Shown here piece by piece: positions 1-64,000 of a DNA stretch of 64,000 nucleotides. Each line of letters begins with the position of its first letter. Positions within the stretch are counted from its first letter, which is position 1. The DNA lies in the IMG/VR virus record IMGVR_UViG_3300028833_000053; one strand, given 5' to 3'. The stretch comes from a virus (Duplodnaviria; Caudoviricetes). Made by a program: the position numbers and the translations under genes. The notes beneath the pieces were generated by a model. It was not told the DNA's origin and ran no database searches. It saw only the letters and a program-made list of their open reading frames with translations.

Positions 1-533
1 ATATGGGAGATGTTCACCCAATCCTGGGGCGAAACGCGGAACTGAACATTCGTGGAATATCCACCCCGCTGAGTTTCATCATAGATCTTCTTGTTGATTG
101 CCCTGATGTAATTCACAATGGACTTGTCCTCGTTCTTTGAAGACTGGTAGAAACACTTTCTTGCGTCAATGTTCAAGTTGTAGCAAGCCTCAACAAACTT
201 CTGTTGGTTCATTGCAATTGAGCAGGAATCGTTGATTCCCGTTTCCTGTGGATCATAATCATCCGCCTTGCAGCACTCGTCGGGCGTCTCACCATCCAAC
301 TCATCTGCCTTGCAATCACCCTCTGCGTCTTCCTTGACAAGAGCTTTCTCCAAGTTCTCCTTGCCATACCAAGGTTTGCCATCATCGCGCTGTTCCGGTG
401 GCGGAGGTGGTGGCATTGGAGGCTTTGCCCCATTCGCCATTGTCACGGCACCCGCAAGAGCCGCATCAATCTTGTCCTGGTCAAGTTCCACGGCCTTGCC
501 GTCCTTGTCCTACACTATTCTTCTTTTAGCCAT
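1..533 (-). CDS. hypothetical protein, partial (runs off window start; 1 in-frame TAG)
   Basis: ATG at 533 (MAKRRIV*DKDGKAVELD...), overlaps the stop of the upstream gene; open to position 1 if TAG is read through. Confidence 0.6.
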
Positions 534-819
534 TTTTGGTTTCCTTTTCCTTTATCAAATCCACGTCATATGTAAAATCCTCTTCCATAGGATCGTCATC
601 GTGCGCCGGCTTCCGATACATGGTATTCCAAGATTCAATGGCGAACCTTGGCTCGTATTCCGTCGGGCCCATCGCACCGCAACAACCACATTCCATCTGC
701 CAGATGTCGCGCACCTCGGTCTCGCCATCTTCGTACCGTATTTTCACTGTATGATATTTCAGCTTGTGGCCGTGGTGGCCGCAGAAGGGACATATCTTGA
801 CTTTAGATTCTGTTTTCAT
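526..819 (-). CDS. Lar-family restriction alleviation protein (Zn finger)
   Basis: CPFCG...CGCCGAMGP...AIESWN pattern typical of Lar_restr_allev. Confidence 0.7.
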   Translation of the reverse strand: MKTESKVKICPFCGHHGHKLKYHTVKIRYEDGETEVRDIWQMECGCCGAMGPTEYEPRFAIESWNTMYRKPAHDDDPMEEDFTYDVDLIKEKETKNG

Positions 820-827
820 ACATAGAA

Positions 828-2303
828 TTATACTTGAATGATGTCAGTGTTCTTAATCCCCCAAGGATAGCCAGACATTCCCTGTACGGCTTCACTGGTC
901 TTTCCGCTGAACACAACACTATTCAATTCACCACACCCCGCAAATGCGTTTTCCCCAATAGTTGCAACACTGGATGGAATAACCAACGTTGTAAGTCCCG
1001 TACAACCATAGAACGCCCTGTACCCAATGTTCGTCACGCTGGGTGGTATCGTTATGCTTGTAAGGGAACTGCAATTTTGGAACATCTGCGGACCAATTCC
1101 GGTAACGGTGTCTCCAAGCACAATGTCAATTGCCCTCAATATGTTTGGAATGGACGTATGCGTAAGTTCACCGGAAATGTCCCCCGTCCAATCGGGCAGT
1201 TTTGTTTGAAGAACATATTGGACAACGGTTGTTGCACTGGTAATTTCGGGCGTTGGATCATCACCACCACCTTCCTCGCCACCATCGTCATTGCCGTCTT
1301 CCGCCACCCATCTGTCATCCGGCTTCCACCACAACATTGAATTACCGTCGTTGAATGGAATCGTCAGCTTGAAATCGTATCTTTCATTTCCGGTGTTCAA
1401 CGCCCTCAAATACTCTTTCGTTCCATATTCCCACAAAATATGTTCGCAATCGGACAATGAAACCACGCCTGTTATGTCAAGTTCCCCATTCGTGTAGAGC
1501 TTCACCTTTATGTACTTCTCGGATGAACCGCCAATTGGCTTGAACAACTCGTAGAACACGTAATCCAAACGCCCAAAGGAATGCAGTTTGTTCATGGCAT
1601 CTATGTAGCGGTCATTCTTTCCAGAGTCCATGTAGTCGTCTGAATCAAACTCGTCAAGGTTCTTGTGAAAGTCAAGTTCGTGGTCTTTCACCATTCCCTG
1701 CAACATGTTTGCCAAATACTTTATGCGGGAATCTGCCAATGGGTTGTCTTGGTAATCGTCATCCCATTCATCAACTGATGCCATTCCAAGGTTGTCGGTC
1801 CAAGTCTTCGTCAAAATGTAGTCAACCCAATCCTAATCTGAATCCAAACTGCCAACGTTGTTGTCATGCTTCGAGATATACATCTGCATATTGTAGGATT
1901 CCTCGCCAACATCGTATTTTCCATCCAACCTTGCAATGTATTCCGTCATCCTTCCAAAATCACGGCGTCCCTCCCATATTTCATCGGCGGTAACTCCCAG
2001 GGCGTCCGCAACACGGTTTCTGTTGTCAAGAAGAAACTGCAACTTGTCTATGTTGTTCTTGAACATGACTTGTCCCTTGTCATATTCCCTGTACAATCCC
2101 CCACGATATTGTATCTGGCGTATTTGCTCGTTTCCAAGAATCTCACCACCCGTTATCTTGTTCAATGCCGTGGAGTATCTTTGGAACAAACGGGAAAGGA
2201 CGTAGTTGATTGACCGCATGTTCATGGACAACCCCGTAAGGGATTTGTTGAATTCCTCACGCGACTCTTCCTTCTTTTGCAATTCCTTTTCGCTCAGTGC
2301 CAT
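828..2303 (-). CDS. 491-aa protein with C-terminal BspA-type leucine-rich repeats (TAG readthrough at 1833)
   Basis: ORFs 1833-2303 and 828-1814 are in frame across a single TAG; C-terminal 'VTGIGPQMFQNCSSLTSITIPPSVTNIGYRAFYGCTGLT' is LRR_5-like; late motif at 2328. Confidence 0.75.
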
Positions 2304-2359
2304 AGTCTATATCCAATTTACATTTGGTATTTACCATTCTTCGTTTCCAATATAAAGCA

Positions 2360-2392
2360 AAGATGCGTGGAGTTGAATCCACGCATCTTCTG
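2360..2392. terminator. intrinsic terminator hairpin
   Basis: agatgcgtgga-gttgaa-tccacgcatct downstream of the lipoprotein gene. Confidence 0.6.
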
Positions 2393-2415
2393 TTTCATTG
2401 CTGTGTTCCAATTTG

Positions 2416-2946
2416 TTATGGGGTTGCAATGAACTTGCCGCCACGGCACTTCACGTTGCGCGTTGCGTATACAGCCTTTGCCCTCTGGCACTCTGGGCAG
2501 TCCTCTGGGAGGTTGAGCACCGACTGGCATCCCTTGCCAAACGCAGCCACAACCTTGCTGACCAGCTCGGCGTTTGCCTTGACCTTCTCGTTCGTTGCAA
2601 GGTAGGTGTCAATTCCATTGAGAATGACAACGGAACCCGCGTTGATGAGCGTCTTCTGGTAGTCGTTCAGCTTATCCTGCTTGAGGATGATTTCCTGAAC
2701 GGCGGGAAGAACGCTGTCAAGATAGGTCTTGCCCTCGCCAACCGCAACGGTCGCGGTTGTGACGTAGCCAACCACGTCCTTCAGCACGGCCTTCACCTGA
2801 GGATCTGGATTGTCGATGCTGAACCAAGTCAGCATGGCAATGGAACCCGCGGTGTTGGCTGCGCCAACCAGTGTGCTTTCAGAAGGGTCGCATCCCGTAA
2901 ACAACATGGAAAGGGCTGCGACCATGGTGATAATCATTTTCTTCAT
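2416..2946 (-). CDS. putative lipoprotein
   Basis: MKKMIITMVAALSMLFTG-C signal peptide with lipobox. Confidence 0.7.
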   Translation of the reverse strand: MKKMIITMVAALSMLFTGCDPSESTLVGAANTAGSIAMLTWFSIDNPDPQVKAVLKDVVGYVTTATVAVGEGKTYLDSVLPAVQEIILKQDKLNDYQKTLINAGSVVILNGIDTYLATNEKVKANAELVSKVVAAFGKGCQSVLNLPEDCPECQRAKAVYATRNVKCRGGKFIATP

Positions 2947-2985
2947 AGTTAGTTTTCCTTCTTTCCTTTGATAGTTCAATTATAC

Positions 2986-3014
2986 AAAAAAGCCAGACCC
3001 CTTGGGTCTGGCTG
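2986..3014 (-). terminator. intrinsic terminator
   Basis: aaaaagccagaccc-ctt-gggtctggct; U-tract on minus strand. Confidence 0.7.
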
Positions 3015-3036
3015 GTGTGATATGTGGCGCAATCAA

Positions 3037-3558
3037 TTACTCGTCGTCCTCATCTTCGTCATGGTCTTCGCCACACGAAAAATCATCGTCATCTTCCCTC
3101 TTGAAACCCTCGCGCTCTTCAAGGATGAACTCAAGCCCAATGTAGGGGTCGGGATCAGCAGCCCCCTCGGACTCATACACGGCGCGGAATCCACCAGTGG
3201 AGCATGTGGTTTCCTCCTGTACCGCGTCAATGAGCAGACGTTCCGCCTCGCGCTTCATTTCCTCAACGGTCGGAACCCCGAACTTCGTTCCAGCCCATTT
3301 CCAGTCCAAGTCCTCCATCACAGACTGAACCTTCTCGAAGTCGAACTGATCCATAATACTCTCGACCTTCTCGCGTTCAACCCTTGAAAGGGCATCGAGT
3401 CTGGAATATGGGGGAATGACCTGGACGGTCTCCCGCTTCCTTTGCTGCACAAGCGCGTTCTTGATTTCAAGCAGAGTGGATTCAAATGAATTCATCTTGT
3501 TCTCAAGCTCTTCAATCCTCTTTGAATTGTCTATCATGGTGGTTATCCTTTGTTCCAT
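3037..3558 (-). CDS. conserved phage hypothetical protein
   Basis: 173-aa ORF, IMDQFDFEKVQSVMEDLDWKW...TGGF motif, acidic tail, upstream TATAAT-like box. Confidence 0.65.
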   Translation of the reverse strand: MEQRITTMIDNSKRIEELENKMNSFESTLLEIKNALVQQRKRETVQVIPPYSRLDALSRVEREKVESIMDQFDFEKVQSVMEDLDWKWAGTKFGVPTVEEMKREAERLLIDAVQEETTCSTGGFRAVYESEGAADPDPYIGLEFILEEREGFKREDDDDFSCGEDHDEDEDDE

Positions 3559-3644
3559 TTGTTTAGTTTACCTACTTCATTATACAACAATTCACTGAAA
3601 TAGTAAATAGGTAAAAGAGAATTTTCTGAAACTTTGACACGACC

Positions 3645-4934
3645 ATGAATATTATGTTAAACGAAAAAGACGAAATGTCTGCAAGGGATGGAGGCACTTC
3701 CATATCCGACTGGGATTGGCAAGACGATTATGCTTTCCACAGGCATTGTCAAAAGACTGTATGTTCTGCAATTGGATATAGTGGAAACGGAAGAACGTGG
3801 AGCGTAATCTATCCAGGTACGGGCCCTTTGCCAAACTTGCAACGTTGCGTCAACGGCACAACCAGCCCAGAAACTTGGCAAAAATATTTCAATGTAAACG
3901 TGGAGAAGTCTGGCAAGAACAACATAACCTATGACTTGAGAGCCATTTTGGAATTGATAAACATGGTTGCGGGGAAATTGTTTGCCAGTCTCGGTCCATT
4001 CACGTTGACGTTCAAGGACGCCGAAGGAAACACCATCGCCTCCAAAGACCTGGACTTGATTAATGATCCATCCAGAGACTATGAATTTGGAGGGTTTGGG
4101 CGAAACGTCAAACTTAAAGTTGGTGGTGCGCTTGCCGCGTCATTCAACACAATGAAACCGGGGACGCTAATAGATGGACTTCCAGAGCAACTTGACTTGC
4201 CATTGCAGCCACTATCCATATCATTAGGTGAAATGTCGCCTTTTAACATAGTAAAAGTGGTAATGGAAAGCGGTGTTGCGGTTAAAATACCATACAATAC
4301 ATTGAGCTTTTCATTTGGGAACGCGGCGGCGTTCGCGTCAACAAACGTTGCGATGGCGGCGCCCGTGAAGTTACAAGTACCCTACAACAACGTGAATTTC
4401 CAGATGCTTGGTAAAACTTTCAATACCATAAAAGCGGCTACCGGACAAAATTGGAATATTACAGTTCCAAAAGATTACAACAGAATTACAACTTCCTATG
4501 GTACATCAGATCCTCAAGGTGGTGCTGGAACTATTACCCAATCTGGTGCAACATATATAGTCAGACCCCATGCCGGCGTTCATATATACAGAATATCGGC
4601 ATCCTCCAATTTCAATCTCAAGTTCAATCTAGCCAATTATCAATCCCGTTGGGATGTGTTTGGCCGAGATTTTGGTCAGCAAATTCTTGAATTTGAAGTG
4701 CATATACGCAATGCTTCTGCAAGTGTAATAACATTCGCAAACATTCATGGAACAACGCTTGCCAATTGGTTTACCAGATGGATAGATGCATCTGCTGCGG
4801 CAACAAACTTCACGTATTTGAACGATAAAGACACAATAGAAGCATATAACACTGCGGCCTATGTGTTTAGGATTGACACCTACCAAAGAAGCATGACATG
4901 GAGTTTGGCATATATTTGTCCTACATCAGGCTAA
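3645..4934 (+). CDS. putative virion structural/tail fibre protein
   Basis: 429-aa beta-rich ORF after late motif GTAAATA at 3603. Confidence 0.55.
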   Translation: MNIMLNEKDEMSARDGGTSISDWDWQDDYAFHRHCQKTVCSAIGYSGNGRTWSVIYPGTGPLPNLQRCVNGTTSPETWQKYFNVNVEKSGKNNITYDLRAILELINMVAGKLFASLGPFTLTFKDAEGNTIASKDLDLINDPSRDYEFGGFGRNVKLKVGGALAASFNTMKPGTLIDGLPEQLDLPLQPLSISLGEMSPFNIVKVVMESGVAVKIPYNTLSFSFGNAAAFASTNVAMAAPVKLQVPYNNVNFQMLGKTFNTIKAATGQNWNITVPKDYNRITTSYGTSDPQGGAGTITQSGATYIVRPHAGVHIYRISASSNFNLKFNLANYQSRWDVFGRDFGQQILEFEVHIRNASASVITFANIHGTTLANWFTRWIDASAAATNFTYLNDKDTIEAYNTAAYVFRIDTYQRSMTWSLAYICPTSG

Positions 4935-4946
4935 TGGAGATTCACA

Positions 4947-6929
4947 ATGATACCATACGGATAGAACCCACACGGACTTGAAGACAGGTTGTTGAGCTTT
5001 CATGTGTATACAGTTGAAAACGGCGTAGCAACTGAAGTGGCATCGGCATAGACCAAAAACCGCCTATATTGCCACGCGGTGTTTCCCGCTGAAATGCTGG
5101 CATATGGACCCGAATGGGCAATAGCGTATGCACCAACGGCAGAATCATACAACGTCCTTCAAAAATACGTGACAAGGGATGAAGAGTGGCGTGACAACCC
5201 CCAACAATATATGGTAATGGGAAACCAAGATTTTTACCTTGAAATGTTCTATAACTACGCCTATCCAGAATATGCCACTGTTGTCATATTGGACACGTCA
5301 GGAAGTATGAACAATCCCAGTTAGTATACATTCACCAGTCCAAACGTCAAAATTAAATTTGACTATGAACATGCAAAGAACATTGTGTCTGCTGCAATAA
5401 GTGAATATGCTTGCTTCAAAGTAGACTCCATAGACTCCAAAATAATGATTTATTCAGGAACGTACATATCAAACTTGACATCCAATCTTATCGGTTCTTT
5501 GGACTTGAATTCAGCAAATTGGGCAGATATAATGGGGAAAGTAAGTCCACTTATAAACAGTGTCCCCAAAATAGGGGGTACGGAATCCATGGTCACCTGT
5601 TTCTACCGGGCATTAATTGAACTACAGAATAGATGGCTTAAAGATTTGGAAATTGGTTCTGATGATCAAAAACTCAAAGGAATTACATTCATTGTCTTTT
5701 CGGATGAATCGTTGTTCGGAGACAGTGTTGTTAATAACTATTCCGATTTGGTTCATAAAGAATCTGGAAAAGACCCAACATTTCCATGGTTTTATGATTG
5801 GCAAAAAAGAGAGGGAGGCACAAACAATAGATTTCCACATAGTAATTACGACAGCAGAGAAGGAAAAAAAGATTTCATTAATGGCATAACAAATGCCTTA
5901 AAGCAAATGTCATATTACTATGGCGTAAACATCAACTGGGCGTTGGTTCGTGGACCGACAGTGTATACATATAGACATAAGGCAACAGGTATATACCCAG
6001 ACGGATATGATACGGACACATCAAATACTCTTGGGAATTTTGATCAAACCGATTGGACTATGTTTGGAAACAATGGCATTGGTGGGGCGCGACCAACTTT
6101 TAACTGTCTACCATTTATTCATGTAAATTCAAATTACGTTCCTGCGGGTGCCCCAGTGTCATATTAGTGGATTATGCCTGGGTCATATCATGTAAATTCG
6201 CTTTATATACCAATGTACAGAGTCATCGTTCAAACCCCAATTGGAGCAACAACGTCAATGAGCGTAATGACCTATGATGACCAATTTACCTCATATGCTA
6301 CAATGAAATCCAAATGGCATGCAATAAATCAAATTTCCGCGTCGGGAAGTTTTCCAGGATTTTCCCAATATTGTGCATTTAGATTTATGGACACCGTTTA
6401 TTCTGGAAACTACAACTTGAACACTGAAACCATTACACTTCCAACTGTCACCGGGGACGCTGGAGCAGTTTGGAAAATAATGTCCAGAACATCACCAAGG
6501 GCACTGGCACAGGGAACTACATATTAGTTGAATGTAAACGACACCGTTGACGGTGATACTTTCTGTTATAGATTCAGGTTGGCATATAAAATAAAACTTC
6601 ACTTGAACCGTGCAAATACGGTATGGACATCAGAGGTTGGAACACTTGATTGGGAAAATAACAGAACGGTGCTTGCAGAATGGGGTCAACCATTCCCGAC
6701 AATCCCGGGTGTAGCAGCATCGGATGGTGCAACCTTCAAAAACTGGATGATTTCGGGACTAGCACCATCCACAACTGAGGCCGGTTATACAAGTGACGCT
6801 TCGGGATACTGTCATTTGGCAGATGGAAAAGCCCAACTCACTACATATTGGTACAATATGCGCAGAAACATTGACCTATGGGCGCAATGGATTGAGCCTG
6901 CGCCACCACCTCCGCCACCTGCGGCTTAA
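4947..6929 (+). CDS. 660-aa vWA-domain virion protein (5 in-frame TAG)
   Basis: ATG 4947 with GGAGA RBS; ORFs 5079-5324, 5385-6167, 6174-6527 and 6528-6929 are in one frame separated only by TAG; MIDAS VILDTSGSM; C-terminal InlB-B/Flg_new-like 'TFKNW...DLWAQW'; ends TAA. Confidence 0.75.
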
Positions 6930-6943
6930 TAACATAAATAAAC

Positions 6944-6972
6944 AAAACGGGTTGATTGAATCAACCCGTTAA
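6944..6972. terminator. bidirectional terminator between convergent genes
   Basis: aacgggttgatt-g-aatcaacccgtt inverted repeat. Confidence 0.65.
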
Positions 6973-6999
6973 TGTTTTTGAAAGCAATTTCCAATTTAC

Positions 7000-7617
7000 T
7001 TACTTCTTTGCAGAAGTTTTCTTCTTGCCCTTGTAAACCTTCTCAACGGCTTCCTTCGCGGCCTTCTCTCCGGCCTCGTCAGCTTCCTTTGCCTTGGCAG
7101 CAGCGGCTTCCTTCTTCGCCTTTCTCTCGGCGCGGCGCTTGCGCTCCTGCTCCTTCTGGTCAAGCGAACCCGCAATGAGCTTGTTGATTTTCTCACCAAG
7201 ACCCTTGGACTTCAAGTAGCCGTTGTCGTCGATGTCATTCGCGTAAAGCCGCTTGACGATGGCGTAGATGAGTCCAGTTTCCTTGTTGAACGGGTCCTTC
7301 TCGCAAGCCTTGACGCAAACCTTGCTTCCATCCTTGAACGTGACAATCGTTGCAGGATCGTTGAAGATAATCTGATCGATGTCGTCAAGGATGTTGAGAC
7401 GTCCGATTCTGTCGGACTTGCACCCACTTCCGCCGCAAGTGCAGGTATTTACCGGCTTCACTGTTGAAATTGAGCAACGTCCACTTGCGGGGCTTCTGCT
7501 GACCGCCACACCGTTGCCATTCCTGGAAGCATGAATGAGATCGTCGAGCACTGCGTCAAATACGCCTAATGCCGCCAAAAATTCCGGGCTTCCACATTCG
7601 TTGTTATTGTATATCAT
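7000..7617 (-). CDS. conserved phage hypothetical protein
   Basis: IIFNDPATIVTFKDGSKVCVK...ETGLIYAIVKRL motif seen in many phage proteins; K/A-rich tail. Confidence 0.6.
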   Translation of the reverse strand: MIYNNNECGSPEFLAALGVFDAVLDDLIHASRNGNGVAVSRSPASGRCSISTVKPVNTCTCGGSGCKSDRIGRLNILDDIDQIIFNDPATIVTFKDGSKVCVKACEKDPFNKETGLIYAIVKRLYANDIDDNGYLKSKGLGEKINKLIAGSLDQKEQERKRRAERKAKKEAAAAKAKEADEAGEKAAKEAVEKVYKGKKKTSAKK

Positions 7618-7718
7618 GGTTATGTTTCCTTTTCTCTGTTAATTATATGGATGTCTACGCGCAATCCACAAACTGTCTTTGCTTTATTATACCACCATAG
7701 AGAATTTTGGTAAAGTCT

Positions 7719-8441
7719 TTAACCGTTTTCAGTGTCCTCTATGATTTCCTCGTCCTCTTCGTCAATTTCCTGCATCAGTTTCAGCATGTCTATTGCACCG
7801 CTTTCCACCATACCGGGCGGCACGTCCTTTGCGTTCGTGACATCCTCGGCTTCCGCGGGGGTTGAATGCTGGCTGTTCCACTTCTCCATGTCAAGTTGGT
7901 ATTTCCTCTCAAGGACTTCAAGCCTATGCTCTTGCTTCAACTGCTCCATCTTCACGTTGTCGAAGAACTTTATCCTTTGCTTGTAGAGCGAGGTGTATTC
8001 CGAAATCAACTGACGAGTCTCGCCAATCAAGGAAGCTGCGGCCGCAACGGTCTCCGCATCCAAGACATCGCAACTTGAAATGATGCCATAGACGTTCGCT
8101 ATCATCTGCTTCGTGGTGTCCACCAAGTCCTCTATGGACTTGAAAGCGTTTTCCACGTTTACAAGATTGTCTATGCGGACGCTGGCGGACCCGTTTCCAT
8201 CTTGGGAGTTCTGCTGGAGTTGGGTCTTGGCGTTGTCAATGACCTGGATGTTCTGTTGGAACTTCTCGTCGATTTCGTCAACCTTCGCCTTTGTCTCCTC
8301 AATGAGTTGCGTGGTCTGGTCAATGACGGACTGTGCGTCATCCACTGGGGAAGTCACTTCGTTCATGTAGTCGTCGAAGGACTGTCCTTCCTGGATTCCG
8401 AGAAGTTCGTTCAACCGGTCTTTGTTGATTTGCTCGGCCAT
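7719..8441 (-). CDS. coiled-coil protein, possible small terminase (gp16-like)
   Basis: 240-aa helical ORF coupled to the sigma stop; weak resemblance only. Confidence 0.35.
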   Translation of the reverse strand: MAEQINKDRLNELLGIQEGQSFDDYMNEVTSPVDDAQSVIDQTTQLIEETKAKVDEIDEKFQQNIQVIDNAKTQLQQNSQDGNGSASVRIDNLVNVENAFKSIEDLVDTTKQMIANVYGIISSCDVLDAETVAAAASLIGETRQLISEYTSLYKQRIKFFDNVKMEQLKQEHRLEVLERKYQLDMEKWNSQHSTPAEAEDVTNAKDVPPGMVESGAIDMLKLMQEIDEEDEEIIEDTENG

Positions 8442-8989
8442 CAGTCCTCGTCGTAGTTGTCTTTCTTTCCGCTGTTGATTTCGGCGATGATGGAGTCCTT
8501 TTGCCTGCGCAGGAACTTCGCATCCTGCTCCGTAATCTGCTCGGAGCCAATCATCGTCTTGAGGAAGTTCATATATGATTTGTCAATGTTTATTGAGGGC
8601 ATTTCCTCAACTGCGCGTTCAAGGTTTTCCTTCACCAGCTATCGCTTGAAGTTCAAGTCATTGTAGTAGTCCTTAAGATATGTCATTGCACATGACCAGC
8701 AAATCTATGTGAAGTACGCAAAGGGATTCGTGAACGCAAAGTTGTATTTTGGAAGCGCGTTTATGCATCGTATGCAGGATTGCCCTATGATGTCCTCTTT
8801 GATTTCCTTTGAATATCTAACGTAGTCTGGATGTCCCATGTAGTGAGTTGCAATGTCCAGAATCATCTTCCCAAGATATTCGGAGGGTTGGCGTTTGCTT
8901 TCGTCAGGATCGGAATCCCGCCACTTCTTCAGTTCTTCAAGCAAGTCCTTGTTGCTCACAAACGGCTTGCGTTTGGGGCGTGGATTCAA
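8441..8989 (-). CDS. T4 gp55-like sigma factor for late transcription, 182 aa (2 in-frame TAG at 8705 and 8639)
   Basis: VSNKDLLEELKKW...YLGKMILDIA...YVRYS..KEDII...NPFAYFT*ICW; ORFs 8705-8989 and 8441-8635 are in frame. Confidence 0.88.
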
Positions 8990-9195
8990 TTTCTCCTGCT
9001 CCGCCCTCTGTTTCTATCGCAAAAGAGATTTTGCTAGGTTCTTTTTCTGGAATTCCTCCAGTGATTCGCTTTTCCTTCTTGGCATTGTTTATGTTTCCTG
9101 TATTATGTGGGACATTGACATTATTTGAATGGTCAAATATTGTAAATAATTCCCTTAATACGCGCTTCTTGCTGACAATTATACAGGAAATTGAA

Positions 9196-9606
9196 TTAGA
9201 AAATGCTGCGCACCTTGTGCTGGGGCTTGGATTCGATGTACGTTTCGTCAATGGTTTGGGTTTGGTTCTTCGGCTCGTCTATGTTGTAGTCCGTCCTGTG
9301 CTTGACTTTCTTCGTCTGGGTCTTCACAACATTGAACCTTCTTGGCAACGTCAGCTTTGACAAATCGTGCTTCACACGGTATCTTGCAAGTTCATGTGCA
9401 GGGTTCACCTCCACTTTGCATACGCGCCTTTTTATCCTGTGGTTGAAGCGAATGGCGTTTACCAAGGTTTCCATGTTGGGAATGTCAACAGGCGTGTCGC
9501 CCTCGTTTTGCACAAGGCCGCCTTTATCGCCGCAAATGATTATGGTGACTCTATCAGAACTTGTTCTCGAAGTCTTGTTTCGCTTCTGCTTTCGCCTTTG
9601 CTTCAT
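9196..9606 (-). CDS. basic hypothetical protein
   Basis: K/R-rich ORF from ATG 9606, ends TAA. Confidence 0.5.
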   Translation of the reverse strand: MKQRRKQKRNKTSRTSSDRVTIIICGDKGGLVQNEGDTPVDIPNMETLVNAIRFNHRIKRRVCKVEVNPAHELARYRVKHDLSKLTLPRRFNVVKTQTKKVKHRTDYNIDEPKNQTQTIDETYIESKPQHKVRSIF

Positions 9607-10774
9607 TGTATTTCTTTCCCTCTTGAATTGCAAATTCCGCCCTTGTTTCCAAAAGTTCGGGATCCTCATCTGGATATTTCTACTTTAATGCCACTTCAAG
9701 TCTTTTCTACGCCAATTTGTCGTTTTTCCCCCACAAAGGACTGTTCAAGATTTCCGCTGCCATTTTGTCGTCATCGTCATAGTCGTTTTCGTCAAATTCC
9801 TCGTCCTCATCTTCTTCCTCATCGTCCTCGTCCTCTTCATCCTCATCTTCTTCGTCATAGTCCTCGTCATCGTAGTCATCATACCAATCATCATCCTCGT
9901 CCCACGGATATTCCTCATCCTCGTCATACTCATCATCTTCATCCCACGGATATTCATCATCGTCATACTCGTCATACTCATCGTCATAGTCATCATCATA
10001 GGGATCGTCGTAATCTTCTTCGTCCTCATCATCTTCGTAATCGTCATCTTCCCAATCATCTGGATCATACGGCTCTTCATCTTCCGTTGGCTGCTTTGCG
10101 CCCTCTTCCTTTGCAAAGTCCTGTGCAGCCTGGTCATCCGCCTTGCCGCAGTCATATGAGATATGCGTAAACGAACCCGTCAAGTCGAATTCCACGAAAC
10201 CCGTTCCGTCTTGAGTCAATTCAACGTCGCCAATTGAAGTTGGATGAAAGTTGTGTATTATCCAATGGTGATGCGTTGCGTCATCCGGTTTGTTCCTCAA
10301 CCTTATTTCCAAAATGTCCTCGTCAGGACTCAAGTTGTATTGGTTGCCGATTGTAGCCCTGGGGTCGCCGGCGACCAATGGATGACCCGTCTGCAAAACC
10401 ATGTTGCGCAAGTCGTAGTAGTGGAAACCCTCTTTGTCCGCAATGATGGTCATGGTAATATCCGTGTTCTCATACATAATGTGCGTGGGAATGGATATTG
10501 TGAACCCGGCATGTGAGAGTTCAAGGGTGTTTACTGAAACCCCGGGAATGGTCACGTTCTTGGCGAAGAATATGGTTCTCGGCCAACGGCTCCAAACAAG
10601 TTCGTACTTGCACTGGACTATGGGTTGGGACAAGTTGAAAGCGTCAAGGTACGTCTGGAGGTTGGGCTTTCCATCCTACCATCCAGGATATTTGGACTCC
10701 GACCCGCGTTCAACTTCGTTGTACTCAAGGTAGTCCTTTCTGCTGTATCCTTCGTCGTTTTCCTCTATTGCCAT
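9554..10774 (-). CDS. tail tube-like/baseplate-tube junction protein with long acidic tract, 406 aa (3 TAG)
   Basis: ATG 10774 in frame through TAG; 'NVTIPGVSVNT...FHPTSIGDVELT...VEFDLTGSF' resembles gp19/gp54/gp3 tube-fold proteins; ends TGA 9554. Confidence 0.65.
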
Positions 10775-10800
10775 GGTTTTCAACTCCCTTGTTTAATCGC

Positions 10801-10832
10801 AAAGGGATGGAGATTTTCTTCTCCATCCCTTC
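10801..10832. terminator. hairpin after tail tube gene
   Basis: aagggatggaga-ttttct-tctccatccctt. Confidence 0.55.
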
Positions 10833-10875
10833 ACCATTGCAAACCAAAAGAATGGCTATCTCAATGAACGCCAGA

Positions 10876-11619
10876 TTAGTAGTTTGCAGCAACACCACCG
10901 CCGGCGCCAAACTGTGACGCGAACGCGGTAGTGCCTCTATTGCCCTGTCCAGGAGACATTGGGTCTTCGGTTGCGATGTCCATTTCGCCATCGCCATTCG
11001 CCTTTCCGAGCTTGTTGTTTCTGCTCGTGTCGTCGTTCTTCTGGCCGATAGGCGTACCGGCGGACTGCTCCCAATAGACGGACTTGAAGTCAACGGAGAA
11101 GGTGGAAATACCACCAGCGGTGTTGGAAAGTTCAAGACCACCAACCTTGGTCACTCTCGTGCCGTGGATTAGCGTGGATTCAACAACGTCTTGGTAGTTT
11201 GGAGCAAGCAAGTCAACCTGAATCCAAGGCTCGTTGTCTCCGCCGGAGCCAAGCCTTGTAGGACGCCTGTTCGCCTCAAAGTAAGAACCATCCGTGATGT
11301 CGGGGTTGATGCAAGCAGCCTGCCAGTCAAGCATTGCGCGGCGAAGGTCGCCACGGACGTCTGCATACACCGTGATGGAATGATCCTGTCCCATGTCAAT
11401 CGTCGTTGGAACCGGAATCTTGTAGGCGCGATACTGCAAGTCCTCGAAGTTCACGGTTCTGTCGGGAAGCGTGAAAGCGTTTCCATAAACCTGCATTCTC
11501 TCCAGAGTCGTGTCAATCACAGCAAAGCCGCTGTGGAACTTGATTTCGTACATTGTCTATGTACGGACTTGGTCTTCGTTGAACAGCGTTATCGCTTGTG
11601 TCAGATTGTAATTTGCCAT
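10876..11619 (-). CDS. tail tube protein (T4 gp19-like), 247 aa (1 TAG)
   Basis: FTLPDRT...YRAYKIPVP...ITVYAD...LRRAMLDW...VGGLELS...ISTFSVDF; ATG 11619 with GAGG RBS; late motif at 11664. Confidence 0.75.
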
Positions 11620-11769
11620 GTTTCTGTTACCTCAAATAAAACTGTAGTTTGTTCGTTTGGTATTATTTACAATTTTCCGTTTGGTTTTCGTGGATCGGAC
11701 ATTTCCTATCCCATCACAGTTTTTATTTACAAACATTTGACGAAAATTGAAGGATTGGTAAATACCAGT

Positions 11770-12627
11770 ATGGCAACATCAGACGACACAGATTCTGGGC
11801 TTACAACAAAGTTGGATGGAAAATACCTCTTGGTGTCCGATTCAAACGAAATCGGAAACCAATATGACTCCAAAAAACTGTCCAAAGCGGATTTGGTTAA
11901 CATTGCGGAAGACAACTTGTTCAAGAGACATCTTGACATAATGTCGCAATACCTGACCAAAACCCAATACCAGACATACAAGGGAATCATAGACGAAAAG
12001 CTGCAATTGCAACTGGACTTGTGGGACGCTCTCAAAGCCCAAGAGTGGAGTGGAAAGTTCACGGCGGTTGACGGTCAGATTATATTGATTAACGTTGATG
12101 AATTCAACAAACTGAACAAAGCGCGTATGGAATCAGATCCACCCAAAACGGCCTTCACGCCAATGCAATACATCAGAGAATGTTGGCACATAACTTCGGA
12201 ATACAGCATAACCCAGTTGAAGGATTGCATGTTGAGGGGAATAACGCAAGTTGACTCACAGACAAAAGAACAAGTCATAAAGACGGGAAACGACAAGATT
12301 GGTCTTAAGGAAGTCAACATACCTCCACACATGCACCATAGCAGCATAACCACAAACGCAAACATCAGAAGCATGGAAGGAAGTGAAGAGCCAACCGACA
12401 AGACAAGGTTGGTGAACGAGGCGTTCGCCTATGACTTGTTCTACAACGATTCATTCGCAACGGGAGTTGACTTCAATGAATTGAATGGTGAGATTGACAC
12501 GTTCAACGTAAAGAACACTGGAATAACGTCAGGTGGACAAGACGAAACACCAAGACTTGACCACAACAACTTGCCAAGGTACACCAAATACTACGCCTTT
12601 GTCATTCACAAAGGCTCTAATACTTGA
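11770..12627 (+). CDS. baseplate/tail-collar-like structural protein
   Basis: ATG 11770 after GTAAATA (11758); 'LKEVNIPPHMHH...HNNLPRYTKYYAF' motif of phage baseplate/short-fibre proteins. Confidence 0.6.
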   Translation: MATSDDTDSGLTTKLDGKYLLVSDSNEIGNQYDSKKLSKADLVNIAEDNLFKRHLDIMSQYLTKTQYQTYKGIIDEKLQLQLDLWDALKAQEWSGKFTAVDGQIILINVDEFNKLNKARMESDPPKTAFTPMQYIRECWHITSEYSITQLKDCMLRGITQVDSQTKEQVIKTGNDKIGLKEVNIPPHMHHSSITTNANIRSMEGSEEPTDKTRLVNEAFAYDLFYNDSFATGVDFNELNGEIDTFNVKNTGITSGGQDETPRLDHNNLPRYTKYYAFVIHKGSNT

Positions 12628-12628
12628 T

Positions 12629-13558
12629 TCATTCCCAGGTGCGCAACTTGTAGAACTCGTCAACAACCGCTTGGCTCAATTCAACAGGAATGTTCTTGAA
12701 GTCAATCAACTTTGAATTCAACAAGAACCTTTGTGCCACCTCTGGCTCTTCGTGAAGCATCTTCTTGAACTCGTCTGTTTTCTCCGTAATGTACTTCAAC
12801 GCCCGAATCTCACCAATCTTCGGCTTGATGGGCTTGATGTTGTCCGAGTTGTCCCCGGAGATTATCTTCACCATCAACGCCTGTTGCGGCGTGATGCTTA
12901 TGACTTCATTTCCTTTTTTGATTTTGGGAACAACCATTTCCCCATGCGCCCCATACTGGGTAACCGGGCGGTCAATCTGGAGTTGGATGAAGTCGCGGTC
13001 GGATGAAATGAGGATGATTCTCTCGTATTCCTCTCCGATTCTCTCGCTCCTTGCAATTGACGCAATAACGTCGTCGCCTTCCGCACCGATTACTGCAAGT
13101 TGCATCGTATGTTCGCCAAAGATGGAAGGGAACACGTTGGCGTAGAGTTCATCAAACACGGGACCAATCTTGTACTGGCTTCTCTTGGCACGTTGGATTT
13201 TCCTTGCCAACTTGTACTCTGGATAAAGCCCATATCTGAACGATTTTGTCAGCCTTGAATCCTTTGCTATGATGGTGTCAACGAGAAAGCTGTTGGGATA
13301 TAGAAGTCCCGTGTTGTTCTCTATGATGTTGGCTATGCCATTCAACTTGTCAACCGCCGCGTTGTACAAGCACTTCTTGAACCATTGGCTTTCGTTCACG
13401 ATGTCCGGGAGATTGTCCTGGTCCGTCTCGTCCGGTGGACGTATGATGCATGTGTCAAGACTTTGGTACTGTTCGCTCCAAGTCTTGAACGCCCTGTAGT
13501 TCACGACAAACGACAGAAAACTGCCGTCTATCAACAATAAAACCTTTTTCACTGTCAT
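12629..13558 (-). CDS. rnh: 5'-3' exonuclease / T4 RNase H-like
   Basis: LLIDGS, FRYGLYPEYK, EGDDVIA, SSDRDFIQL, GDNSDNI motifs. Confidence 0.88.
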   Translation of the reverse strand: MTVKKVLLLIDGSFLSFVVNYRAFKTWSEQYQSLDTCIIRPPDETDQDNLPDIVNESQWFKKCLYNAAVDKLNGIANIIENNTGLLYPNSFLVDTIIAKDSRLTKSFRYGLYPEYKLARKIQRAKRSQYKIGPVFDELYANVFPSIFGEHTMQLAVIGAEGDDVIASIARSERIGEEYERIILISSDRDFIQLQIDRPVTQYGAHGEMVVPKIKKGNEVISITPQQALMVKIISGDNSDNIKPIKPKIGEIRALKYITEKTDEFKKMLHEEPEVAQRFLLNSKLIDFKNIPVELSQAVVDEFYKLRTWE

Positions 13559-13673
13559 TGGTAGTAAAACCTCATATAATCTTTACATAAATTATACCAC
13601 ATTCTAGGGCATTTGTACATCTTTGGGGATTTTGGTAAATAAACTGTGAAAACTCAACAGAGGGAAACAAAAC

Positions 13674-14525
13674 ATGAAACTGATAAATGCCATAATAGGG
13701 TTCTTCAAGGGTTTGTTCGGAAAGAAAACTGACGAAAACGATGGGGAATGCCTGAATTGCGAGGAAAAAGACGTGTGCCAGACAACAGATAAAAGCAAGA
13801 AATATGCCTTGATTGTTGGAATGGAAACATCCAAATGGGGTGCTTGCCCGGGTTCCGACAAGGACTCCAGCGTTATGTACGGACTGGTTTCACAGTACGT
13901 CAACAACGACCACATAATCAAAATCAACAACAAGTTGGCAACAACCGAGAACGTCAGGCAGTCATTGGAGGATCAAATAGCCAAGGTTCCGGAAGATGGT
14001 TTGTTCATCTTCACGTATTCGGGACACGGTGGACAGTACAACCAGTCAAACGATGCCAAGAACGAAACCGATGGACGTGACGAGTTCCTTTGTCTCTACG
14101 ATGGTGCGCTGATTGACAACGACCTTTGGGACATCTTCAACAAGTGCAAGGGACGCATTTTCGTGGTGTTTGACTGCTGCCATTCCGGCACGATGTACAG
14201 ACTTCCATCCGAAAACGGGGCAACCGGCGACGAGGCGGAAGACCGCATTCCTCTTGAAAAGCCATTCTTCTCAAAGTACGAAAACGTCCGCGCCGGAATC
14301 AAGATGCTTGTGGTTTCCGGATGCGGAGAGGAAACGGTCTCTTGGGGAGATTCAGTGAACGGCGGCGTCTTGACGGCTGCCATGAAGAAGAACTTCAACA
14401 AGTGCCTGACCTACCGCGAGTGGTGGAACAAGTTCAAGAAGGAAAGCACCTTCAAGAAGGTGAAGCAGGTTCCAATCTGCACGAACGTTGGCGGATTCGA
14501 CTTGAACGCCAGGATATTCAACTGA
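13674..14525 (+). CDS. caspase/metacaspase-family peptidase (C14)
   Basis: KYALIVG, YSGHGGQ (His), DEFLC, DCCHSGT (Cys), SGC.E...S...GG.LT. Confidence 0.9.
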   Translation: MKLINAIIGFFKGLFGKKTDENDGECLNCEEKDVCQTTDKSKKYALIVGMETSKWGACPGSDKDSSVMYGLVSQYVNNDHIIKINNKLATTENVRQSLEDQIAKVPEDGLFIFTYSGHGGQYNQSNDAKNETDGRDEFLCLYDGALIDNDLWDIFNKCKGRIFVVFDCCHSGTMYRLPSENGATGDEAEDRIPLEKPFFSKYENVRAGIKMLVVSGCGEETVSWGDSVNGGVLTAAMKKNFNKCLTYREWWNKFKKESTFKKVKQVPICTNVGGFDLNARIFN

Positions 14526-14541
14526 GAAAGGTGGTAGTCAA

Positions 14542-16089
14542 GTGGCAGAGACGGTCATATAGTCAACAAGGGATCAATACGATGAAGAAGACGAAGTTGT
14601 GCCAGAGAAAGTCAAATGGCGCGACTACAAGGAGTATGAAAAGGAGCGTTTTCTTCGTTGGTTTGGAACCGATTACGTCCCTGCCCTTGACTTGGACAAC
14701 ATAACAAAAAAGACGTTATGCTCCATTCCCAAGATGTCCAACGACATCCAAAGCGACACGTTCAGCGAAGATGCAAGGAACTTGATAAGTGAAACTTCGG
14801 ACCTCACCCGGGCGAACATAGACAACTCAACTTCACAGTCACTGCTTTCCCTTGCCACAAAGTCAACTCTCAACGTCATAAACAAGGACGATGGGCAATA
14901 CCTGAGAATGGTGGTGAGCGGTCACCAACAAACCGCCGGCGTTGCATTTCACCTTACGGGCAAAATGCAAAATGTCATCCAGGACATGAACCACTACGCA
15001 AACACATGGATGTTGATTCAAAAAGCCTATCAGTGCATCTGCCTTGAAATGCTTTTCTTGAACGTCACAACCACGTTGGCGCCGAACGTAGTTCAAATAT
15101 GGGACAAAATTGGACAATACATGGGGGATGACGATGACTACATTCCGAAGGATTGGTATACAATCAAATCATATTTGGAACCGCTTCAAACCCCAACGTT
15201 CCTGGACTTGTTGAGATTCAGGCAGCTTGACATTGAAACCATCATTGAGAAGGTCAACTACCAGATGCTGAAGAGAAGGGCGTTCCTTCTTGGCATATCG
15301 GATAAACGTAACAGGTTGGAGGAAGATTCAGATGGTGAATGGACGGAAATAGAAGATAGTTATTATTCCAGAGAAGAATTCCTCAGATTGTTCATCAACG
15401 ATGAGGACTTGATAACGCAATTGAAGAATATGTTGGGAGACATAATCTACTACAACACCTACCTTGACCACTACATATACAAGTACATGGAGGACGACAA
15501 CCAGGACAAGCCAATGTGGTATGCCAACATTCCCTTGGCGGAAGAGCAGATAAAGGTGTTGATTATAGAGCCGTTGGACAGAATATATGGAAGAAGCTAC
15601 ACGGCGGACGAGATTGAAGAACGTAAGAAATACAACGTGTCGTTTGATGATGTCACTGTGGATGAATTGAGAACCACCATCATGACGTTGAACACCTTGA
15701 TTGTCAGACTTCCAACGGACACCTACCAAAACAAGATCGCCAGCCGCCACATATTCCAAGACTGGAAAAAGTTTGTCGATGGGAGCGTCAAGAAGATGGT
15801 GGCGAACGGAGAAAAATACCTCAATCCCGAAACAACCCCCGAAGAAAAAGAAGAACTTGAACCAAAGTGCCTTTTTGTGGAATGGGAAACAAAAGACGGT
15901 AAACGTGTATGGAAAACAGAAACTGGAAATGGAACAGATGGACTGCCTCACCCATACACTGAACTATATGTTGATTCGTTAAAAACCGAAAAACTCATCG
16001 ACTATTCATATTGCATCGAGGAAGGAAAAGTAGTCCACGATAGATGGGACTATTGGGAGGCGAACAAGGACTTCAAACGTCCAGAATGA
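14542..16089 (+). CDS. hypothetical protein (~515 aa, 1 TAG near N-terminus)
   Basis: GTG 14542 with AAGGTGG RBS in frame with ORF 14599-16089. Confidence 0.6.
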
Positions 16090-16094
16090 TGCAA

Positions 16095-16781
16095 TCAAAG
16101 CATCTGGCAAATGTCTTCCAACAGTCCAGTCTTGCACTTTTCCACATAATCCAAAATGGCTGAATCAACCGGTTTTCCCTTCATAATCTTGTCGGAAAGA
16201 ATGGAGAGAACTTCATTTGATGAACGAACCTTTATGTGGTTGCCCTCAAGAATCGCTTGTATTTTCAATTGGTTTTTGGGGAAGAAACCCTGAGCCACTT
16301 CAACGAAATCCAAAATCCCCAAGGATTGAATGGAATAGAACTTCGTCCGCATCAGGGGGTTCTTTGCAAGGTCAAAAAATATGGTGTGCAAGAACTCGTC
16401 CATTTCCTTGTTCTGCGAAACGAACACCGTGTCGGATTCCAGCACATACCTTCTGTTCGCAAGGTGAAGGATGCGGTCGCGGTTCGCCTCCCCAATGCTT
16501 TCAATGGATTCAACCAACTTCAACGCAGGACGCAAGCGAATGTTGTTCACCGGCTTCGGCTCTTGAACGAATATGTGGGTTGAAGCGTCAAGGGCAAGCA
16601 TCTCGGAAATCTTCCCCTTCATGAACTTCAACGTCTTTTTCCTCGTTGATTCAAGGTTGACGTTGTTGATGTAGATGATTCCCGCGCTCTCAACGAAAGC
16701 GGCCTTGTTCTCCATCTGGGGAAGGAACTCGTTGAACCACAGGGTTGCCAAGTCCCTGAAATCTACAACCCTGTAGTTCAT
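16095..16781 (-). CDS. hypothetical protein
   Basis: 228-aa ORF translationally coupled to upstream gene. Confidence 0.6.
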   Translation of the reverse strand: MNYRVVDFRDLATLWFNEFLPQMENKAAFVESAGIIYINNVNLESTRKKTLKFMKGKISEMLALDASTHIFVQEPKPVNNIRLRPALKLVESIESIGEANRDRILHLANRRYVLESDTVFVSQNKEMDEFLHTIFFDLAKNPLMRTKFYSIQSLGILDFVEVAQGFFPKNQLKIQAILEGNHIKVRSSNEVLSILSDKIMKGKPVDSAILDYVEKCKTGLLEDICQML

Positions 16782-17320
16782 CAGTAATACTCGACGCGGC
16801 CTTCAAGAACCTCAAGAATGTCGCTTCGACTTTTTGGAGTGCCATAGTCCTGGGAGAATCCAAACGCCCTGAGCCCGGTCAAGTCAACACCATCGGACTT
16901 GAGGTGTTTCTTCAAGTCCTCGTTCATTTCGTCCTCGTCGGCAAACTCCCAATTACCATCATCGCGTCTGTAGCTGGAGGCGTTGTACATATAGCCACCC
17001 TCGGACATGTAGTATTTCGCCTTCACAACGATGAACTTGTCAAGGTCAATCTGGTGCATGTCGCAGTCCATGAGCAGTTCGGGAGTCAACTTGAAGATGT
17101 AGTCTCCCTCAGAACCGGCGTTCTTCAAGACAAGGAAAAACGCCTCGTCCTTCTCCAGATTGGCAAAATCCTCAATGGTGAGGAGCGGAGCAATCTTGTT
17201 CTTGAAACTCTCCACGGAGGAATCATCGTCAATGGAAACTGGCGGACGCCTCTTCCTCTCGCCAAACATGACGAAAGAGGAAGAGCTGGAATTGCTGACA
17301 TAATCAACTCTGATTTTCAT
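16781..17320 (-). CDS. MKIRxDFVxNSSSSSF-family protein
   Basis: N-terminus MKIRVDYVSNSSSSSFVM. Confidence 0.7.
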   Translation of the reverse strand: MKIRVDYVSNSSSSSFVMFGERKRRPPVSIDDDSSVESFKNKIAPLLTIEDFANLEKDEAFFLVLKNAGSEGDYIFKLTPELLMDCDMHQIDLDKFIVVKAKYYMSEGGYMYNASSYRRDDGNWEFADEDEMNEDLKKHLKSDGVDLTGLRAFGFSQDYGTPKSRSDILEVLEGRVEYY

Positions 17321-17388
17321 GGCGCGTATGTTCCTTTATGGTTTATCCATATTAAGTATACCCCAAAAAGGAATTTCTGTAAAGTGCC

Positions 17389-18654
17389 TTACGCCACTAT
17401 CAAAAGCCTGTTGTTTGAGCGCGTGACCGCCGTGTAAAGCCATTTCCTGCGGTAGTCCTCGTCCCAATATCCGCTTGTTTCCTCAAAGAGCATCACGTTC
17501 CCCCATTCGGAACCCTGTGCCTTGTGGACTGTGAGACAGTACCCAAAGTCAAATGCGTCAAAGTAGAGTTTCTTGCTCCCCAACTTGCCGCGCATCATCT
17601 TCTTCTCCTTTATGGTAAGGCTTGACTTCATCTGCATGAGTTCCCTAACGGTTATGAACTCCTTGCCATCGTCGGAGTATTTCATTTCGCCAAAATGATC
17701 CTTGCACACAAGCCCCTTGTAGCGGAACCCATCATCGGTGTCAACCGTCATGTTGTAGACGCCGTTCACTTCCTTTGTCACAATGTCCTCGGCGGTTTCA
17801 AGCCCAGCTATCCTCCCCAACATGCCATTATAGATGGGGTCAACATAGGCGCGGTTGTTGCGCAAGCACACAACGCGGTCACCAACCCTGGGAATCTTGT
17901 CGTTTATGTCGGCGATGATTCCCTGGTCTAGCCGAATCAACTGGTTGACGTCCGCCCTTGTGTTGTTGGTGCCGCAAAGACACACCCCATTGGAGAAGTC
18001 CCCAAGATGTTTCTGGACAAAATAGTTCACAAGTGCATCCGTCTCATTGACCTTCGCCACCTTGTCGTCAAACGTCTTGAAGGGGATTCTGTCTCCGTTC
18101 CTTGCCATGATGGATAAATCCAGCAAAGCGGAATCCGCACCAAACCTGTGAACCTGTTCCAGCTTTATCACGGGGTCTGTCATCAAGTTGAAATCGTCGG
18201 ATGAAATCGGAGGAAGCTGCCCATGGTCTCCAACAAACAATATGGGTATGCCATACATACGCAAGTCATGGAAAAGATCCTCGTTCACCATGCTTGCCTC
18301 GTCAACTATGATGAGGTTGAAGTCAATCCAGGTTTTGCGCTCAAATACCTTGAGGTTTGTCTCGGGATCAACACGCACATGATAGCAAAGCCCATGGATT
18401 GTACCAACATAGTCAAGTGAAGTTATGGCACCCGCTGCAATCAACTTGTCCTTCATCACACCGGCTGCCTTTCCGGTGTAGGCGCAAAACGCAACCTTCC
18501 AGTTATTGGGAAGGGACTTCCTCACTGCGGAAATCAAGGATGTCTTTCCCGTTCCCGCATATCCCCCAAGGGTCAGATAAGACGAACGCCTGGTTGAATT
18601 AATCCAATCAAGTATCGTCTGCTTCGCTTTCAACTGGTCTGGACTCAAGTTCAT
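17389..18654 (-). CDS. dda: Dda/RecD-like SF1B DNA helicase
   Basis: GYAGTGKT, IVDEASMV, VGDHGQLPPI, TVHKAQGSEW, LYTAVTR. Confidence 0.88.
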   Translation of the reverse strand: MNLSPDQLKAKQTILDWINSTRRSSYLTLGGYAGTGKTSLISAVRKSLPNNWKVAFCAYTGKAAGVMKDKLIAAGAITSLDYVGTIHGLCYHVRVDPETNLKVFERKTWIDFNLIIVDEASMVNEDLFHDLRMYGIPILFVGDHGQLPPISSDDFNLMTDPVIKLEQVHRFGADSALLDLSIMARNGDRIPFKTFDDKVAKVNETDALVNYFVQKHLGDFSNGVCLCGTNNTRADVNQLIRLDQGIIADINDKIPRVGDRVVCLRNNRAYVDPIYNGMLGRIAGLETAEDIVTKEVNGVYNMTVDTDDGFRYKGLVCKDHFGEMKYSDDGKEFITVRELMQMKSSLTIKEKKMMRGKLGSKKLYFDAFDFGYCLTVHKAQGSEWGNVMLFEETSGYWDEDYRRKWLYTAVTRSNNRLLIVA

Positions 18655-19688
18655 TGTGGTTTCCTGAACACGTAAATGTTTTCATCGCCATTGTGCTGGT
18701 GGTTTGTGCCGTCGCCGTTGATTGTGCCAAAACTCCTGTTGTGAACGTCCATAACGTCCATTCCAACCTGCTCCAACCCAACGCGCCTTGCAATTTCGCA
18801 CCAATTCTCTGCCATCTTGTACTTTGGAGTGTCCTTGATGTTCACAAGGAAATATCCACCTGGAACAAGGTACTTCGAGATATTGAGGATTGTCGGAACA
18901 ACATAGTTCCTAATCCAATCAACATAAAGCATTCCCTCCTTGTAGGACTGTCCCTCCCCAATCTTATAGTCCTCTATGTCAAAATAGGGTGGGGAGCTGA
19001 AACACAATCCCATTTGCCCTTCCCATTCAGGATGGAAAACCTCCGAACCCCCACACACAATGGTGGCCGTGGACTTGGGCGTTGCAACCTTGCAATAGTC
19101 GTTTTTCAATTCATTTAACTTGACGCAGAGTTCCGTGTTTGGGTCGGTCCCAAAATAGTTCACGCCATTGCGCAACGCACCAAGCAACCTCACGCCCCAA
19201 CCACAGGAATAGTCATACCAATTTTCATTCACGTTGTACTTTGACAATACTTCATCAACCGTTTTCAAGGAGAACTGCGTTGGAGGGGAAGCCACGCCCT
19301 TTCCAGCAAGCCCGAACATCTTGTACATCTTCTTTGACAACGGCCACTCTGGGGGATATACCTTGGCGTTCTGCCTCGCCTTTGCAGACATATACTCCAC
19401 CAACTCCTTGCAATTGAATACGTCCTCAATCGTCCACTTGTTGTAGTGCAGCTTCACCTTGGACATAAGTTCACGGAAATACCTGTGGGTGATAACGTCA
19501 ATCTTCGTGCCTCCGTCATTGGCAACCTTCTCCAATTGGGAAAGAACCTTGTCCATAGGCGGCAAGTCATAATAGTCGCTTTTAGCCTTGAGGAACTCTT
19601 CGTCCGACAGGCTTTCCCAATACAAGGTGTCAAAGGACTGACCACCATATTCTATTCTGTACTTTCCATTGTTCAATTGTGTTGCCAT
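18651..19688 (-). CDS. amino-DNA methyltransferase (N6A/N4C)
   Basis: YDYSCGWGVRLLG (SAM binding), FSSPPYFDIEDY (catalytic motif IV). Confidence 0.85.
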   Translation of the reverse strand: MATQLNNGKYRIEYGGQSFDTLYWESLSDEEFLKAKSDYYDLPPMDKVLSQLEKVANDGGTKIDVITHRYFRELMSKVKLHYNKWTIEDVFNCKELVEYMSAKARQNAKVYPPEWPLSKKMYKMFGLAGKGVASPPTQFSLKTVDEVLSKYNVNENWYDYSCGWGVRLLGALRNGVNYFGTDPNTELCVKLNELKNDYCKVATPKSTATIVCGGSEVFHPEWEGQMGLCFSSPPYFDIEDYKIGEGQSYKEGMLYVDWIRNYVVPTILNISKYLVPGGYFLVNIKDTPKYKMAENWCEIARRVGLEQVGMDVMDVHNRSFGTINGDGTNHQHNGDENIYVFRKPQ

Positions 19689-19831
19689 AGCAAATACAGT
19701 ATACCATTTTTGGTGAAAATAGTAAATAACAAATAACCACAACCCCGCTATACGGTGTGGCATACCTAATTTCAATTGAAATTATGTAAATATATTTAGC
19801 AAACAAAAATCCATTTAGACAAAGAAGGTTT

Positions 19832-21808
19832 ATGAAACTGGAAGAACTATACGCCAAGTACGACGAAATCGTTGGAATGGGGGGAATGAAGGTCTCGCCT
19901 ACCGACCATTTCGTTTTTGACTTGTCAGACGAGAATTCCCAGAAATCCCTGAAGATGGCGTTTCCGGGAATCGAGTCCATGCTCATGCCTGAATGTGGAA
20001 AGTATCTTGTTGCCGCCCCAATCGTGGAGAACACGGACATTCTTGTTTTGATGTTCCCCCAACAGACGGATGGAAGTTTGGGGCTTTGGGCGTTCAACAC
20101 GAAAACCCAGAAGAGCTGCGACTTGACGCATTCCGCCGAAGATGACGAAGAGCAGAAGACCACGCTAGAGAATTTCAAGGACTTCGCAAACATGGAGGAA
20201 ATTACCAAACGGTTCAATGAATTCGCTTTCATGCCCAATGGTGAGGACTCTACCACTGAAGTCAAAGACATTGGTTCATTTGACGTTTCAAACGATGAAC
20301 CTGTGGAAATACCAAACAATACAGATAACGAGGAAACTAAAATGACATTCAAGCCAATCCAAGAAGAGAGCCTTGACAGTGAACTCAAGGACACAAAGTG
20401 GGTTGAGATTCCAAACACCACGGCTCACGGTGTCACCGTGACTGAAGACGATACCGCTGGCGGAGACGATCCTTTCGCCGATGGTTCACTTGACGCAAAC
20501 GCCCCAGCACCTGAGGGTGACGCTGCTGCTCCCGCCGAAGGAGATGCCGCCGCCGCTGATGGTGGAGAGGCCGCCCCTTCTGAAGGTGACGCAGCTGCGG
20601 GTGGTGAAGCCGCTCCAGCTGAAGGTGACGGCACAGTTGCTCCTGCAGAAGGTGGTGACACAGCAACGATTGACGATCCAAAGGCAAAGATGCGCGAACT
20701 TCTCGCCTACTACACCAACTACATGAACGAGTTGGTTCAGGACCCGAACACCTCCACGGACCTAATTTCCGCAACACAGGAAATGATTGACTCTCTCATC
20801 AAGAACATGGAGAGCGCGGATGGAATCGAGGAAGTGAAGGCCGATGCAGAAGAGGCCGCAAAGGAAGAAGTCACCGCTGAAGAGGCTCCTGCTGAGGAAG
20901 CCCCTGCGGAGGGTGATGCTGCCGCAGCCCCTGCGGAAGGTGACGCAGCTGCTCCCGCTGAAGGTGGTGATGCCACTGCCGCTGAAGAGCCAGTTGCTGA
21001 AGGAACCGAAGAGACCAACGATGAACAGAAGGAACTTGACGCGCAGATTGACGCAGAAGTTGATGACCTTCACAAGGACGACCTTGAGAACATCGAGCCA
21101 GCAACTTCCGATGACATTCTCACCCCTGGTGACATCCGCAACTCCGCGGTGAATGACGTTGGACTTGAGGACGTTCCACCAACACCAGACGAGGAATTGG
21201 CTGGAACCGCTCCCGACTTGGCCGCTCCTGCTCCAACAAGCGACGTTCTTGACGACACCGAGCTTCCTTCCCCAGACGAGGAAGTGGACTTGCTCGGACC
21301 AACTGATGATTTCGACCTTGGAGCCGATGGACTTCCCGTTGACGCATACACTGGCGACCTTGACGCATTGACAACATCCCCTGTTGCAAAGAAGATTAAC
21401 TGGTCTACCGACTATGCAACGAATGGTATGGCAACTTCCGACGACAACAACGTTGTGGTTCCTGAAGTTCTCAATGAACTCTCAGACTACTACAAGAAGG
21501 TTGCTGACGAAGTGAGCAAGGTTCCCGGCAAGGAGGACGTTGCGATGAAGCTGCAGAAGATTCAGATTCTCTCTCAGACAATCGCAAACGAGTGGAACGG
21601 CATTGTTTCCCAGATTGGTGACAACGTTGCAAGTTCCTACGACCTCAGCAATATGGGCGACCTTGAGAAGGACGAACTTTCTTCCGTTGACGCAATGAAC
21701 CAGGTTGGCGCGGACGTCATGGCTGACGATGAGCAGGAAGAAGAGGACGACCTCAAGATCAACAACGACATTGCCGCGTTTGTTGAATCCTTCAAGCACC
21801 TCTATTGA
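19832..21808 (+). CDS. highly acidic late protein with APAEGDAAA repeats (scaffold/internal head protein candidate)
   Basis: 658 aa, late motif at 19786, terminator at 21833. Confidence 0.65.
   Translation: MKLEELYAKYDEIVGMGGMKVSPTDHFVFDLSDENSQKSLKMAFPGIESMLMPECGKYLVAAPIVENTDILVLMFPQQTDGSLGLWAFNTKTQKSCDLTHSAEDDEEQKTTLENFKDFANMEEITKRFNEFAFMPNGEDSTTEVKDIGSFDVSNDEPVEIPNNTDNEETKMTFKPIQEESLDSELKDTKWVEIPNTTAHGVTVTEDDTAGGDDPFADGSLDANAPAPEGDAAAPAEGDAAAADGGEAAPSEGDAAAGGEAAPAEGDGTVAPAEGGDTATIDDPKAKMRELLAYYTNYMNELVQDPNTSTDLISATQEMIDSLIKNMESADGIEEVKADAEEAAKEEVTAEEAPAEEAPAEGDAAAAPAEGDAAAPAEGGDATAAEEPVAEGTEETNDEQKELDAQIDAEVDDLHKDDLENIEPATSDDILTPGDIRNSAVNDVGLEDVPPTPDEELAGTAPDLAAPAPTSDVLDDTELPSPDEEVDLLGPTDDFDLGADGLPVDAYTGDLDALTTSPVAKKINWSTDYATNGMATSDDNNVVVPEVLNELSDYYKKVADEVSKVPGKEDVAMKLQKIQILSQTIANEWNGIVSQIGDNVASSYDLSNMGDLEKDELSSVDAMNQVGADVMADDEQEEEDDLKINNDIAAFVESFKHLY
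20500..21005 (+). repeat. two clusters of imperfect 24-30 nt coding repeats (APAEG[D/G]AAA)
   Basis: repeated gc-cc-gc-gaag-g-tga units. Confidence 0.75.
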
Positions 21809-21832
21809 TATTGAGGACTGCTTGATAAAGCA

Positions 21833-21864
21833 CGAAAGGTTCGGACAAACGTCCGAACCTTTTG
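21833..21864. terminator. bidirectional terminator
   Basis: aaaggttcggac-aaac-gtccgaacctttt. Confidence 0.75.
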
Positions 21865-21887
21865 GTTTAATGTGAAACCGTGTTGTT

Positions 21888-22118
21888 TTACAGTGGCTTC
21901 ACAACTTTCCACACCCCAAACACGTTGTTGGTCTTTGTCGGGAACTCCACCCCAACCTTCTGCGCCACTTCCGACAGCTTGTTCGTGGTCTTTGTAGTAG
22001 TAATGAGGTCTTTGATGCCAATTGCGGCGATAAGAGCAAGCGCAACAAGCAGGATGAGATTGGTTTTCACCAAACGCTTTGCAATGCGCTTGAACGTGGT
22101 ATCTGTTTCATTGTCCAT
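21888..22118 (-). CDS. small membrane protein
   Basis: single hydrophobic segment LILLVALALIAAIGI. Confidence 0.55.
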   Translation of the reverse strand: MDNETDTTFKRIAKRLVKTNLILLVALALIAAIGIKDLITTTKTTNKLSEVAQKVGVEFPTKTNNVFGVWKVVKPL

Positions 22119-22138
22119 TTTCTTTTGTCCTTTCTTTC

Positions 22139-24034
22139 TCACTATCTCATAATATGAGAAATGTTGTTTTGTTTCTGGATGACCAACGTCTGAGTGTCGG
22201 CCATCGTGTTGAACATCTGCTCAACTTCTCCACGGTGGGAAATGATGTAGATGTTCGTGTTCTCCTTCTGCGAAAGTTGGAGAAGCAGTCCAAGAAGTTT
22301 CTGAATTGACACCGAATCCAACGCCCGGTCCACAACCTCGTCAATAATCATCACGTTCATGCAGACGTTGAACCTGGTCATAAGGAACTTTCGGAACGCC
22401 AATTGGCTTGAAATCAACAGCTTCATGCGCTCGCCTGCGGAACGCAAGTCAAGGTCAACCTCGTTGTCCCCTGCAAGAATGGCATAGTCGTTCATGTCGG
22501 ATGAAAGGGAGCATGTGAAGTTCACGCAAAGTTCGGAGAGGTTGGAGTTTATCATGGAGTTGATAGATGCCACCACCTTTGAAATGATGTTCCTGCGTAT
22601 GGAATCGGGTGAAACAATGTCGGAGCCAACCTTCAACAGGCAAAGACGCATAGCCTCTTCCTTCAACTCGCGTTCCACGTCACTGATGTCCGACAAGGTT
22701 TGCTGATAGACGGACCACGATGGAATTTTCTTCTCGTTCTCGATGGACTCCACCAAATCTGCTATCTTGCGCTCCAAGTCCTGTATGGACTTCACCAACT
22801 GAGCCTTTTGGAACTGAAGGTTGCGTTCCTGAACCTGCATGTCGCTCAACTCGCCCATTTTCGCCAGCTCGTCCGACTTCATCTTGTCGTCATAGGACTT
22901 CACCTTCTCTATCTGCTTTGTGCTGTTCCCAATCTTGACGTTCTCTTCCTCAATCTTCTTCTGCAAATTCTCTATCTCCTCGCGGTACACGTCAAGGGAA
23001 TAGAACTTGTTTACGGTTTTCTTGCAATCTTCGCAAATCATGCTCAGCACTTCCTTGTGCTTGTTCAATTCCCTCTGGTGATGCGAGATTGTGGTGTTGT
23101 GGTTGTTTATCTCAATACGTGAATTGGTTATGGTATCGTTGCAGGTGGATATGATTCCGTCCAACTTCTCCTTGTTTTCGCGTATCTTCTTCAATGTTTC
23201 CTCGATGACCTTCTTCTGTTCCTCTATCTCGACGAACTTGGGATCAAACTCATGCACCCTCTCTGCAAGTCCGTCCTTCTCCTTTTTGGTTTCATCTATC
23301 TGGTCGTTCACGCTTGCCTTGTACTTCGCTATCTCGTCCTCGCAGAGTTCCTTGTTCTTCGCTAACTTCACCTGATTCACCTTGAGGTTCTGCAGGACGA
23401 TGTTCCTTGCCTTTATGTCATCGCCCATCATCTTGTACATCTTGGAATAGATGGAAGTGTCAAACAGGGTTTCCACGAACTCCCGCTTCTGGGAGGCGTT
23501 TAATTTGAAAAAATTATATTTGTCCTCAACGGAAAGCATCACAAGCCTTTGGTACATCTCGAAGTTCATGAACAGAACGTTGTCCTCCATGAACTTCTGG
23601 GTGTTGGCGGTTGAGGACTTTGATATGTCCTTCCACTCGCCATCTTCAAGCACGAACAACTGAAGGACAACGGAAGCCTTGCTCTTCTGCAAGCCACGGA
23701 CAATCTTCCAATGTCGGACGTTGTTCTTTGAGAGAATGACATCCACTTCAACGGTGACGGACATCTTGAATCCGTCAAGCACCGTGTCGGTGTAATCGTT
23801 CTTTATGTTCTCGTTGTGGAACTTGCCGTTCAACTGCCCAAAGAGAGCGTACATCAAGGCGTGTGACCAGGCGGACTTGCCAGAACCATTTGAGGTGTTT
23901 CCCAAAGGGGATTCCGTGTCCTTGTTCTCGCCCTTTATGAGAACCAAGGGGGAGGTGTTTTCAAAATCCCATTCCTCGTCCTGAAACGAAAGGAAGTTGT
24001 GTATGATTATGTTCTTAATCTTTACTCGTGTCAT
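22139..24034 (-). CDS. recombination endonuclease ATPase subunit (T4 gp46/SbcC/Rad50)
   Basis: IHNFLSF, NGSGKS Walker A, CEDC zinc hook, SAGE signature, IIDE, IISH; last TAG followed directly by TGA. Confidence 0.9.
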
Positions 24035-24287
24035 TTAGCACCGCGTCAATCTTGTCTTCGTCAAATTCAATGTCATCCTCATCGTCATCATCGCAAATGT
24101 GCATGAAACTGATGAAACACTGAACCGTGATTATGTACAGCGTCAAAATGGCATAGCCAAAGAAAACGAAAAGAAGGGGCAATAACGCCAAGAACAATGG
24201 TATTATCCCCATGAACGCCAACACGAACAACCCAAGTTGTCCAACAATCCCTATGCACTTCAATATCGTTTTCATTTTATGCGCCAT
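24015..24287 (-). CDS. small membrane protein
   Basis: two hydrophobic segments and an acidic tail. Confidence 0.55.
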   Translation of the reverse strand: MAHKMKTILKCIGIVGQLGLFVLAFMGIIPLFLALLPLLFVFFGYAILTLYIITVQCFISFMHICDDDDEDDIEFDEDKIDAVLNDTSKD

Positions 24288-24349
24288 TTATCTGTATGTG
24301 AACTACGCTTAATTATACCACAACAAACCACCAGTTGTAAATACGTATA

Positions 24350-24580
24350 ATTGAAACAGATTTGTGGGAACTCGGAACCTCTTTCGGAGTGGCTCATCCC
24401 TGTTCTCCAAATTCGGGATCACGCCCCGAAGGTCGCATTAATCGGACGTGGCAAGGTAGGAAACACGCCCGTTAGGTACAGGCATATATGTCCGGTATCT
24501 ACTTTCTCCAGGCGGCTCGAAGATTCGCTCCGTGGGGTCGTACCCCTGGGATGGGAACGATAATGCCCATCCATTTTTTA
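24350..24580 (+). ncRNA. candidate structured non-coding RNA
   Basis: GC-rich non-coding stretch between late motif (24337) and hairpin plus T-tract (24549-24579); several stem-loops. Confidence 0.4.
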
Positions 24581-24607
24581 TGCTTCCATTTGGTAAATAC
24601 CTATGCA

Positions 24608-25150
24608 ATGAAGTGGCTGAAACTACATAACGAAGCAACGGACCAAGAGGGCGGAGAAAGCAAGTCAATCCCGGTGGAAGTTTCCACAAGGGAGATAAAG
24701 CTCATCCAGAACTACTTGAACAAGGGAAAGCCCTTGAACGATCCCTCAAACAAGGACGCTCTTGAAACGGTCATCCGGATATTGAACGACATCGTGAACA
24801 ACTCCGACATCGAGAACCTTGAAACCTACGTCTCAAACTTCTTCTTCGACAACCTTGGAATAGAGGTGGAACTTGACCCCTATGGCGAAAACTCTGCAAT
24901 TGAACTTTCGGAGAATGGCATGATTCACCTGAGCCACTGCGAATGGGTGGACTTGTGCGATGAAGGAAAGTATGCGGACTTGGTTCAAGGCGGATTCTGG
25001 GATGACTTCTCGGGAGAGCTTGAAGAGGGTTTCATTTCCGTTGAGGACTTGAACAAGGTTCTTTCCGGAATGAAAGTTGGAAATGGAGTGAAATCCATCC
25101 AACTGAAGGAAGAGGGCGACGTTGCGAAGCTGCTGTTGAATTTTAACTAA
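24608..25150 (+). CDS. putative internal head protein (MKWLKLHNE tag)
   Basis: late motif at 24593; acidic. Confidence 0.6.
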   Translation: MKWLKLHNEATDQEGGESKSIPVEVSTREIKLIQNYLNKGKPLNDPSNKDALETVIRILNDIVNNSDIENLETYVSNFFFDNLGIEVELDPYGENSAIELSENGMIHLSHCEWVDLCDEGKYADLVQGGFWDDFSGELEEGFISVEDLNKVLSGMKVGNGVKSIQLKEEGDVAKLLLNFN

Positions 25151-25164
25151 CGAGGAAACTTGAA

Positions 25165-25626
25165 ATGAAATGGAAGAAACTGAACGAAAGCGTGAATGAC
25201 GCTGCGGAGGAACTGGCGGAAGTTGAAGAGCCCGTCAAGATAAAGGACGTGGATGAAATCGCTCCCGAAGAGGATGGCTTTGGCAACTACGCATCGGACG
25301 TAAGGCATCTCATCGACGAATACATCGGAGACCAGGCAAGGAAATACTACACCAACCGCCGCATCCCTGAAGATGAGGAAGAGGAAATGCGCGAGAACCT
25401 TGTCGGTGTGTACGTCAAGTTCGAGTATTGGGCTCCGGAAGACGAGGATTATGAAGCGGGTTATGACGATGGTGAGGTGCTGTTCATCATTGACAAGACC
25501 GACGGTAGCCTCTGCAACGTGGACTGGTTCGAGTGCAACTATCCAGACAACGTTTACGATGAGGTGGAAGACGCGGCGTACAAGTATCTCGGAGTGAAGA
25601 AGGGCATTAATTGCTGCCCGGACTAA
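25165..25626 (+). CDS. putative internal head protein (MKWKKLNES tag)
   Basis: GAGG RBS; acidic. Confidence 0.65.
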   Translation: MKWKKLNESVNDAAEELAEVEEPVKIKDVDEIAPEEDGFGNYASDVRHLIDEYIGDQARKYYTNRRIPEDEEEEMRENLVGVYVKFEYWAPEDEDYEAGYDDGEVLFIIDKTDGSLCNVDWFECNYPDNVYDEVEDAAYKYLGVKKGINCCPD

Positions 25627-25658
25627 TCAATTTGACAAACAAGAAGGTGAAACAAACA

Positions 25659-26039
25659 ATGACAACAGAACTATATGCAAATTTCGTTGACAATGGACAG
25701 GAGAAAGCCACCAAGTTCCTCATTTCAGATGAATGGGCGAGCGTTGAGGAAATCCTGAAGAAGGACGCGGTTTTCTCCAATCCAAAGTACATCAAGATTG
25801 AGGACGTGCCAAAAGATCTTCCCAACCTCACAAGGTTCCTGCGCGACAGGAGCTGTCTTACGGTGCGCGTGTTCGACTATGACAAGGCTACCAAGACCAC
25901 GGGCAATGGACTTGCCTCCATGGTCATCCTGATTCAGGGAACTTCCAACCAGATAATCACCATGAAGAAGCTCTCCGGTGGCTACAAGGACGAGGACTTC
26001 ATGACGCAGCTCAATCCAGTGTTGGCAAAGGTCAGCTGA
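25659..26039 (+). CDS. hypothetical protein
   Basis: AAGGTG RBS, ATG 25659. Confidence 0.6.
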   Translation: MTTELYANFVDNGQEKATKFLISDEWASVEEILKKDAVFSNPKYIKIEDVPKDLPNLTRFLRDRSCLTVRVFDYDKATKTTGNGLASMVILIQGTSNQIITMKKLSGGYKDEDFMTQLNPVLAKVS

Positions 26040-26053
26040 TGGAGGGCAATCCC

Positions 26054-26245
26054 ATGTGGAAGAAATTGAATGAAAGCGGTGGTGAAGCCACGGAAGAGGA
26101 AATCAACAAGGACATTGAAAACGTATATTTCCAACTTGAAGCCATCAGGCAGAAACTTTTTCGCAGCATGGACGTTAAACTCAGAACGAAGTTCATGAAG
26201 CCAATTTGCAATTTGATGAGCATTTTAGACTACGAATTTGACTAA
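26054..26245 (+). CDS. small putative internal head protein (MWKKLNES tag)
   Basis: GGAGGG RBS, shared N-terminal motif. Confidence 0.55.
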   Translation: MWKKLNESGGEATEEEINKDIENVYFQLEAIRQKLFRSMDVKLRTKFMKPICNLMSILDYEFD

Positions 26246-26248
26246 AAG

Positions 26249-26929
26249 TCAAGTCAATATGGATTCGATGGGAGAATAACCATGATTGAATATAAATTCA
26301 TGACTGGCATTCTCCCTTCCTGTTTCAGTGGGGATATGCCAAATATACCCTTTTGCATATGAGTGTATTCCTGAAATAGGAGTATACTGAATGAAAATAT
26401 TTTTACTTGAAGCGAAAATCAAATCACTGTGAAAGACCTTGTTTCTCCTGACCCTATAACAATCAGCCGTACCCACATTGTCCAGGTATGCTATAAAAGC
26501 GTCATACATATCTTTGAATACCATATAGGCATGTGAACCATAGCAATTTGCGTTAGACAAAAGGTTATCATCAAATGGCTTGCCACACTTCAAAAATGAA
26601 TATCCGAAAATCAACAGCTTGCATCTATCGGGCATGGAGTTAAGACATTTCTCTAATTCTTGACATATGCCATTGCAAGGATAGGCATCATCTTCAAATA
26701 TGCAAACAAAAGGCAAATCCAATTGTTTGGCTCTCAAAACCAATTCCTTATGAGATGCTAAACAATTTTGGGGGCCCGTATTTTCCTACTTGCAAATTCC
26801 CTGAAACTTCTATGGAATTGGGAGTAACCTGTGCGCCTAAAACAATTTATTAAACCTGGCAAGCCTTACGTCGTCTATAGAAATTACAAATGAATTAGCC
26901 AAAAGCTGCTCAACAGTTATTTTATTCAT
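26249..26929 (-). CDS. glycosyltransferase family 25-like, 226 aa (3 TAG)
   Basis: ATG 26929; FVISID..RLARF...CLASHKELV...CIFEDDA...YGSHAYMV; AT-rich. Confidence 0.75.
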
Positions 26930-26960
26930 CAATATGCCTTTCAAATCAATTATACTTTCT

Positions 26961-27992
26961 TTATAACGATTGCATATTTCTCAATGCCTCGTCAATATCA
27001 ATATCACTGGATTCAACCAACTTATACAGTTGAGATATATACCAGCAACTGTCAATGACATCAAGACGCTGAAGGAACTTGAAAGTGGAGTTTGCAGTGA
27101 GCCATTCCCTGTTCGTGCGCATTTCCTCGGCTTCCTTTTCGTTTGACGGATTGATTCCAGACCTTCTGCGCACCTATACCATTTCATCCTTCAACTCCGC
27201 CACCACGCGCATATTCTCTTGTATCTCGTCCTTGATCTCTTCCAATCTTCTTTGAACCAAAGACATCATCTACTCGTTTGAATACACGTCCTTGTTCGAG
27301 GACTGCTCCAGAATGGCATTGTATTTATAGAGGTTTTTGTGCAATTCAAACAAGGCGGTTTGGACCCGCAAACCAAACTCAAACGCCTCGTTCCATGACT
27401 GCTCATATTCGGAATATGGATCAAACTCCATATCAACCAACATCGGACCTGAAAGCCACTTGTCGTTCATCAAGTCATAGCAGCCGCAAGAACCCATGTC
27501 CGCGTAGATGTTTGGCTGGAAGTAGAACTCAAGCGGATGGGCGCCGCCAACAAGCAAATCCTCCCCTGCCAATATCTTGTCCTGTTCCAACTTGCGAAGG
27601 TTGTTCAATTTCTCAGCAGTTTCTGGTGGCAATTCAACTTGAATGTGAATGTCAACATCGGCATCATCGGTATATTGGTTTGAGCAAATTGAACCGACAA
27701 CGTTTACGCCAGTTGCCTCCACCTTGTACCTGGCAAGGAACTTGTCAACCAATTCAAGGGCTTTCTGCTTTATATCCTCCTTGATGACATAGCCCGATTC
27801 AGTCTTGTCCCAAACTTCGGAGCAAAGGGTCTCTGAAACTGGATAGTCTATGGTAGATTCCTTTTTGATGGATTCTGCAGCAACCCCAACAACACCAGAA
27901 CCATGTACTGCTTCAAGCCCACAGGACGTTCCACCGGACATCCCAATGGGGTTGGGGCAGACCAACAATCCAGATTTCTTCTTTTCCGCCAT
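26961..27992 (-). CDS. nucleotidyltransferase-fold protein, 343 aa (2 TAG)
   Basis: VVGSICSNQYTDDADVDIHI (GS...DxD); ORFs 27270-28019 and 26961-27173 are in frame. Confidence 0.7.
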
Positions 27993-27994
27993 TG

Positions 27995-29575
27995 TTAAAA
28001 CTCCATCCTTGTAATGCAATTCACGAAATCGCCAAACGCCTCGGAATCCTCCAAAGCGACTGCAATGGGCTTCTTGAAAAAGTCATACCACTTCTTCGCC
28101 CTTGCATATCCAGGATATGTTGAAGATGCCACAAGCCTGTCAAACTTCTTCACCTTGCCAACTATCTTCACTGGCACGGTTCCCGTCAATGCAATTCCAA
28201 CCATAATCTTGTCAGGTTGGTTCTCACCATTAAGGACAAGTCCTGGTTTTGACGTGACAATGGCATTGCACACGCCCTTTCTTGACAAAGTTATCTCCTT
28301 CTCACCACCGAACATCACCAACGTCCCAGGTTCATAATCTTTGTCAGACTCCTTGAACTCGGCAAGGTCTGCCCAACGTGAACGCATGGCAGTACCGTTG
28401 ATTTCCTTGTCAAACGTGGTTTGCCCCAAGAACCTGGCATTGTGGAAGAAACGGCATTCGCCAATGAAGGAGTTATGGGTGTAGAAATCCGCACGTTCGC
28501 CATAGTGGTATTCGTTTCCGCGGACCTTCAACACGCCATTTACATCTGGATGCTTTGCACGTACCTTCTCCTGCAATCCGCATCTTCCATCGCTCTAATC
28601 AAGGTCTTTCCAATCCTCATATGTAACGTCTTGCGTGGATTTCGTAACTTCACCGCCCAAAAACCCTTCGTGAATCAAATGACCAAATTCGTTTCTTTCA
28701 TCCGCGGTATGCAAGGTAAGAGGCTTGATGTCAACCTCTGCCCATTTGTCCTGGTTTGCAAGTTTCCAGTTTATCAGGGCGCGGATGGCATTGAACAACC
28801 AAGTCATGCTCATCTTCCTCGAAACATATCCATTGTGAGAACCATACTTCGTCGCACCATCGCCCAACCATTCGGAAACCTCTATGTAGGAACGCATGAT
28901 GTTGTGTCTCAAGGTATCCCTGTCCAAAGTTGTTATTGAACCTTCTGTTGAATCATCCCCACGTTTGGCATGAACATCATCCTCGGCATTATATGGATCG
29001 ACCATTTCATCAAGTTTTCTGGGAAGAAGCTTGTTCGTATATCCACTGAATTTCCTGTAGTCGAAAACACGGTCAATGTCACGCAAGAGATTGTATGGAT
29101 GCTCGTTCCATTCCACTATTTGCCATTTTGGGTCTGACGTGTCTGTTCCAGTACCAACGGGACACCAATCCCAGTAGAAATAGGCATCGTCAACATGCTG
29201 TCCATAAGACCATATCAATTGCTTCTGAAAAATGTCGTCGATGTTCTCAATACGTGCCTATGTCACGGTAAGTTGATATGGAAAATACCTCCCCAGCTCG
29301 TTCTTGAAATACTCTTCCTTCTGGACGGCGCTATAAGCTGTTGGAGCCTTTCTCTTGATGAGGTCTTCTATTTTAGCCCTTTTCCATGCGTCTGTTTGTC
29401 CATCGTACCCGGATGAACCCGTTTTTGGATATTCCAATTTATCCAACGTGGCATCCAACTAGGCCGTTGTGGCGGAATCAAATACCTAATAGGCATTTAC
29501 GTCATGCTGGTTTATGAACCTGCGTATCTATTCTTCCGGTCCCCAAAATGGTACTTCTGAAACTCGTTTAATCAT
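27995..29575 (-). CDS. tail fibre/spike-like protein with C-terminal peptidase G2-type autocleaving chaperone, 526 aa (5 TAG)
   Basis: three ORFs joined across TAG; 'ADLAE...YEPGTLVMFGG...KPGLVLNG...IALTGTVPVKIVGKV...LVASS.PGYA'; late motif at 29608. Confidence 0.7.
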
Positions 29576-29698
29576 GGCTGATTGTTCTCATTATGCTTTG
29601 TCCATTGTATTTACCATTATCGGGGAATATGACATTCCCTGCTGATACTGATAGACACATTCGGAACAAGAGCCGAACAACCCTAAAATGAATTGATT

Positions 29699-29818
29699 TT
29701 ACCTTGCCGCTTCAAACGTGAGCATGGAAAGACCCGCAAGATATACGGCTTCCATCCCAGAGCAAAGGCATGACCACACCGCAAATCCAATCGCGGCAAA
29801 TGGCATCCACTTCTTCAT
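29699..29818 (-). CDS. 39-aa hydrophobic peptide
   Basis: MKKWMPFAAIGFAVWSCLCSG...; TATAAT-like box upstream at ~29845. Confidence 0.35.
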   Translation of the reverse strand: MKKWMPFAAIGFAVWSCLCSGMEAVYLAGLSMLTFEAAR

Positions 29819-29855
29819 TTTCCAAACAAAGTTCATACTTCAATTATACCAAAAA

Positions 29856-31847
29856 TCAGAATTCCGTCAACACGTCATATTCCTCTTCACCATCATCCCA
29901 ATCCGTGCCATTCATGAAGTCAAAGGTCTCGTTCACGGAGAAAAACTCCCGCTTCATGCCATGCCCCCACTGGCGGTTTCCATAGAACAACTCGTCCTGG
30001 GGAATGTCCCTTTCCGAACCATCCAATTTGATTATCCTATGCTCTTCAAGATTGCCCAGCTGGGAAATGATGCTCTTGTTTGCCGGTAGGTTCAAAGTCT
30101 CTTCAATGAGGCTCTTGTCAAATGGACTTGTGTATGCTACGGATTCTGGTAGAATCCGATCCATTTTCGTCTTGAAAGCCTTTGTCACAGCATAGTGTTG
30201 CTGTATGGTGTCGGCGAAAAGCAAGTACATTCCCCACACCCACGTCAGCATATAGTCGTCATGGCACTTGTCCTTTGCGGAGAACGTTATGGAATTGCTT
30301 GTGTTCTTGCGGACAAACGTTCCCATTTCATTCACCAACAACTCGTCTGGAATCGCAATGTCAATTTCCTCGGTTGTTATAAGCTCGTTCAAGAACATGC
30401 AGGCTTCAAGTTTCGTCTTGTTCTTTGACTTCACGCCATATGTTATCTCCCCATATTTTCCCGTTGGGGAAATAGCCTGCTCATAGAACATTCTGTCCCT
30501 TGGGTACATGTAGGTGTCCATCATAATGTCCACGAAGCCTGCACCAACGCCATTGTTCTCAAATATCAAAGGCGGGAATCCATACAGTTTCAAGAACTCA
30601 TATGTGGCATAGCCAAAATCCACGAGGGTCGCCTTGGAACACGACATACGAGCGCAAAGGGATATGTGGCGGACGTCCGTAACGTCCCACACGTTCATCA
30701 CGGAAGAGTCGTTTCCAGTTCCCTCCGAAATATCCCCAGAAGCAGCATACGTCCTTGATGGATCAAATGGTTTCCAGAAATACGCCGTTATTTCCTTGTC
30801 GGGGTTCTTGGACAGATTCAACTGCGCGGGTTCTGGGAAGTTCTTTAGATTCATTCTGAAATGCTCTATGGAATCGGACGGCACAAGGGAGGCATCACCA
30901 CTTGACTTGAACTCGCACTCGAATTCCTGCATCCAACGGTTTATGCCAATCGTTGCAATTTGCTGGCGTTTCCATTCCTCGTCACGTCCAGGCACATCAT
31001 ACCACAAGAAGCGGAACGGACGCCAGTTCTCCTCAGATTCCACGTTGGGGTCGGTAGCCTGCTGCCATGTGTCATAGAACAGATTGTTGGCGGTTCCATT
31101 TGGAGTTGAAACCATGATTGCCTTTGAATCCTTGGAAGATGAAAGCACAGGGAACACGGACGCCATAAACTCGTCGGCGATTCCCTTTGGCAAGAATGCA
31201 GCCTCGTCCATCACAAGAACGTTTGCGGAGAAACCACGGCAACCTGATGAACCCGTGGCGAAGCAACGAATGATGGAGTTGTTCTCAAACTCAATGCACT
31301 TCTTGTTGTACGTTGTCACGCCAATTTTTATGGAAGAAGGACAGTACTCATAGGCAAGGCGGATACGATCCATGATTTCAATGGCAATATCCAACTTGTT
31401 TCCGCACACCATGATTCTCTTGTCTGGATGATACATCGCATACCACAAGAGGAACACGGTGTAGATTGTGGTTTTTCCCACCTGACGCGAAGCCGTAACT
31501 ATGACACGGTTGTTGTCCTAAATGAACTTGAGCAGTTCCTGCTGTTTTGGATATGGGTTCAGCGTGACAAGACCATCGCGCAGTGAAACTATCTTGAAGT
31601 ATTTTTTGCAGAAGTAAAGTATGTCCTTCTTGCAACGTTTCAATTCCTTTGCAGTTGCCTTGAACTGCTCAGGGGTCATTATCTCCTTCTCGCCAGCCTT
31701 CTTGATTGAAGCCAGCTCCTTGTCACCGTTCTTCTTGTTTGGAAGCAAAGCCGCGGAAGCCAACTATGGCTAATTGCTTTTTGGCTTGTTCCCCAAATCA
31801 AGATCGGCGAACTTGTCTATTTCAGTTTTTCCTATTTCCTTTGGCAT
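29856..31847 (-). CDS. terL: large terminase subunit (T4 gp17-like), 663 aa (3 TAG)
   Basis: PYPKQQELLKFI*DNNRVIVTASRQVGKTT, LVMDEAAF, VSTPNG, WYDVPGRDEEWK, QEFECEF, DISEG.G.DSS, HDD; ATG 31847 with GAGGT RBS. Confidence 0.93.
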
Positions 31848-31988
31848 ATAATACCTCGTTCAATTATACTTTATCTAAAACCAAATTAAGTTATTTACAA
31901 AGTTATGAACAAAATATCAACAGGCTGGGTAAACAAAATTGCGCCTGGACTTTCGCCCAGACGCAACCCCTTGTTCTGAGGGCGAGGA

Positions 31989-33113
31989 TTAGACCTCGTG
32001 GGATTCGTTGAGGTTCTTGCCGAACTTCTCACGCCACTCCTTGTAGAGCGGATGGCGCATGAGGTTCATCACGGCCACGGAGGGCTTGATGCGCTCGGTG
32101 CCAACTCGGGCGGCGGTCATAGCCATCGTTGCGAACGCCGGGGGCAGACCCATCGAGATGCGGAGGAAGCCATTGACTCGGTTCGCGGTGTCCTTGTCGT
32201 CCGTACCACGCCAGAGGTGGTACACCATCGCGGAGGTGAGCGCGTACTTGAGGTCGTCGCGGGTCGGGATGACAACCTTCTTCTTGGGATCGGTCATCAT
32301 GTCAAGCACGTTGTCCATCTGAGCGGACAGCTTGTAGAACTCCATGAACTGCTGCCCAGCGGGGACACCAACCAGACCATACACGGCCTTGCGGAGCAGG
32401 GTCTCGTTCTTGAGAATCTTGCACATTTCGGAAACGCGCTCCCAAGAACGGGGGGTCGGGAAGCCACGCTCAAGGTTCTGGTCATCCACGGAGAGCAGAA
32501 GCTGCGGCTTGAAGTTGATGAAGCCAACCACGGTCGGGTGGATGTCATGCGAAACGGCCCACGTCACCCAGTCCTCGGCATTCGCCTCAATCTCAAGGTG
32601 CATCATGCGGTTCGCAAGAGCGGAGGACATCGTGGTGGAAACTGCGCGGTCGCAAGAGCGGTTGCCAGCGGCCACAATGAACCACTTGGACGGAACCTTA
32701 TAGACGCTGCCACCACCAAGCTGGCGGTCAAGGATAAGCTCGTAGGAGGCAACCTGCACGTCCTTGGGCGCGGCGCTCAGCTCGTCAAGGAAGATGATGC
32801 CACCCTTCTCGTTGTCGATGGGGAAGATGTCAGAGGGAAGCCACTGAACGTTGTGCTTCTCGGTATTGGGAACAGGGAGACCACGGATGTCAATGGACTC
32901 CATCTGGGCGAGGCGGACGTCCACGAAGCCAACGCCCATCTCCTTTGCCAGAGACTTGACGATGGTGGACTTGCCAACGCCAGGTGCGCCCCACACCATG
33001 ACGGGCGGAAGTTTGGAAGAGGTATTCTCGTCAGCGAGAATAGTCTCGATTGAGGAACGCAGGATGTCCTGCAGTTCGCTTGCGTGTACCACGTTGTGCG
33101 TGTCGATTGCCAT
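31989..33113 (-). CDS. MoxR-family AAA+ ATPase
   Basis: VMVWGAPGVGKS, DIRGLP, IIFLDEL, AAGNR, ALANRM.H, TPRSWE. Confidence 0.88.
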   Translation of the reverse strand: MAIDTHNVVHASELQDILRSSIETILADENTSSKLPPVMVWGAPGVGKSTIVKSLAKEMGVGFVDVRLAQMESIDIRGLPVPNTEKHNVQWLPSDIFPIDNEKGGIIFLDELSAAPKDVQVASYELILDRQLGGGSVYKVPSKWFIVAAGNRSCDRAVSTTMSSALANRMMHLEIEANAEDWVTWAVSHDIHPTVVGFINFKPQLLLSVDDQNLERGFPTPRSWERVSEMCKILKNETLLRKAVYGLVGVPAGQQFMEFYKLSAQMDNVLDMMTDPKKKVVIPTRDDLKYALTSAMVYHLWRGTDDKDTANRVNGFLRISMGLPPAFATMAMTAARVGTERIKPSVAVMNLMRHPLYKEWREKFGKNLNESHEV

Positions 33114-33169
33114 AACTAACTTACTCCTTTAGGGAATCTCGTGGGCGTTCCCTTTTGCCCTCAGAACAC

Positions 33170-33205
33170 TTACAGTATAACATATCCCCATCGGAAAAGC
33201 AATAG
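33170..33205 (-). promoter_or_regulatory. sigma70-type early promoter of moxR
   Basis: TTGCTT-17 bp-TATACT; near-identical leader at 62200-62290. Confidence 0.75.
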
Positions 33206-33279
33206 GGTTCTGAAAAATAATTAAATATTTTTATTGAATAGTTTTGGCTATAAAATACGCAAAAATGGCAATTATGCAA

Positions 33280-33346
33280 AGAAGCCGCACACCCGATTCC
33301 CTTGCTTTTGGTAGATAGAAGGAAAGAACCCTCGGATGTGCGGCTA
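33280..33346 (-). terminator. long hairpin after giant gene
   Basis: agccgcaca...tgtgcggct inverted repeat. Confidence 0.45.
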
Positions 33347-33355
33347 TTGAATCAA

Positions 33356-36300
33356 TCAATATGTGGTTTCATACACGTTGTTTATCTGTTCCTTGTCCTT
33401 GGAAATGCCAAAAAGCATCTTTGATATTCTCCATGCGCAGAACCTCTCGGGCTCGGGCAAAGAACCAATCACCTTGTACTTGTACCAAGCAATCAAATCA
33501 AGGTTGTCGTCACGTTCCTCGAAATTCTCAGCCAGATTATACCACGGGGGAATTGCATAAGCCGAACCAACACGGCAACAATATTCCCACTGAGCTTCTG
33601 TCGGCAAGTCAAAGTTTATTCCGCCAGTCACGCCAGAGCTCCACCTCTTTTTCCTCCATGTGGTTTTTGTCAATCCTTGCTTATTGTCCCTTGCATCCAT
33701 CAAGTACTGCATCAACGGACTGCCACCATACTTATCGTACTTTCCATTTGCAAATCCATTCGCCTTTGCTTCATATCCAGAAACGGAGAGTCCATCACCC
33801 AATTTATTTTCCCACCAAAGTGTATTGTAGTAATTTCCCTTTGCCCAGGTTTGATCACTCCTGTCGGGACCGCCACGACCATCACCTTCATAACCCGTGT
33901 TCACCCCGTATATTCGTGTCTGAGTTTGGACAACTACCTTGGAATTCAATATGTCCATAAAGGACATTGGCGTTGAAGGATGTTCAATCAACTGGAATTC
34001 ATCTCCATTGGCTGACATAATATAGCCCTTTGTAGTAGCCTCTGCGGGCGGTGAGGAATAAAGATCCCGGGCCGAACGCACTGCGTTATAGCTCGCATAG
34101 TAAAACGGACGTGTGTCCTCCAATGGGTTGTATATTCCCCAGTTGACCAATTTTGTTACGCGCTTTTCCTCCACTTCTGTCAATGGAACCGACCTGTATC
34201 CATTTGCGGGTGAAGAACCACCGGACGATGAATAGCCACCCTCTGAACCGGTGTCTCTCGGTGAAAGAGCAGCCAAGTCGCTGATTTGATCCTATGTCAA
34301 AATCACCTTGCCGTTCTTGTCCTTTCCAGTCTCAAGAAGGTATTTCCATTCTTCATTCTCCCACACGCAAACATACTTCCAATAGGATTTTTCCATCTTC
34401 TTGAAATTGGTGTCACCGATTGAACCCGGATTGCCTACTGCTTTCGCCAGATTCGCGCGGGCGTAACCCTTCATTAATGCCATGTCAGGAACCATGTTAT
34501 ATGTTGGGGTGTAGCCAGATTCTCCTGGCCGCTTTCCTGTTGCATCAACAATCAACTGATACGTTGTCACATAGCCAGCCTCGCCGGGCACTTTTCCATT
34601 TACATCCTCTATGAGTTCTTTAGTCATCGGAACGGCACCACCAGAATTTTTGTGGAAACCATACACGTAGCACCATTGGGCAATCGTCAGTTCAAACGGG
34701 TCAATGAAGAAGTGCTTGTTTCGGAAATACTTTGCGCGTTTCTTGTATGTGGTGACATATCCGGCGGCACCGGGTGACCTGCCACTGCTGTCTTTTCCCT
34801 TGGCAAGATCTCCAAACTTGTTTCTCTCGTATACCCAAGGTTGAGCAGCATCAGAAACATCTGGATTGTAGAAATCCTTCGCCCTTTCAATTGATGTGTA
34901 CCAAGACGGCCATTCCTTTTTGTTCACTGGAATGTTTGGATAGTTCCTTTGATATGAACCGCCGTTTCCAAGGGTGACATACTTGTAGTCGTCCCTTGCA
35001 CTGTCAACTATGGATTCAGCGTCCCTATACTTTCTCTTGTTCGGGTCGGTTATCAAGTCATAGTCGCTTGCGTGGCTTCCCATCACGAAGTTGTCGTACA
35101 TTTCACCTGAAATTTCCTCTATGCGTGAAAGGATTATCTTGGAGGTCTTGAATTCGTCATCCGTGTTGATCCTTGCGCTGTCCTTGAATTTCATCGGAAA
35201 CTTTCCAGGCTGCAACGTCAAGAGCGCCGCCGCGTCATCACTCAATCTACTGTCAATTCTCTTGTTGTATTCAGTCAAGTCAGGAAGAAGGTCTATGACG
35301 GCGTACTTGTATGAGAATTTCTTTCCGTCGGACAAATTTCCAACACCTGAACCCGACATAAAGGATTCATAGAACACCTCCTTCAATCCAGTCACGTCCA
35401 TCACGGGGATTGACTTGACAATCACGGTGTTTTCCTCGTCCTCGTAATCGGTGAGGGAACGTCCAGAAGAATTGGTCATTTCGTCAAAGACCTGATGTTG
35501 CCAACGGTATCCCATCAATATCGGCAAGGCTTTCTTGAAGTCGGTGTAGAACGTTTTCACGAAATTGACCAACTTCGTGTGCGACCATATGTCCTTCGCC
35601 TCACTGTACGTTCCAACGTTTTTATCGGATTTCGTGGAATTCGCAATGGCGATTTTCGTCAAAGCGAATTTCCAATACGGTGGATAGGCGGGGCCGGCCC
35701 ATGCGTCCGTTATTGTGGCATATGCCCCAACGTCGCCGTACCTGGTCTTGAATTCCGATGCAGGTGCGGGATTGCAAGTCAACACCTTGTTCTTCGTGGC
35801 GCAAACAGCGGCACTGGTTATCAAGCCAGAAGAGGTCTTGGCAATGTTTTCCTGATGGACTATTATCTTCATATGTCCTGTGACAACTTCCCTTTGATCC
35901 TCACCTTCTCCCTCCATATGTCTGTATGTAATGGTAATATAGTCCAACGGTTCCTTTGTCCAGGCGTATTTGCAATCTATCTCGGTTGGCGGGGAATAAT
36001 CCCTAACCTTAAGCGACCGAATCCAACTTGTGCCAGAAGTTGAGGTCGCTCCAGAACCATACACCGAAGGACTCAACGCGGAACACATCTTATTGATGAA
36101 CATTGGATAGCAAGTTCCTGCAAAATTGGATCCCGCAAGAGTCCAATCTTCGGGCCACTCGCCAGTTTCTTCGTTCTTTTTCTTCTTGTACACCACGCAC
36201 AGGCAAACGGCCATAAGCTCTATGGATTCCTCCGTCAACGTGTACTTGCCCATGCGCCTAAACGGATAATCTTCAGTTTTCTTCCTTCTGTTTTTGTCGT

Positions 36301-39300
36301 CCCACACGGTCAATGGACACAGATGCTTGTCTATGAATTCACGAGCCTTTGCCGAAAGAATGTATTTCGGTTTTTCGTTTGTGTGATCTCCTCTTCTGTT
36401 TGCCACGCCATCCTTTCCTTCAGGCAAGGTGCCGGATTTTGCATAGTCATATATGATTTTAGCCCAAGTATTCGGTATGTTGTAACTGGCGGCTGCTCGG
36501 GTCAAATCAGATTCACCACCGCTCGTCACCCAACCTTCTTCGTCAGCCTCGCCATGAGGAAACACGCTTTGCACTATGTAGTCCCCCATAAAGCCGGCGA
36601 ACTCGCCATCGTGGGCATGGTATTTCTAACGCCAACTGCCCTCGGCAAACGTCTCGTCTCCTTTCTTTAGCGTGCGGCAAGCGGGAAGACCCATAATGAA
36701 GAAATACTTGTCATAATAAGCAATCTACGTGTCGTCTTTTCCGGGGGTTGGACGGTCCTCCGCCCTTGGAATAATGACATCCTTGCTCATTGTTACTCCA
36801 TTCCAAGTACCGTCTTTTTTTCCAACAAACGATTTCCATCCGTGGCGTGTGGCAAACACCATGTTGGTGCTGGTATATGGGTTTTCAAGTCCGAATATCG
36901 TTTCGAGAATACTTGCGTCTTCTTCATTGCATACGACATTCTCTATTGCGCGGGCGTCGTCCATCTGAAGGGCGTTGTTGGACATCCTCAAGATTTTCCA
37001 TGTCAAAGGTTCACCGTCCTTGAGGTATTTGGAGAACCATCCCCTCATTTCAGAATCGTCGATTACAACCTAATCCATATCCTTGAACAAACGTGGTTCG
37101 TTGTTCATGTAGAAGGACTTGGCAACTTCAAGGGCGTTTGCCGCAGTAACTTCTCCCGTATCATACAACGGCGTTGGCGCGTTTGCATCGCTTACGAACA
37201 TGTATGAATTCACGGGTTGATCTGTCAACGCCATCGTGTTGCGCAATTGGAAATATCCAATCGTCTTCAACCAATCATAACTGACATAGTGCTTCTTGTC
37301 GATGCTGGAGTTTCCTGGCATCTGTCCACTTTCATACAAAGTTGACTTTTGTGTTTCCGTGAGAAGTTTCGTAGATTCCATTCCGTCAAACGGATATGTT
37401 TCCTTTTGCATATCGGCGGAAGACAAGGATCCAGAAACCTTCAAGTCATCCGTGACAACACTTCCTGCGCTCCATTTGACCGTTACGGACAGCTTATGTA
37501 TTTCCTTCTCTATTTCATTGAACTTTCCAGTATTTCCATCAAGCAAGGACGACACGGCGGTCATGGCATTATACTCTTCAGACCCAGAATCCCTCGGGTT
37601 CAATCCAACATTATAGCAATAAGTCTCAAAGGTGTCCTTCAATGATGCGGCATTTCCACGCATCATTTGCAGGCAATACGGGTCTGGCGGAACCAAATCT
37701 CCCCCGAAAACGGACGTGCCACCATAGAATTGAAGCGAGGTCTTACCCGGTATTCCAGGACTGACAAGAATTTCCTTTGACTGCACACCGCCAGCTTCAG
37801 AATAGGTGGTGTCCATTTCATTGTCATATTCATTTGCAAACACGAACACCAACCTCGGAACTTTCTTTCTGAAAAGATAGCCCAATCCCCGGTGGTTTGG
37901 ATGTCCATAGAAATATCCCTTTCTTATCAACTTGGACATCATGCGGCAAGTAGGTTCGCAACCGGCCCACCAGTTAGAGAGAACACCCTTGTCACTGACG
38001 ATAAACGGAAATTCAAAGTTTTCTACACCTTCATCCGTTGGGTCATAGGTGAAGAACGGAACTTCCTTGCTGAACGCCTCTTGGCCGTCTTGCGCTTCCA
38101 CTGTCCACTTGTCCGTCGTTCCATTCCACGTCATCCCCTGATAGCTGGCGAAGTATCTCTGCCAATCTCCAAATTCGCCAGTTCCCTGCTTGCCCTCCAA
38201 TTCATCCTGCAATGGAACGTCTGACTCTCCGTCAACATGTACACCAGCCATTTGCTTGGTTATTCCGCCAAAAGTCAACGGCATCGGGCGAAGTTCACTG
38301 TCAACTTCAGTACCGCCCTTAATCCAAGCTGGAACACCACAGAACAAGTTGAACTTCTTTGACAAGGTATAGTAGTAAACCGTAACGTCCGCGTCCTATG
38401 GATATTCAGGTGGCGGGTCTTTCTTGTTGTGAACCAAAATACCTTGCTCTCCAACATAATATGTATGGGTTCCTGAAACCTCAAGGTTGTACACATATCC
38501 CAATCTCAACCCAACATCAATGCTGTCTATGGTATGCCAAGTGCCATCAGGACGCAACAACTTATCTGAAACCTTCAAATCCTGGGCCGTAACCCAATCT
38601 GTTTTTTCATCCCTGTTGACGTAGAACGGATGAACTCCGGTTGCCTCGATAGTTTCTTCTCCGACTTTTATGGTGAAAATCTCCCTGACAAGCAAGTGAC
38701 GCATTGTCTTCACCACCTTGCAGTATTGATTTTTGCCGGAAACTTCATCATAGGAAAGAACCGTGTCACCCTCTTCAACCTTGTCAATGTCCTTCCGTCC
38801 ATCAAGCATTATGACCTTCGTTCCAGCAACAAAACAGTCGCCGCCTTTGTTGTGAACCAACGCGCCACGTTCACCGACATAGTACGTATGCGTCCCTGAA
38901 ACTTCAAGGTTGTACACATATCCCAACTTCAACGCAATGTCAATGTTGTCTATGGTGTCCCATGTCCCATTGGGGCGCAGCAGCATATCTGAAACCAACA
39001 AATCCTGTGCTTTTACCCATGACACTTCCCCACCCCTATTGACATAAAATGGATGTACTCCCGTTGCCTCAATTGCCTCATCGCCGATTCTTATGGTGAA
39101 AATCTCCCTGACAAGCAAATGCCTCAACGTTTTCACCACCCGACAGTATTCGTTTTTACCCGTGGTTTCATTATAGGAAAGAACAAGTTCACCTTCCTCA
39201 ATCTTGTCAATGTCCTTTTCCGTGCCATCCGCCATAAGAACTTTCGTGCCCGCGACAAAACAATCCGTCGAGCCCTTATTGTGTGCAAGAATATGTTTTC

Positions 39301-42300
39301 TTCCGACATAATAGTTGTGGTTCTTCGTGACTTCAATGTTGAACACGCCGGTTGACAACTTCTGCGATGCAATCTTGGAAATGCGGTGCAAACTTCTGTC
39401 ATGGAACATCACAAGGTCTCCGACAACAATCTCGTCCGCCCTAATCCAGGATTTCTTGTCCTTGCGCATGATGTAGAACCTGTGGTTTCCAGTGACATCC
39501 AATTCGTCGCCCTCGATGGTGAATGTATAGATGTCCTCGTCAACATCGTGCGTCATCGTCTGGGCAACTTCGCTTATTTCATTCTTTTCCTCTTCTTCGT
39601 TATACGAAACAACTTGGTCTCCGACGGAAACATCCTCTATGTTCTTCAAGGAACCGTCGGACATCTCCACCTTTGTTCCGGCAACGAAACACGAATAACC
39701 GCCTGAACCACCCGTGTCGCTTCCTCTTGATTTCAGGGGTTCCTGACTCTGAATCTCCCCATCGAACCCAAAATCTCCTTCATCGCCATATTCAACCTGT
39801 ATGTCATCTTCCTTGTATTCACCAGACCACTTGTCAAGTACGTTGGACTTGTAAGACCACTCGGATTCAAGGTTCTCAACCAAGCTCCCGTCTATGGACT
39901 TGGCTGAAGAACCACCTCCCTCGCTGCCCATCATCCAGCAATTTTCATAGTAGTTCTGGAAGAACGTCTCAAACCCACTTGGCTTTCCATCCGCCCCCGT
40001 GCCCGAACCGAATGCCCCGGTTGTCCAATGCTTTTTCGATTCCGCACAACCCCATCCGTAAGGTCGGCCTTCACCATTACCTCCTCCCCAGTTTGTATAT
40101 GGCGCATTATCAGCGCCAGAAAGGTAATAGTGGTACGTTGTGCTGCCATATCCCCTTTTCCAGTTGTAGTAGCTGGGCATTCCATCGTAACTGCCATACT
40201 TTATCTGCGTATATTCAGCACACTTATGTGCGCACATGAACCTGAGCGTCGGACCAAGGAACAACGCAGAACCAACATGGCAAATGTCATATGTTCCCGT
40301 TTCACTATATCCCGCAAACATGCGCACTATGTCGGTTGCGGATTCAATCATCCTTGTTATCTGGTTGTTCTGTGAAGCGGAAGCGTCAAAGAGGAAGAAC
40401 AAGTCAACTGGACTTGTGTGGAACTCAAACGACGAACCCTCGTTTTCCGCACTGAATATCATGGAAGGTCTGAAACCAACGTTCGCCTGCGTTGCATATT
40501 TGGACTTGAACCTGTCAGGAGCAAGTTCCTCACGGGAACTGCATATCACCTTTCTGCAAAGTTGATCGAACGCTCCACCCTTGATTACCTTCTTCGTATG
40601 CTCACCGACAGTGACAATCGGGTTGACTTCTGGATTACCCTCTGTGCTGCCCGGACCACTTTCCTTCTTGATGGTGGCGTTCCAATCGTCCCTCACCCAT
40701 TCCCAAACGTTTCCAAGCATGTCGTACATCACCAATTTGGTTGACGGGGACAACAACTTCCCTACACGGTGGATGAAAAGCTCGTTGTAAGACCATTCGT
40801 ATCTCCAATAGAACTGGGGAACAACTTGGAACGTTATGGACTTCATGTCCTTCACGGTAAGGTCGTGATGGGACTTGTTCATACCTTCCATTGAAGTATA
40901 GACTGGGAACAATTGCTTGTTCAACACGGTCTTGCTGATTTTGCGAATCCACTTTTGCCTGCTGTCGTTCAAGTAGTATTCAGACTCGGGAAACTCCTAA
41001 TCCAAATCCAATGTCTTGGGGAATTGAACTGTGGTGTCGGACAACAATTGCTGATAAACAAGACTGTCTCCAATTATGTAGTTGGCGGGAACATCCTCAA
41101 ACTTGAATCCCTGGTATATCCTTGCTCCCTCTGGAACAATGTCGTCCTCTTCATCTTCTATGTACGCCTTGTAGCCCTGATCATAGGGGTCGCCCAGCGG
41201 AACCTTCAACTCTCTCGGCCTCATACCATCGTGGTCGTCGTCAACGCCATCCAGGGTAGTGACTCTGAAATTGTCGTGGCTGTTCAATATCCTCTCATAC
41301 GTCAAACTGGCCCGCGCCATTTCATAGTCGATGGCATGCCATTTCACATGAGCCAAATCTTCGTCAAATTCCTCCTTCGGCCTCATCTTCCATGCGGTAT
41401 ACTTGGCTATAAGCTCGACCCTTCTTGCCTCTATCTCCTCGTCAGTTGGCTGAGGTATGTTTCCTGTGAACATGACGAAAGAAGCCTCGTGTTCCCTTGC
41501 GTTGCGTTCAAGGACGTGGGAAATCTCAATGAAGGAGTTCGTCCAGTGGACGTAGCAAGGCGTTCCATAATTCGTGGAAGAGCCATCAACGTCGCCAAAC
41601 GTGTTCCTTCCATTTGCCATTATGTTGCCTTTCCACTTGTTCTGCTTGAACGTCCTGTATATGCTTCGGACAATCTTCTTGGTGTACTTCTCCAAGGCTT
41701 GCCACGCTGCAAGATCGCTTCCCAACTCGCGGCGCTTGTTCTTGAAATACTTTATGTAGGTATAATGGCGTACCACGTTCCACAAGTTCCAGGTCATCGG
41801 CCTTTCATGTATGGAATCAAGAACGTCCGTGTTCATGTTCTCTGGAATCTGTTTTTTCCTGAAGTCACCGTCTCCGTGGCATTGCTCACCAAAATAGTAT
41901 TTGTCCGCCGTTGGGTCTTCGTGTTGTGGCGTACCAAAGGCGTTGCTCATGTGGTGTATCTTCCACTTCTCGTTCGTGCCGGCGCAATTGGGGTCAAACA
42001 CGCCCTTGTAGCAGTTTCCAGAATTGTCGGTTGTCAACACCGTGCCGCCATAGTCGCGTTTTGCAAAGTCGGTGCCAATGGTGTGCTGCACGGCGTGCCA
42101 CTTGTGCTCCGACAGGAACGTAGGTGTCCTTCTTTCCTCCTTCGTGTCGGAATCAACCTCAACATACTCGTCTTGTTTTTCGTGCGCGTTGGAATAGCAA
42201 TAGCCACCCTCTTCATAGTTGAGCTTCGCACTGCTGATTCTTCCATAGCAGTCAACTGTCGGTCCGTTGTTCTAGTCGCCTCTGTTCTCCCACCAAAACA

Positions 42301-45300
42301 CGTAGGGCATAATGTCCTCAAGTTCAACCACCTGGTTCAAGTCCTCCAACGGAGAAACCATCGTAATGTAGAACCACACGGAATCTTCGTCGAAATCGTC
42401 TATTGCGTGGGCTTGACTGAGGTTGTACTTGTACTTCAACCTGTCGGGACTTGCCTTTCGTGCTTCGTCATATACGTACTTGTTCACGGTCAAGTCAACG
42501 AATGAACCGCCCTTGTCGTAATCGTCAACCCAATCCTGGTATGGGAACCTGAATTCACCAGAACCACCACTTCCAAAATCGTATTGAGTGCCATACATTC
42601 CATTGAACTCACCGTCCTTGACCGTAAGTTGCTTCAACGTCTGATATGGAATGAGCTTGGTGAACCTCTCGGCCAGCGTCTTGAGGTTGTTCTCGTTGTG
42701 GTGTCTCTTCGCCAAGAACTCGCAAGCGCGAACAATGTCGCCGAACGCAGGATCTTCCGTGCGTCCCTCATTTGACTGCTCGAATATGATTCCATTTATG
42801 TGATCGGAACTCTTCGGCACCTTGTCCGTCTGATAGGTGTCAAGCATGAAGCTGTACAACTCGCTGTTCTGCTTTATGTTGAAGAACGGAATCAAGAAGT
42901 ACGTCCAATCCCTTTGGTTGTAGAGATAGTACCAAGTGCTTTTTATGTTGTCAACCAAAAAGCCGCTCTTGTCATCCTCGTCCTCGGGATTCAACTTCAC
43001 CCATTTCTCGTAAACGCTTCTCTATGTATCGTCAAACACGTCAAGATGGAAGTCGCGGTCCATCTAAAGGAAGTTGTAGCCGCCAATTCTGTTGTACTTG
43101 TCATAGGACGACGGAACTATTATGGAGTCCTCGTTGTACTCCATGTTCACCATCGTCTTGGAAGGAATGGTACACCATCCAAAGACGCCATATCGGTTTT
43201 CAACGTCCGCCTGATACTTCGTGTCAGCCGCCATGTCGCAATCGTTGAATATGTCCCTTACCTTCGGCATTATGATTGGACGGTACTTCTTCACAATGGA
43301 AGTGAATGTCTGCAACTAATCCTGACCCCTGACTATCTCGTTGTAGGTTCCGTCGTTCTTGTGTCCCAACCTATGACGCAGGAAATCGTTTGCGTCAACC
43401 GGGGACTGGATGGTGGAGTTTTCGTAGAGACAAAGCGGACGTATGTCATAGTAGTTCTGCTGATCGTCCAAAGTCGGCGTCACGTTCGTGGAAATGTTGT
43501 CGTCTATGGTCTTGTTCCTGTCGGTTGTGTCGTTCTTCCTCTTCTGGACGCTTTGAAGGGTTTTCCTGTAGTCATAGTAGTAGTAAAGATCGTTATAGTG
43601 TACTGCGTTCGTGTTGTATTCACCAATCAACTCGCGGTTCACTGGAGTTATTCTCCAATTCAACGCCCGTGTCTTGTCTATCCTGCAAACAAGCCTGCCA
43701 TCTTCCACTTGGTTTGCCGTGTGGAAGTTGGAGAACTTGAATTCAATTGCGGGTTCAAAGGAAATCCACTTCACGTCCCCATTGAAGCACACCACCTGGT
43801 AATTTGAAGGGGTTCCGCACACAACATCGCCTGAATTAGTGCAGATTATTTCATCCAACGCCTCGTCGGCCTCACCCAATATCTCTCCATACCACCAATC
43901 TGACTTCTCGGGCACGTCTATCTTGAGGAAATACTCCTTGTGCGCTATGTCTATGTTTATCTTGAACAACGCCTTGAGCAAGTTGACAACATCAACTATT
44001 TCAAGCATCGTCAAGGGCATGAAGTCGTTTGCACTTGACTTCAATCTGTTCAACAAGCTGAGGAACGGACAAGCGGAGAATTCATCAAATCGGGATTCAT
44101 CATACTCCCTGGGATTCAACCCAATCAACGTGCAATAGCACTTACCCTCTGAATTCACCTTGTCTATGTCTGGATGACCAGACCAATACTGGCAAGTTCC
44201 CAATGTATGATCTGGTTCATCTTGAACACGGGGGTCAACCAAGTACGAACTAACGCCATCCAATTTGTCCTGTTCGTCACCATTCAAAGGAACAACAACC
44301 TTGTCGTATACTGCAACCAAAACGGATTCCGAAAGTATGGTCATGGAGGACGTTATGTTTCCACTTACCAAACTCCAATACCTGAACACATACTGGGTGC
44401 AAGAATCATCGCCATCCTTTACATTCGTTTCCAAATGCAGGTGGAATGAAGGTATGTGCTGATTCTAAACAACATCCTGCCACTTCTCGGCCTCGTGTCC
44501 ATCCTAATCTATGTACTTGAACGTCACGCGGAAGGCAGTTTCGCCACCTGCATGAATCTTCGCGGTGATATACCTTTGATATTGCTCAGCGTCGGACTTT
44601 CCATCGCAGATGATGTACTTGCTCAAGTTCTTACCTTCGTCAAAACCTTGGTTGTCACCTTCCGCAGACACGCCGGTGTTCGCCAATGGCTCGGTTCTGT
44701 CATCGCAAATTATGGCACCGCCACGTCCCTCGATGCCCGGAAGCACATCACCTTCCAAACTGCTCCAACCAAGAAACTTGAGGTTTGGATTAGAAAGTTT
44801 GGGGTTAAACGGAGGATATACCACCGTGTTCACTTCCTTGTCAATCAAGACATCGCAATAAGGCTCGTCACCAACCTTGAACGTCAATATGTCATAACCC
44901 AACGTCCAATTAGCCTCCAACACCACAATAGGCGCAGAATCCACCCATTGCTGTTGAATTCCAAACTGATACTCGTCATAGCATATGCCATAGGAACCGC
45001 CAATTGAATATTGCCAATTGGCGAACTTGTGCGTCTGCCAACGTTCACCCGTGGCGTTCAACCCAGTTGGAGAATCCAAAGGATAGTCGAATTCCCAGAA
45101 TCCAGTTGGGGAATCATGGTATTCAAAGCGAAGTTTGTCCCCAGATGGTCCCGTGAAAGTGCATTTTGGCAAATTCACAAGTTCGTTGGCGCGGACCGTA
45201 ATCGGCCTCATTTCGCCCGAACCACCATCGCCGGGTCTGAACTTCACGATATATTGCGTGTTCCAAACTGCATAAAGGCTCAATGTGTCGGAATCATGGA

Positions 45301-47836
45301 AGTTCCACTTCGTCAACACGTCATCCAAGTCAATGGACGGCACCTGGGCAAACCTGTCCGTGGAAAAACCAAGCAGTTCATATTGCACCGTCAATCTTGA
45401 AGATGCGTCCAAAGTCTCGTCCGTGTCCGTAAACGTTGGCTTGTTGACCAACTTCACCTCGGAAAGATCCAATTGGAAATCATCACGTTCCGCTTCAAAA
45501 TGAATTGACTGTGGTCTGTTCAACAAGTCGCGCTTGAATGAAGATCCAACCGGCACCTCGACAACCCCACCAGTCCATTGCATGTAGCTGTTCAAGTTGA
45601 AGTTGATGTATATGTCACGGTGACGGTATCCAACATCCGCCGCGGCACGGCTATTCAACATTCCCTTTACGGGAACCGGTTCGCTTTCTTCAAAGGAAGG
45701 TGCTTCTTCAACCACAATCTCCTTGGGTGCGGAATCGCTCTCCCGGCACAATGGGCAAAGATCCCAATTCTTCAACAACCAACCCTGTCCCGTTTTCGCC
45801 AAGATTTGAAGAAATTGCTCCAATATCTTGCGTTCATCCGTGTCTAGTCCAGAAGTGCCAGGATTCCTCCAATATTGCTCCACTTTCGCCAAATACCTCA
45901 GGTAACCATTTGGATCATCCATATCGTTTTCGTCATAGTACACAAAGGCATTGGGGTTTTGGGAATGCTTCAAGGTGTCGGTTGTAAGGTACTTGTAGCC
46001 ACTGTCGATGTTGATATGGCGTTGAAACACCTCTCCGGTTGTTGACTTGAACTGCAAATACTTGTAGAGACGCGAAAACACTCGCTCAATCACGATTGCA
46101 CATTGGGACTGGGAATAGTCATTGACGTTTGCCGGGTTGAATTCCTCAATCGCGTTCATGGAAGAGTTGTATATGTTGAATATCTTTTCGTTCTTTATGA
46201 CTTCAAATGCGTCCGCAAGGGCGTAGTAGCCCTGTTCCAACATCTTGTCCCTGATGTCGGAAACGTCCTTAACTGCCTCACCAAATATGGGTTTCACGTA
46301 TTGACTACCAACCAGGTCATTATCCGTCAATTCGTGATATTCAAAAGCGGACATCACGTCATAGGCGCAACCCAAGTGAAGATTGGTGTACTTGGTGTAT
46401 ACGGACCTATGGGATTCCTGATATACCTTTCCTGGTTGGTAGAACCAGTCATAGTCGTTGTCCGAATCGGCCTTGTGCGTAACCTCTGCAAGGGAAACAA
46501 ATCTCCTTACGATGTCATTCATCTTCGTCAACACGCCACGAGGAAGAACGCAATCCTTTCTGGTGTTGGCTATCGCAAGGCAATTGTCATTGTATTCCTG
46601 CCACATCACGTCGTTCCATATAAAGGCGTACTTTACAAGATTGCCCAGCTCGTCTGGAACTCCATCACCTATGGTCTCATCGTCAATCCACTCCAAAGTG
46701 GCGGATGGCAAGGAATCCTTGTATATGCGTCCATTGGTGGCATTTTCAACATCGTCGCTTTCAACATACTCACGTCCAGATTCATCCGTGAAAACCTGCT
46801 TCCTTGACATCGGGTTCATGTTGAAATACTTGACATCAAAAGGATACTTCGCGTCTATGCTCTTGTAGAGAAGGTTGTACCAAATGTCCAAGGCAAGAAT
46901 GCCCTCCCACCTGCGGTGTGGGTGCTTGAAGCCATATATCTCATGGCACATTCTTATGTTGGAAAGCTTGGCGAACAACTTGGCAATGTGTTCACAAAAG
47001 ACATATATGTAGGACTTGCTGTCAGTCAATGCAACGGCGTTTCTGAAAGAAGTCTTTGCATCGTGAATGTCCTTTTCAAGATTCCTCAACTCAAACATCG
47101 TTGAGGACTGTCCATGTCTGTGAATGTCAACCTGCTGTTTCTTGTCAATTCCAGTGTAGTCCTCGTTGTACTTCCCATAGTTGTAGTCAGTCAAGAACTC
47201 ATCCGCATATATGCCAATCTTGGGGTCGGTTGTGGCATAGTCAACAAAGGGCGTGTATGTGAAGGAATCCAGGAAAAACTCACCATTCTCAAAATCCTCC
47301 TTCACCCTGTCGTAATCCACCTGACGGAAACCATCATCAACCATAGTGAAGCCGGTTATGCCATAGGTGTTCTGATAGGATTCCAGTTTCAGGGATTCCC
47401 CACTTCTGTACTTGAATCTGAACAAATCACGGAAATAGTTCTGTGAATCATCGCCATCAAGTTTCATTTGCTTTGAAAAGTCCTGAAGCAAAATCTTCTC
47501 AATGAACTCAAATGGCGTGATGAGCCTGTCTATCATGTTTGGTGGATAGTACGGGTTGTTGTTTATGGGCAATTCCGGCGTGGATGACGTTTCATCGCAA
47601 TGGACAAGATAGGAGGTTCCCTCATATGCGGTCTCCCTGTACTTCGGACCAAGTTCAAGGAGTTGTGTTACACGGTGGTTCCGATTACGGTCCCCGTTTT
47701 CGCCATTTGACCTGTCACCATTTACGACATCATCCTGTGGACGCATCTCCTTGGAAATGTAGTCATATATCTGTCCTGAGTTTGGTGTTTCGCCAAGTAT
47801 AAGTTTCTTAAGATCTGTTACGTAAGAATTGCTCAT
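33356..47836 (-). CDS. giant ~4,826-aa virion-associated protein: InlB-B-like repeats, permuted FGE/C-lectin halves, vWA motif, 3 tandem Hint domains (12 in-frame TAG)
   Basis: ten ORF-track pieces from 44504-47860 down to 33356-34276 are all in one frame and separated only by TAG; ends TGA; late motif at 47880. Confidence 0.85.
38426..39691 (-). repeat. three tandem Hint/intein-like domains (39278-39691, 38849-39262, 38426-38836)
   Basis: each CFVAGT...TG[N/V]H...V[F/Y]N[I/L]EV..H.YYV....HN, 137-138 aa; copies 2 and 3 are similar at DNA level. Confidence 0.9.
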
Positions 47837-47879
47837 TGTTCTTTCTTCTCTATCTACCAATCTTCAACTTTCGTAGAAC

Positions 47880-47923
47880 TATTTACCATAAGCAAGGGAA
47901 ATTATATGCCACTATTGTAAATA
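47880..47923. promoter_or_regulatory. divergent pair of late promoters (GTAAATA), representative of ~19 copies
   Basis: TATTTAC at 47880 (minus) and GTAAATA at 47917 (plus) serve the two divergent genes. Confidence 0.75.
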
Positions 47924-47956
47924 CTGTCAAATAACAATCATAGAGAGACAACTACA

Positions 47957-48907
47957 ATGTGGATTAGACTTGAAAACAAATCTGAACAACAGATTCTAAA
48001 GGAGAGCGTTGACCGTCTTGAGGCAAAAGTTCAATTCATGGAAGCGGTGAACGAACTGCAAAACTCCATATATGAATCTGGAATGTACGACGAGGACACC
48101 GGCAAGGCTATGGCTTGGTTGAAGGAGAAACTTCAGAAAGTATGCCCATCACCTGATAAACTCAAGGAATTCTTCTCCGGACTTGGAAAGAAAATGGACG
48201 CAAAGGTTCAGGCTTGCAAATACGATTCAATCAAGAACGCCTGGAACTCGTTGAAGGGTATGATGGCTGCAACAGATGCGCCAGATGATCAAGGTGGTGA
48301 AGAAGTCTCCGACGAGGAAATTCCAACAGACGGAGAGGAAGACGAGGGTGAAGAGGAACTTGCAGCAGAATCCCTCTATGAAGAAGGTATTTGGGACAGC
48401 ATCAAGAGCGGTTGGAACAAACTCACTGGAAAAGGCGAAGAGCCTGCCCCTGCAAAGGGACGTGGCAAGAAAAGGGGAGCGAAGAAACCCGTTGGAAAGA
48501 AGGGTGCAGTGAAGAAAGGAGCCGCTCCAAAGAAGGGTGTTGCCAAGAAGGGAACTATCAAGAAGGGCGCGGCAAAGAAAGGCACATCCAAGAAGGGAAA
48601 GAAGGGAGCAAAGAACCAAGGGGACTGGAAGAGCAAAATTTGGGAGTTCATCAAGGGACATTGGAAGCAAATCACCATAGTCCTGCTTGCATGCCTTGCA
48701 TTGTACTTCCTCGGCGCGTGGATTGCAGCATTGTTCATGAAGAGCCCGGTTGCCAACACCGCCGCAAAGGAGGTTTCCAAGTTCAGATTGCCAATTGGAA
48801 TGAAAAAACTTCCTCCTGGGGCAAAACTGGTTGGAAATGGCATTGTCAAGTTTGCCAATGGCGGATGGCTTGCAGCTGTGGAAAACGAAATAGAAGACAA
48901 CTTCTGA
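47957..48907 (+). CDS. late protein with acidic region, histone-like KKG repeats and a TM helix
   Basis: late motif at 47917; ILKES site; KKGAVKKGAAPKKGVAKKG; ITIVLLACLALYFLGAWIAALF. Confidence 0.7.
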   Translation: MWIRLENKSEQQILKESVDRLEAKVQFMEAVNELQNSIYESGMYDEDTGKAMAWLKEKLQKVCPSPDKLKEFFSGLGKKMDAKVQACKYDSIKNAWNSLKGMMAATDAPDDQGGEEVSDEEIPTDGEEDEGEEELAAESLYEEGIWDSIKSGWNKLTGKGEEPAPAKGRGKKRGAKKPVGKKGAVKKGAAPKKGVAKKGTIKKGAAKKGTSKKGKKGAKNQGDWKSKIWEFIKGHWKQITIVLLACLALYFLGAWIAALFMKSPVANTAAKEVSKFRLPIGMKKLPPGAKLVGNGIVKFANGGWLAAVENEIEDNF

Positions 48908-48929
48908 CAATAACCAAAAGAAAATAAAA

Positions 48930-48963
48930 AGATGGCTTGGATTTCTCCAAGCCATTTCTTTTT
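48930..48963. terminator. bidirectional terminator
   Basis: atggcttgga-tttc-tccaagccat flanked by A and T tracts. Confidence 0.7.
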
Positions 48964-48984
48964 GCGTTCAACTGTTGTCAATTG

Positions 48985-49221
48985 TCACTGCTGTGCGCCA
49001 ATGACCTTGTTGAACATGTTTGTCAAGATGTTCCTTGAAGCGGAGCCAACAGGCGCAGTCGCAATGGCATTCAACACGCCCTGCGGATTCTTCAACGCCA
49101 CCAGCCCCGTCAAAAGGCAGTTGATTGTGTCGGCAACGCCACTTGCATCCTTCTGCATCTGCGCAGCCAGCTCCGCAGTCCAGTCAATGTTGGATTCCTT
49201 TACTATCTTCTTCCATTTCAT
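48985..49221 (-). CDS. small putative internal head protein (MKWKKIVKES tag)
   Basis: late motif at 49244, GAGG RBS. Confidence 0.6.
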   Translation of the reverse strand: MKWKKIVKESNIDWTAELAAQMQKDASGVADTINCLLTGLVALKNPQGVLNAIATAPVGSASRNILTNMFNKVIGAQQ

Positions 49222-49256
49222 GTCAAATGCCCTCGTATAGATATATTTACAGATTG

Positions 49257-50009
49257 TTATGAAAGTTCCCGTAAGATATTTGTCATAGTGCAATTGGTTG
49301 TGCAAAACAACTTGTTCACAGACCTTATGGACTTGTACTCTTTTGGTGTCCAAGAGTTGTGCAACATATATATTGGTAGTTTTGGCATTTCATCCAATGT
49401 CAAATTCTTGTTGAAATACAAGTCCACATACTTTTCATGCCTTTGCAGTTTGGTTCCAGAACCTTCCGCATAGCAAATTGTGTTTGGATGACGCTAGAAC
49501 TGTTCAGGATGTTTCTTGATATATGGAACATACATATTGCATCCAAAAGCCAGGGAAGTCGTATCCTCTCTCTTCTCCGTAACAAGAACCTTCTTCACTT
49601 GCAGATCTTTGTAAAACCGGAGAAACTCCGTATTTGGTTTTGATTTCAAATACCCATTACTGCTTCCAAACATTTCAAGCCCAACACCATCGTCCATTTC
49701 TGCATCCAGAAACCTCTCCTCGAATTCGGATGATGGGATTATCGTGTCGCAATCCAACCACACACCGCCATTGTTCAACAAAACGTCACATCTAATCACA
49801 TCCGAGATTTTGGCAAGGGAAAATATCTTGGAACGTGTCAACTTCTCCCACATTTCCTTGTCCTATGGCAACGTTGACCAATCCGACATGTTATCATATG
49901 TGAGAAGAACAATATCGTGATGGTGAATGTTCTTGTGCCAAGTCTGAATGCAAGCCTGTATATATGCGGGAATCTTATCCACGTTATGCCAGAAGTGAAA
50001 TATCTTCAT
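49257..50009 (-). CDS. capsular-polysaccharide-synthesis / GT32 DXD glycosyltransferase, 250 aa (2 TAG)
   Basis: IFHFW...IPAYIQACIQTW...SDVIRCDVLLNNGGVWLDCD...MLHNSWTP. Confidence 0.75.
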
Positions 50010-50021
50010 TGTCAAACTCCT

Positions 50022-51161
50022 TCAATTCATGTTATTTCCCAAAGCACTGTACTCTTCGAGTCCAAGTATGGAATTGACAATGTTTTGACACGGTGTTTTC
50101 CCATTGGGAAACTCACTGCAATATTTGGCAATATACTCCTTACGCAAACCGGAATTTTGATCTTTTCCATCAAGAACGTCTCTAACAAACCTATCAACGG
50201 TGTCTCCATTTTGCGGCCAAACAATCTCATGGCAGTTGATTGCATCCTTGCCCATTTGAGACCAAATCTTCGGGTCCATGTTCACGTCATTTGCAACGTA
50301 GCACACTGGCTTGTCCATGTAGAGATATTCACAACGGAACGAGCCGCAATCATGTATCATCGCGTCGGAGTGCTTGAACCAATCAACATGGTCCGCGTCG
50401 CAAACTATCAAGCATTTCTCGGAAAGTTTGTCCAAAATGTTCGCAGCCTTTTCAAATATTTTAGTGTCCTTCACACGCTTCAAATTGGATTTCCATTGAT
50501 AGTACAAATTTGGGTGTGGTCTTACAACAAACTCCACCTCATTCTTGTACTTATCCACCATCTATATCAAGTCGTCCCCAATTTCAAGAAAATTGGTCTT
50601 GTTGCCATACTTCGTATACGTGTTCTCCTGCAACGTCCAATGCGGGCAAATCAAAATCCTTTTCTTTCCCGTTGTTTGCCAAGGATCATTGAATTGCTCT
50701 TTTGGTTTCCTCAATACCTCTGCCCAAGGATGTCCAGTAAGAACGTGATAGGGCTTTTGTATGAGTTCAGGCAAGTCGCAAAACACCAAGCAGGCCTGGG
50801 CGTTGTATATCTGATTGACATGAATATGCCATCCAAGGGAATAGCGTATGAACATCATCTTGCGCTCAATAACCAGTTCATCATAGAGGTCTGGATCATT
50901 GAGGTGTGAATACTGGGCATACAACAAAGGAGGAAATACCAGATCAACGTCATAGATTGCATTGGAATATTCTTCTCTGTCTTTTGTTTCAATGACCTTA
51001 AACCTTTTGTCCGACATTATATAATTCTCAAACGGGCCCGTCTTGCACTTGCACTTGTACCCATCTATGTTGCTGTTCATGTCGGATGGAAAAAGGACGG
51101 TTATAGGCTCGCCGTCCCTGTACTTTTTCCTCAATTGCTCTAGTTTTTGATACCTTTTCAT
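50022..51161 (-). CDS. CDP-glycerol:glycerophosphotransferase (TagF-like) family protein, 379 aa (1 TAG)
   Basis: ILICPHWT, VRPHPNL, SDAMIHDCGSFRCEYLYMDKPV; two ORFs abut at TAG 50562. Confidence 0.7.
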
Positions 51162-51206
51162 TTCACTTCCGCCCAATGTATTTACCAAAAGCCAGAAAAT
51201 TCCACA

Positions 51207-53621
51207 TCAAGCGTCCACGCATGTGTGCTTGACTCTCTGCTCAGTCTCCTTCTGCTTGCCGTAGTTGAACGCAGTCTTGTAGTCGCCGGTCAAGTAGCCC
51301 GTCACGCGGCGAAGCCTCTGGATGTTGGTGGAGCCGCACTGGGGGCATTTCTCGCCAATTTCATCCGTGTAGCCGCAATCGTTGCAGATGTCGTTCGGGA
51401 CGTTGATTGCGAAATAGGGGATGTCGTGATCCATTGCGTAGTTCACAAGCTCCTCTATTGCCTTGATGTTGTTCTTCGCGGTTCCGTCAAGTTCAACATA
51501 GGTGATGCATCCTGCGCTAGAATATCCCGTAAGCTGACTTTCAAGGTCAATCTTCTCAAACGGCGTCATCTTCTCCCATACGGGAATGTGCATTGAATTG
51601 GTGAAGTAATCGTGGTCTGAGACATGTTCAATCTCGCCATACTTCGCCTTGAACTTCTTCATCGCAGTATAGCACAGATTCTCCGCTGGGGTAAAATACA
51701 CGCCGAAATTCAGCTTGTACTCCTTCTTGAACTCCGCGCACCTGTCCTTGAACAACTGCTCGATTCGTTTCGCAAGTTCCATGCCCTTCTCCGTGGCGTG
51801 GTTGCATCCAATGAGGATGTGAAGGGTCTCCGCAAGTCCCAACTGACCGATTGCCAACGTTCCATGCTTCAGCGCGGACTTGATGCCCTCTTCTGGCTTG
51901 TAGCCGTACATCGTCCCGTTTTCGTACATGAACTTGGCGGACGCAGCGGGTTGTGAGGTAATCCAGTCAAACCTTTCAAGCAGTGAATCCTTGGCTTCAT
52001 GAATCTTCTTGTCCAGAAGTTCCATGAAATACTCAACTGTTTTTGTCTCCGCCGCCCCTTCGCACCAGTCAATTCCCTTGGCGGTGGCTTTCTTCAATTC
52101 AGATTCCATTTTCTTCTTCGCCTGCATCGCCAATGTCGGCATTATGATCGTCGTCGGACAGATGTTTCCCCTACCGTCCTTCAACTGAACCAACTTGGGA
52201 TCTTCCGCGTTGATGTCGGCAAGGTTGGCGGTTCTGCATCCCATCGTGCTGAAATAGGTGCAGGGGTTGTTTGGGTCATAGCCAGCTGCATTTGACCAAT
52301 CCACGTTCGCATAGTTCGGATAAAGCCTCAACGCAGTTGACTTGCAAGCCAACTTGAACAAATCGTAGTTGGGGTCTCCCTTCTTCCTGTTCACGCCCTT
52401 CATGCACTGGAAGATGCCACACGGGAATATGCTTGTCTTGTGAAACTTGCCAATTCCCTTGATTGAACCCTCAATCAACGCCTTTGTCACCATTCTTCCC
52501 TCTGGCAACGTGCAAGTGCCATAGTTTATTGACGTAAACGGCAACTGGTTTCCGCTCCGCGATTGTAGTGTATTGAGGTTGTGGTACATTCCCTCAACCG
52601 CCTGCTCCAGTTCTCTGGTTGTCATTTCCATGGCATACTTGTACGCATCGGGGAACTTCTTGTATGCATCGCTTTCAATAGAAACTTCCTTCGACAAGAT
52701 TGTATATTTGACCTTTCCGTTCTCCTCCTTGGCATAGCCATTGTCCTTCAGCCATTTCAACTTCTCGTCATGTGTCAAACCAGACTTCTCAAACTCCTTG
52801 TATTTCTTCTGAATCTCGTCATCCCCAGTCCATTCATTTGTGAATTCTACGAACTGCAAGAGATTCACGCCCTTTCCTGAATTCTCAACGAATTCCAATG
52901 CGTCCTTGAAGTGCTTGAAGAAAGACTTGCGCACATACGGCACCATCGTCCAGTCAAGATGGGTTGCCGCAACCCCACCGAACTGCTGCAGGGATTGAAG
53001 CTGGAATATCACAGCCACCAACTGAAACGCGGTGTTGATTGAGCCAGCTGGTCTGACATCACCCTGCCTTGTGTTGAAGCCCTCTTTCAACAACTTGTCA
53101 AATGGGATTGAAAGGCAGTTGTGACTGCCCACTGCGTATGCGTCAAGGTCGTGGATGTAGACCTCGTTGTTGTTGTGGTTGTGGCGCGTCTTCTTGGAAA
53201 CCAGATGTTCCAATGCGTAGTTCTTCATCACATAAGACGCGGTCTCGCCCATTCTCCCACCAAATGAATACTCGTCAACGTTCGCATTTTGGTTTTGGAC
53301 ATTGGACGCGGTCAGCTTCTCGGTGAGGTATTTTGTGTTTCTGACCCTCTCCTTCTCGTATCGGTACGTGATGTACTTCTTGGCAACCTCGTAGCCAGCG
53401 GCCTCCATTATCTTCTTCTCAATGACATCCTCAAGAATGTCAATGTCAATCGGCTCCTCCAACGTCTCGCAAAACGCCACCACGGAATCCGTTATGCGCT
53501 TCAGCTGCTTTGCTGTCAGCTTCTCGTCGGCCTTTACGTTCTCGTTTGCCTTGATGATTGAATTCAAAATCTTCTTCGGTTCAAGGTCTTCCACCTTGCC
53601 GTCTCGCTTTATCACTGTCAT
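51207..53621 (-). CDS. nrdD: anaerobic ribonucleoside-triphosphate reductase (class III) with ATP cone
   Basis: VIKRDG ATP cone, YIHDLD, NC, MGCRT, TPAENL, CxxC/CxxC, RRVTGYL glycyl-radical motif. Confidence 0.95.
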   Translation of the reverse strand: MTVIKRDGKVEDLEPKKILNSIIKANENVKADEKLTAKQLKRITDSVVAFCETLEEPIDIDILEDVIEKKIMEAAGYEVAKKYITYRYEKERVRNTKYLTEKLTASNVQNQNANVDEYSFGGRMGETASYVMKNYALEHLVSKKTRHNHNNNEVYIHDLDAYAVGSHNCLSIPFDKLLKEGFNTRQGDVRPAGSINTAFQLVAVIFQLQSLQQFGGVAATHLDWTMVPYVRKSFFKHFKDALEFVENSGKGVNLLQFVEFTNEWTGDDEIQKKYKEFEKSGLTHDEKLKWLKDNGYAKEENGKVKYTILSKEVSIESDAYKKFPDAYKYAMEMTTRELEQAVEGMYHNLNTLQSRSGNQLPFTSINYGTCTLPEGRMVTKALIEGSIKGIGKFHKTSIFPCGIFQCMKGVNRKKGDPNYDLFKLACKSTALRLYPNYANVDWSNAAGYDPNNPCTYFSTMGCRTANLADINAEDPKLVQLKDGRGNICPTTIIMPTLAMQAKKKMESELKKATAKGIDWCEGAAETKTVEYFMELLDKKIHEAKDSLLERFDWITSQPAASAKFMYENGTMYGYKPEEGIKSALKHGTLAIGQLGLAETLHILIGCNHATEKGMELAKRIEQLFKDRCAEFKKEYKLNFGVYFTPAENLCYTAMKKFKAKYGEIEHVSDHDYFTNSMHIPVWEKMTPFEKIDLESQLTGYSSAGCITYVELDGTAKNNIKAIEELVNYAMDHDIPYFAINVPNDICNDCGYTDEIGEKCPQCGSTNIQRLRRVTGYLTGDYKTAFNYGKQKETEQRVKHTCVDA

Positions 53622-53685
53622 GTTTATCCTCTTTGATTCTGGTGTACAAACATACATTTACCATTATCAATTATACCAGCGAAAA

Positions 53686-53716
53686 CAAAAACGCCCCGAA
53701 ATTGGGGCGTTTGTTT
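53686..53716. terminator. intrinsic terminator
   Basis: aaacgcccc-gaaatt-ggggcgttt. Confidence 0.7.
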
Positions 53717-53737
53717 GGATTCAATTTATGTGCGAAT

Positions 53738-53953
53738 TTAATCTTCCGTGATGTTGACGTGGCAAGTTCCGCCATCTTTATATGTGACAACCAAAGTTTG
53801 GTCATCTTCAGAATCCACACCAATTACACCTGGAAGTTCATAAAGCACATCGCCAAGCTGGGTTCTCAAAAACGTGGCATGTCCCTTTTTACTCCGTATA
53901 ACTGCGGGATTCATCGGGTCTATTCCCTCTTTCACTATCTTATTCCATTTCAT
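53738..53953 (-). CDS. small putative internal head protein (MKWNKIVKE tag)
   Basis: GAGGTG RBS, shared N-terminal motif. Confidence 0.6.
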   Translation of the reverse strand: MKWNKIVKEGIDPMNPAVIRSKKGHATFLRTQLGDVLYELPGVIGVDSEDDQTLVVTYKDGGTCHVNITED

Positions 53954-53968
53954 TTCAATTCACCTCTT

Positions 53969-56314
53969 TCAATATCTGCTGAACACGTAACCATCTTCCT
54001 CGAAGTAGTCGTTTATGAAAAGATCGCGTCCAAAAGACTCATAGTCAAAGTAGTTTCTCGCCGTGTCGGGACCCAACTGGTCAACGCCACCAAGACTGTC
54101 AACGTAATCTTCCGCAACTTGCCTGTCGGACTCGTACTCTCCCTGGTCATAGCCATCGTTGTCGTAGTAGTGGTCTGGGTCTTCAGGCTCGCCCTCGGAG
54201 TCCGTGTTGTCGGGGTCTCCGATGTGGAAATCATACATCAAGTCACGTCCAAAGGAATCGTAGTCAAAGTACATGTCAAGGTTCTCCTGACCAAGACTGT
54301 CCCAACCCATGCTGTCAACAATGTGGTAGGCGAAATCCTCTGCGGAGTTAAACTGTCCCTGATACGCATCGTGGAAATCGTCAATGCTGTCATTGTCAGT
54401 GTAGCTGACATAGGCGGCATAGGCATCCTTCTCCGAATCGTCCATCATGTAGTATTCGTTGATTTTGTCAAACTCCTCCTCGGTTGGCAAGCCACCTTCG
54501 TGATACCACTTCTCGGGGAAGTTCTCATAGTCCTGAACCATGAACTCTGGGTCTTTCTCGTCGGAATGAAGTTCACGGCAAGCATCCACGAATTCCTCGT
54601 AGGTGTTGTAGTCGGAAAGGGTTATCCACTTTCCGTCAATGGAACCGTTGTTGTACTTGGCGTATGTTCCAACGTAGATTTTGGGTTCTCCCAAGTCAAC
54701 GTCACCATCGGCTTCCTTCACGACCTTCTTGTTTGACTCGCCATAGCAGTCCAACGCCTGATAAACCTTGTCAAGCTGGCGTTGCATCCAAATCTTGTCG
54801 ATGCGGTCGCCGCTCTTTCCATATTGGACGCAAGCATCACCATAGTCGTTGATGATGTTCTTGACGTCCGCCGTTCCTTCCTTCACAATCTTCTTCATCG
54901 TGTTCTTCCTCGTAGATTCATTCAATTTGTTAAACTCCGCATAGAACTTGCCCAACCTGTTGCGCCACTTGATAGCCACCTTGTCGTCAGTCATTGATGT
55001 TGCTCCGGCGCGAACGAGAGAATACAACGTGTCAAGATCCTTCTTGCCATTGATTTCAAGTTCCCAGTTCTTGTCGGAGGAATCATAGAACTCCTCCAAC
55101 TTGTCAACCCACTTTTGGGCATCGTCAAACTTCAAGCTGGCAAGGTGAATCAAACCATAAAGCTCGTCAAGTTCCTTGCGGCTCCTGATTTCCAGATTCC
55201 ACTTCATTCCCTTCTCAAGCTCTTCCCAGTTCGTGGATTCCTCCATTCTTCCATTGTAGGTTGAAACCCAATTCTCGAAATCATCCAGCAACTTGCCAAT
55301 CAAAAGCTCTTCGTCCCTGCTGCAGGTCTTGTTCTTCCAATCATGCTCGATGTCAAACAAACGGTCGCGCAATTCCCTCAACTCAAGGTCGCCCTGTTTC
55401 TCTGAAACGCCATGATGCTTGACATCGCGGATTACCCTCTTCTTGGCGGCTTCAATAGCCCTCTTGAACTTCTGAAGTTCGGACGTCTCCTTCACAACTT
55501 TCTTCATATTGGTTTTCCTCGTGGATTCCTTTAGTCCGGCAAAAAGGGATTCTATCTTTTCCAGTTCATCCGGTGTTGCATCCAACCTTCCATATTCCAT
55601 GTCAACGATGATTCCGGTCTCGCATTCACCCTTCGTCTTGTACCTGTTTCCTGGTATGTACTTTCCGGTTTCGTTGTCAAAACCCACCCACCAGCTCTTT
55701 CCGTCCAATGCGGTTCTCTGCTTTGCTGAATACCTTTTGGTTATGTCCTTCAAGGGCAACATTGACTCGTTCACAATATCTTCTTCTTCTTCCAAAGACA
55801 AAAGTTCGGGCGCCGTTTGCCTGAGATATTCCCTGTCCTCGTCTGTGAACGACCCCATGCTGGAAAGATAATCCTGAACGGCCCAAACCTTGTCCTCGGA
55901 TTCATCCCATGACGGGTTCACTCCACTTGGCTTGAACTCCTTTTCCTTTTCAGCCAAAAACGTTTCCAAGTTGCCAATGGATTCCTGCACATATCTTGGG
56001 CCGTCATCGTCAATGACGTGGTCTTCCTCTTCATGATAGCCAACGTCCTTGAATTTCCTTGCGTCAATCGCAGCAAGGAACTCAGGAATTTGATCCTTTG
56101 ACATGAAATCCTCATCGTACAGCTCATATTCCTTGAGTTCATAGTTCACCCTTCCGATTGGCGCACCTCTGTAGTAGATTTCATATCCATGGTCATAGCC
56201 ACCAAGAGCCATTTCCCAGTTTCCGCATCGGCCACGCTCGCCGTTGTCGTCAATCTTATCCATTACCTTCGCAAGGGCGGAGAAATTAAGTTTGGATTCA
56301 TTCATCTTTTTCAT
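53969..56314 (-). CDS. multi-module polyprotein with C-terminal ArdA anti-restriction domain
   Basis: C-terminal ~240 aa: PKIYVGTYAKYNNGSIDGKWITL...DPEFMVQDYENFP...YFDYESFGRDL...DGYVF matches ArdA; repeated xxES linkers. Confidence 0.85.
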   Translation of the reverse strand: MKKMNESKLNFSALAKVMDKIDDNGERGRCGNWEMALGGYDHGYEIYYRGAPIGRVNYELKEYELYDEDFMSKDQIPEFLAAIDARKFKDVGYHEEEDHVIDDDGPRYVQESIGNLETFLAEKEKEFKPSGVNPSWDESEDKVWAVQDYLSSMGSFTDEDREYLRQTAPELLSLEEEEDIVNESMLPLKDITKRYSAKQRTALDGKSWWVGFDNETGKYIPGNRYKTKGECETGIIVDMEYGRLDATPDELEKIESLFAGLKESTRKTNMKKVVKETSELQKFKRAIEAAKKRVIRDVKHHGVSEKQGDLELRELRDRLFDIEHDWKNKTCSRDEELLIGKLLDDFENWVSTYNGRMEESTNWEELEKGMKWNLEIRSRKELDELYGLIHLASLKFDDAQKWVDKLEEFYDSSDKNWELEINGKKDLDTLYSLVRAGATSMTDDKVAIKWRNRLGKFYAEFNKLNESTRKNTMKKIVKEGTADVKNIINDYGDACVQYGKSGDRIDKIWMQRQLDKVYQALDCYGESNKKVVKEADGDVDLGEPKIYVGTYAKYNNGSIDGKWITLSDYNTYEEFVDACRELHSDEKDPEFMVQDYENFPEKWYHEGGLPTEEEFDKINEYYMMDDSEKDAYAAYVSYTDNDSIDDFHDAYQGQFNSAEDFAYHIVDSMGWDSLGQENLDMYFDYDSFGRDLMYDFHIGDPDNTDSEGEPEDPDHYYDNDGYDQGEYESDRQVAEDYVDSLGGVDQLGPDTARNYFDYESFGRDLFINDYFEEDGYVFSRY

Positions 56315-56679
56315 TTTTCACTGTCCTCTGGAGACCACAAATGCAAATCGTCACCGTCTCTGCCATTGATGAAACAATAGATGTTGCCATCATCCTGGAA
56401 ACCATACCCGCTATTGGGCAATGGACCGAATCTATTGTAATCCAGCTTGTCCATTTCACGAATGTCCGGAAATTCCACCCACAATTCCTCCATACGGAAC
56501 ATCATATCCTCTTCTTCAAGCTCCTCAGCGTCCTTTCCAATCAAGTCCCTTATCCTTGACGTGAATTCCTCAACGCTTTGCTTGTCCCTTGCGTAGAATA
56601 TGCCGTATGAACCAGTGGCGATGTCGCGGTAAAGCATCGCATACATCGTCTCTTTCTCGGAATCTTTATACTGTTTCAT
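56311..56679 (-). CDS. hypothetical acidic protein
   Basis: late motif at 56715; overlaps polyprotein start (ATGA). Confidence 0.6.
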   Translation of the reverse strand: MKQYKDSEKETMYAMLYRDIATGSYGIFYARDKQSVEEFTSRIRDLIGKDAEELEEEDMMFRMEELWVEFPDIREMDKLDYNRFGPLPNSGYGFQDDGNIYCFINGRDGDDLHLWSPEDSEK

Positions 56680-56730
56680 CTGCAAATATCTTTCTCTTTA
56701 CATTGGTCAAAGAATATTTACAATAAAACA

Positions 56731-57180
56731 TCATTTTTCCTTCAACTGGTCTTGTTCCATGTTCGTGAGCATGGTGTTCACAAACCTGCCATAGTCAAGA
56801 TAGCGTATCCTTGTACCGGCCTTTATCTGGTCAAATATGTTTTGGTCGCGCACCCCATTCAACTTCATTAGAAACCACGCCAACCTTGTAGAGCCATACA
56901 CCTTCCAGGAAATGGACGGCCAGTGCATGTCGGTGGGGCAAATGTACCATTGGCAAACAGAATCAGGAATGTCAATCAAGTAGAAAGTTGAATTCAAGTT
57001 GTACTGCCATCTTCCCTCTTCGTCAATGAAGAACGAAAACATCTTGTCAAGGTCAAAGAAGTCAGGCGCAGCATCCTTGTTGCTGTGAACATATTGGCGT
57101 ATATCATCCGTGTATACGCCATCCATGCTATAGGGCTTCCCAACAACCCTTGTGCCTTTTCTGCCTCTTTTGTCTGCCAT
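56731..57180 (-). CDS. baseplate wedge protein (gp53-like, LysM-like)
   Basis: ISWKVYGSTRLAWFLMKLNGV...IKAGTRIRY; late motif at 57187. Confidence 0.7.
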   Translation of the reverse strand: MADKRGRKGTRVVGKPYSMDGVYTDDIRQYVHSNKDAAPDFFDLDKMFSFFIDEEGRWQYNLNSTFYLIDIPDSVCQWYICPTDMHWPSISWKVYGSTRLAWFLMKLNGVRDQNIFDQIKAGTRIRYLDYGRFVNTMLTNMEQDQLKEK

Positions 57181-57185
57181 ATTAT

Positions 57186-57986
57186 TTATTTACTCCCTTT
57201 ATAGTTTTTATGATTCTTATGGTTTTTATGCCAAGACTCCTTCATCTTTCGTTTGGTTTCTTCTGATAAATGTTTACCGTACATTGGATTGTTTTGTCCT
57301 TTCCTTTCATTAGACAACTTTAATTTTGCTTCATCCGATAAATGTTTTCCCTTACTCCAAGTATTCTTTCCTTTAAGTCTCTAGGATATTTTTATTTTTG
57401 ACTCTTCTGAATGGTGTTTTCCACCAAATCCAGGTTTTCTCCCCTTTAATGATTTTGCACGTTTCTATATTGTTTCTGGTGAAGGATGTGAAAATTGATA
57501 TGGTAATGGTCTCCCTATATTAGCCTATCTTATTTTCTCTATGTGTTCCTATGATAATTTTCTCCCTTTATGAGACATGGACAATTTTTTGCGATGTTCT
57601 TCTGAAAATTTTTTACCTTTATGTGCCAATGATAATTTCAATTTGGTTTCATCAGACAAATGTTTTCCTTTATTTAATTCTGAAACTTTCATTCTGACAA
57701 ATTCATAAAGTCTTGAATTGAATCTGAATCCTCTATATTGATTTTTATTACTGGTTCTCATCATAGTTATTGCCGTCCACATTCCTTGCGTATTATAAAT
57801 CTTGGCTAATAATAAATGACAAATATAATGTTCTCTAGCAGTTAGAAAAACCAAATTAGAAGACTCATTAGAACCTCCTTCTGATTTTGGTATTATATGA
57901 TGACTTTCGCAATAACAATCATCACGATTAATTGGATTCTTCCGACGCTTTTCAATAAGCGCATTGTAAACCTTTAAGTAGTTCAT
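57186..57986 (-). mobile_element. free-standing HNH homing endonuclease with NUMOD3 repeats, 266 aa (4 TAG)
   Basis: ESHHIIPKSEGGSNESSNLVFLTAREHYICHLLL; repeated KGKHLSxExK.K.S; strongly AT-rich. Confidence 0.85.
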
Positions 57987-58050
57987 AATTATTTTTACCT
58001 TTATTATTGTGACATGTGCGTGTCACATAAGTATTTACCAAAATTACAAT

Positions 58051-58088
58051 AAAAAGACTCAGGCGCACACCTGAGTCTTTTGTTTTTA
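58051..58088. terminator. terminator after nrdG
   Basis: aaagactcagg-cgcaca-cctgagtcttt. Confidence 0.7.
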
Positions 58089-58092
58089 TAAA

Positions 58093-58602
58093 TCAAACTT
58101 GATATTCAACAATGCTCTTACGAGTCATTGTTTTTTTGACATCAATTATACGTTGATTGCGAGAACCCTTAAATGTACATGATAAATCTCGTTCTTCAAT
58201 CCTGAATTCACCATCCACAAGAACGTCGATGTATTGCAAGATGTCCCTCATATAAGGGTCTTCCGCAATTTCCTCGAACTTGTAGCCCGACCAAACCCAG
58301 ATATCCTTCTCCGGGATCCTTTCCTTGCACTCCTTGCAGAGCTTTATTATCTCCTTGCGGTTGTCGGAACACCTTGACAACGGTTCTCCGCCCATCAAGC
58401 TCAAACCATCGCATGTTGGTTCCGCCAGTTCCTTGAATATCTTTTCCTTCGCTTCCTTGTCAAATTTCTGCCCAAATGCGGGATCTTGAGCCTCCTCGTT
58501 GAAACAACCTGGGCATTTGCGCTGACATCCGGTCACCCACAAGGTCAACCTGAATCCCGGACCGTTGGCAATGTCAGCCTTCAACAATTTTGTGTAGTTC
58601 AT
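58093..58602 (-). CDS. nrdG: anaerobic RNR activating radical-SAM protein
   Basis: DIANGPGFRLTLWVTGCQRKCPGCFN, GGEP, DVLVDG, GSRNQR. Confidence 0.93.
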   Translation of the reverse strand: MNYTKLLKADIANGPGFRLTLWVTGCQRKCPGCFNEEAQDPAFGQKFDKEAKEKIFKELAEPTCDGLSLMGGEPLSRCSDNRKEIIKLCKECKERIPEKDIWVWSGYKFEEIAEDPYMRDILQYIDVLVDGEFRIEERDLSCTFKGSRNQRIIDVKKTMTRKSIVEYQV

Positions 58603-58697
58603 GAATAAACCTCGAAATCTTTATCTTGCCAAGTTATATTTACATTGTCGTGTTGACGCACTCCAACGCAAATCTTCCACCAGTTCAATTATAGTTG

Positions 58698-59096
58698 TCA
58701 ACAAGCCATCTACCCCAAATTTCGCTTCACTTTTCTCCAATATGCCCTTGTTGAGGTTTTTCGGTGACCCCTGGGGCCGCCATTCCAAATCCTTGCATAT
58801 TTCTCATCTGTCGCGTTCCTTCCCCCATACATAAGAAGGTATTTCCTGCAAATTTCCCTTGACTTATCAATGGATTTCCGGTCGGCGTATGTGTAGGACG
58901 TGCCATATCTCCTGTTCACGTCATCCACAACTTCCTTGTGTATTTGAAGGACTCCAACGGCTCTTCCGTTGTCCCCAACCACATGATTCTCCCCCTTTGA
59001 TTCAACGTGAACCAAGGCATCAATCAACTTGTCGGACGGCGCGGCGAACGCGAAATTCGCCAAAGCCAGCATGAGTATGGTCAAAATGAATTTCAT
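58698..59096 (-). CDS. secreted lysozyme-like / lytic transglycosylase (endolysin candidate; TAG 4 codons before TGA)
   Basis: signal peptide MKFILTILMLALANFAFA; LVHVES.G...GD.G.AVGVLQIH...ARIWNGGP; late motif at 59104. Confidence 0.75.
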
Positions 59097-59114
59097 GGCA
59101 TTGTATTTACTCAT

Positions 59115-59480
59115 TTAGGGTTTTCTCAGACCAACACCTTCCAAAATTTTAGCCGGCCAACATTCTTCCTTGCGGCAAAGCCAAATGACAAGCGTTTCCA
59201 TCGTCCGATACTTGTCGGTGTCAAAGTCAACGTCAAAAATTCTCCAATCGTACAATTCGCATTTCTCGAAAATGTGTCCTATGGCACGTTCCTTGTTCTC
59301 ATTTCCATTGAACGTGTACGATCCCAATCCAGGTGCTTCCACCCAAATGTCGGAACCTTCGGGCATGTCCCAGTCATTTATGAATTCAATCACCTTCATC
59401 ACGTTCCACCAATCCTCATCCCCCTTGGGCTCGTTTTCCTTGATGAAGTTGAGTATGTCAATGTCTTTTTTGCCTGCCAT
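59115..59480 (-). CDS. hypothetical protein, paralog family A
   Basis: IFEKCELYDW...VIWL. Confidence 0.6.
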   Translation of the reverse strand: MAGKKDIDILNFIKENEPKGDEDWWNVMKVIEFINDWDMPEGSDIWVEAPGLGSYTFNGNENKERAIGHIFEKCELYDWRIFDVDFDTDKYRTMETLVIWLCRKEECWPAKILEGVGLRKP

Positions 59481-59829
59481 AAGGATCCTCCCCATCCGAA
59501 AGCCACATCGTGCAGTTGTCTTTTTGAACGACGCCGCCAACGCGCTTTCCATCAACGTATTGTATGGCGTTCACAATCCAACCATACAGCTCCAACTTCT
59601 CAAACAACGCGGCGGCCACCTCGTCGGCGTCCATCCACCGGATAGTCACCCACTTCTTTCTGTCGGTTCGCCAGAAGTTCAACGTGAACCTGATGTCGCC
59701 CTCTGAGCAGTCCTTGCACAACTCCACAAAACGGTCAAAGTCAAAGTCAATGCCCTTGTCCCGGATGAAGAACCCGTCCTTTGGAGCATAGCCCTGTATG
59801 AACTCCCTTAACTTGCTCAAATCGTTCAT
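59458..59829 (-). CDS. hypothetical protein, paralog family A
   Basis: KLREFI...LFEKLELYGW...TMWL. Confidence 0.6.
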   Translation of the reverse strand: MNDLSKLREFIQGYAPKDGFFIRDKGIDFDFDRFVELCKDCSEGDIRFTLNFWRTDRKKWVTIRWMDADEVAAALFEKLELYGWIVNAIQYVDGKRVGGVVQKDNCTMWLSDGEDPYGRQKRH

Positions 59830-60176
59830 GCCCGCTCCTTGCTGTCATCCGGCGGCGCCAACCACATATAGCATACATCCTTGCCACCATGCGTATATCC
59901 AATTTCCTTTACCTCCCATCCAAACAGTTCAACCTTGTCAAAGAGGTATGGCACAACTTCTTCGGCGTTGAGATATGGCGCAACCCATTTGTCCTTGTCA
60001 TCACGATGTACGTTGAACCTGTATATCTTGAAGTAAACCCTGTTCCTTGGACAGTCCTTGACAAGGTTGATGAACTTTACAAGCGGGAACTTTCCACGCA
60101 AAATGGGCTTGGTGTAGCTCCTGGGATTTTCCAGTATGAACTCGCGCAACTTGAATATGGAGACTATCCCTTCCAT
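59826..60176 (-). CDS. hypothetical protein, paralog family A
   Basis: KLREFI...LFDKVELFGW...YMWL. Confidence 0.6.
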   Translation of the reverse strand: MEGIVSIFKLREFILENPRSYTKPILRGKFPLVKFINLVKDCPRNRVYFKIYRFNVHRDDKDKWVAPYLNAEEVVPYLFDKVELFGWEVKEIGYTHGGKDVCYMWLAPPDDSKERA

Positions 60177-60505
60177 CAGTCCTCCTTCACCACCAGATAG
60201 ATTGCATAAGTCCACCAACCATTGCACGGACCGAATTGGGCAACATCTTCAACTTCCCAGCACTTCTCGCCGCACTTCTCAAAGAGAAACGTCAAAATGG
60301 TGTCCCATGTGAAAGTCTTGAAATATGTCTTCGTCAAAGACCTTTTCTTGGTGCAGACGGAAACAAAGAAATGGACATCGCGCTTTCCGTTCCCCGAGAT
60401 TATGTCGGCAAGTTTCTGAAGGAACTCCCCGGTTGTCCTGTCCTTCCAAACCCAGAACAACTCGCCAAGTTCGGGAATGTAGTCTTTTGAATGGGGTCCG
60501 TACAT
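60176..60505 (-). CDS. hypothetical protein, paralog family A (divergent)
   Basis: LFEKCGEKCWEV...AIYL. Confidence 0.55.
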   Translation of the reverse strand: MYGPHSKDYIPELGELFWVWKDRTTGEFLQKLADIISGNGKRDVHFFVSVCTKKRSLTKTYFKTFTWDTILTFLFEKCGEKCWEVEDVAQFGPCNGWWTYAIYLVVKED

Positions 60506-60509
60506 TGTT

Positions 60510-60980
60510 TCACCTCTGGGCGGATGCCAAATAGTCAATCAAGTCAGCGTCAATGTTGGTCTTTCCATCACCATCGCCGCAGAACAGAATCATAATGATG
60601 CCATGCGAGCCGTCCATGCTCTTGACGAGCTTCATTTCCACGATTTCGTGCGCAAGGGACAGTCCCATCATCCGTGAAATGAATCCATCTTTCGTTGCGC
60701 AGTACTCTATGCGCTGGTTGGCGGTTGTCCAGTTGGTGCAGTTCTGGTTGAAATCCCAAATAGCCATTTGGGGCGGAAACTTGTCCCCAATCTCCCACAA
60801 ATCCCAGGAGACTTTGCTGCAACCCCTAACCATGTCAAGAATCCTCCTCATCTTGACCTTCAACTTGGAATCCAGAACAATCTCCACATAGGGTTTGAAG
60901 TTGATGTAGTCTGGTATGATTACGGCGCTTGTCTTTGCGGGTTTGAACCACCTCTTGACGCGGTCAATGAACGATTTCAT
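60510..60980 (-). CDS. hypothetical protein, paralog family B
   Basis: C-terminal DGDGKTNIDADLID. Confidence 0.55.
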   Translation of the reverse strand: MKSFIDRVKRWFKPAKTSAVIIPDYINFKPYVEIVLDSKLKVKMRRILDMVRGCSKVSWDLWEIGDKFPPQMAIWDFNQNCTNWTTANQRIEYCATKDGFISRMMGLSLAHEIVEMKLVKSMDGSHGIIMILFCGDGDGKTNIDADLIDYLASAQR

Positions 60981-60997
60981 TTCACTTTCTCCTTTCC

Positions 60998-61324
60998 TCA
61001 CCATTTCCATTCAAGTTTGTTGAACGCATCCACAACGGACTCGTCAATGTTGGTTTCGCCATCCTCGGAATCCTCAACCCAAACCGCCAAATGGCAATAC
61101 TGTCCCGAAACCCACGAAATGATATCCATTCCACGTATCACCTTTGACATTGACATTTCAAGCAACGCGCCTGGAAGGTTCTCCGCCTCCGCCTTGGAAT
61201 GGAAGCCAAACTTGTTGTCGCCAACGTTCTTGAAGCCATATATCCCAACATAGCTGACGGGAAGGTTTCCCTTGCTCTTAAGACACGCTCCCAATTCCCA
61301 AATTATCTCTTTACTGCACTTCAT
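60998..61324 (-). CDS. hypothetical protein, paralog family B
   Basis: C-terminal SEDGETNIDESVVD. Confidence 0.55.
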   Translation of the reverse strand: MKCSKEIIWELGACLKSKGNLPVSYVGIYGFKNVGDNKFGFHSKAEAENLPGALLEMSMSKVIRGMDIISWVSGQYCHLAVWVEDSEDGETNIDESVVDAFNKLEWKW

Positions 61325-61326
61325 TG

Positions 61327-61605
61327 TCAAACTCCCTTCTTCACAAGAACCCTTGCGTGGAACTTGCCCCAGAAGCCATCGTTGACATCCTGGCAAGCGT
61401 ACATGTTGTCCGGCAGGACATCCACAACAACAAGGTTGCGCGGAACTGCGATATGGGGATAATACACCTTGTCCCCGACTTTGAACTTCCTATAGACGAA
61501 TCTTTTGTTGAAAATCCCGACCCTCTTCACGGAAATGCCATAAGGTTCGTTTCTAAATGGGTCAAGCAGACCCTTGAACCAGTCAACAATGGTTTTCATT
61601 TTCAT
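61327..61605 (-). CDS. hypothetical protein
   Basis: AAGGAG RBS; SH3-like KFKVGDKV. Confidence 0.5.
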   Translation of the reverse strand: MKMKTIVDWFKGLLDPFRNEPYGISVKRVGIFNKRFVYRKFKVGDKVYYPHIAVPRNLVVVDVLPDNMYACQDVNDGFWGKFHARVLVKKGV

Positions 61606-61623
61606 TGTCTCCTTCTGCACATT

Positions 61624-61827
61624 TCACTTGTTTGCGCAAATCGGCTCCCAATGCGTGACAACCATCGTGTCGGGCCACTTCCGCGCCAATCCGTACATTC
61701 GCATCTTCGCCTCGTCTTCGGCGGCATCCCTGTCAGTTCCCTTCACCCAAACCTTGTTAATCTGGAAGTCCTTGCCATCCTTGACAAGTTTGATGACGAA
61801 ACTGAATCCTATGACGTTCTCAACCAT
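61624..61827 (-). CDS. hypothetical protein
   Basis: AAGGAG RBS, 67 aa. Confidence 0.5.
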   Translation of the reverse strand: MVENVIGFSFVIKLVKDGKDFQINKVWVKGTDRDAAEDEAKMRMYGLARKWPDTMVVTHWEPICANK

Positions 61828-61846
61828 TTTGGGACACTCCTTTCAA

Positions 61847-62194
61847 TCACGCAACCTTGTTCGCCTTGACGTAGGCGGCTTCCAGCTTCTCCCATGAGAA
61901 GTATTCCATCTTGGCAAGCTGGCCCGCGTACTTGCCAAGTTTCGCGTACACCCACTTCATCTGCTTCTCGGAGAGCCAACCGTGTGTCTTGTACCACTCG
62001 GCGAACTTCGTGAGCAGGCAGGCATCACCAACCGTGAACCCAATGCCATTGGCGGCATAGGTGTCCTTGGAATTCTGCTCCCCCTTGGTCTGGTTGTCGT
62101 AGATGCGGAGAAGGGCGGCCTTCGCCCAAACGGGATTGTGGACGAGGTTCCAACGCAGGAACTCCATCAGGGCGGCTTTCGTAATCTTCTTCAT
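61847..62194 (-). CDS. conserved jumbo-phage early protein
   Basis: AALLRIYDNQT..EQ....T...NGIGFT..DA..LT.FA...LSEKQ; first gene after early promoter. Confidence 0.6.
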   Translation of the reverse strand: MKKITKAALMEFLRWNLVHNPVWAKAALLRIYDNQTKGEQNSKDTYAANGIGFTVGDACLLTKFAEWYKTHGWLSEKQMKWVYAKLGKYAGQLAKMEYFSWEKLEAAYVKANKVA

Positions 62195-62249
62195 ATCATC
62201 TACTCCTTGCAGGGAACTCGTGGGCATCCCTTTCTCCCTCAGAACACTT

Positions 62250-62282
62250 ACAGTATAACAAATTGGGGTTGGAAAGTCAAGG
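62250..62282 (-). promoter_or_regulatory. sigma70-type early promoter
   Basis: TTGACT-17 bp-TATACT. Confidence 0.8.
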
Positions 62283-62373
62283 GGGTTCTGAAACTATTTT
62301 CAATTCAATTTAGCACAATATCCGCCCATTTTCAAGGAACAATTGTAAATATTATGTAAAAGAGGTTAAAAAC

Positions 62374-62772
62374 ATGATGAAATGGCTATTGAAACTTGGA
62401 CTGAAATTCGTGTCCTACCAAACTCTGGTCAACACCATTGCTTCTGCAATCGCGTACATACTTGAATACGCAAGGAAGGAGGCAACTCCTACTGCATGGG
62501 AAAACGCAAAGGAAGCAGTGAGGCAAATCAAGAACTGGGCATCTTTGCTTGATGAAGTGTATGAGGACGATACCCTCACCTCCGACGAAGAGAAGAAGAT
62601 CCAGAACGCAATTGCGGACTGCACCGCAACAACCACAATATACAACCTGTTGAAGGGCAAGAAATCTCCGAAAAAGGAAACCTGGTCAAAGACCGCTGAT
62701 CCAAAGACGGAAACCCCCAAGAATAAAAAGAACAGGAAAAGAACAACCAAGAAAACGGGAACCAAGAAATGA
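62374..62772 (+). CDS. late hypothetical protein with basic tail
   Basis: late motif at 62345, GAGG RBS. Confidence 0.6.
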   Translation: MMKWLLKLGLKFVSYQTLVNTIASAIAYILEYARKEATPTAWENAKEAVRQIKNWASLLDEVYEDDTLTSDEEKKIQNAIADCTATTTIYNLLKGKKSPKKETWSKTADPKTETPKNKKNRKRTTKKTGTKK

Positions 62773-63305
62773 AAAGGAAAATCAACGAATCATCCGAACA
62801 GGAAACCTTGAAGGAAATTGAACGCACATATGGAAAGAAAGTACGTGACGCTCTTGTGAAATACTGCACTGCGAAGAACTTGGACATCACCGATACGGTG
62901 TACGAGACAAAGACCGATGGAAACGGCCAAACCCCTTGGGACAAGTTTGACAACTGGGCCGAAAAGAAGTTGGGTCTTGACATAATGGGAGACTTTGACG
63001 ATGACTTCGATTACACTGGAGCGGACGCCAGGGCGAAGAGGGAAAGGGGATTGCAGGAAGTTCCCTTGGCATCCTTGGACAGCTTCGATGAGGGAAGCGG
63101 AAGCAACCCAATTGATGAATACTTCATCCGAAACTGGATTGCAGAGGAACTTGAGGAATGCGAATGGGTTGATCCTTCAGAAATCGAGTACTCCGGCGAG
63201 GAACCCTGGGTTGAAGTAACGGCGCAAAATGGTGTCGTGTACAGAATCCAGGTGACAAAGGAATTCGCGCCAAGGGAAGTGAACGCAGTGGACGATCTCA
63301 TATGA
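62769..63305 (+). CDS. putative internal head protein (MKRKINES tag)
   Basis: ATGA-coupled, acidic. Confidence 0.6.
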   Translation: MKRKINESSEQETLKEIERTYGKKVRDALVKYCTAKNLDITDTVYETKTDGNGQTPWDKFDNWAEKKLGLDIMGDFDDDFDYTGADARAKRERGLQEVPLASLDSFDEGSGSNPIDEYFIRNWIAEELEECEWVDPSEIEYSGEEPWVEVTAQNGVVYRIQVTKEFAPREVNAVDDLI

Positions 63306-63721
63306 TAAAGTGGAGAAGAATAGACGAATCCTAGGGTTGTCAAGAGACAACCACCCTTGACCTGCTCTGCAAGAAAGACGCGGAGCAGCTCAAGAGGTTT
63401 GCGGTGGAATACAGGACGCTGTGCGAAAGCGCGGTGAACCTGCAATCCGGGAAGTTCCTGGAAATCTCCAAGACGAAACTCGCCATCATCAAGAAGTTCC
63501 TTGCGGGACTTTGCGAAAAGGACGGCGTTGTGAAGGAGTCCATGAAAGAGGGAATGAGCCGCCTGACTAAATCAACCTGCAGAAAGATAATGGACATGGT
63601 GATGAAGTTCGGATGGTATTGCTGGTTCTACGGCGACCAGATGTTTCCGTGGGAGGACGCGGAACAAGACGATTCAAGGGACAAGTTGGAATCCTATCTG
63701 GATTCGCTTGTGGCGGCATAA
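63302..63721 (+). CDS. putative internal head protein (MIKWRRIDES tag; 1 TAG)
   Basis: ATG 63302 overlaps upstream TGA; in frame with ORF 63404-63721 through TAG. Confidence 0.65.
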
Positions 63722-63742
63722 ACAAAACGAGGTAAAAAGAAA

Positions 63743-64000
63743 ATGGCAGTAAACATAAACACGTTGATAACTGGAACAATGACACTTGGATCTGGTGATT
63801 CTACCCCTTCAGAACCAACAGCTCCACAAGGCAAGGTTCTGTACAAGATAAGCGCAGATGGAGACTGGCTTCAGTCAGATGCTGACATAATGGAAGGTGT
63901 TTTCAATAACTTCGCCCAAAAAGAAATTGCAGTTGCAGTCATAATCCCAAGCAAGGATATAAATGAAAATGACGTTACGGGCATCACAGATGGTGCATTC
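63743..64000 (+). CDS. partial CDS, probable BspA-type LRR protein
   Basis: GAGG RBS; ends ...VIIPS...VTGITDGAF at window edge. Confidence 0.5.
   Translation, partial: MAVNINTLITGTMTLGSGDSTPSEPTAPQGKVLYKISADGDWLQSDADIMEGVFNNFAQKEIAVAVIIPSKDINENDVTGITDGAF

Follow-up and report, generated by a model that had tools for sequence, protein, structure and literature searches.

In-frame TAG codons in a 434-kb sheep gut metagenome phage are very probably read as glutamine

Genes and features of the locus

The window, the whole 64,000-nucleotide stretch of DNA analyzed here, is part of a complete phage genome of 433,895 bp that has terminal repeats and a GC content of 46.6%, and the runs holding its DNA are recorded as sheep gut metagenome. 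A T4-like core, with a gp17-type terminase and a gp55-like late sigma factor, is apparent in this tailed phage. Likeness to T4-like phages extends to the portal (phrog_213, gp20 type), the major head protein (phrog_138), the tail sheath, a Dda helicase and RNase H, and the large terminase subunit (TerL) shares 32-34% identity with its counterparts in T4-like and related myoviruses. The T4-like phages matched are, however, standard-code records of ~135-200 kb, whereas this phage is far larger and recoded. GTAAATA, a motif resembling T4 late promoters, is enriched upstream of 69 genes. For comparison we used two complete relatives, G001 and G002, of ~415 kb each and ~70% nucleotide identity to the phage, both of which are recoded.

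In total, 61 in-frame TAGs fall within 25 ORFs of the window (Table 1 lists the principal genes). An earlier note had proposed that TAG is a sense codon throughout, interrupting at least 18 genes, and in 18 ORFs a TAG is indeed over 15 codons away from both ends.

Table 1. Principal genes of the window, with strand, supporting match and in-frame TAG codons
Feature	Coordinates	Strand	Match	TAG codons
BspA-type LRR protein, 491 aa	828..2303	-	Pfam LRR_5, E 1.2e-20	157
329-aa protein	2398..3387	+		185
660-aa ORF	4947..6929	+		5 TAGs; interrupted unless TAG is sense
gp55-like late sigma factor, 214 aa	8441..9085	-	phrog_234, E 2e-20	24 (9016-9014), 127 (8707-8705), 149 (8641-8639)
Tail-tube-like protein, 409 aa	9554..10783	-	phrog_45	36, 359, 368
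Dda-like helicase, 421 aa	17389..18654	-	phrog_325, E 4e-90	none
SbcC-like nuclease subunit	22139..24034	-	phrog_77, E 2.5e-60	last codon only, then TGA
GT25-like glycosyltransferase, 231 aa	26249..26944	-	381 homologs by phmmer	36, 45, 53
Nucleotidyltransferase-like protein, 352 aa	26961..28019	-	weak Pfam MTPAP-like match	250, 282
526-aa protein, function not assigned	27995..29575	-	phrog_6427	16, 30, 39, 106, 327
Large terminase (T4 gp17 type), 663 aa	29856..31847	-	Pfam Terminase_6N, E 4e-17	26, 28, 110
Giant ORF, 4,834 aa	33356..47860	-	Hint/PT-HINT and FGE-sulfatase domains	12 TAGs, no TAA/TGA
Caps_synth/DXD glycosyltransferase, 252 aa	49257..50015	-	Pfam PF05704, E 2.9e-19	51, 174
TagF-like glycerophosphotransferase, 388 aa	50022..51188	-	Pfam PF04464, residues 173-302	209
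NrdD anaerobic ribonucleotide reductase, 816 aa	51207..53657	-	Pfam NRDD, E 7e-147	none
781-aa protein, ArdA anti-restriction domain at end	53969..56314	-	Pfam ArdA, E 3.1e-33	none
HNH + NUMOD3 homing-endonuclease-like gene, 266 aa	57186..57986	-	Pfam HNH, NUMOD3	146, 154, 174, 202
133-aa protein	61857..62258	+		6, 68, 82

Membership of the sigma factor gene in the gp55 late sigma family is indicated by phrog_234, by a homolog profile matching the T4 gp55 chain 7d7c_F (E 1.3e-14) and by the motif NP.AY.TQ. The 660-aa ORF gave no Pfam match, PHROG family or relative. For the GT25-like gene, the public record P0107 holds only the 157-aa form truncated under code 11; the gene is missing from a related strain.

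TAG as a sense codon

Evidence that TAG is read through comes from a codon-usage score that ignores stops and counts those with same-frame coding signal on both flanks. In the window 19 of the 741 TAGs have such signal, compared to none of 858 TAAs and 2 of 2,779 TGAs; genome-wide, the counts are 81 TAG, 14 TAA and 27 TGA. The base following real stops is T in 39-45% of cases, while T follows only 18% of in-frame TAGs. With TAG read as sense, greedy tiling of the window yields 53 ORFs instead of 75, and coding density, whose comparison under tables 11 and 15 the earlier note had suggested, rises from 0.91 to 0.943 in the window and from 0.892 to 0.937, a crude estimate, genome-wide. Density alone is not decisive, as reading TGA as sense inflates ORFs too.

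Alignments to relatives agree with the stop-agnostic test, and together they bear out the proposal of a sense TAG across the window. In the window, 29 TAGs in 10 genes lie within single tblastn alignments to relatives and are flanked on each side by at least 10 aligned residues; genome-wide, 220 in-frame TAGs in 93 genes fall inside alignments to G001 and G002. Among those in the window are all five TAGs of the 526-aa protein, mostly opposite CAG, CAA or TAG; 8 of the 12 in the giant ORF; and codon 36 of the tail-tube-like gene, codon 157 of the LRR gene, codon 185 of the 329-aa protein and codons 68 and 82 of the 133-aa protein. At codons 250 and 282 of the nucleotidyltransferase-like gene, relatives have CAG/CAA or TAG/CAA. 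In three further genes Pfam domains span, flank or contain TAGs. The PF05704 match of the Caps_synth gene (residues 4-106) contains codon 51, where the two homologs have I and A; codon 209 of the TagF-like gene falls within its domain; and the TAGs of the homing-endonuclease-like gene are flanked by Pfam matches, HNH at residues 25-48 and NUMOD3 repeats up to 248.

The earlier placement of TAGs inside conserved domains is correct in its coordinates and holds in part: in the GT25-like and terminase genes the TAGs just miss the segments matched by Pfam, yet fall within alignments to relatives. The TAG placed just before the terminase Walker A motif (31520-31518) is codon 110, 11 residues upstream of SRQVGKT. 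Relatives of 81-86% identity have Gly at codon 26, and at codons 28 and 110 they use CAA, CAG or TAG; in distant relatives codon 110 varies (I, K, M, H).

Glutamine as the inserted residue and its decoding

Codon exchange between the phage and its relatives points to glutamine. Opposite TAG, relatives have TAG 52 times, CAG 41, CAA 12 and AAG 13, with each other codon at most 4, so that CAG and CAA make up 53 of the 110 non-stop codons. With flank conservation the share of Gln climbs from 48% to 74%, the latter where seven or more of eight flanking residues are identical, and in the reverse direction TAGs of the relatives face CAG (26) and CAA (17) in this phage. Lys is over-represented opposite TAG, at 10-15% compared to 2-7% opposite CAA and CAG. 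In the gp55-like gene, homologs have Q at codon 24 in 5 of 5 cases, at codon 127 in 17 of 19 and at codon 149 in 11 of 19. As the earlier note had claimed from the family motif, the TAG at 8707-8705 is the X of NPFAYFTXI, with Q in the same column of T4 gp55, whose solved structure (7d7c_F) reads NPHAYITQ. Elsewhere, the comparison to homolog profiles proposed in that note was less informative, as the TagF-like, GT25-like and Caps_synth columns do not by themselves indicate Gln; K/R predominate in the three GT25-like columns, whose residues are variable but polar, and of the 57 homologs that have a residue at TagF-like codon 209, 31 show E and 1 shows Q. This distant-homolog test is weak here because TAG lies mainly at variable columns.

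A tRNA(CUA) gene detected by ARAGORN lies outside the window, at 410487-410576 of the genome on the complement strand. At 90 nt with a 19-nt extra arm it is atypical: it matches the Rfam tRNA clan (E 3.5e-4) but scores below the gathering threshold, its best model is tRNA-Sec at 33.6 bits against a 47-bit threshold, and a genome-wide RF00005 search (E <= 0.01) missed it. E. coli supE-type tRNA-Gln(CUA) is an amber suppressor to which the phage tRNA can be compared; the two share CUA, U1-A72, G2-C71, G10 and A37, but the phage tRNA differs in its extra arm, in having A73 rather than G73 and in A3-U70. Its nearest tRNA is, narrowly, a tRNA-Gln(UUG) of a relative (score 21 versus 17), and it resembles the phage's own tRNA-Gln genes only weakly. 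A promoter-like site of the sigma-70 type, TGGATA-16-TATAAT, lies ~55 nt upstream, suggesting early expression. G002 has a CUA tRNA at the syntenic site that exceeds the RF00005 threshold, while G001 is recoded yet yielded no detectable tRNA(CUA) on search; the suppressor tRNA differs between sister phages. The earlier note had proposed searching the remaining genome for tRNA-CUA, RF2 or GlnRS; the tRNA is present, and no release factor (including RF2), GlnRS/GluRS or PylS gene was found in the phage genome.

From these observations a route of decoding can be proposed. The phage's own tRNA(CUA), behind its sigma-70-like promoter, would read UAG after being charged with Gln by a host enzyme, presumably GlnRS, or GluRS with an amidotransferase. 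Charging by GlnRS is common among amber suppressors, as cited in 10.1101/2021.08.26.457843. The charged tRNA would compete with host release factor 1 at UAG, and that factor would have to be outcompeted at all 12 TAGs of the 4,834-aa ORF without any phage release factor.

Could the TAGs instead be true stops, in genes that are split or decaying, or C-to-T errors of sequencing or assembly? The fragments under table 11 are still long ORFs, and density falls just from ~0.94 to 0.91. Such a reading would nevertheless leave the terminase, portal and late sigma factor, all essential, broken, and it is at odds with the window's coding signal across 19 TAGs and the near absence of such signal at TAA and TGA, with 52 positions kept as TAG in ~70%-identity genomes, and with a 14.5-kb frame holding 12 TAGs and no other stop. 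Error is further countered by contigs from a different sample and study (X3, X4), which show no differences in pieces covering at least 15 TAG sites, and by RNA-library contigs of another sample that match the giant ORF exactly across many of its TAGs. This reading of the TAGs as stops or errors is effectively refuted. A sense codon for another amino acid, whether Lys, Glu, Tyr or pyrrolysine, is very improbable in turn. Distant columns are mostly K/R (GT25-like) or E (TagF-like), AAG is the third commonest codon opposite TAG, the tRNA has a long extra arm as in class II tRNAs, and ARAGORN labels it as pyrrolysine. Against this, likelihood over the 110 aligned codons prefers Gln (-242) to Lys, the next best (-392), by ~150 nats and to Glu by ~180. 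CAA, two mutational steps from TAG, outnumbers most one-step neighbours, and all of them with both directions pooled, and the only TAG column that is strongly conserved, that of the gp55-like gene, has Q. The PylS profile TIGR02367 has no match in this phage, G001 or G002. Extra arms are also present on the phage's Thr, Arg and Asn tRNAs and absent from its Leu tRNAs, so the arm is uninformative on the identity of tRNA(CUA). Codon exchange, the gp55-like alignment and the phage tRNA support the earlier assignment to code 15: judged from sequence, UAG is very probably a sense codon for Gln (table 15), with TAA and TGA terminating.

Termination, distribution of TAG and place among recoded phages

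The earlier statement that all genes end in TAA or TGA holds only by construction, as a few genes keep a conserved C-terminal TAG. In-frame TAGs number 4.9 per 1,000 codons in the last 5 codons, compared to 3.1 overall, and in a handful of genes a conserved C-terminal TAG precedes a variable tail or an immediate TGA/TAA; these may be fossil or still-functioning terminators. The terminal TAG of the SbcC-like gene, which relatives have at about the same place before a variable tail of 7-9 codons, is likely a fossil terminator. As 62% of phage ORFs end at TGA and the phage lacks a release factor gene, the host must terminate at TGA, which excludes a host of code 4 or code 25; use of code 11 by the host, which the earlier note had judged probable, can reasonably be inferred.

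TAG is a minor Gln codon, at ~8.5% of CAA, CAG and TAG combined, and its share falls with rising protein conservation from 11.8% to 3.7% (rho -0.29, p 1e-5). TAG-free genes include the major capsid and 1,209-aa tail sheath, replication and nucleotide-metabolism genes and, among long genes, DNA polymerase, topoisomerase II, helicases, NrdD and ArdA. This distribution fits TAG being tolerated mainly in less constrained genes, with suppression that is efficient but not perfect.

A regulatory function could be added to the same decoding mechanism, with TAG a stop early and Gln once suppressor tRNA accumulates, gating late genes, for example, via the gp55-like factor. A model of this type was put forward earlier for recoded phages other than this one (10.1101/2021.08.26.457843). 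It would accord with the three TAGs of the gp55-like gene and at least one at codons 24-26 in each of two relatives, with the many long replication, nucleotide-metabolism and anti-restriction genes that lack TAG, and with a spread among genes more uneven than chance (chi-square 627, where simulations averaged 317 and reached 446 at most). However, the head protein and tail sheath, typical late genes, are TAG-free as well, and TAG share is equal downstream of late-like GTAAATA (0.089) and TATAAT (0.087; Fisher p = 1), following protein conservation instead. Nor does the early expression suggested by the sigma-70-like promoter of tRNA(CUA) suit such a switch. At an 8.5% share, a gp55-sized gene is expected to have at least one TAG in about half of genomes, and TAG in this gene of three relatives is therefore not significant. 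We consider a temporal code switch unlikely, and more doubtful still the specific version in which late transcription is gated by the genetic code, the gp55-like factor needing UAG suppression and the suppressor tRNA serving as timer of the late program.

Recoding of TAG in this phage is well supported, but it is of a kind already known from phages of the gut and rumen. Gut phages have been documented that recode TAG to Gln and carry suppressor tRNAs (10.1101/2021.08.26.457843), and metaproteomics supports Gln at TAG in other phages (PMC9523058); the precedent that the earlier note had drawn from Lak and some crAss-like phages is borne out by these two studies and PMC11165621. With code-15 gut phages (Lak, some crAss-like and others), this phage shares a TAG most probably read as Gln, a tRNA(CUA), TAA/TGA stops, an animal gut habitat, a huge genome size and numerous tRNAs. 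Judged on size and density gain, it nevertheless falls outside Lak ('Grandevirales'), whose genomes are 476-660 kb with density rising from 69% to 89% (PMC11165621), compared to 434 kb and, by crude estimate, ~0.89 to 0.94 here, a light recoding. Some Lak and Agate phages carry RF2, which this phage lacks, and its terminase and late sigma factor are T4-like. A large survey of jumbo phages from the same habitat reports alternative codes in 8.75% of those from the rumen, with CUA suppressor tRNAs where code 15 is used (PMC13037316). Its criterion was a 10% rise in coding density, a threshold that this genome, with an estimated gain of ~5%, could miss.

Under table 11, 143 of 598 ORFs end at TAG, and about a third of the phage's genes are split or truncated; annotation of the window and of the whole genome requires table 15. 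Lightly recoded genomes of this sort may escape screens that rely on coding density. To the code-15 phages already described, this genome adds a clade of three complete genomes of ~415-434 kb, lightly recoded, mid-GC and with a T4-like core. Among these phages TAG behaves as a rare codon purged from constrained genes, the capsid and sheath genes included, rather than as a clean early/late switch, a pattern relevant to the debated question of whether recoding in phages serves regulation or results from drift.

TAG as a sense codon

The window corresponds to the minus strand of positions 119373-183372 in one virus record, G000, which is 433,895 bp long, is classed in IMG/VR as having direct terminal repeats and is estimated by CheckV to be 100% complete. 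Its DNA is present in sequencing runs whose records give sheep gut metagenome as the source. Of its sampled words, 71-86% also occur in X3 and X4, two RNA libraries made from another sample in another study, and smaller shares occur in cattle and other gut runs. Two complete relatives, G001 (414,060 bp) and G002 (418,068 bp), each share about 70% nucleotide identity with G000, and a strain about 96-97% identical to it is present in a further run, X5.

An earlier note on this DNA held that TAG is a sense codon, very likely Gln, and proposed comparing coding density under tables 11 and 15. The expected gain is apparent, as greedy tiling of the window with TAG as sense goes from 75 to 53 ORFs and density from 0.91 to 0.943, but its discriminating power is poor because TAA and TAG occur rarely in every frame (416 TAA, 442 TAG and 1,219 TGA on the plus strand). 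Reading TGA as sense inflates ORFs even more, and density and ORF length were dropped as proof on their own. We therefore relied on tests independent of stop definitions.

Codon usage around stop triplets, scored as log-odds trained on long stop-free ORFs over 40 codons on each side in the same frame, indicates coding on both flanks for 19 of 741 TAGs in the window, compared to none of 858 TAAs and 2 of 2,779 TGAs; genome-wide, the counts are 81 for TAG, 14 for TAA and 27 for TGA. Proteins with X at TAG were also compared to the two complete relatives by tblastn. Single alignments with at least 10 aligned residues per side contain 220 TAGs, spread over 93 genes; 29 of these, in 10 genes, belong to the window, whose 25 TAG-bearing ORFs carry 61 TAGs overall. 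TAGs are contained in or flanked by Pfam matches in three genes, the HNH-NUMOD3, TagF-like and Caps_synth ones. Contigs from X3 and X4 extend over the 20 kb examined and differ from G000 there at totals of 2 and 4 bases, and their pieces spanning at least 15 TAG codons (e.g., 28560-30311, 36161-37190 and 42999-44094) show no differences. Moreover, 52 TAG positions stay TAG in genomes whose nucleotide identity is about 70%. The in-frame TAGs are no artifact, and flanking codon usage, alignment to relatives and independent contigs together bear out TAG as a sense codon. The coordinates and gene identities that the earlier note assigned to TerL and the gp55-like, GT25-like, TagF-like and HNH genes also hold.

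A second reassignment, of TGA, was considered and rejected. Ten in-frame TGAs lie opposite GGA in relatives, scattered over small ORFs, and we read them as spurious antisense ORFs, TCC and TCA being synonymous on the other strand.

Features bearing on TAG usage (window positions, except the tRNA; for TerL and the gp55-like gene, the position of the TAG)
Feature	Position	Strand	Remarks
gp55-like late sigma factor	TAG 8707-8705		phrog_234; TAG is X of NPFAYFT-X-I
Caspase-domain protein, 283 aa	13674-14525	+	TAG-free; Peptidase_C14
GT25-like gene	26249-26944	-	three TAGs
TerL	TAG 31520-31518		Terminase_6N; TAG eleven residues ahead of SRQVGKT
Giant ORF, 4,834 aa	33356-47860	-	12 TAGs, no other stop
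ArdA fusion protein, 781 aa	53969-56314	-	TAG-free; C-terminal ArdA anti-restriction domain
tRNA(CUA)	G000 410487-410576	complement	outside the window; ARAGORN

Several of these genes have features of their own. A 157-aa entry of a public protein library, P0107, is identical to residues 75-231 of the GT25-like protein and is a form truncated by gene calling under table 11. In the X5 strain a contig joins 26035 to 27033 and so lacks the GT25-like gene, making it a strain-variable accessory gene despite its three TAGs. The giant ORF contains three Hint/pretoxin-HINT domains at about residues 2720-3145 and an FGE-sulfatase-like domain at residues 2376-2464. The TerL match extends over 2.4-2.7 kb in several relatives (L002 5691-8354, L003 10001-12664 and L006 10001-12445), compared to 1.99 kb here; this length suggests an insertion, such as an intron, intein or homing endonuclease, absent from G000.

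Glutamine at TAG

To assign the amino acid, we counted codons opposite TAG in G001 and G002 where at least 4 of 8 flanking residues were identical. Opposite the TAGs of G000 stand TAG (52), CAG (41), AAG (13) and CAA (12), with every other codon at 4 or fewer. The likelihood of the 110 non-stop residues under each amino acid's empirical substitution profile, drawn from the same alignments, is far higher for Gln (-242 nats) than for Lys (-392) or Glu (-424). The Gln share rises from 48% to 59% and 74% at 4, 6 and 7 of 8 flank identities, approaching the self-conservation of CAA and CAG codons (69-81%). In the reverse direction, TAGs of the relatives lie opposite CAG (26) and CAA (17), which, per codon type, are the G000 sense codons most often facing a relative's TAG. 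When the two directions are combined, CAA, which is two mutational steps away from TAG, exceeds every one-step nonsynonymous neighbor, an excess that argues for synonymy rather than mutational proximity.

Comparison to homologs gave a mixed picture. For the gp55-like protein, the columns aligned with its three TAGs contain Q in 5/5, 17/19 and 11/19 homologs, and T4 gp55 (PDB 7d7c chain F), reading NPHAYITQ, places Q at the codon-127 column in a profile alignment. Here the Gln assignment of the earlier note is supported by homolog profiles, as it is by codon exchange and likelihood, but elsewhere the columns, from distant homologs that presumably use the standard code, do not point to Gln: E in 31/57 homologs for the TagF-like gene, predominantly K/R at the three GT25-like columns, and I or A for Caps_synth. 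The column at TerL codon 110 varies among homologs. Such Codetta-style columns were dropped as a guide, these sites being variable; the approach is weak on the window because TAG sits preferentially at variable positions. To this same bias we attribute the somewhat over-represented Lys opposite TAG (10-15%). The NUMOD3 repeats of the HNH gene, tried as an internal guide, were ambiguous, with codon 146 opposite D/E in sister repeats.

Decoding machinery and host

The earlier note had suggested looking elsewhere in the genome for a CUA tRNA, RF2 or GlnRS. The tRNA is present: ARAGORN detects 36 tRNAs in G000, one with anticodon CUA. Neither protein was found, as searches of G000, G001 and G002 returned no release-factor PCRF domain, class Ic Glu/Gln-tRNA synthetase or PylS. 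The tRNA(CUA) is 90 nt long, with a 19-nt extra arm, U1-A72, G2-C71, G10, A37, A73 and an encoded CCA. The extra arm makes tRNA-Sec its best Rfam model (33.6 bits, E 3.5e-4, under the gathering score), and it is not listed in a genome-wide RF00005 search at E <= 0.01. At the syntenic site, G002 encodes a CUA tRNA that differs from this one and scores over the RF00005 threshold. No CUA tRNA was found in G001, even with relaxed ARAGORN thresholds, and G001 is as recoded as G000.

The long arm would ordinarily raise a Ser, Leu or Tyr origin, an idea that we dropped, since the arm is uninformative on identity in this genome: Thr (83-91 nt), Arg-UCU (89 nt) and Asn (88 nt) tRNAs carry extra arms, and Leu tRNAs (77-79 nt) have short variable loops. 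The tRNA set as a whole (310600-323600 and 410487-410576) is structurally odd and includes a 97-nt tRNA-like gene with a 6-nt anticodon loop. With the arm removed, the nearest tRNA among the three genomes is, by a small margin, tRNA-Gln(UUG) of G001, weakly favoring tRNA-Gln. About 55 nt upstream of tRNA(CUA) lies a hairpin, then TGGATA-16-TATAAT, suggesting transcription by the host sigma-70 holoenzyme. Given the lack of a phage release factor or Glu/Gln synthetase, we infer that the tRNA would be charged by a host enzyme and would compete with RF1 at UAG, which agrees with views published on phages of this kind (10.1101/2021.08.26.457843).

Among 473 ORFs of G000, 295 end in TGA and 178 in TAA. 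With TGA ending most ORFs and no phage release factor, the host must terminate at TGA, and code 4 and code 25 hosts are therefore excluded. Reading of TAG as Gln is not known in any bacterium, and it is reasonable to suppose that the host uses the standard code, as the earlier note had thought probable. NrdD homologs were no guide to the host, their matches being spread over Bacteroidales, Erysipelotrichaceae, Oscillospiraceae, Prevotella and others at 45-71% identity.

Distribution and meaning of TAG

In genes with relatives, 321 of the 3,789 Gln-type codons (8.5%) are TAG, which amounts to about 3 per 1,000 codons. TAG is overdispersed among genes (chi-square 627; simulations averaged 317 and reached at most 446). 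Long genes free of it encode DNA polymerase, topoisomerase II, helicases, NrdD, the ArdA fusion and GroEL, as well as the major head protein and a 1,209-aa tail sheath. TAG-bearing genes include those for terminase, portal, the gp55-like sigma factor, tail proteins, several giant proteins and many proteins of unknown function. TAG share declines steadily as proteins become more conserved: it is 11.8% in genes whose products share 35-50% identity with relatives and 3.7% where identity reaches at least 80% (Spearman -0.29, p 1e-5).

A less likely explanation is a gate, in which the TAG-bearing gp55-like gene may tie the late program to UAG suppression. At least one TAG does lie at codons 24-26 of this gene in all three phages; at a TAG share of 8.5%, however, this is statistically unremarkable. 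Motif enrichment within 120 nt upstream of ORFs, genome-wide, allowed a broader comparison. GTAAATA, which resembles the T4 late promoter, precedes 69 ORFs (8.7-fold enriched), mostly 10-55 nt ahead of the start, and GTATAATT(GA), also enriched and resembling a -10 box, precedes 42-44; examples of motifs in the window lie upstream of 27995-29575, 57186-57986 and 3645-4934. TAG share is 0.089 with GTAAATA and 0.087 with GTATAATT(GA) (Fisher p = 1), and an early/late split by upstream motif was rejected. Rather than a clean early/late switch, we favor TAG being a slightly costly minor codon, purged from constrained, probably highly expressed genes.

Sequence context also sets in-frame TAG apart. 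T follows 39-45% of real stops and 18% of in-frame TAGs; among 206 homology-supported TAG codons genome-wide, the preceding base is A in 45%, compared to 12-16% for CAG and CAA, and C (CTAG) is halved. This 5' bias could reflect CTAG avoidance or an effect on suppression. In the window, the SbcC-like gene ends in AGA TAG TGA (TAG TGA at 22139-22144, minus strand), and a few G000 genes, such as 116781-117578, have a conserved C-terminal TAG followed at once by a second stop or, in relatives, by a short nonconserved tail. These conserved TAGs look like relics of former TAG terminators with backup stops.

Lak megaphages and some crAss-like phages, along with several more gut clades, are established cases of TAG-to-Gln recoding with CUA suppressor tRNAs (10.1101/2021.08.26.457843; PMC11165621). 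Metaproteomics has validated this recoding in other phages (PMC9523058), and it falls among the alternative codes recently surveyed in rumen jumbo phages, 8.75% of which carry one (PMC13037316). From known code-15 phages G000 differs in degree, with a GC content of 46.6%, no RF2 gene and a density gain from 0.89 to 0.94, compared to 69% to 89% in Lak phages. Its terminase shares 32-34% identity with the terminases of T4-like and related myoviruses, and further members of its T4-like core are the gp55-like sigma factor, a gp20-type portal, RNase H and Dda helicase. The finding of TAG recoding in this phage is correct, the phenomenon is already known, and its importance lies in the annotation of the G000 genome.

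Follow-up and report, generated by a model that had tools for sequence, protein, structure and literature searches.

Does the stretch from 33,356 to 47,836, which the standard code breaks into ten ORFs of at least 80 aa, hold one gene, and if so, what would so large a protein do for a phage? The window (the whole 64,000 nucleotides that were analysed) comes from the complete, 433,895-bp genome of a T4-like phage. Its clade comprises T4-like phages with a gp23 capsid, genomes of ~400-437 kb and 47% GC. The gene in question and its flanking signals are as follows.

33356..47836, (-) strand: giant gene; ATG at 47836, TGA at 33358-33356; 4,826 codons, ~551 kDa with TAG as Gln; orthologous read-through ORFs in L002, L003 and L004
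47880..47886, (-) strand: GTAAATA late-promoter-like element, GGTAAATAG, 44 nt before the ATG
33276..33345, (-) strand: terminator-like hairpin and U-rich tract, directly 3' of the TGA

The frame at 33356..47860 (-) is open for 4,834 codons, with 12 TAGs, no TAA and a single TGA, which is the terminal one. The alternative frames of the same stretch contain 236 and 289 stops, and the probability of such an open frame by chance is ~1e-88 to 1e-123. The earliest ATG of the frame is at 47836, which gives 4,826 aa and ~551 kDa. Furthermore, in three related ~415-kb phages the gene is likewise a single read-through ORF (~45% identity; 14, 20 and 16 TAGs), and just 1 of 61 TAG columns is common to independent genomes. 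A restart after TAG 1863 would cost 21 family-invariant residues. The initial annotation had joined ten fragments across 12 TAGs into one ORF with a terminal TGA, and the open frame and the read-through orthologs agree with it. It had also named what would tell against this, namely homologs that are encoded separately and broken at the TAGs; the orthologs are instead single ORFs whose TAG positions are not shared. Positions 33356-47836 (-) are a single real gene, read through 12 TAGs. On the other hand, the claim that standard annotation would miss the gene entirely fails: public protein sets carry unnamed fragments of it at 100% identity (for example, pieces of 364 aa and 765 aa). No homolog of the giant gene was found among 50,697 GenBank phage records.

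How are the TAGs read? The phage encodes a tRNA(CUA), at c[410487,410576] of the genome, which begins with U1:A72, as do the phage's own tRNA-Gln genes; this is typical of tRNA-Gln, and we predict that the tRNA is charged with Gln. The initial annotation had suggested looking for homologs in relatives that use the standard code, and these bridge the TAG sites: they have sense codons, mostly for Gln, across 10 of the 12. At conserved TAG sites, Gln is found in the standard-code orthologs in 50/54 and 67/68 cases, and five TAG columns of the ortholog alignment are all Gln. If we consider all residues that are aligned to TAGs, Gln makes up 47%, versus a background of 3.3%. Genome-wide, reading TAG as a sense codon raises long-ORF coverage from 0.80 to 0.91. 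Together, the tRNA(CUA) and the Gln at matching sites in standard-code orthologs indicate that TAG encodes Gln in the giant gene (code 15).

The gene also has the signals of a single late-type gene. GTAAATA lies at 47880, where a late promoter had been proposed; it occurs at most 80 nt upstream of 66 predicted genes, versus 4.4 expected (15-fold enrichment), and it also precedes the orthologs in L002 and L004. Genes that bear it contain TAG more often (62% versus 36%). At the other end, the hairpin has a folding energy of -32.4 kcal/mol (z = -5.06), and 0 of 200 shuffles were as stable.

The ~551-kDa protein consists of two modules, an N-module (aa ~1-2135) and a C-module (aa ~2300-4834). Four regions of it lie outside the recognisable modules:

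45671..47836, (-) strand: N-terminal conserved region (aa 9-730), no known family, first part of the N-module, with colinear distant homologs
43379..45670, (-) strand: variable region rich in beta structure, with short Cys repeats of the 'IVC' type (aa 731-1494), low conservation
41441..43378, (-) strand: best-conserved core (aa 1495-2140), without a Pfam, PHROG or PDB relative
35219..37660, (-) strand: weakly conserved region (aa ~3401-4214), no known family

The N-module is an old jumbo-phage module. It also occurs alone, as proteins of 1,900-2,700 aa, in jumbo phages that use the standard code, and it is in these phages that the N-terminal region has its colinear distant homologs. The C-module is specific to the clade of roughly 400-437-kb phages. 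The core is 57-67% identical among 28 relatives and has only 79 matches among 1.84 billion representatives; its AF2 model (pLDDT 40) is unusable. Over more than half of its length, the protein shows no fold that can be recognised. The order of domains given by the initial annotation stands for every module except the InlB-B/Flg_new-like repeats that it placed at ~44600-45350. The Flg_new HMM (PF09479) finds 15 matches among the phage's other genes and none in the giant gene, and hhalign gave a probability of 0.2% for this stretch against the phage's own Flg_new repeats. In one distant relative, CBM_5_12 modules occupy the stretch equivalent to aa 731-1494, and some relatives have Flg_new extensions at their C-termini.

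Two folds can be recognised in the C-module. The first is an FGE-sulfatase/C-type-lectin domain, which is in two pieces:

40451..40873, (-) strand: FGE/C-type-lectin C-half with GNVWEW (aa ~2330-2470), from Pfam and PDB profiles
33359..35218, (-) strand: FGE N-half with large insertions (aa ~4215-4834), from Pfam and PDB profiles

PF03781 scores 48.8 bits over the two stretches, versus a cut-off of 23.3, and the best PDB profile matches are PorK/GldK and FGE. Both Pfam and PDB profiles find two stretches in swapped order: the C-half (profile positions 176-252 of 255, at aa 2376-2464) lies ~2,270 residues ahead of the N-half piece (profile positions 110-138, at aa 4738-4778, which aligns to PDB FGE residues ~140-163). 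The protein terminates where the C-half would be expected to begin. All relatives examined keep the swapped order, and four standard-code ORFs contain both halves in it. Also, 22 of 23 aligned sequences end 2-11 residues from NNVYE, and the remaining one has an extension of ~40 aa. We predict that the two halves assemble into one domain. In docking with the halves of an ortholog (P0100) rather than the window's own sequence, ipSAE was 0.90, versus 0.00 for the best control; 58 of 80 solved complexes reach the mark that we used, as do 2 of 110 mismatched pairs. Three runs shared at least 85% of contacts, with partner pLDDT of at least 73, and without the true partner pLDDT was 27 for the C-half and 57-59 for the N-half. 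Because the FGE fold is so well known, the predictor may have passed this test by having learned intact FGE domains. Profiles, shared C-terminal ends and docking all agree with the earlier placement of an N-half at the C-terminus (~33450-35320), and the Pfam match does so for the C-half at ~40450-40800. If the halves join, they would close a loop of ~2,350 residues that encloses the second fold. The columns of the catalytic Cys pair hold C-x4-C in the window's protein and one Cys or none in relatives. Since the pair is not conserved in the family, this is not a catalytic formylglycine-generating enzyme.

The second fold is a putative vWA domain, which is interrupted by a linker and an insert:

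40181..40414, (-) strand: vWA N-terminal part with MIDAS-type DxSxS (aa ~2483-2560), from fold searches and alignment
39692..40180, (-) strand: variable Gly-rich linker inside the vWA span (aa 2561-2723), from alignment
37661..38353, (-) strand: vWA C-terminal part with conserved FCGVPAW and LVFVFxNExDN blocks (aa ~3170-3400), from alignment

The predicted DASAS motif at ~40360-40410 is there, at aa 2492-2496 (40373-40387). Four full-length homologs all have D2492, S2494 and S2496; in a 17-row alignment, D2492 and S2494 are invariant and S2496 is Thr in two rows. The best Foldseek matches, though weak, are nearly all vWA/I-domains. In a VIA fold search, vWA domains made up most of the top 50, with Z scores of 5.7-7.8 over 98-128 aligned residues and alignments that cover both sides of the linker and insert (model residues 172-443). 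Because the mean pLDDT of the model is just 44 (65-84 locally), we have moderate confidence that the region adopts a vWA fold. Of the residues of a putative MIDAS, those of DxSxS could be assigned. The VWA_2 HMM, which is one of several vWA models, has no match in the giant gene at E<=10.

Downstream of the giant gene lies an ATPase gene that may bear on the MIDAS:

31989..33113, (-) strand: AAA_5/AAA_3 (MoxR/midasin-type) ATPase gene, 374 aa, TAG-free

It matches AAA_5/AAA_3 profiles, and its closest solved structures are midasin AAA modules (E = 1.7e-12). The gene is downstream of the giant gene in 4 of 4 loci, with 80-86% identity among relatives. No such ATPase adjoins the gene in three distant-relative loci that lack the C-module (confirmed at the DNA level for L014). 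Separately, no vWA gene is obvious beside the homologous ATPase genes of phage G and PA5oct.

What, then, might the protein do? The evidence supports the view, also taken by the initial annotation, that the modules which can be recognised are of a kind used in adhesion or in binding ligands, namely a non-catalytic FGE/lectin fold and a vWA with a MIDAS motif, joined in relatives by adhesion-type add-ons (CBM5/12 and Flg_new). From the late-type promoter motif, the TAG content and the types of module, we infer an association with the virion or its tail, as a component for adhesion or host binding that would be made late. Our preferred reading, with a probability of roughly 0.55, is of a late, two-module TAG=Gln protein with permuted FGE, vWA and Hints that would act as a virion-associated adhesin. 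The adjacent midasin/MoxR-type AAA+ ATPase would handle its MIDAS domain during assembly or arming.

It is possible, though on balance we doubt it, that the protein is never packaged and works inside the infected cell as an assembly or remodelling factor. As a MIDAS adaptor or scaffold, it would then bring a substrate, such as a capsid, a portal or a host complex, to the adjacent ATPase. PMC3893208 and PMC7911831 describe vWA-MIDAS proteins beside MoxR ATPases as usually being adaptors for a chaperone-like ATPase. Also, the gene lies in a mixed neighbourhood of TerL, DNA-metabolism genes and glycosyltransferases, and not among tail genes; the gp23-type capsid gene is ~90 kb away. And we found no signal peptide or recognisable tail-fibre fold in the protein. 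Yet a mass of 551 kDa and the extracellular-type modules of relatives better fit a surface protein, and the N-module occurs in distant phages without any ATPase or vWA.

The initial annotation went further and proposed a self-processing polyprotein. It had noticed three Hint domains, which we locate here:

39278..39691, (-) strand: Hint 1, type-A BIL-like (aa 2724-2861), with Cys1, TGNH, HN and Lys at +1
38849..39262, (-) strand: Hint 2, type-A BIL-like (aa 2867-3004), with Cys1, TGVH, HN and Lys at +1
38426..38836, (-) strand: Hint 3, type-A BIL-like (aa 3009-3145), with Cys1, TGVH, HN and Lys at +1

The PT-HINT profile scores 156 bits. Hints 2 and 3 are 76% identical, and Cys1, the block-B TxxH and the C-terminal His-Asn are intact in all three copies. 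The +1 residue is Lys in each and in the single Hint of the relative P0043; with no Cys, Ser or Thr nucleophile there, these are not canonical inteins. Orthologs have 0, 1 or 3 Hints, always at one common poly-Gly site; of 12 relatives whose sequence covers it, 10 have a poly-Gly linker instead (the Gly-rich linker shrinks to a poly-Gly run in relatives without a Hint). Their motifs and their distribution mark the three domains as type-A BIL-like and optional, inserted into a poly-Gly loop of the putative vWA. According to PMC4031507, BILs of type A cleave for the most part and are able to splice even with no nucleophile at +1. The three Hints would likewise excise themselves, chiefly through cleavage with perhaps some splicing, and leave chains of ~313 and ~190 kDa.

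Would these chains be independent, functional proteins, as a true polyprotein requires? We consider this improbable. Three intact Hints do stand between the ~313-kDa and ~190-kDa parts, and PT-HINT domains free C-terminal modules in polymorphic toxins. But the site lies within the vWA fold, so cleavage would cut a domain loop and not free independent products, and most relatives do without a Hint. Both the vWA and the FGE domain draw on pieces of the two chains, which would therefore remain associated, and the FGE halves that flank the site are predicted to need each other for folding. Nor is this a polymorphic toxin: the region after the Hints is kept in Hint-less orthologs and consists of the vWA C-part and the FGE N-half, and toxin family profiles had no match in it.

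Because FGE/C-type-lectin folds are typical scaffolds for the variable proteins of diversity-generating retroelements (DGRs), we also considered whether the giant gene is a DGR target. Its FGE-type fold without catalytic residues would suit one, but the chances are very slim: the FGE C-half is among the best-conserved parts of the protein and is not hypervariable, and a search of the 434-kb genome for repeats of gene segments found Hint 2 versus Hint 3 only, with no template-like second copy of any segment. Least credible of all, and already refuted by the comparative data, is the reading of the TAGs as genuine stops in a row of small genes or a decayed pseudogene, as standard-code callers do fragment the region and databases hold such fragments, but 4,833 codons pass without TAA or TGA, conservation runs across TAGs whose positions differ among orthologs, and the sense codons at 10 of 12 sites, the tRNA(CUA) and the gain in long-ORF coverage all tell against it.

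Several features of the giant gene have known counterparts. Its recoding resembles that of code-15 late genes in gut and rumen phages (crAss-like, Lak and others), with TAG as Gln, a phage suppressor tRNA and late-type recoding, although it belongs to a different clade, the T4-like gp23 phages. Its Hints fit the published definition of type-A BILs (PMC4031507): they are 137-138 aa, lack an endonuclease, and have Cys1, TxxH and His-Asn with no +1 nucleophile. Unlike known BIL and PT-HINT domains, they are three in tandem, 4-5 residues apart, in a phage gene and in a vWA loop, and they are optional among orthologs; unlike in polymorphic toxins, no C-terminal toxin follows them. With FGE, PorK/GldK of type IX secretion and PvdO, the protein shares the GNVWEW and LPTEAQWEY motifs and the PF03781 match, but its domain is circularly permuted and split, with ~1,750 residues including the vWA between the halves and large insertions in the N-half.

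Finally, consider the pairs of MoxR AAA+ ATPases and vWA-MIDAS proteins (NorQ/NorD, CbbQ/CbbO, RavA/ViaA, midasin in cis, and ATV p618/p892). In contrast to these, the vWA of the giant protein is embedded in 4,826 aa, has a long linker and Hints within it, and is enclosed by a split lectin domain; its pairing with the ATPase is predicted from the adjacent genes, and the homologous ATPases of phage G and PA5oct have no evident vWA beside them. Nevertheless, as in the known pairs, an ATPase gene adjoins a vWA/DxSxS gene, and fold searches with the giant protein's vWA matched the NorD vWA and BatB, among others. For one virus, the Acidianus two-tailed virus (ATV), PMC7911831 cites a link between such an AAA ATPase and vWA-MIDAS pair and the development of the tails.

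When TAG is read as glutamine, the minus strand from 33356 to 47860 is open for 4,834 codons, with 12 TAG codons, no TAA, and a single terminal TGA. This is the frame that the initial annotation had assembled from ten fragments, and with the standard code, the region does yield ten ORFs of 80 or more amino acids. In this stretch, the two remaining frames contain 236 and 289 stops, and given the frequencies of TAA and TGA in those two frames, the chance of a comparable open frame is roughly 1e-88 to 1e-123. The first ATG, at 47836, yields a protein of 4,826 residues (~551 kDa), and this start agrees with the N-termini of the orthologs.

The genome is a single contig of 433,895 bp (C1) with a 127-bp terminal repeat, 46.6% GC, a T4 gp23-type capsid gene, and 36 tRNA genes, including one with a CUA anticodon. 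Treating TAG as a sense codon raises the coverage of the whole genome by ORFs of at least 150 amino acids from 0.80 to 0.91. As for which amino acid TAG encodes, we aligned standard-code orthologs from the databases while masking the query's TAG position. At two conserved TAG sites, 50 of 54 and 67 of 68 of these orthologs have Gln, and overall, Gln accounts for 47% of the residues that align to TAG sites, versus a background of 3.3%. Also, the tRNA with the CUA anticodon starts with U1:A72, which matches both of the phage's tRNA-Gln genes and differs from its Ser, Leu, and Thr genes. We also note that many of the 36 tRNA genes (C1:245657-323588) are unusually long for their type (83-91 nt for Thr, 89 for Arg, 88 for Asn, and 90 for the CUA tRNA), and one was called with an anticodon of just two bases, which is odd; these features point to additional arms or introns. 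Elsewhere in the genome, reading TAG as sense opens ORFs of 3,592, 3,368, and 2,152 codons, which are probably further genes that are hidden by recoding.

Could the region instead hold several genes, each of which restarts after a TAG? The relatives argue for one gene. Relatives of the C-terminal part are encoded at four loci on viral contigs, two of which are 414 and 418 kb long. At three of the four loci, the whole gene is one read-through ORF (3,797, 3,888, and 4,060 codons, with 14, 20, and 16 TAGs), and the orthologous proteins are ~45% identical across ~3,500 aligned residues. Just 1 of 61 TAG columns is common to independent genomes, and uninterrupted standard-code ORFs of relatives bridge 10 of the 12 TAG sites in the window. 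Restarting after each TAG is implausible because the next possible start after TAG 1863 lies 61 codons downstream, so that 21 family-invariant residues would be lost, and because a Shine-Dalgarno-like sequence is missing at 10 of the 12 sites. With orthologs that read through and no pattern of restarts led by ribosome-binding sites, the single gene proposed in the initial annotation stands.

The databases do hold the family in pieces. Public protein sets include over 160 proteins related to the core (residues 1495-2140), all of them unnamed, with lengths of 125-2,076 amino acids and on contigs of up to ~430 kb, and a search for full-length homologs (2,658-8,460 amino acids) found none. We attribute this pattern to gene calling with code 11, which stops at TAG, combined with TAG positions that differ between genomes. 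Neither the flanking DNA (by megablast) nor the core (by tblastn) matched any GenBank phage, and comparing the N-terminal piece to viral contigs gave no confirmed relative. A conserved family of 3,800-4,800 amino acids, found across a clade of phages with genomes of ~400-437 kb, is represented in public databases only by unnamed fragments of 44-2,076 residues.

The motif GTAAATA lies at 47886-47880, which is 44 nt 5' of the ATG, and it is also upstream of two of three orthologs. Across the genome, 66 predicted genes have it in the 80 nt before their start (4.4 expected), mostly at a distance of 30-55 nt. Of the genes with this motif, 62% contain TAG, versus 36% of the genes without it. We infer that the giant gene is expressed late because the phage is T4-like and because recoded codons have been linked to late genes in the literature. 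A hairpin (-32.4 kcal/mol, z = -5.06) and then a U-rich tract lie directly 3' of the stop codon.

Pfam matches in the giant protein are limited to three Hint domains and two FGE-sulfatase stretches, and outside of these, sequence searches against Pfam, PHROGs, NCBIfam, and PDB gave no match. In the core, relatives share 57-67% identity with the giant protein, except for one divergent relative at 46%. An exhaustive profile search with the core against 1.84 billion representatives found just 79 proteins, of which five are long (1,891-2,704 amino acids). An AlphaFold2 model of the core, from 28 sequences, had a pLDDT of 40 and was unusable. The three distant relatives that we tested are colinear with residues ~100-2135 only, and they show no trace of the C-terminal half. 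One of these relatives is on a 232-kb contig; another, at locus L014, uses the standard code, as two genes at this locus end in TAG. Because the distant relatives cover the N-terminal part only, we conclude, from sequence comparison, that the giant protein combines an old N-terminal module with a C-terminal module that is specific to the clade. We considered whether the C-terminal module might be a separate neighboring gene in the distant relatives, but the 2,185-aa neighbor in L014 is unrelated, and an HMM for the C-terminal half had no matches there. (L014:853-15283 contains two adjacent giant genes, of 2,185 and 2,499 amino acids, with a small gene on the opposite strand between them; of the two, just the latter is a relative of the giant gene.) PHROGs and Pfam identified nothing in the distant relatives beyond two CBM_5_12 modules in one of them, in the stretch that matches the window's variable region. 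On the 232-kb contig, DUF2828 and DUF7788 are present in the gene immediately 5' of the distant homolog (P0283). This pair may be TROVE/vWA-like. Overall, most of the family's length has no relatives in Pfam, PHROGs, or GenBank phages.

The initial annotation also described InlB-B/Flg_new-like repeats in the giant gene, which we could not support: both the Flg_new HMM and hhalign were negative. There are short Cys-containing repeats of the "IVC" type (such as xxPIVCxD) at ~44500-44800 of the window (residues ~1050-1100), and their number varies among the orthologs from three related loci (L002-L004). Elsewhere in the genome, three genes have confirmed PF09479 (Flg_new) arrays (C1:346764-352990, C1:8566-13245, and C1:248166-248273; E values down to 5e-15), and these genes are candidate surface or adhesion proteins. 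We also rejected the giant gene as a DGR target, as no template repeat was found.

The two halves of the FGE domain are in swapped order, as had been suggested from the sequence: the piece in the middle of the protein corresponds to Pfam positions 176-252 of 255, and the piece near the C-terminus to 110-138. PDB profile matches (PorK/GldK lipoproteins and FGE) cover the same two stretches, again swapped. The half with GNVWEW precedes the vWA domain in every relative that we examined, and four standard-code ORFs contain both halves in the swapped order. Of 23 aligned sequences, 22 end 2-11 residues from NNVYE, which is the point where the C-half should start; the remaining one has an extension of ~40 amino acids. 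(Four database orthologs, P0240, P0147, P0155, and P0157, run 41-85 residues past the usual end, and two of these extensions resemble Flg_new repeats: P0240 by a precomputed PF09479 match and P0147 by eye.) The family does not conserve the pair of catalytic cysteines found in true FGE enzymes.

We docked the halves from P0100, a standard-code ortholog, using alignments built from database rows only, and we transfer the result to the window's protein. Because FGE is a known fold, the ipSAE of 0.89-0.90 in three runs, versus 0.00 for the best of three controls, indicates likeness to an intact FGE domain and is not proof of binding. In calibration, the ipSAE mark was reached by 58 of 80 solved complexes and by 2 of 110 mismatched pairs. 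The docked halves make ~490 contacts, at least 85% of which agree between runs. The pLDDT of the C-half is 73-77 with its true partner versus 27 with an unrelated partner, and that of the N-half is 79-80 versus 57-59, which is consistent with the disorder of the C-half in the single-chain model. The family offers a clean natural example of a lectin domain that is circularly permuted and split over a long distance, and whose halves are predicted to fold only together.

In the vWA domain, the DxSxS motif (residues 2492-2496) is invariant in four full-length homologs, and the Asp and the middle Ser are invariant across 17 relatives. The VWA_2 HMM does not match the giant gene. We modeled the FGE-C and vWA segment of a compact ortholog with AlphaFold2, and only the vWA part is interpretable (mean pLDDT of 44 overall but 65-84 around the motif). 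The top Foldseek matches to the model are almost all vWA or I-domains, but they are weak (E of 0.02-0.5 over ~60 residues), with no match in PDB at E of 0.001 or below. With an aligner that is independent of Foldseek, vWA domains dominate the top 50 (Z of 5.7-7.8 and 98-128 aligned residues); the matches, which include NorD, BatB, and Mfa5, take in both flanks of the linker (model residues 172-443). Overall, we regard a vWA fold that is interrupted by a long insertion as moderately well supported.

The three Hint domains in the insertion have the expected features: each contains Cys1, the TxxH of block B, a terminal His-Asn, and Lys at +1, and none has an endonuclease. They are 137-138 amino acids long, with 4-5 residues between copies; copies 2 and 3 are 76% identical, and copy 1 is 38% identical to both. 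Among the relatives that span this site, the insertion point is the same, with only a poly-Gly run in ten, a single Hint in P0043, and three in the window. All three are type-A BIL-like in the published sense. Type-A BIL domains mostly cleave at both ends, and they can ligate even if +1 holds no nucleophile (PMC4031507). If cleaved, the protein would yield chains of ~313 and ~190 kDa. As the vWA and FGE domains each draw segments from both sides of the Hints, the cleaved chains should stay together, and so an element that does not need to ligate could be tolerated here. In other words, these intein-like elements reside in a loop that may not require ligation.

A TAG-free gene of 374 amino acids follows the giant gene at all four loci. 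It encodes an ATPase that matches AAA_5 and AAA_3, with the AAA modules of midasin as its nearest solved relatives (E = 1.7e-12), and it is 80-86% identical between relatives, versus ~45% for the giant protein. No such ATPase was found beside the gene in the distant relatives that lack the C-terminal module (at the DNA level for L014). Phage G and PA5oct encode homologs of this ATPase that lack an evident vWA neighbor, and the record for the PA5oct homolog carries the note "ESI-MS/MS". Other genes in the neighborhood are:

53969-56314, minus strand, 781-aa ORF that matches anti-restriction (ArdA-like) PHROGs in its C-terminal part
57186-57986, minus strand, homing-endonuclease gene with four in-frame TAGs (phrog_655, E = 7e-53)
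49257-51188 and 26249-26944, minus strand, glycosyltransferase-like genes flanking the region (Caps_synth/Gly_transf_sug, Glyphos_transf, and GT25)

The flanking glycosyltransferase-like genes may have a role in the glycosylation of the surface or of DNA.

Taken together, the gene itself, its code with TAG as Gln, the two-module build, the permuted FGE domain, the split vWA domain, and the optional BIL inserts are well supported, and we put the probability of this reading at about 0.9. From the types of modules, the promoter motif, and the gene pairing, we lean slightly towards a late, virion-associated protein for adhesion or host binding that is handled by the MoxR-type ATPase. If it is a host-binding component of the virion, then it would be a starting point for identifying which hosts these uncultured huge phages infect and which receptors they use.

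A more speculative idea, which we consider rather unlikely, is that the C-terminal module forms a topological clasp. The clasp would consist of the circularly permuted lectin domain and the split vWA domain, each built from segments that flank the Hint site. The tandem BIL domains would cut themselves out, and the ~313- and ~190-kDa chains would remain interlocked because both domains use both sides of that site. The adjacent midasin-like AAA+ ATPase would then assemble or arm a giant virion adhesin by working on its MIDAS domain.

Each element has precedents (recoded hidden genes, MoxR/vWA pairs, BIL domains, and lectin folds); what is new is their combination, in a family without annotated relatives. 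If the clasp were correct, then the ATPase would be a phage counterpart of midasin that works in trans. It would also have a counterpart in the Acidianus two-tailed virus, where, as cited in PMC7911831, an ATPase/vWA pair has been linked to tail development.

Follow-up and report, generated by a model that had tools for sequence, protein, structure and literature searches.

The window, by which we mean the whole analysed stretch of 64,000 nucleotides from a phage of the Caudoviricetes, carries on its minus strand a giant open reading frame, P0001, followed directly by a gene for a MoxR-type AAA+ ATPase (Table 1). The giant protein runs through without a break only if TAG is translated as an amino acid. 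Its C-terminal half holds two separated parts of an FGE/FGS C-type-lectin-like domain, hereafter the B half and the A half, and between them a vWA-like region and three Hint domains. The original prediction had placed a permuted domain of this kind at 33450-40800; its motifs do lie within that span, but the protein that carries them is far longer and TAG must be read through to obtain it.

Table 1. Features of the giant gene and its neighbour, with positions in the window.
Feature	Residues	Position	Strand	Basis or remark
MoxR-type AAA+ ATPase gene, directly downstream of the giant gene	374 aa	31989..33113	minus	AAA_5, AAA, AAA_3; TAG-free
Giant ORF P0001, TAG as Gln	4,834 aa	33356..47860	minus	stop is TGA, 33356-33358
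Conserved 67-aa lead, directly ahead of B half	2296-2362	40775..40975	minus	conserved in alignments; no recognisable family
B half, C-terminal part of FGE/FGS lectin fold	2363-2470	40451..40774	minus	PF03781, hhalign, HMM states 164-251
Probable vWA start, 17 aa after B half	2482-2545	40226..40417	minus	DxSxS MIDAS-like motif DLFFLFDASAS
Three tandem BIL-type Hint domains	2724-3145	38426..39691	minus	PT-HINT, E 6.7e-46
Conserved LVFVFANEYDNE strand	3330-3350	37811..37873	minus	invariant alignment block
A half, N-terminal and middle part of FGE/FGS fold	4219-4796	33473..35206	minus	PF03781, hhalign, HMM states 117-159
38-aa C-terminal tail	4797-4834	33359..33472	minus	best-conserved stretch of whole protein

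Complementary parts of an FGE/FGS domain

The B half contains the motifs IHRVG, YDMLGNVWEW, VIKGGAF and NVGFRPS, while KTSKIILSRI, FVMGS, FFIDPFELTIAQW, YNPLEDTRP, FMDILN, LPTEAQWEYCCR and LIAWYKYK are found in the A half, which is interrupted by four large insertions. The B half matched positions 176-252/255 of PF03781 at aa 2376-2464 (window 40469-40735) with E values of 3.7e-9 to 4.6e-10 and 37-40 bits, against a curated cut-off of 23.3 bits. For the A half, positions 110-139 were matched at aa 4738-4778 (window 33527-33649) with 19.7-21.7 bits, slightly below that cut-off. Taken as a whole, PF03781 positions ~23-175 correspond to aa 4219-4796, ending 38 residues before the stop, and in a compact relative (P0023) positions 23-127 of the profile were matched with an E value of 2.6e-4. 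When the family profiles were run against a canonical FGE alignment with hhalign, the B piece corresponded to columns 188-275 (98.9%, E 2.9e-17) and the A piece to columns 127-181 (98.4%, E 4e-15); the front third of the A half gave weak collinear matches at columns 46-64 and 80-101 (E 0.003 and 0.095). The best PDB sequence matches of the domain were PorK/GldK and FGE. The back half of an FGE domain is therefore located ~1,770 residues ahead of its front half in P0001. This agrees with the original prediction, in which the back-half motifs preceded the front-half motifs and no second copy of either half was seen: the motifs are present on the minus strand, the PF03781 scan gave the same half-domain order (176-252 ahead of ~23-175), and a six-frame search of the full 433,895-bp genome returned two PF03781 matches in total, leaving neither a second copy nor a complete complementary half beside either piece.

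The reversed order, for which a check in relatives had been proposed, was kept in all six full-length proteins of our comparison set (P0001, P0002, P0003, P0004, P0155 and P0156). In each of them the canonical FGE HMM gave exactly two matches that never overlapped, the upstream one (B) covering states 163/166-240/253 and the downstream one (A) states 85/120-144/161. In 6/6 proteins the last state of the A piece is 144-161 and the first state of the B piece 163-166; by hhalign, A ends at column 181 and B begins at column 188. The giant protein thus has no contiguous N-to-C domain of the FGE/FGS kind, and what the six proteins share is the pattern of a circular permutation, with complementary segments, a single breakpoint, swapped order and no overlap. 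Conservation reached its maxima in the B half (0.63) and in the near-invariant C-terminal tail (0.81, the mean identity of the last 34 aa across the six proteins). Compared with FGE parts, the 67-aa lead and the 38-aa tail gave hhalign probabilities of <5% as remnants of lost halves. Furthermore, about 20 database fragments covering the C-terminal module terminate where the profile does or no more than ~10 residues from there (39 more in P0012), and in none of them does a back half follow.

No relative of either half was found in GenBank phage records, scans of viral_contigs returned four contigs only, and a match in L104, on the wrong strand relative to an 810-aa ORF, was discarded. The metagenome scan yielded one true relative, which was already known, and otherwise generic FGE domains sharing LPTEAQWEY. 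The permuted arrangement is ancestral to a clade of roughly 420-kb TAG-recoded phages; the evolutionary route is conjectural, since no un-permuted ancestor was found. We found no report of a circular permutation of the FGE/FGS fold in the literature.

Canonical members of the PF03781 family, such as FGE, PorK/GldK and the DGR variable proteins Mtd and TvpA, share the hallmark motifs with the phage protein, but here the halves are reversed, ~1,770 aa apart, and the front half has four large insertions. Two identities known from this family were rejected. A cysteine pair with C-x4-C spacing (LCRKVIC), which we take to be the spacing of the FGE catalytic pair, occurs in P0001 only; one Cys remains in P0002, and neither is present in P0003 or P0004. 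The pair is not conserved among relatives, and a catalytic FGE was rejected on this ground. A DGR target was ruled out as well, because the complete genome contains neither a reverse transcriptase (no RVT_1) nor a template repeat (the B-half coding DNA occurs once).

Co-folding of the two halves, which had also been proposed as a check, was carried out with three chains, aa 2290-2480, aa 4215-4522 and aa 4524-4834 (split at TAG 4523), and alignments with database rows only. The median ipSAE of three runs was 0.65 (0.58-0.87), compared with 0.04 for the best control. In calibration, 58 of 80 solved complexes and 2 of 110 mismatched pairs attained this ipSAE mark; that set-up differed from ours, which used three chains and our own alignments. 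About 500 contacts were predicted, at least 70% of them common to the runs, with a partner pLDDT of at least 57; pLDDT within the complex was only 51-68. The predicted contacts are those of canonical FGE; they fall on conserved motifs and not on the insertions, all A-half motifs listed above lie in the interface, and the 67-aa lead is outside the confident contacts. FRPSM, the last strand of B, would pair with the A-half segment FFIDPFEL, and GNVWEW in B would pack on LPTEAQW in A. Modelled alone by AlphaFold2, the B half had a mean pLDDT of 45 and the compact A half 55, with <50 in the LPTEAQW region. Because FGE structures have already been solved, the co-fold may reflect the memory of the model for such folds, and it indicates that the pieces fit the fold rather than that the halves bind each other.

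The two pieces might instead be unrelated relics, left by two formerly complete FGE-type domains that decayed to fragments with other roles and do not touch. Multi-FGE-domain proteins are indeed common, and many database matches contained 3-9 stretches, but independent decay would not produce boundaries meeting within 2-7 profile states in six proteins. Half of a lectin-type fold would also be left without a hydrophobic core, and yet the two halves rank among the best-conserved parts of the protein. Although a conserved extension unlike any FGE part accompanies each half (the lead and the tail), and the single-chain models are too poor to show a fold, the predicted co-fold interface coincides with the conserved motifs, and we regard independent relics as unlikely.

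The Hint array between the halves

All three Hint domains have Cys1, TxxH, a C-terminal HN and a Lys at +1, and these residues are invariant in the alignment including the single Hint of P0156. With Lys in place of a Cys, Ser or Thr nucleophile at +1 in all four copies, they are not canonical inteins; Cys1, the block-B TxxH, the C-terminal His-Asn, the small size (~138 aa) and the lack of a homing endonuclease are those of A-type BIL/PT-HINT domains. Like these, they are located where a non-conserved protein is variable (PMC7765530). In contrast to them, they form a tandem triplet in a giant protein of a phage, in the stretch enclosed by the two parts of a split domain, and no toxin lies downstream.

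The numbers of Hints in the six full-length proteins are 0, 0, 0, 0, 1 and 3, always in the same Gly-rich loop. Since four of the six (P0002, P0003, P0004 and P0155) have the same order of halves with zero Hints, the array is, as judged from these alignments, a lineage-specific insertion into the loop, and the split is older than the Hints and independent of them. This bears on the original prediction, in which the lectin fold would be assembled from two Hint-released chains or head-to-tail between subunits, as a putative receptor-binding module. A fold composed of two separated halves is in line with the complementary boundaries in six proteins, the co-fold (0.65 vs 0.04) and the absence of other copies in the genome; its dependence on Hint processing found no support, as those four proteins keep the order without a Hint and P0156 has only one.

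It is still conceivable that in P0001 cleavage is the purpose of the array, i.e. that the Hints divide the precursor in two and that the lectin fold forms solely as a complex of the resulting chains. The array is flanked by the two halves, one on each side, and the co-fold of separate chains passes in the models. A-type BIL domains with the residues retained here have been reported to cleave at their ends (PMC7765530); the Hints of the giant protein are putatively active. Against this stand the four proteins with reversed halves but zero Hints, and the fifth with one. The chain may also be re-joined, because BIL domains without a C'-flanking nucleophile reportedly, by the title of a study on them (reference 69 of PMC7765530), splice as well as cleave. 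We therefore consider processing-dependent assembly quite improbable.

The vWA-like region, the MoxR neighbour and the proposed arrangement

The region that starts after the B half matched positions 1-45 of the vWA profile PF00092 with an E value of 0.021 and 15.5 bits, against a cut-off of 23.8. Its 13 best PDB matches were all integrin I or beta-I domains, aligned at beta1-MIDAS-alpha1 (E 0.4-1), and the DxSxS motif was invariant in alignments of relatives. From the sequence we tentatively assign it to the vWA family, in which case the LVFVFANEYDNE strand is possibly vWA beta4 after a long insertion. The product of the adjacent gene matched the ATPase family phrog_1297 (E 2e-89). In L004, L005, L090 and L092 the giant gene is likewise followed by an ORF of 374-392 aa, for which AAA families are on record in L090 and L092, so the neighbour is an adjacent, conserved MoxR-class AAA+ gene as in MoxR-vWA pairs. 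Together, this neighbour and the vWA-like start point to a MoxR-vWA context, which the original prediction did not consider.

The closest known kind is the vWA component of bacterial MoxR-vWA ternary conflict systems, in which an FGS domain is often terminal (Kaur et al., 2020; PMC7159879). As in the phage, a MoxR-type AAA+ gene there adjoins a large multidomain protein with a vWA region, tentatively assigned in the phage, and an FGS-type domain at the extreme C-terminus, and the FGS domain is non-enzymatic and presumed to bind a ligand (PMC7159879). The phage system differs, on comparison of the MoxR and vWA/FGS components, in being phage-borne, in its order of giant gene then MoxR, and in an FGS domain in two pieces with the back half ahead of the tentative vWA region. 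MoxR-vWA pairs are also known from T4-like (group 2.2) jumbo phages and Acidianus two-tailed virus; they, too, combine a MoxR-type ATPase with a vWA partner (tentative in our phage) near structural and packaging genes, and in the T4-like jumbo phages they were proposed to be virion assembly chaperones (PMC7824862). The terminase of our phage is T4-type. However, in the jumbo phages the vWA partner is fused to a metallopeptidase and is not embedded in a 4,834-aa protein, and no FGS domains were reported in that survey of 224 jumbo phages (PMC7824862). Our results place FGS domains with a MoxR-vWA-like pairing in megaphages.

On balance, we think it fairly probable that the giant protein has a lectin-fold domain which is circularly permuted, discontinuous and non-catalytic and encloses a probable vWA region, beside a conserved MoxR-type ATPase gene. 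Its C-terminal half would have arisen from a 'vWA ... FGS' module by circular permutation, the FGE/FGS C-type-lectin-like domain having been cut in the loop between the AWY and HxVG motifs, so that B came to lie directly before the vWA-like region and A at the chain end. The two parts are predicted by the models to associate and would pack into one domain, which may bind a ligand. Packing would close the intervening 1,100-1,770 residues into a loop, or link subunit to subunit. The three BIL-type Hints sit in a Gly-rich loop within the bracketed region, and the composite domain would work without them; if they cleave rather than splice, both chains would be held together by it. The adjacent ATPase probably works on the vWA part while a late protein, itself probably associated with the virion, is being assembled.

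If the halves met between subunits, the A half of one would complete the B half of the next, giving a ring or filament of 4,834-aa subunits with lectin-type sites only at the junctions and a clasp loaded or reset by MoxR via vWA. Such head-to-tail pairing is possible but not likely; it would amount to an assembly-gated binding module without a described counterpart. The discontinuous domain, if correct, would be a natural lectin-type fold made from two segments 1,100-1,800 residues apart in reversed order. It suggests how permutation can affect a 'vWA ... FGS' module as a whole, possibly via tandem duplication and trimming, and it offers a concrete, testable idea, namely that self-cleaving Hint insertions are perhaps tolerated where a split domain clamps the region around them.

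Reading of TAG and the rest of the giant protein

That TAG is a true stop, with the halves in separate small proteins and the giant ORF a chance run, is hardly credible even though table 11 splits the region into five ORFs (858, 431, 107, 765 and 306 aa) and the public databases contain the giant protein as fragments of just this type only: each of the 12 in-frame stops is a TAG and with TAG=Q the frame becomes one ORF that terminates at TGA, a tRNA gene with a CTA anticodon is present in the genome, relatives have TAG at differing positions inside the same conserved frame, Q is aligned with the TAG sites in 53 of 264 cells (background 3.6%), and conservation continues uninterrupted across them. 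For annotation, this means that table-11 gene calls shred the giant-protein family and hide its architecture in fragments. The remaining 3,000 residues gave no Pfam, PHROGs or PDB profile match. For aa 1-1118, an Atlas look-up returned sub-threshold leads to Listeria-Bacteroides repeat and SHIRT proteins (score 0.86-0.87).

The giant gene and its TAG codons

With translation table 11, the locus was broken into five consecutive in-frame ORFs (33356-40972, minus strand). The in-frame stops of this frame were all TAG, the frame terminating at the TGA at 33356-33358, and a single ORF, P0001, was obtained when TAG was read as a residue. The window is part of a virus record that is complete at 433,895 bp and has direct terminal repeats. 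The record carries 36 tRNA genes; the majority were grouped at 310-324 kb and one had the anticodon CTA. In the alignment of six full-length homologues, the residue opposite TAG codons was Q in 53 of 264 cells versus a 3.6% background, and several TAG columns were Q throughout. The CTA tRNA and this enrichment therefore show that TAG read-through in the giant gene is genuine, with Gln as the best guess for the inserted residue, and the CTA tRNA is likely the amber suppressor enabling the recoding. The span originally predicted for the split domain (33450-40800) takes in only the C-terminal half of the 4,834-aa protein.

Features of the giant-protein locus, the CTA tRNA and the homologues of P0001
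Feature	Position	Strand	Remarks
Giant ORF P0001	33356-47860	minus	single ORF with TAG read as residue; 4,834 aa; 12 TAG codons
Three Hint domains	38426-39691 (aa 2724-3145)		Cys1, TxxH and terminal His-Asn kept; Lys at +1
MoxR-type AAA+ ATPase gene	31989-33113		next after giant gene
tRNA, anticodon CTA	G000:C1 (whole phage genome) 410487-410576		outside window; ARAGORN label Pyl
Homologue P0002			3,797 aa
Homologue P0003			4,060 aa
Homologue P0004			at least 3,849 aa
Homologue P0155			2,953 aa
Homologue P0156			at least 4,158 aa

Order and complementarity of the lectin-fold halves

The original prediction held that the FGE/FGS lectin fold (PF03781) is present in reversed order, its back part (B half) lying ahead of its front and middle part (A half), and this was confirmed. 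In the Pfam scan, the B half matched PF03781 positions 176-252 of 255 at aa 2376-2464 (37-40 bits, above cut-off) and the A half matched positions 110-139 at aa 4738-4778 (19.7-21.7 bits, just under cut-off); the corresponding A-half match was longer in a compact relative (positions 23-127). When family profiles were compared by hhalign with a canonical FGE alignment (33 generic domains taken from protein-database profile search matches), the upstream piece corresponded to columns 188-275 (98.9%, E 2.9e-17) and the end of the downstream piece to columns 127-181 (98.4%, E 4e-15), with weaker collinear A-half matches at columns 46-64 (KTSKIILSRI...FVMGS) and 80-101 (FFIDPFELTIAQW). The canonical FGE HMM gave exactly two matches in each of the six full-length proteins, the downstream one stopping at state 144-161 and the upstream one starting at 163-166. 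These columns and states thus make the two pieces complementary at a single breakpoint between the AWY and HxVG motifs. A six-frame search of the entire 433,895-bp genome returned no PF03781 match besides the two halves, bearing out the claim that neither has a second copy.

Contigs of 60-418 kb in IMG/VR and ENA yielded five full-length or nearly full-length homologues, all TAG-recoded, and the B-before-A order was kept in every one: B half, DLFFLFDAS (~17-20 residues further on), Gly-rich linker, LVFVF.NE.DN block and, after ~750-900 residues, the A half, with a tail of 43-49 residues after AWY. When 1.84 billion proteins were searched with a profile, 67 fragments had E < 1e-30, about 20 of which reached the profile end and stopped there or within ~10 residues (P0012 continued for 39 more); a second search gave 64 B-half fragments on contigs up to 425 kb. 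Conservation (100-residue window means) peaked at aa 1801-2000 (0.57-0.66), in the B half (0.63) and in the last 34 residues (0.81).

The C-terminal 34-38 residues, VIGSLPEPERFCAWRISKMLFGISKD.EQINNVYE (33359-33472, aa 4797-4834), were the best-conserved stretch of the protein (mean identity 0.81); they matched nothing and lay outside the confident co-fold interface. Two B-half fragments of relatives, P0170 and P0174, also carried PF02839 (carbohydrate-binding, CBM_5_12-type) in the precomputed Pfam list and had ~40 additional residues within the B-half region, which may be a sugar-binding insertion.

Co-folding of the halves

Co-folding was performed with three chains split at TAG 4523 (aa 2290-2480, 4215-4522 and 4524-4834), with alignments of 60, 57 and 45 rows, of which 60, 46 and 38 were used. 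This check, proposed earlier, gave a median ipSAE of 0.65 (0.58, 0.65, 0.87) versus 0.04 for the best control. In the benchmark, 58 of 80 solved complexes reached that mark, as did 2 of 110 mismatched pairs; these counts apply only approximately to custom alignments and three chains. The runs had at least 70% of contacts in common and partner pLDDT of at least 57. The ~500 contacts were on aa 2356-2473, 4231-4300, 4381-4392, 4481-4500, 4583-4597, 4634-4649 and 4746-4799, which are the conserved motifs, the insertions not being involved. The surest pairs were F4385/L4391 with M2467/F2463 (FFIDPFEL-FRPSM strand pairing) and L4752/W4758 with E2387-V2389 (LPTEAQW packed on GNVWEW). Because FGE structures have already been solved, the score may reflect model memory; the modelling indicates that the halves fit one fold and is no demonstration of binding. 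AlphaFold2 modelled the B half alone poorly (mean pLDDT 45) and the compact A half alone at a mean of 55 (below 50 from LPTEAQW to the end), weak evidence of the kind expected of an incomplete domain. Probably the two halves form one domain.

Hint domains, neighbouring regions and possible origin of the permutation

Assembly of the split domain had been proposed to depend on Hint processing. This was not supported, as the reversed halves were kept in P0002, P0003, P0004 and P0155, where Hint was absent and the Gly-rich linker alone occupied the site; P0156 had a single Hint there, nearest to the first copy of the window protein (54% identity). By this distribution, the array is a lineage-specific insertion and the reversed halves are independent of it. 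Of the original interpretation, complementary halves that probably make one domain were retained, but not an arrangement serving Hint processing. To judge from its title, a study of BIL domains lacking the C'-flanking nucleophile (cited as reference 69 in the review PMC7765530) reportedly found both splicing and auto-cleavage. For the window Hints either outcome is possible. Their Cys1, TxxH, His-Asn end and +1 Lys fit A-type BIL domains, which were described as cleaving at their own ends (PMC7765530).

As to domain class, an FGE enzyme was ruled out, the C-x4-C of the window B half not being kept in relatives, and so was a DGR target, the genome having neither reverse transcriptase nor a second DNA copy.

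Just past the B half, a region in which DxSxS is invariant gave a sub-threshold VWA match (E 0.021), and its 13 best PDB matches were all integrin I or beta-I domains aligned at beta1-MIDAS-alpha1 (E 0.4-1); it is probably a vWA domain. The MoxR-type gene also lies downstream of the giant gene in relatives. In the phage itself, a T4-type large terminase gene is located beyond the MoxR-type gene. In bacterial MoxR-vWA systems, the vWA component has variable C-terminal domains and FGS, where present, comes last (Kaur et al., PMC7159879). In T4-like jumbo phages MoxR-vWA pairs are likely virion-assembly chaperones, and no FGS domains were reported among 224 jumbo phages (Iyer et al., PMC7824862). 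In the giant protein the order is B - vWA - X - A, which corresponds to vWA - X - (A+B) after circular permutation. A tandem duplication that was later trimmed could have produced this order, a conjecture because no intermediate was found. Full-text literature searches found no report of an FGE or C-type lectin fold permuted in this way.

Pfam, PHROGs and PDB profile searches recognised no family in the remaining giant protein except weak N-terminal repeat leads: aa 1-1118 (44504-47860) contain segments resembling Listeria-Bacteroides (Flg_new) or SHIRT repeats (Atlas feature score 0.86-0.87, a lead only), hinting at an adhesin-like surface region. Elsewhere in the window, a 781-aa ORF (53969-56314) matches the ArdA antirestriction family (PF07275, E 3e-33) in two stretches at its C-terminal end, and 51207-53657 encodes an anaerobic ribonucleotide reductase NrdD with ATP-cone and glycyl-radical domain (E 7e-147), consistent with an anaerobic host.

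Follow-up and report, generated by a model that had tools for sequence, protein, structure and literature searches.

The 64,000-nt window analysed here comes from the complete genome (433,895 bp; 434 kb) of an uncultured phage, IMG/VR record IMGVR_UViG_3300028833_000053. On the minus strand, a giant frame runs from 47860 to 33356 and contains 12 TAG codons but neither TAA nor TGA (0 each). The corresponding protein of 4,834 aa (P0002) exists only if each of these TAG codons specifies an amino acid. TAG is a sense codon in this gene, on the basis of the open frame itself, a tRNA with anticodon CUA encoded by the same phage genome, and the interchange of TAG positions with CAG/Gln in relatives. 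The true start of P0002 is likely the ATG at 47834-47836, residue 9 of the frame. Gene calling with table 11 placed the Hint domains described below at the C-terminus of an 858-aa protein; calling TAG as a stop conceals both the giant protein and the internal location of its Hints. The order of the giant gene, a MoxR-like ATPase gene and the large terminase gene was the same in a relative, L013.

Within the giant protein, three Hint domains follow one another with spacers of only four or five residues. The minus strand of 38426-39691 encodes 422 residues without a stop, whereas the plus-strand reading is full of stops and was ruled out. All three Hints begin with C-F-V-A-G-T-K-V. The +1 residue is Lys at 3/3 junctions, with no Cys, Ser or Thr, and the domains contain no endonuclease, since each has only 137-138 aa. 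This layout (Cys1, TxxH and His-Asn in three domains, spacers KGSTD and KGGD) had been described in an initial annotation made from the sequence alone, and on the minus strand it proved correct at single-base resolution. Its estimate of about 2,700 and 1,700 aa for the flanking chains agrees with an N part of 2,723 aa and a C part of 1,689 aa, given TAG as sense.

Table 1. Features of the giant-protein locus (positions in the window).
Feature	Position	Strand	Details
Giant ORF P0002	33356..47860	-	4,834 codons, TAG as sense
N-extein	39692..47860	-	residues 1-2723; ends in Gly/Ser-rich linker ...T-G-G-S-G-G-Y-S
Hint 1, 'type a'	39278-39691	-	residues 2724-2861, 138 aa; Cys1, T-G-N-H, terminal H-N, +1 Lys
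Spacer K-G-S-T-D	39263-39277	-	5 residues; pLDDT <50 in AF2 model
Hint 2, 'type b'	38849-39262	-	residues 2867-3004, 138 aa; Cys1, T-G-V-H, terminal H-N, +1 Lys
Spacer K-G-G-D	38837-38848	-	4 residues; pLDDT <50 in AF2 model
Hint 3, 'type b'	38426-38836	-	residues 3009-3145, 137 aa; Cys1, T-G-V-H, terminal H-N, +1 Lys
C-extein	33359..38425	-	residues 3146-4834, 1,689 aa; starts K-K-D-P-P-P-E-Y-P
MoxR-like AAA+ ATPase gene, directly downstream of giant gene	31989..33113	-	Pfam AAA_5, AAA_3; PHROG 1297
Large terminase, next after MoxR-like gene	29856-31847		Pfam Terminase_6N

The three domains are A-type bacterial intein-like (BIL / PT-HINT) mini-Hints, as the initial annotation had proposed. 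The array matched Pfam PT-HINT (PF07591) in three stretches with an E value of 6.7e-46 and 156.4 bits, against a cut-off of 27.7, which is far beyond chance. When the whole 433,895-bp genome was scanned with PT-HINT, the three copies scored 78.8, 69.7 and 39.6 bits, and no further Hint domain was detected. Sequence matches in the PDB were 8w20 (E 1.4e-15), a 1,368-aa protein with a Hint at its C-terminus, and 2lwy (E 3.1e-14), the best solved match among single domains. An AF2 model of the array (pLDDT 85, pTM 0.48) consisted of three separate beta domains joined by disordered spacers. Foldseek retrieved 2lwy as the best match to this model (TM 0.93 over the target, rmsd 1.5 A), followed by BIL2 of a Tetrahymena BUBL protein. 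Cys1, T-x-x-H and H-N were invariant across 13 aligned triple arrays whose host proteins are unrelated. As all three copies here retain these residues, each module is predicted to be catalytically intact.

The copies have diverged considerably. Hint 2 and Hint 3 share 75.9% DNA identity and 76.6% protein identity, and Hint 1 is 51-55% identical to both at the DNA level. An assembly artefact was ruled out by these differences of 24-49% in DNA, in line with the earlier judgement that the triplication is genuine. The copies are under purifying selection: dN/dS was 0.11 between Hint 2 and Hint 3, at a dS of about 1.3, and 0.28 between Hint 1 and Hint 3. In the Hint tree, Hint 2 is sister to Hint 3 (support 100/98), and Hint 1 groups with the single Hint of L013 (99/95), to which it is 67% identical. 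No signal of foreign DNA was found in the three Hints by GC and GC3, which stay within the variation seen along the gene; Hint 3 is about 1.5 sd low.

The array is inserted in a variable region of a poorly conserved protein, outside conserved motifs. In the N-extein, residues 2376-2464 form an FGE-sulfatase-like piece, and a D-A-S-A-S motif lies near residue 2490. Searching the flanks against Pfam gave only a faint match to the Integrin_beta VWA family (E 0.13) over the D-x-S-x-S start. One idea is that the two flanks together might form a single vWA-like domain split by the array. A model of the natural Hint-less region of a relative, L009, reached a pLDDT of 30, too low to bear on this idea. 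The array site is a flexible Gly-rich linker, which is new here. On the other side of the array, an in-frame TAG occurs shortly after the start of the C-extein, at 38396-38398; the codons for residues of about 2620-3154, just ahead of it, include no TAG. The C-extein is homologous over its whole length to the C parts of L009, L010 and L013, with 28-45% identity.

The initial annotation had suggested comparing Hint copy number among related phages, and in this comparison the same site held 0, 1, 2 or 3 Hints. L009 and L010, whose alignment (about 42% identity) covers both flanks of the array, have only a Gly-rich stretch at this position, and their records contain no Hint at all. A single Hint occupies the site in L011, L013/L014, L012 and P0061, two Hints occupy it in L018, and three in L019. 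The Hint of L012 has Ser at +1 and, judged from this residue, could splice canonically. The flanks of L011 (Logan SRR16020817) are 94% identical to ours, with 90-100% identity right to the borders of the Hint, yet they enclose one very different Hint. This Hint shows about 75% DNA identity to Hint 1 over its first 190 nt and 50-60% to all three copies elsewhere; a collapse from three copies to one by recombination between Hint 1 and Hint 3 was rejected by this DNA identity. The variation in number at one site indicates that the array is an optional cassette. The occurrence of 0-3 Hints at one linker site in related megaphage proteins is new here. Further relatives were sought in several collections. 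Exact peptide patterns found no close Hint relative in IMG/VR, a scan of JGI metagenomes with the N-flank found no relative, and a profile scan of IMG/VR with flank alignment found nothing beyond the relatives already known. The C-flank had only four matches in a set of 5.8 billion proteins, which indicates that the host-protein family is small.

Tandem arrays with tiny spacers had been thought unusual in the initial annotation, a view that did not hold. With Hint 3 as query, 62 of the best 150 cluster representatives (from 20,499) carried 2-5 near-complete Hints, many of them back-to-back with spacers of 1-6 residues; this count is not a frequency, because proteins with several copies rise in a ranking by summed score. 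The back-to-back architecture is clearly recurrent. The usual junction in these arrays is H-N-K-G(G)-C, and spacers vary among relatives (K, KG, KGG, KD, KGSTD). In this subfamily, Lys occurs at +1 more often than any other residue. Among the best 150 representatives, it was found at 43/50 (86%) of the back-to-back internal junctions, compared with 46% of other junctions in multi-Hint proteins and 35% of those after single Hints. In a neighbouring clade of the Hint tree, outside the giant-protein family, 1-3 Hints occur in tape-measure-like phage proteins of 2,900-3,500 aa. A search for papers on tandem Hint/BIL arrays found none in the library covered. Having three copies is best regarded as one result of the copy birth and death typical of this Hint subfamily, and exactly three copies need not be a required design.

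For A-type BIL domains, the sources are reportedly Amitai et al. 2003 and Dassa et al. 2004. The Hints resemble A-type BIL domains, of which the C. thermocellum BIL (2lwy) is a solved example, in the mini-Hint fold, Cys1, T-x-x-H, the terminal His-Asn, the lack of a +1 Cys/Ser/Thr and of an endonuclease, and a position in the variable part of a protein that is not conserved. They differ in their host, a TAG-recoded megaphage protein of 4,834 aa, in the three back-to-back copies with Lys at every +1, and in the copy number of 0-3 among homologous phage proteins. Canonical mini-inteins share the fold and the Cys1 / T-x-x-H / H-N chemistry; unlike canonical inteins, the Hints here lack a +1 nucleophile, are arranged in tandem, and lie in a poorly conserved linker instead of a conserved active-site motif. 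Tandem arrays in other genomic and metagenomic proteins belong to the same subfamily, with the same type of junction and 2-5 copies that are often 1-6 residues apart, but their host proteins are others, such as the tape-measure-like phage proteins and Tim44-like membrane proteins. Tetrahymena BUBL loci (PDB 6tmm, 6y75) also encode several BIL domains per polypeptide, and Lys-directed chemistry is documented for them (PMC8616854). There, however, the host is a ciliate and BIL domains alternate with ubiquitin-like domains, whereas here the host is a phage and only 4-5 residues separate the Hints.

Taken together, we consider it probable that the giant late protein of this TAG-recoded megaphage carries the intact A-type BIL modules in its Gly-rich linker as an optional cassette, with cleavage as the main outcome. 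In each module, an N-S acyl shift at Cys1 would generate a thioester that is then hydrolysed, and the terminal Asn would cyclise. Lys at every +1 would make the canonical trans-esterification step of splicing impossible, so that cleavage would prevail. For BIL domains that have no +1 nucleophile, cleaved products predominate (PMC7664689). The most likely action, as deduced from sequence, is thus autoproteolysis of the giant protein into an N chain of 2,723 aa and a C chain of 1,689 aa beginning with Lys. Three free Hints of about 15 kDa each and two tiny spacer peptides would be released as well. As the array offers six scissile bonds one after another, the two chains would part even when single reactions fail. 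By analogy with other BIL domains, some fraction of the chains may be rejoined by aminolysis. Cleavage is not essential to the protein family, since the Hint-less L009 and L010 keep an unbroken chain. Purifying selection and intact catalytic residues would be equally consistent with a self-excising parasite that is no more than tolerated.

Other fates of the giant protein were weighed against cleavage. If, once the Asn had cyclised, the freed alpha-amine of the downstream Lys attacked the upstream thioester, the array would be removed by splicing and a continuous chain of about 4,400 aa would result. The Hint-less homologues, which run unbroken through the array site, the need for no more than a short Gly-rich linker there, and the +1 Ser of L012 are compatible with such splicing. 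An A-type BIL domain without a +1 nucleophile has also reportedly spliced at some yield by aminolysis (Dassa et al. 2004). We nevertheless regard splicing as unlikely, with Lys at all three +1 positions, three successive low-yield ligations needed to rebuild the chain, and the predominance of cleaved products from BIL domains (PMC7664689). Alternatively, the Hint thioester might be attacked by the conserved +1 Lys or by a nucleophile, Lys or otherwise, of a second molecule, which would give an isopeptide branch or attach the N chain covalently to another virion or host component. The strong enrichment of Lys at back-to-back junctions points this way, as does the formation of an isopeptide with the Lys epsilon-amine by Tetrahymena BUBL BIL2, the second-best structural match (PMC8616854). 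Against it, no ubiquitin-like or other defined cargo lies between the Hints, the spacers vary as freely among relatives as plain linkers would, and +1 Lys may merely favour Asn cyclisation; we find ligation quite improbable. An equally long shot, extended to H-N-K-(G)n-C arrays in general, is that they are ATP-free ligation devices with +1 Lys as the nucleophile, by which the 2,723-aa chain would be isopeptide-linked to the C chain or to a virion or host protein, or the spacers would be released in activated or cyclised form. If Lys were indeed the working nucleophile, the long-unexplained BIL domains would gain a defined function.

Two further readings fit the data poorly. The AF2 model, with its three independent beta domains on flexible joints, would suit a spacer rich in beta structure, part of a long fibre or appendage, that no longer processes anything. 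Such an inert role is very unlikely, because the catalytic residues are kept in 3/3 copies and in the 13 aligned arrays, dN/dS is as low as 0.11, and a range of 0-3 copies among homologues is odd for a structural spacer. The initial annotation had also linked the Hints to polymorphic toxins, in which PT-HINT domains, as in CdiA, Rhs and Umb-type toxins, would free a C-terminal toxin. PT-HINT is indeed the best Pfam family, and the top PDB sequence match, 8w20, has its Hint at the C-terminus. Unlike these toxins, however, the locus has no secretion context, its long C-extein is conserved over the whole length rather than polymorphic, no toxin family matched in its 1,689 aa, and no immunity gene lies next to the giant gene, whose neighbours encode the MoxR-like ATPase and the terminase. 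Toxin release is therefore extremely improbable here, and the proposed link was not upheld.

The purpose of BIL domains has been an open question since their first description. Tandem BIL arrays are frequent in sequence databases, and the present locus provides a natural series of 0, 1, 2 and 3 Hints at one linker site in homologous megaphage proteins. Two genes with 94% identity and one versus three copies allow a direct test of whether extra copies alter processing. Probable autoproteolysis by these modules suggests that giant virion-type phage proteins may be cut without a protease.

Translation of 38426-39691 showed the minus strand to be stop-free over 422 residues and the plus strand to be full of stops. 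The minus strand encodes three tandem Hint domains (see the table), all of which start with C-F-V-A-G-T-K-V and end with H-N, with T-G-N-H or T-G-V-H as block B; K-K-D-P-P-P opens the sequence after Hint3. This confirmed the observation in the initial annotation, whose coordinates, motifs, spacers and lysine at each +1 position all agreed with the translation. The three stretches matched the Pfam family PT-HINT (E 6.7e-46, 156 bits vs a cut-off of 27.7), and a PDB sequence search returned 8w20 (E 1.4e-15) and 2lwy, a bacterial intein-like (BIL) domain from C. thermocellum (E 3.1e-14). The triplet was modelled with AlphaFold2 from an alignment of 13 triple arrays found in nature (pLDDT 85, pTM 0.48), and the model consisted of three separate beta domains joined by disordered spacers. 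Using Foldseek, 2lwy was the top match of the Hint model (TM 0.93 over the target, rmsd 1.5 A), followed by Tetrahymena BUBL BIL2 and then by ordinary mini-inteins and Hedgehog. Thus, the assignment as Hint domains is strong, and the A-type BIL/PT-HINT family proposed at the outset is supported by both sequence and fold. A scan of the genome found no Hint domains other than these three.

Features of the Hint array, the giant gene and its surroundings
Feature	Position	Strand	Remark
Hint1	39278-39691	-	138 aa
Spacer Hint1/Hint2		-	K-G-S-T-D
Hint2	38849-39262	-	138 aa
Spacer Hint2/Hint3		-	K-G-G-D
Hint3	38426-38836	-	137 aa
FGE-sulfatase-like piece	~40469-40735	-	C-terminal part of profile; residues 2376-2464
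FGE-sulfatase-like piece	~33527-33649	-	middle part of profile; residues 4738-4778
MoxR-like AAA+ ATPase	31989-33113	-	directly downstream of giant gene
NrdD, anaerobic ribonucleotide reductase	51207-53657	-	with ATP cone; upstream of giant gene
781-aa protein	53969-56314	-	two ArdA antirestriction stretches in C-terminal part; upstream of giant gene
Glycosyltransferase-type genes	49257-51188, 26249-26944	-	Caps_synth/GT32-like, TagF-like, GT25-like; near late genes
tRNA with CUA anticodon	G000:C1 410487-410576		outside the window

Under translation table 11, the Hints form the end of an 858-aa ORF. The frame from 47860 to 33356 (minus strand) contains 12 TAG codons but no TAA or TGA, and reading TAG as sense gives a single ORF of 4,834 codons, with the ATG at 47834-47836 as its likely start. 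The array splits this giant protein into an N part of 2,723 aa and a C part of 1,689 aa. The window comes from a 433,895-bp IMG/VR virus record that has terminal repeats and is rated complete; this genome carries 36 tRNA genes, most of them in one cluster, including one with anticodon CUA. Many ORFs in the window need TAG read-through. Because TAG positions often align with Gln (CAG) in relatives, and TAG and CAG are swapped relative to the closest one, TAG likely means Gln in this phage. An in-frame TAG at 38396-38398 (minus strand), nine codons past Hint3, is kept in the 94%-identical relative L011, and it therefore makes the Hints look C-terminal under table 11; if suppression were partial there, a product ending just past the array would be made. 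Beyond the Hints, Pfam detected only two FGE-sulfatase-like pieces in the giant protein. Their odd order is independent of the Hints, since both regions are also covered by the alignments with L009 and L010, which lack Hints.

Few relatives of the giant protein turned up in the databases searched. The complete 418-kb phage L010 and the 60-kb fragment L009 each encode a protein ~42% identical to it that needs TAG read-through and aligns with both flanks of the array, and no Hints were found anywhere in either record. Compared with these proteins, the array takes the place of part of a poorly conserved, Gly-rich linker flanked by conserved blocks, one with a D-A-S-A-S motif and the other around C-G-V-P-A-W. 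A single Hint occupies this site in L013/L014 (45% identity to the window protein; Hint 67% identical to Hint1, +1 Lys) and in L012 (36%; a Hint2/Hint3-like, or type-b, copy with +1 Ser), and at least one does in P0061 (34%; +1 Lys). The short ENA scaffolds L018 and L019 hold two (Hint1-like, or type a, then b) and three (a-b-b, as in the window), respectively, with KD spacers; frame breaks inside these Hints (~1400-2600 in L018, ~230-1450 in L019) reflect either decay of the copies or errors of assembly. The comparison of related phages that had been proposed thus yielded 0, 1, 2 and 3 Hints at one site. In a tree of Hint domains, Hint1 clustered with the L013 Hints (99/95) and the Hint of L011, and the pair Hint2 and Hint3 (100/98) joined the type-b copies from the other relatives.

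The most telling relative is L011 (Logan SRR16020817), with 94.3% DNA identity to the window across 14 kb of the giant gene. Identity of the flanks stays at 90-100% as far as the Hint edges, whereas its single Hint has at most 57% protein identity to any window copy and is accompanied by a 13-residue Ser-rich insert. This contrast indicates that the Hint cassette is a sharply bounded turnover island in an otherwise stable gene. Hint2 and Hint3 share 76.6% protein and 75.9% DNA identity (dN/dS 0.11 at dS ~1.3), values that point to an old duplication with both copies kept under purifying selection; Hint1 is 38-41% identical to either. Divergence between the copies excludes an assembly artefact, which had initially been judged unlikely. 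The base composition of the Hints is within the spread of the giant gene.

We scanned all 1.84 billion cluster representatives with Hint3 using HMMER, which gave 20,499 matches, and re-scanned the best 150 with a profile of the three window copies. Two to five near-complete Hints were present in 62 of these 150 (40 with two, 15 with three, 6 with four and 1 with five), a count that is no frequency because the ranking sums domain scores and favours multi-copy proteins. Tandem Hint architecture clearly recurs, and the early impression that a back-to-back array is unusual did not hold. No papers on such arrays were found in the literature searched. Many multi-Hint proteins among the best 150 have gaps of 1-6 residues. 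Their hosts are varied, including tape-measure-like phage proteins, a subtilase-PKD protein with four Hints and Tim44-like proteins with four. Four tape-measure-like proteins (PhageMin_Tail; P0003, P0041, P0043, P0045) of 2,900-3,500 aa carry one to three Hints of the window's subfamily far inside the chain. P0019, P0038 and P0054 consist of ~25 N-terminal residues, four back-to-back Hints joined by K-G-G and a Tim44-like domain. Arrays share a stereotyped junction, H-N-K-G(G)-C, with K, KG, KGG, KGGG, KD and KP as typical spacers. Lysine is at +1 in 43 of 50 internal back-to-back junctions, in 46% of other junctions in multi-Hint proteins and in 35% of cases after single Hints.

BIL domains lack the +1 nucleophile, and most of their products are cleaved at the N or C end (PMC7664689; PMC7765530). 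Because BIL domains mainly cleave and the catalytic residues are intact in all three window copies, each copy would form a thioester at its own Cys1, which is then hydrolysed, and would cyclise its terminal Asn. The expected products would be chains of 2,723 and 1,689 aa, two short peptides and three released Hints, and because six scissile bonds lie in series, separation of the chains would be robust. We infer cleavage to be the likeliest action of the array. Splicing may occur at some yield, with the flanks re-joined by aminolysis, as Dassa et al. (2004) reportedly observed for an A-type BIL without a +1 nucleophile. In BUBL BIL2, a Lys isopeptide is formed (PMC8616854), which is a precedent for the conserved +1 Lys acting in ligation, but the window array has no cargo between its Hints, and the spacers vary between relatives as plain linkers do. 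That the Hints are inert beads without processing is unlikely, because the catalytic residues are invariant in the three copies and the alignment of 13 triple arrays. The data do not support release of a toxin: the C part is long, its sequence is conserved among relatives, Pfam found no toxin-family match in it, and no immunity gene was found among the neighbours.

The large terminase gene also lies downstream of the giant gene, after the MoxR-like ATPase, and its product is only 32-34% identical to terminases of cultured large myoviruses. L013 has the same gene order around the giant gene and the ATPase. NrdD suggests an anaerobic host. The stretch with the D-A-S-A-S motif (residues ~2482-2516) gave a faint match to the VWA domain of Pfam Integrin_beta (E 0.13), and a predicted fold of the natural Hint-less L009 region, in which both flanks might form one vWA-like domain, had a pLDDT of 30. 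As a lead, the giant protein may be a vWA partner of the adjoining ATPase.

Cleavage, if it is the action of the array, is not essential to the giant-protein family, because Hint-less homologues keep an unbroken chain. The array acts like a cassette that can be dispensed with. Its recurrence in tape-measure-like proteins suggests that it may be of use as a site of processing without a protease. Alternatively, it may simply be tolerated because it takes itself out of a linker. Purifying selection fits both readings. What makes the locus valuable is the 0-1-2-3 series of Hint copies at one site in a giant protein of recoded megaphages, together with the strong +1 Lys signature that the window's Hint subfamily shows.

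Follow-up and report, generated by a model that had tools for sequence, protein, structure and literature searches.

Does a large phage carry a set of ready-made anti-defence proteins into its host as the pieces of a single chain? Inhibitors that are pre-made and carried with the DNA represent the fastest possible counter-defence. Such a strategy is established for the internal proteins IPI-III of T-even phages, which act against type IV GmrSD enzymes; the packaged Dar proteins of phage P1 are the other established case. The question is raised here by a locus in a window of 64,000 nucleotides (the whole stretch of DNA analysed), which is part of a complete genome of 433,895 bp (434 kb) with T4-type core genes and TAG recoded to Gln. 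This phage is known from metagenomes only, and a near-identity DNA search of phage records gave no match. The locus encodes a polyprotein with a C-terminal ArdA, which had been predicted to be expressed late, packaged, and matured into several anti-defence proteins that are injected with the DNA.

Architecture of the polyprotein

The polyprotein (P0001) is encoded by an ORF of 781 amino acids on the minus strand (window 53969-56314, stop codon TGA), which is unbroken under code 11 and also if TAG is read as Gln. A six-residue tag is followed by six small modules and, at the C-terminus, by ArdA (window coordinates, strand and residues; arrows mark proposed cuts):

56297..56314 (-), residues 1-6: N-terminal tag MKKMNE↓S
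55982..56296 (-), residues 7-111: module N, GRCGNW...LGGYDxGY...RVNY, with an acidic tail ending YVQE↓S
55766..55981 (-), residues 112-183: module W, acidic and helical, net charge -14, ending IVNE↓S
55526..55765 (-), residues 184-263: module C, ...RTALDGKSWWV..., ending GLKE↓S
55487..55525 (-), residues 264-276: linker 1, STRKTNMKKVVKE↓T, with putative cut site, Shine-Dalgarno-like ACGAGGAAA, ATG and tag
55238..55486 (-), residues 277-359: module D, helical, ending RMEE↓S
54917..55237 (-), residues 360-466: module E, a duplicated unit of beta-hairpin and helices, ending KLNE↓S
54878..54916 (-), residues 467-479: linker 2, STRKNTMKKIVKE↓G
54737..54877 (-), residues 480-526: module F, small and helical, ending CYGE↓S
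54713..54736 (-), residues 527-534: linker 3, SNKKVVKE↓A
53972..54712 (-), residues 535-781: ArdA module, followed by the TGA stop at 53969-53971

The original prediction of about seven modules with repeated sites at their borders was borne out, and every site that it listed could be located. Single sites mark the junctions KMNE↓S (6/7), VQE↓S (111/112), VNE↓S (183/184) and MEE↓S (359), and paired sites the junctions LKE↓S...VVKE↓T (263, 276), LNE↓S...IVKE↓G (466, 479) and GE↓S...VVKE↓A (526, 534). All junctions share a hydrophobic-x-Glu followed by a small residue, with the intervening residue and the flanks being variable. The pattern [LIVM]xES occurs six times, compared to 0.92 expected (P 0.0004, 20,000 shuffles), and its density of 11.2 per 1000 aa is 7.6-fold enriched over that of the proteome (1.47). 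Each of the three basic linkers, the two long ones of which are repeats of one another, ends in K(I/V)VKE, and K[IV]VKE, found three times in the chain, was absent from the shuffles. However, the motif alone is not proof of a cut, because KWYHE↓G conforms to it within the ArdA fold.

The ArdA module

The identification of the last module as ArdA-like is confirmed by PF07275 (116 bits, cut-off 27, E 3e-33; residues 546-697 matching profile positions 1-145 of 155) and by phrog_2059 (E 1e-30). Likewise, the proposed duplication of its C-terminal subdomain is evident from residues 645-705 and 720-781, which are 49% identical (E 3e-10), and the second copy aligns with residues 114-153 of Tn916 ORF18 ArdA (2W82). 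In tblastn, ArdA parts of unrelated phages were the sole matches. With the canonical Tn916 ORF18 ArdA the module shares the N-terminal IYVxxxxKYNxG and C-terminal YxDYxxxGRDL motifs and a strong acidity; by composition, residues 535-781 have a net charge of -55 and a pI of 4.05, which fits a DNA mimic. By contrast, the module is longer (247 versus 165 aa), its C-terminal subdomain is doubled with an acidic spacer, and it is fused behind other modules under a late-type promoter, whereas canonical ArdA is expressed first after DNA entry.

The other modules

Searches of the polyprotein against Pfam and PHROGs matched ArdA alone, with no peptidase domain, and HMMER against 1.84 billion representatives returned lineage-restricted relatives only. 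Module N, aligned as 47 sequences, is predicted by AF2 (pLDDT 78) to form a helix, five strands and a helix. The fold comparison put forward with the original prediction gave no PDB match for this module (Foldseek best E 0.2; VIA-align best Z 4.4, rmsd 3.7 over 69 residues), nor did its profile against PDB sequences yield anything below E 0.33. Residues 100-545 had no PDB fold match at E <= 0.001, and in BFVD weak matches to uncharacterised small viral proteins, probably via module E. The AF2 model of these residues has a mean pLDDT of 60 and a pTM of 0.36, from an MSA that is partly misaligned (D-module rows on W columns); module E exceeds a pLDDT of 90 and W reaches 60-80. The internal duplication that had been noticed in the fifth module, E, holds (40% identity between the copies, E 9e-10). 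That the six other modules are new anti-defence inhibitors, as had also been suggested, is a guess with no known fold or family behind it.

Some of these modules also occur elsewhere. W, C and D are found in distant phages as small proteins or as parts of other polyproteins: W has 23 relatives besides small stand-alone proteins in other phages, C follows different neighbours in P0003, P0004 and P0005 and stands alone in distant phages, and the distant D-like modules of P0109 and P0111 are likewise flanked by xES sites.

Module exchange among relatives

In all 24 full-length relatives module N, the invariant first module, opens the chain and ArdA closes it. Between them lie zero to five shuffled modules per relative, of at least 15 kinds, and site-based segmentation places the swaps exactly at the proposed sites; since the modules are shuffled between relatives, we regard them as independent. 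An automatic analysis of homology breakpoints gave an approximately 2-fold enrichment near the sites and none for control motifs with Asp or Lys at P1. This enrichment is just 2-fold because the ends of BLAST HSPs are noisy, and the site-based segmentation is cleaner. At least one K(F)KKIVKE linker is present in each of the 24 relatives. The N-terminal capsid tag of the original prediction is present in P0001 (MKKMNES) but restricted to a subset of the relatives (MKRTMVRES, MKSLLNET, MKRLLNES) and absent from most, so that the constant feature is the internal linker rather than the tag.

Stand-alone N-module genes might be taken for products of gene fission. We reject this, as they are mostly code-11 calls that stop at a TAG coding for Gln (...RYV[TAG]ES), and the fragments join into full polyproteins when TAG is read as Gln. 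Standard-code gene calls thus split these genes at TAG and mask their architecture in public protein sets.

The exchange of modules bears on the possibility that ArdA is the sole cargo, with N to F forming an extended propeptide, cut several times, whose role is to dock ArdA to the core of the prohead before it is degraded and largely expelled, so that the middle modules would not be effectors. The constant positions of N and ArdA and the lack of a recognisable function in the middle modules agree with this, and there are precedents: cleaved N-terminal pieces frequently exit the head in other phages, and long, multiply cleaved propeptides of 111-254 residues leave the head in SPN3US head proteins (PMC10052503). 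A pure docking region, however, would have no need of at least 15 alternative modules, and the middle modules are folded or conserved (see the pLDDT values of E and N), are swapped as cassettes, and recur, in the case of W, C and D, in distant phages. Their sizes of 5-13 kDa are also near those of the retained T4 internal proteins (PMC9026906). We therefore consider ArdA as the only cargo unlikely.

A tag shared with other genes

The match between the sites and the N-terminal tags of nearby genes, another element of the original prediction, extends beyond the polyprotein to the following genes and others genome-wide:

53738..53953 (-): 71-aa gene with tag MKWNKIVKE↓G, directly downstream of P0001 and last in its operon, conserved in L005
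48985..49221 (-): small gene with tag MKWKKIVKE↓S and ribosome-binding site ACGAGG
62769..63305 (+): 178-aa gene with tag MKRKINE↓S

MK(W/F)KK(I/L)xxE↓S has eight matches in the genome, every one of them N-terminal, and none at the other 3868 Met positions. The tag is thus common to at least eight unrelated genes, among them a cell-wall hydrolase and a gene close to the capsid-gene block, and several have head genes as neighbours; four of the eight matches, including the hydrolase and genes adjacent to the capsid gene, lie behind the motif GTAAATA (see below). The three linkers of P0001 end in MKK(V/I)VKE, a sequence that other genes of the phage carry at their N-terminus as the tag. In sequence the tag does not resemble that of T4, and the likeness between the two is hence one of analogy, not homology. 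In the P0001 family the tag is mostly internal; we know of no test of the T4 tag in such a position.

Operon, promoter and head machinery

The polyprotein is the middle part of a small operon, which ends with the 71-aa gene listed above and is bounded by these features:

56715..56721 (-): late-type promoter motif GTAAATA (TTATTGTAAATAT), 36 nt ahead of the B-like gene start
56311..56685 (-): B-like gene of 124 aa, probable ATG at 56679, heading the operon (BLASTP to P0009:100-225, E 7e-15)
53689..53712 (-): intrinsic terminator hairpin closing the operon, ahead of the early-type TGGTATAAT promoter of nrdD

The TGA of the B-like gene overlaps the ATG of the polyprotein (ATGA), and module B, here a separate upstream gene, is inside the polyprotein in most relatives. 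GTAAATA is the top enriched upstream 7-mer of the genome (72 of 478 upstream regions, about 10-fold) and precedes the protease gene, the first gene of the capsid-protein operon, and giant TAG-rich ORFs. From these associations, and by analogy with T4 TATAAATA, we infer that it is a late promoter. The T4 late promoter itself was rejected as a candidate: TATAAATA has four copies in the genome, compared to about 22 expected, none of them upstream of genes, whereas GTAAATA is enriched. The late-type motif TTGTAAATA lies ahead of the polyprotein gene, or of the small operon that contains it, both in the window and in each of the 12 related loci, where GTAAATA is found 37-44 nt before the polyprotein; no early-type motif was found before polyprotein or operon in these 12 loci. 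The density of in-frame TAG is 3.3 per 1000 aa behind GTAAATA and 1.4 behind GTATAAT, and most relatives have in-frame TAG, with one to three in orthologous genes. Its absence from P0001 was rejected as a sign of early expression, given a probability of 0.24 for none of 19 Gln codons and a capsid gene that is likewise TAG-free.

The genome also encodes the machinery that the prediction presupposes: a T4-type S77 prohead protease of the gp21 family (PF03420, 48 bits, cut-off 27; 297110-297844 of genome G000), a gp23-like capsid protein (E 3e-72) and a gp55-like late sigma factor (E 2e-21). The ends of the protease itself carry LIVE↓S, LIKE↓S, ILE↓S and IVE↓S.

This last observation is relevant to the idea that the chain remains uncleaved, as a polyvalent protein that is delivered whole or acts as one multidomain protein, its linkers being flexible basic tethers left by gene fusion. 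Polyvalent proteins with 2-15 effector domains are widespread, some of them with ArdA, and N4 vRNAP and ArdC exemplify transfer without cutting (PMC5512222). Not clearly disordered in the AF2 model, the linkers are drawn as helices with a pLDDT of 55-80, although this model neither proves nor rules out flexibility. Tethers would leave unexplained, however, that hydrophobic-x-Glu and a small residue are kept at all junctions amid variable flanks, and that the same enriched motif closes the tags of stand-alone genes and is found at the ends of the protease; an uncut chain appears improbable to us.

At the DNA level, the linkers look like fused intergenic joints, judged from their order of cut site, ribosome-binding site, ATG and tag: each long linker encodes ACGAGGAAA with an ATG 6-8 nt on, resembling the real ribosome-binding sites of stand-alone tagged genes. 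Such joints could mean that the product is not packaged at all, being a cytoplasmic late protein, or several proteins made from the internal starts, that protects replicating or progeny DNA or acts against co-resident elements, with the motifs as relics of fused tagged genes. The position of the locus between nrdG and nrdD, outside the head gene block, is in line with this. On the other hand, some relatives have linkers whose start position is occupied by neither Met nor Val (KRPRFKKIVKE), yet the peptide is conserved in them, and purine-rich codons are expected regardless because of the Lys/Arg/Gly/Glu content. The linker codons ACG AGG were rejected as proof of a working ribosome-binding site, being the commonest Thr and Arg codons of the genome. 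Furthermore, the tagged genes include the hydrolase and the neighbour of the capsid-gene block, and an ArdA confined to late infection is unable to shield the genome on entry. Being of use chiefly when packaged, a late ArdA supports packaging; a purely cytoplasmic role seems quite improbable to us.

A probably packaged and processed cargo chain

Taken together, P0001 is probably the late-made cargo polyprotein of a T4-core, TAG=Gln megaphage, which is packed, cut apart and injected with the DNA. Of the original prediction, the late, packaged polyprotein is supported by the encoded protease, capsid protein and sigma factor, by the late-type motif in the window and all related loci, by the strictly N-terminal tag on unrelated genes, and by the shuffling of modules exactly at the sites; cleavage, packaging and injection are steps that we infer. 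The gp55-type late machinery would transcribe the operon from GTAAATA, and tag and linker peptides may direct the chain to the prohead scaffolding core, like the capsid-targeting sequence of T4, where a 10-residue N-terminal tag is enough for packaging and gp21 cleaves after L/I-X-E (PMC9026906). The S77 protease would then cleave behind each Glu, leaving pieces of 5-29 kDa, with sizes like those of T4 IPI-III, which would be retained in the head and pass into the next host together with the DNA. There, pre-made ArdA could stop type I restriction enzymes ahead of any phage gene expression. Fused intergenic joints would explain how the chain takes up tagged genes, and how relatives come to swap modules.

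A more far-reaching version is tentative: the linker may serve this megaphage lineage as an all-purpose joint for cassettes, fusing or splitting tagged genes via loss or gain of stop codons or recombination (and maybe serving as an internal translation start), and the orphan modules (N, W, C, D, E, F, B and at least ten others) may be an injected anti-defence library delivered with ArdA.

Comparison with known systems

P0001 is a variant of both the T4 internal-protein system and the polyvalent proteins. The internal proteins of T-even phages are injected to counter restriction and, diverse as they are, have the tag as their sole common part (PMC3012670, PMC12373910). As with IPI, IPII, IPIII and Alt, otherwise unrelated small proteins of the present system begin with a short tag that ends in hydrophobic-x-Glu; further shared features are a T4-type S77 prohead protease, late transcription (here predicted from the motif), anti-restriction cargo (here likewise predicted) and a locus that is highly polymorphic among relatives. 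They differ in that the tag here, MK(F/W)KKIVKE, is unrelated to the 10-residue tag of T4 and is repeated internally as a linker between up to seven predicted cargoes per chain, in that the putative cargo is ArdA, against type I R-M, instead of inhibitors of the type IV GmrSD, and in the 434 kb, TAG-recoded phage.

Polyvalent proteins (Iyer et al. 2017, PMC5512222) likewise combine many unrelated conflict domains in one polypeptide, ArdA among the known ones, with a mosaic domain order and predicted delivery with the DNA; P0001, with seven modules, has the at least two unrelated domains that define them. However, they usually carry their own peptidase (a zincin-like MPTase and others) and larger enzymatic domains, whereas Pfam, PHROGs and HMMER found no in-chain peptidase or hallmark enzymatic domain (MPTase, ART, ParB-like and others) in P0001, whose processing would fall to the head protease, acting in trans at the regular motifs of the junctions. 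Polyvalent proteins that include ArdA come chiefly from conjugative elements of Firmicutes, with ArdC-N (PMC5512222).

Finally, the giant phages phiKZ, 201phi2-1 and SPN3US also possess a gp21-related protease, which recognises short motifs and makes multiple cuts in a protein, each behind a Glu; in SPN3US the preferred P1' residue is Ser (PMC10052503). Their heads carry large amounts of ejected protein. The cuts documented there strip N-terminal propeptides off single proteins, and a series of unrelated folded cargo modules has not been described.

Significance

ArdA as a probable cargo and a tag repeated as linker are the new points of this system. If our reading is true, a DNA mimic against type I restriction would be delivered pre-made, as one of several cargoes from a single chain, and such a chain would fix the ratios of the cargoes and permit their exchange as cassettes. 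The orphan modules of these uncultivated megaphages, at least 15 in number and bordered by the same joints, would make up a list of candidate injected effectors, and the tag with its cut site might serve as a portable signal that loads proteins into large capsids.

Polyprotein and tag

The polyprotein (P0001) is encoded by one 781-codon open reading frame (window 53969-56314, minus strand, stop TGA), with the modules N, W, C, D, E, F and ArdA in this order. All junction sites listed in the original prediction were recovered in it, and [LIVM]-x-E-S occurs six times, against 0.92 in shuffled sequences (P 0.0004), or 11.2 times per 1000 residues compared with 1.47 in the phage proteome.

A tag of the pattern M-(K/R)-(W/F/K)-(K/R/N)-(K/R)-(I/L/V/M)-x(1-3)-E-(small residue) matches eight genes of the phage, always N-terminally, and none of the other 3868 Met positions. 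As had been claimed for neighbouring small genes, it heads the gene directly downstream of the polyprotein (MKWNKIVKE|G; the bar marks the proposed cut). Other tagged genes include:

426-aa protein, MKFKKIVKE|A
234-aa protein near the capsid-gene block, MMKWKKLINE|S
G000 (whole genome record) 52584-53477, locus L007, outside the window: 297-aa cell-wall hydrolase (Hydrolase_2 and LysM), MKWKRIMLEE, behind GTAAATA

The last is thus a candidate peptidoglycan hydrolase for delivery from the head. Similar joints are also seen in two more multi-module proteins that lie outside the window and have a paralogous module in common (L011, G000 354824-356923; L008, G000 81133-82413), namely TFTE|SKKTMKKLNITKE, YVSE|SGK...KFVNE|S, AAESRKLVKE|GAG and MKFKKIVKE|A...RMNE|ARKPMKK...YMSE|STKFNE|G.

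Two 13-residue linkers of the polyprotein, STRKTNMKKVVKE and STRKNTMKKIVKE, are copies of one another, and a third, shorter one (SNKKVVKE) directly precedes ArdA. Internal linker ends are shortened forms of the N-terminal tag of other genes, and the DNA 5' of them (ACGAGGAAA, 6-8 nt, ATG) matches the ribosome-binding sites of free-standing tagged genes. Owing to these tag-like ends and the ribosome-binding-site-like DNA before ATG, each long linker looks like a fused intergenic joint consisting of cut site, ribosome-binding site, start codon and tag.

ArdA and the other modules

The last module is indeed ArdA-like (PF07275, 116 bits, residues 546-697; phrog_2059, E 1e-30), and this C-terminal part alone has Pfam and PHROGs matches. 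The predicted duplications of its C-terminal subdomain (E 3e-10) and within module E were both borne out; the second ArdA copy aligns with residues 114-153 of Tn916 ORF18 ArdA, and the ArdA part has a net charge of -55. Residues 112-534 matched only 27 of 1.84 billion representative proteins. Domains resembling W, C and D occur in distant phages as small proteins or parts of other site-punctuated chains, and module E is similar to small uncharacterised viral proteins. AF2 gave confident alpha/beta models for N (pLDDT 78) and E (above 90), moderate confidence for W and low confidence for C, D and F; a PDB fold search with the non-ArdA models returned no convincing match. An N-like domain (GNGRFARNGKWSIGLGGYDHGYEVYF) was also seen at L030:4465-5505 (plus strand), a 378-kb metagenome contig, within a much longer TAG-containing reading frame with ~590 in-frame residues upstream, so module N is also present in other chain contexts of a more distant megaphage.

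Genome context and promoters

The window belongs to a virus record of 433,895 bp that is complete and has terminal repeats. It encodes a T4-type (gp23-like) capsid protein and the following further T4-type and decoding genes:

S77 prohead protease, its own termini bearing LIVE|S, LIKE|S, ILE|S and IVE|S
window 8441-9085, minus strand: gp55-like late sigma factor (phrog_234, E 2e-21), 3 in-frame TAGs
G000 410487-410576: tRNA with anticodon CTA

TAG is confirmed as a sense codon (Gln) across the genome: read in this way there are 310 sense TAGs, every gene ends in TAA or TGA, and none needs a TAG stop. A single 4834-aa frame with 12 TAGs thereby spans window 33356-47860 (minus strand). The polyprotein has no TAG among 19 Gln codons (P 0.24), a number too small to be informative; the capsid gene likewise has none.

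The T4 late motif TATAAATA is not used in this genome. The most enriched upstream 7-mers are the late-type GTAAATA (72/478 genes) and the early-type GTATAAT, the latter within TGGTATAAT. GTAAATA lies 5' of the protease gene, the first gene of the capsid operon and giant TAG-rich frames, and genes behind it contain 3.3 TAG per 1000 aa versus 1.4 behind GTATAAT. The polyprotein operon comprises, in order:

window 56715-56721: GTAAATA, 36 nt 5' of the next gene
124-aa gene, its stop overlapping the polyprotein start (ATGA)
polyprotein gene
tagged 71-aa gene
hairpin terminator

Downstream, nrdD has its own TGGTATAAT. The late-type motif is conserved: TTGTAAATA lies 37-44 nt 5' of the polyprotein start in 10 of 12 related loci, and in L005, the closest orthologue, it precedes the upstream 124-aa gene as in the window. 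No early-type motif was found at these 12 loci.

Relatives and module shuffling

Word-index and HMMER searches yielded ~110 related proteins, all metagenomic and several from contigs of 418-433 kb. Many short ones stop exactly where relatives have Gln. Since reading TAG as Gln rejoins the related loci into single frames of 476-788 aa with 0-3 TAGs (L005: 788 aa, 3 TAGs), we rejected the apparent gene splits as calling artefacts; judging from sequence, most orthologues could be made in full only with TAG read-through. In several relatives (L003, L005, L016, L019, L023) an in-frame TAG lies within or beside a junction motif, e.g. YV[TAG]E|S, SRK[TAG]VMW and ED[TAG]DMVNE|S, so that code-11 gene calls split the protein exactly at module borders.

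In all 24 full-length members N comes first and ArdA last. The number of modules between them ranges from 0 to 5; at least 15 kinds occur there, swapped exactly at hydrophobic-x-Glu sites, and a K(F)(K/R)KI(V/M)KE linker is found at least once in each member. The N-terminal tag of the polyprotein is present in a minority of relatives only. Module B, internal in most relatives, is here the separate upstream 124-aa gene (E 7e-15). The locus lies between nrdG and nrdD in every case. Nearby features of the window are:

57186-57986, minus strand: HNH homing-endonuclease-like frame, 4 in-frame TAGs, between nrdG and a conserved 149-aa gene
59115-60227, minus strand: three adjoining small genes, paralogous to one another (N-terminal regions with ...KLREFI...), 5' of a lysozyme-like gene

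In L005, nrdG directly adjoins the 149-aa gene, which indicates that the HNH-like frame is an insertion in this genome.

Discussion

In T4, gp21 cleaves after L/I-X-E. The 10 N-terminal residues of IPIII are enough for foreign proteins to be packaged in the head, after which the tag is removed (PMC9026906). The internal proteins of T-even phages are varied injected anti-restriction proteins with the tag as their sole common feature (PMC3012670, PMC12373910). The original prediction of a packaged, cleaved and injected cargo polyprotein is the best explanation of the present locus and probably holds. Its operon would be transcribed late and its product targeted to the prohead and cleaved there, and the resulting proteins would be kept in the head and then injected; the six non-ArdA modules may likewise have anti-defence functions. 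Alternatively, the chain could act as an uncleaved polyvalent protein, ArdA could be the sole cargo behind a long degradable propeptide, or internal starts could give rise to a set of cytoplasmic proteins. We prefer the packaged and cleaved polyprotein because of the T4-like machinery, the analogous tag on unrelated, presumably late genes and the motif at every module border, and because a restriction inhibitor that is only made late and remains unpackaged would be useless to an incoming genome.

The likeness to the T-even internal-protein system, as read here from sequence, lies in the same machinery and in a tag of seemingly analogous function that heads unrelated, presumably late genes. Polyvalent proteins represent the same theme, with ArdA already a known constituent (PMC5512222). 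The present locus differs in that the putative cargoes are joined in one chain, in which the tag recurs as a linker; in that a DNA mimic against type I R-M is carried; in that the head protease, in place of an in-chain peptidase, would act on the chain in trans; and in that the phage has a 434-kb genome with TAG recoded. In the literature searched, no paper brought "polyprotein" together with the processing of ejection proteins by a prohead protease. What this locus newly contributes is ArdA, the anatomy of the linkers and the comparative support.
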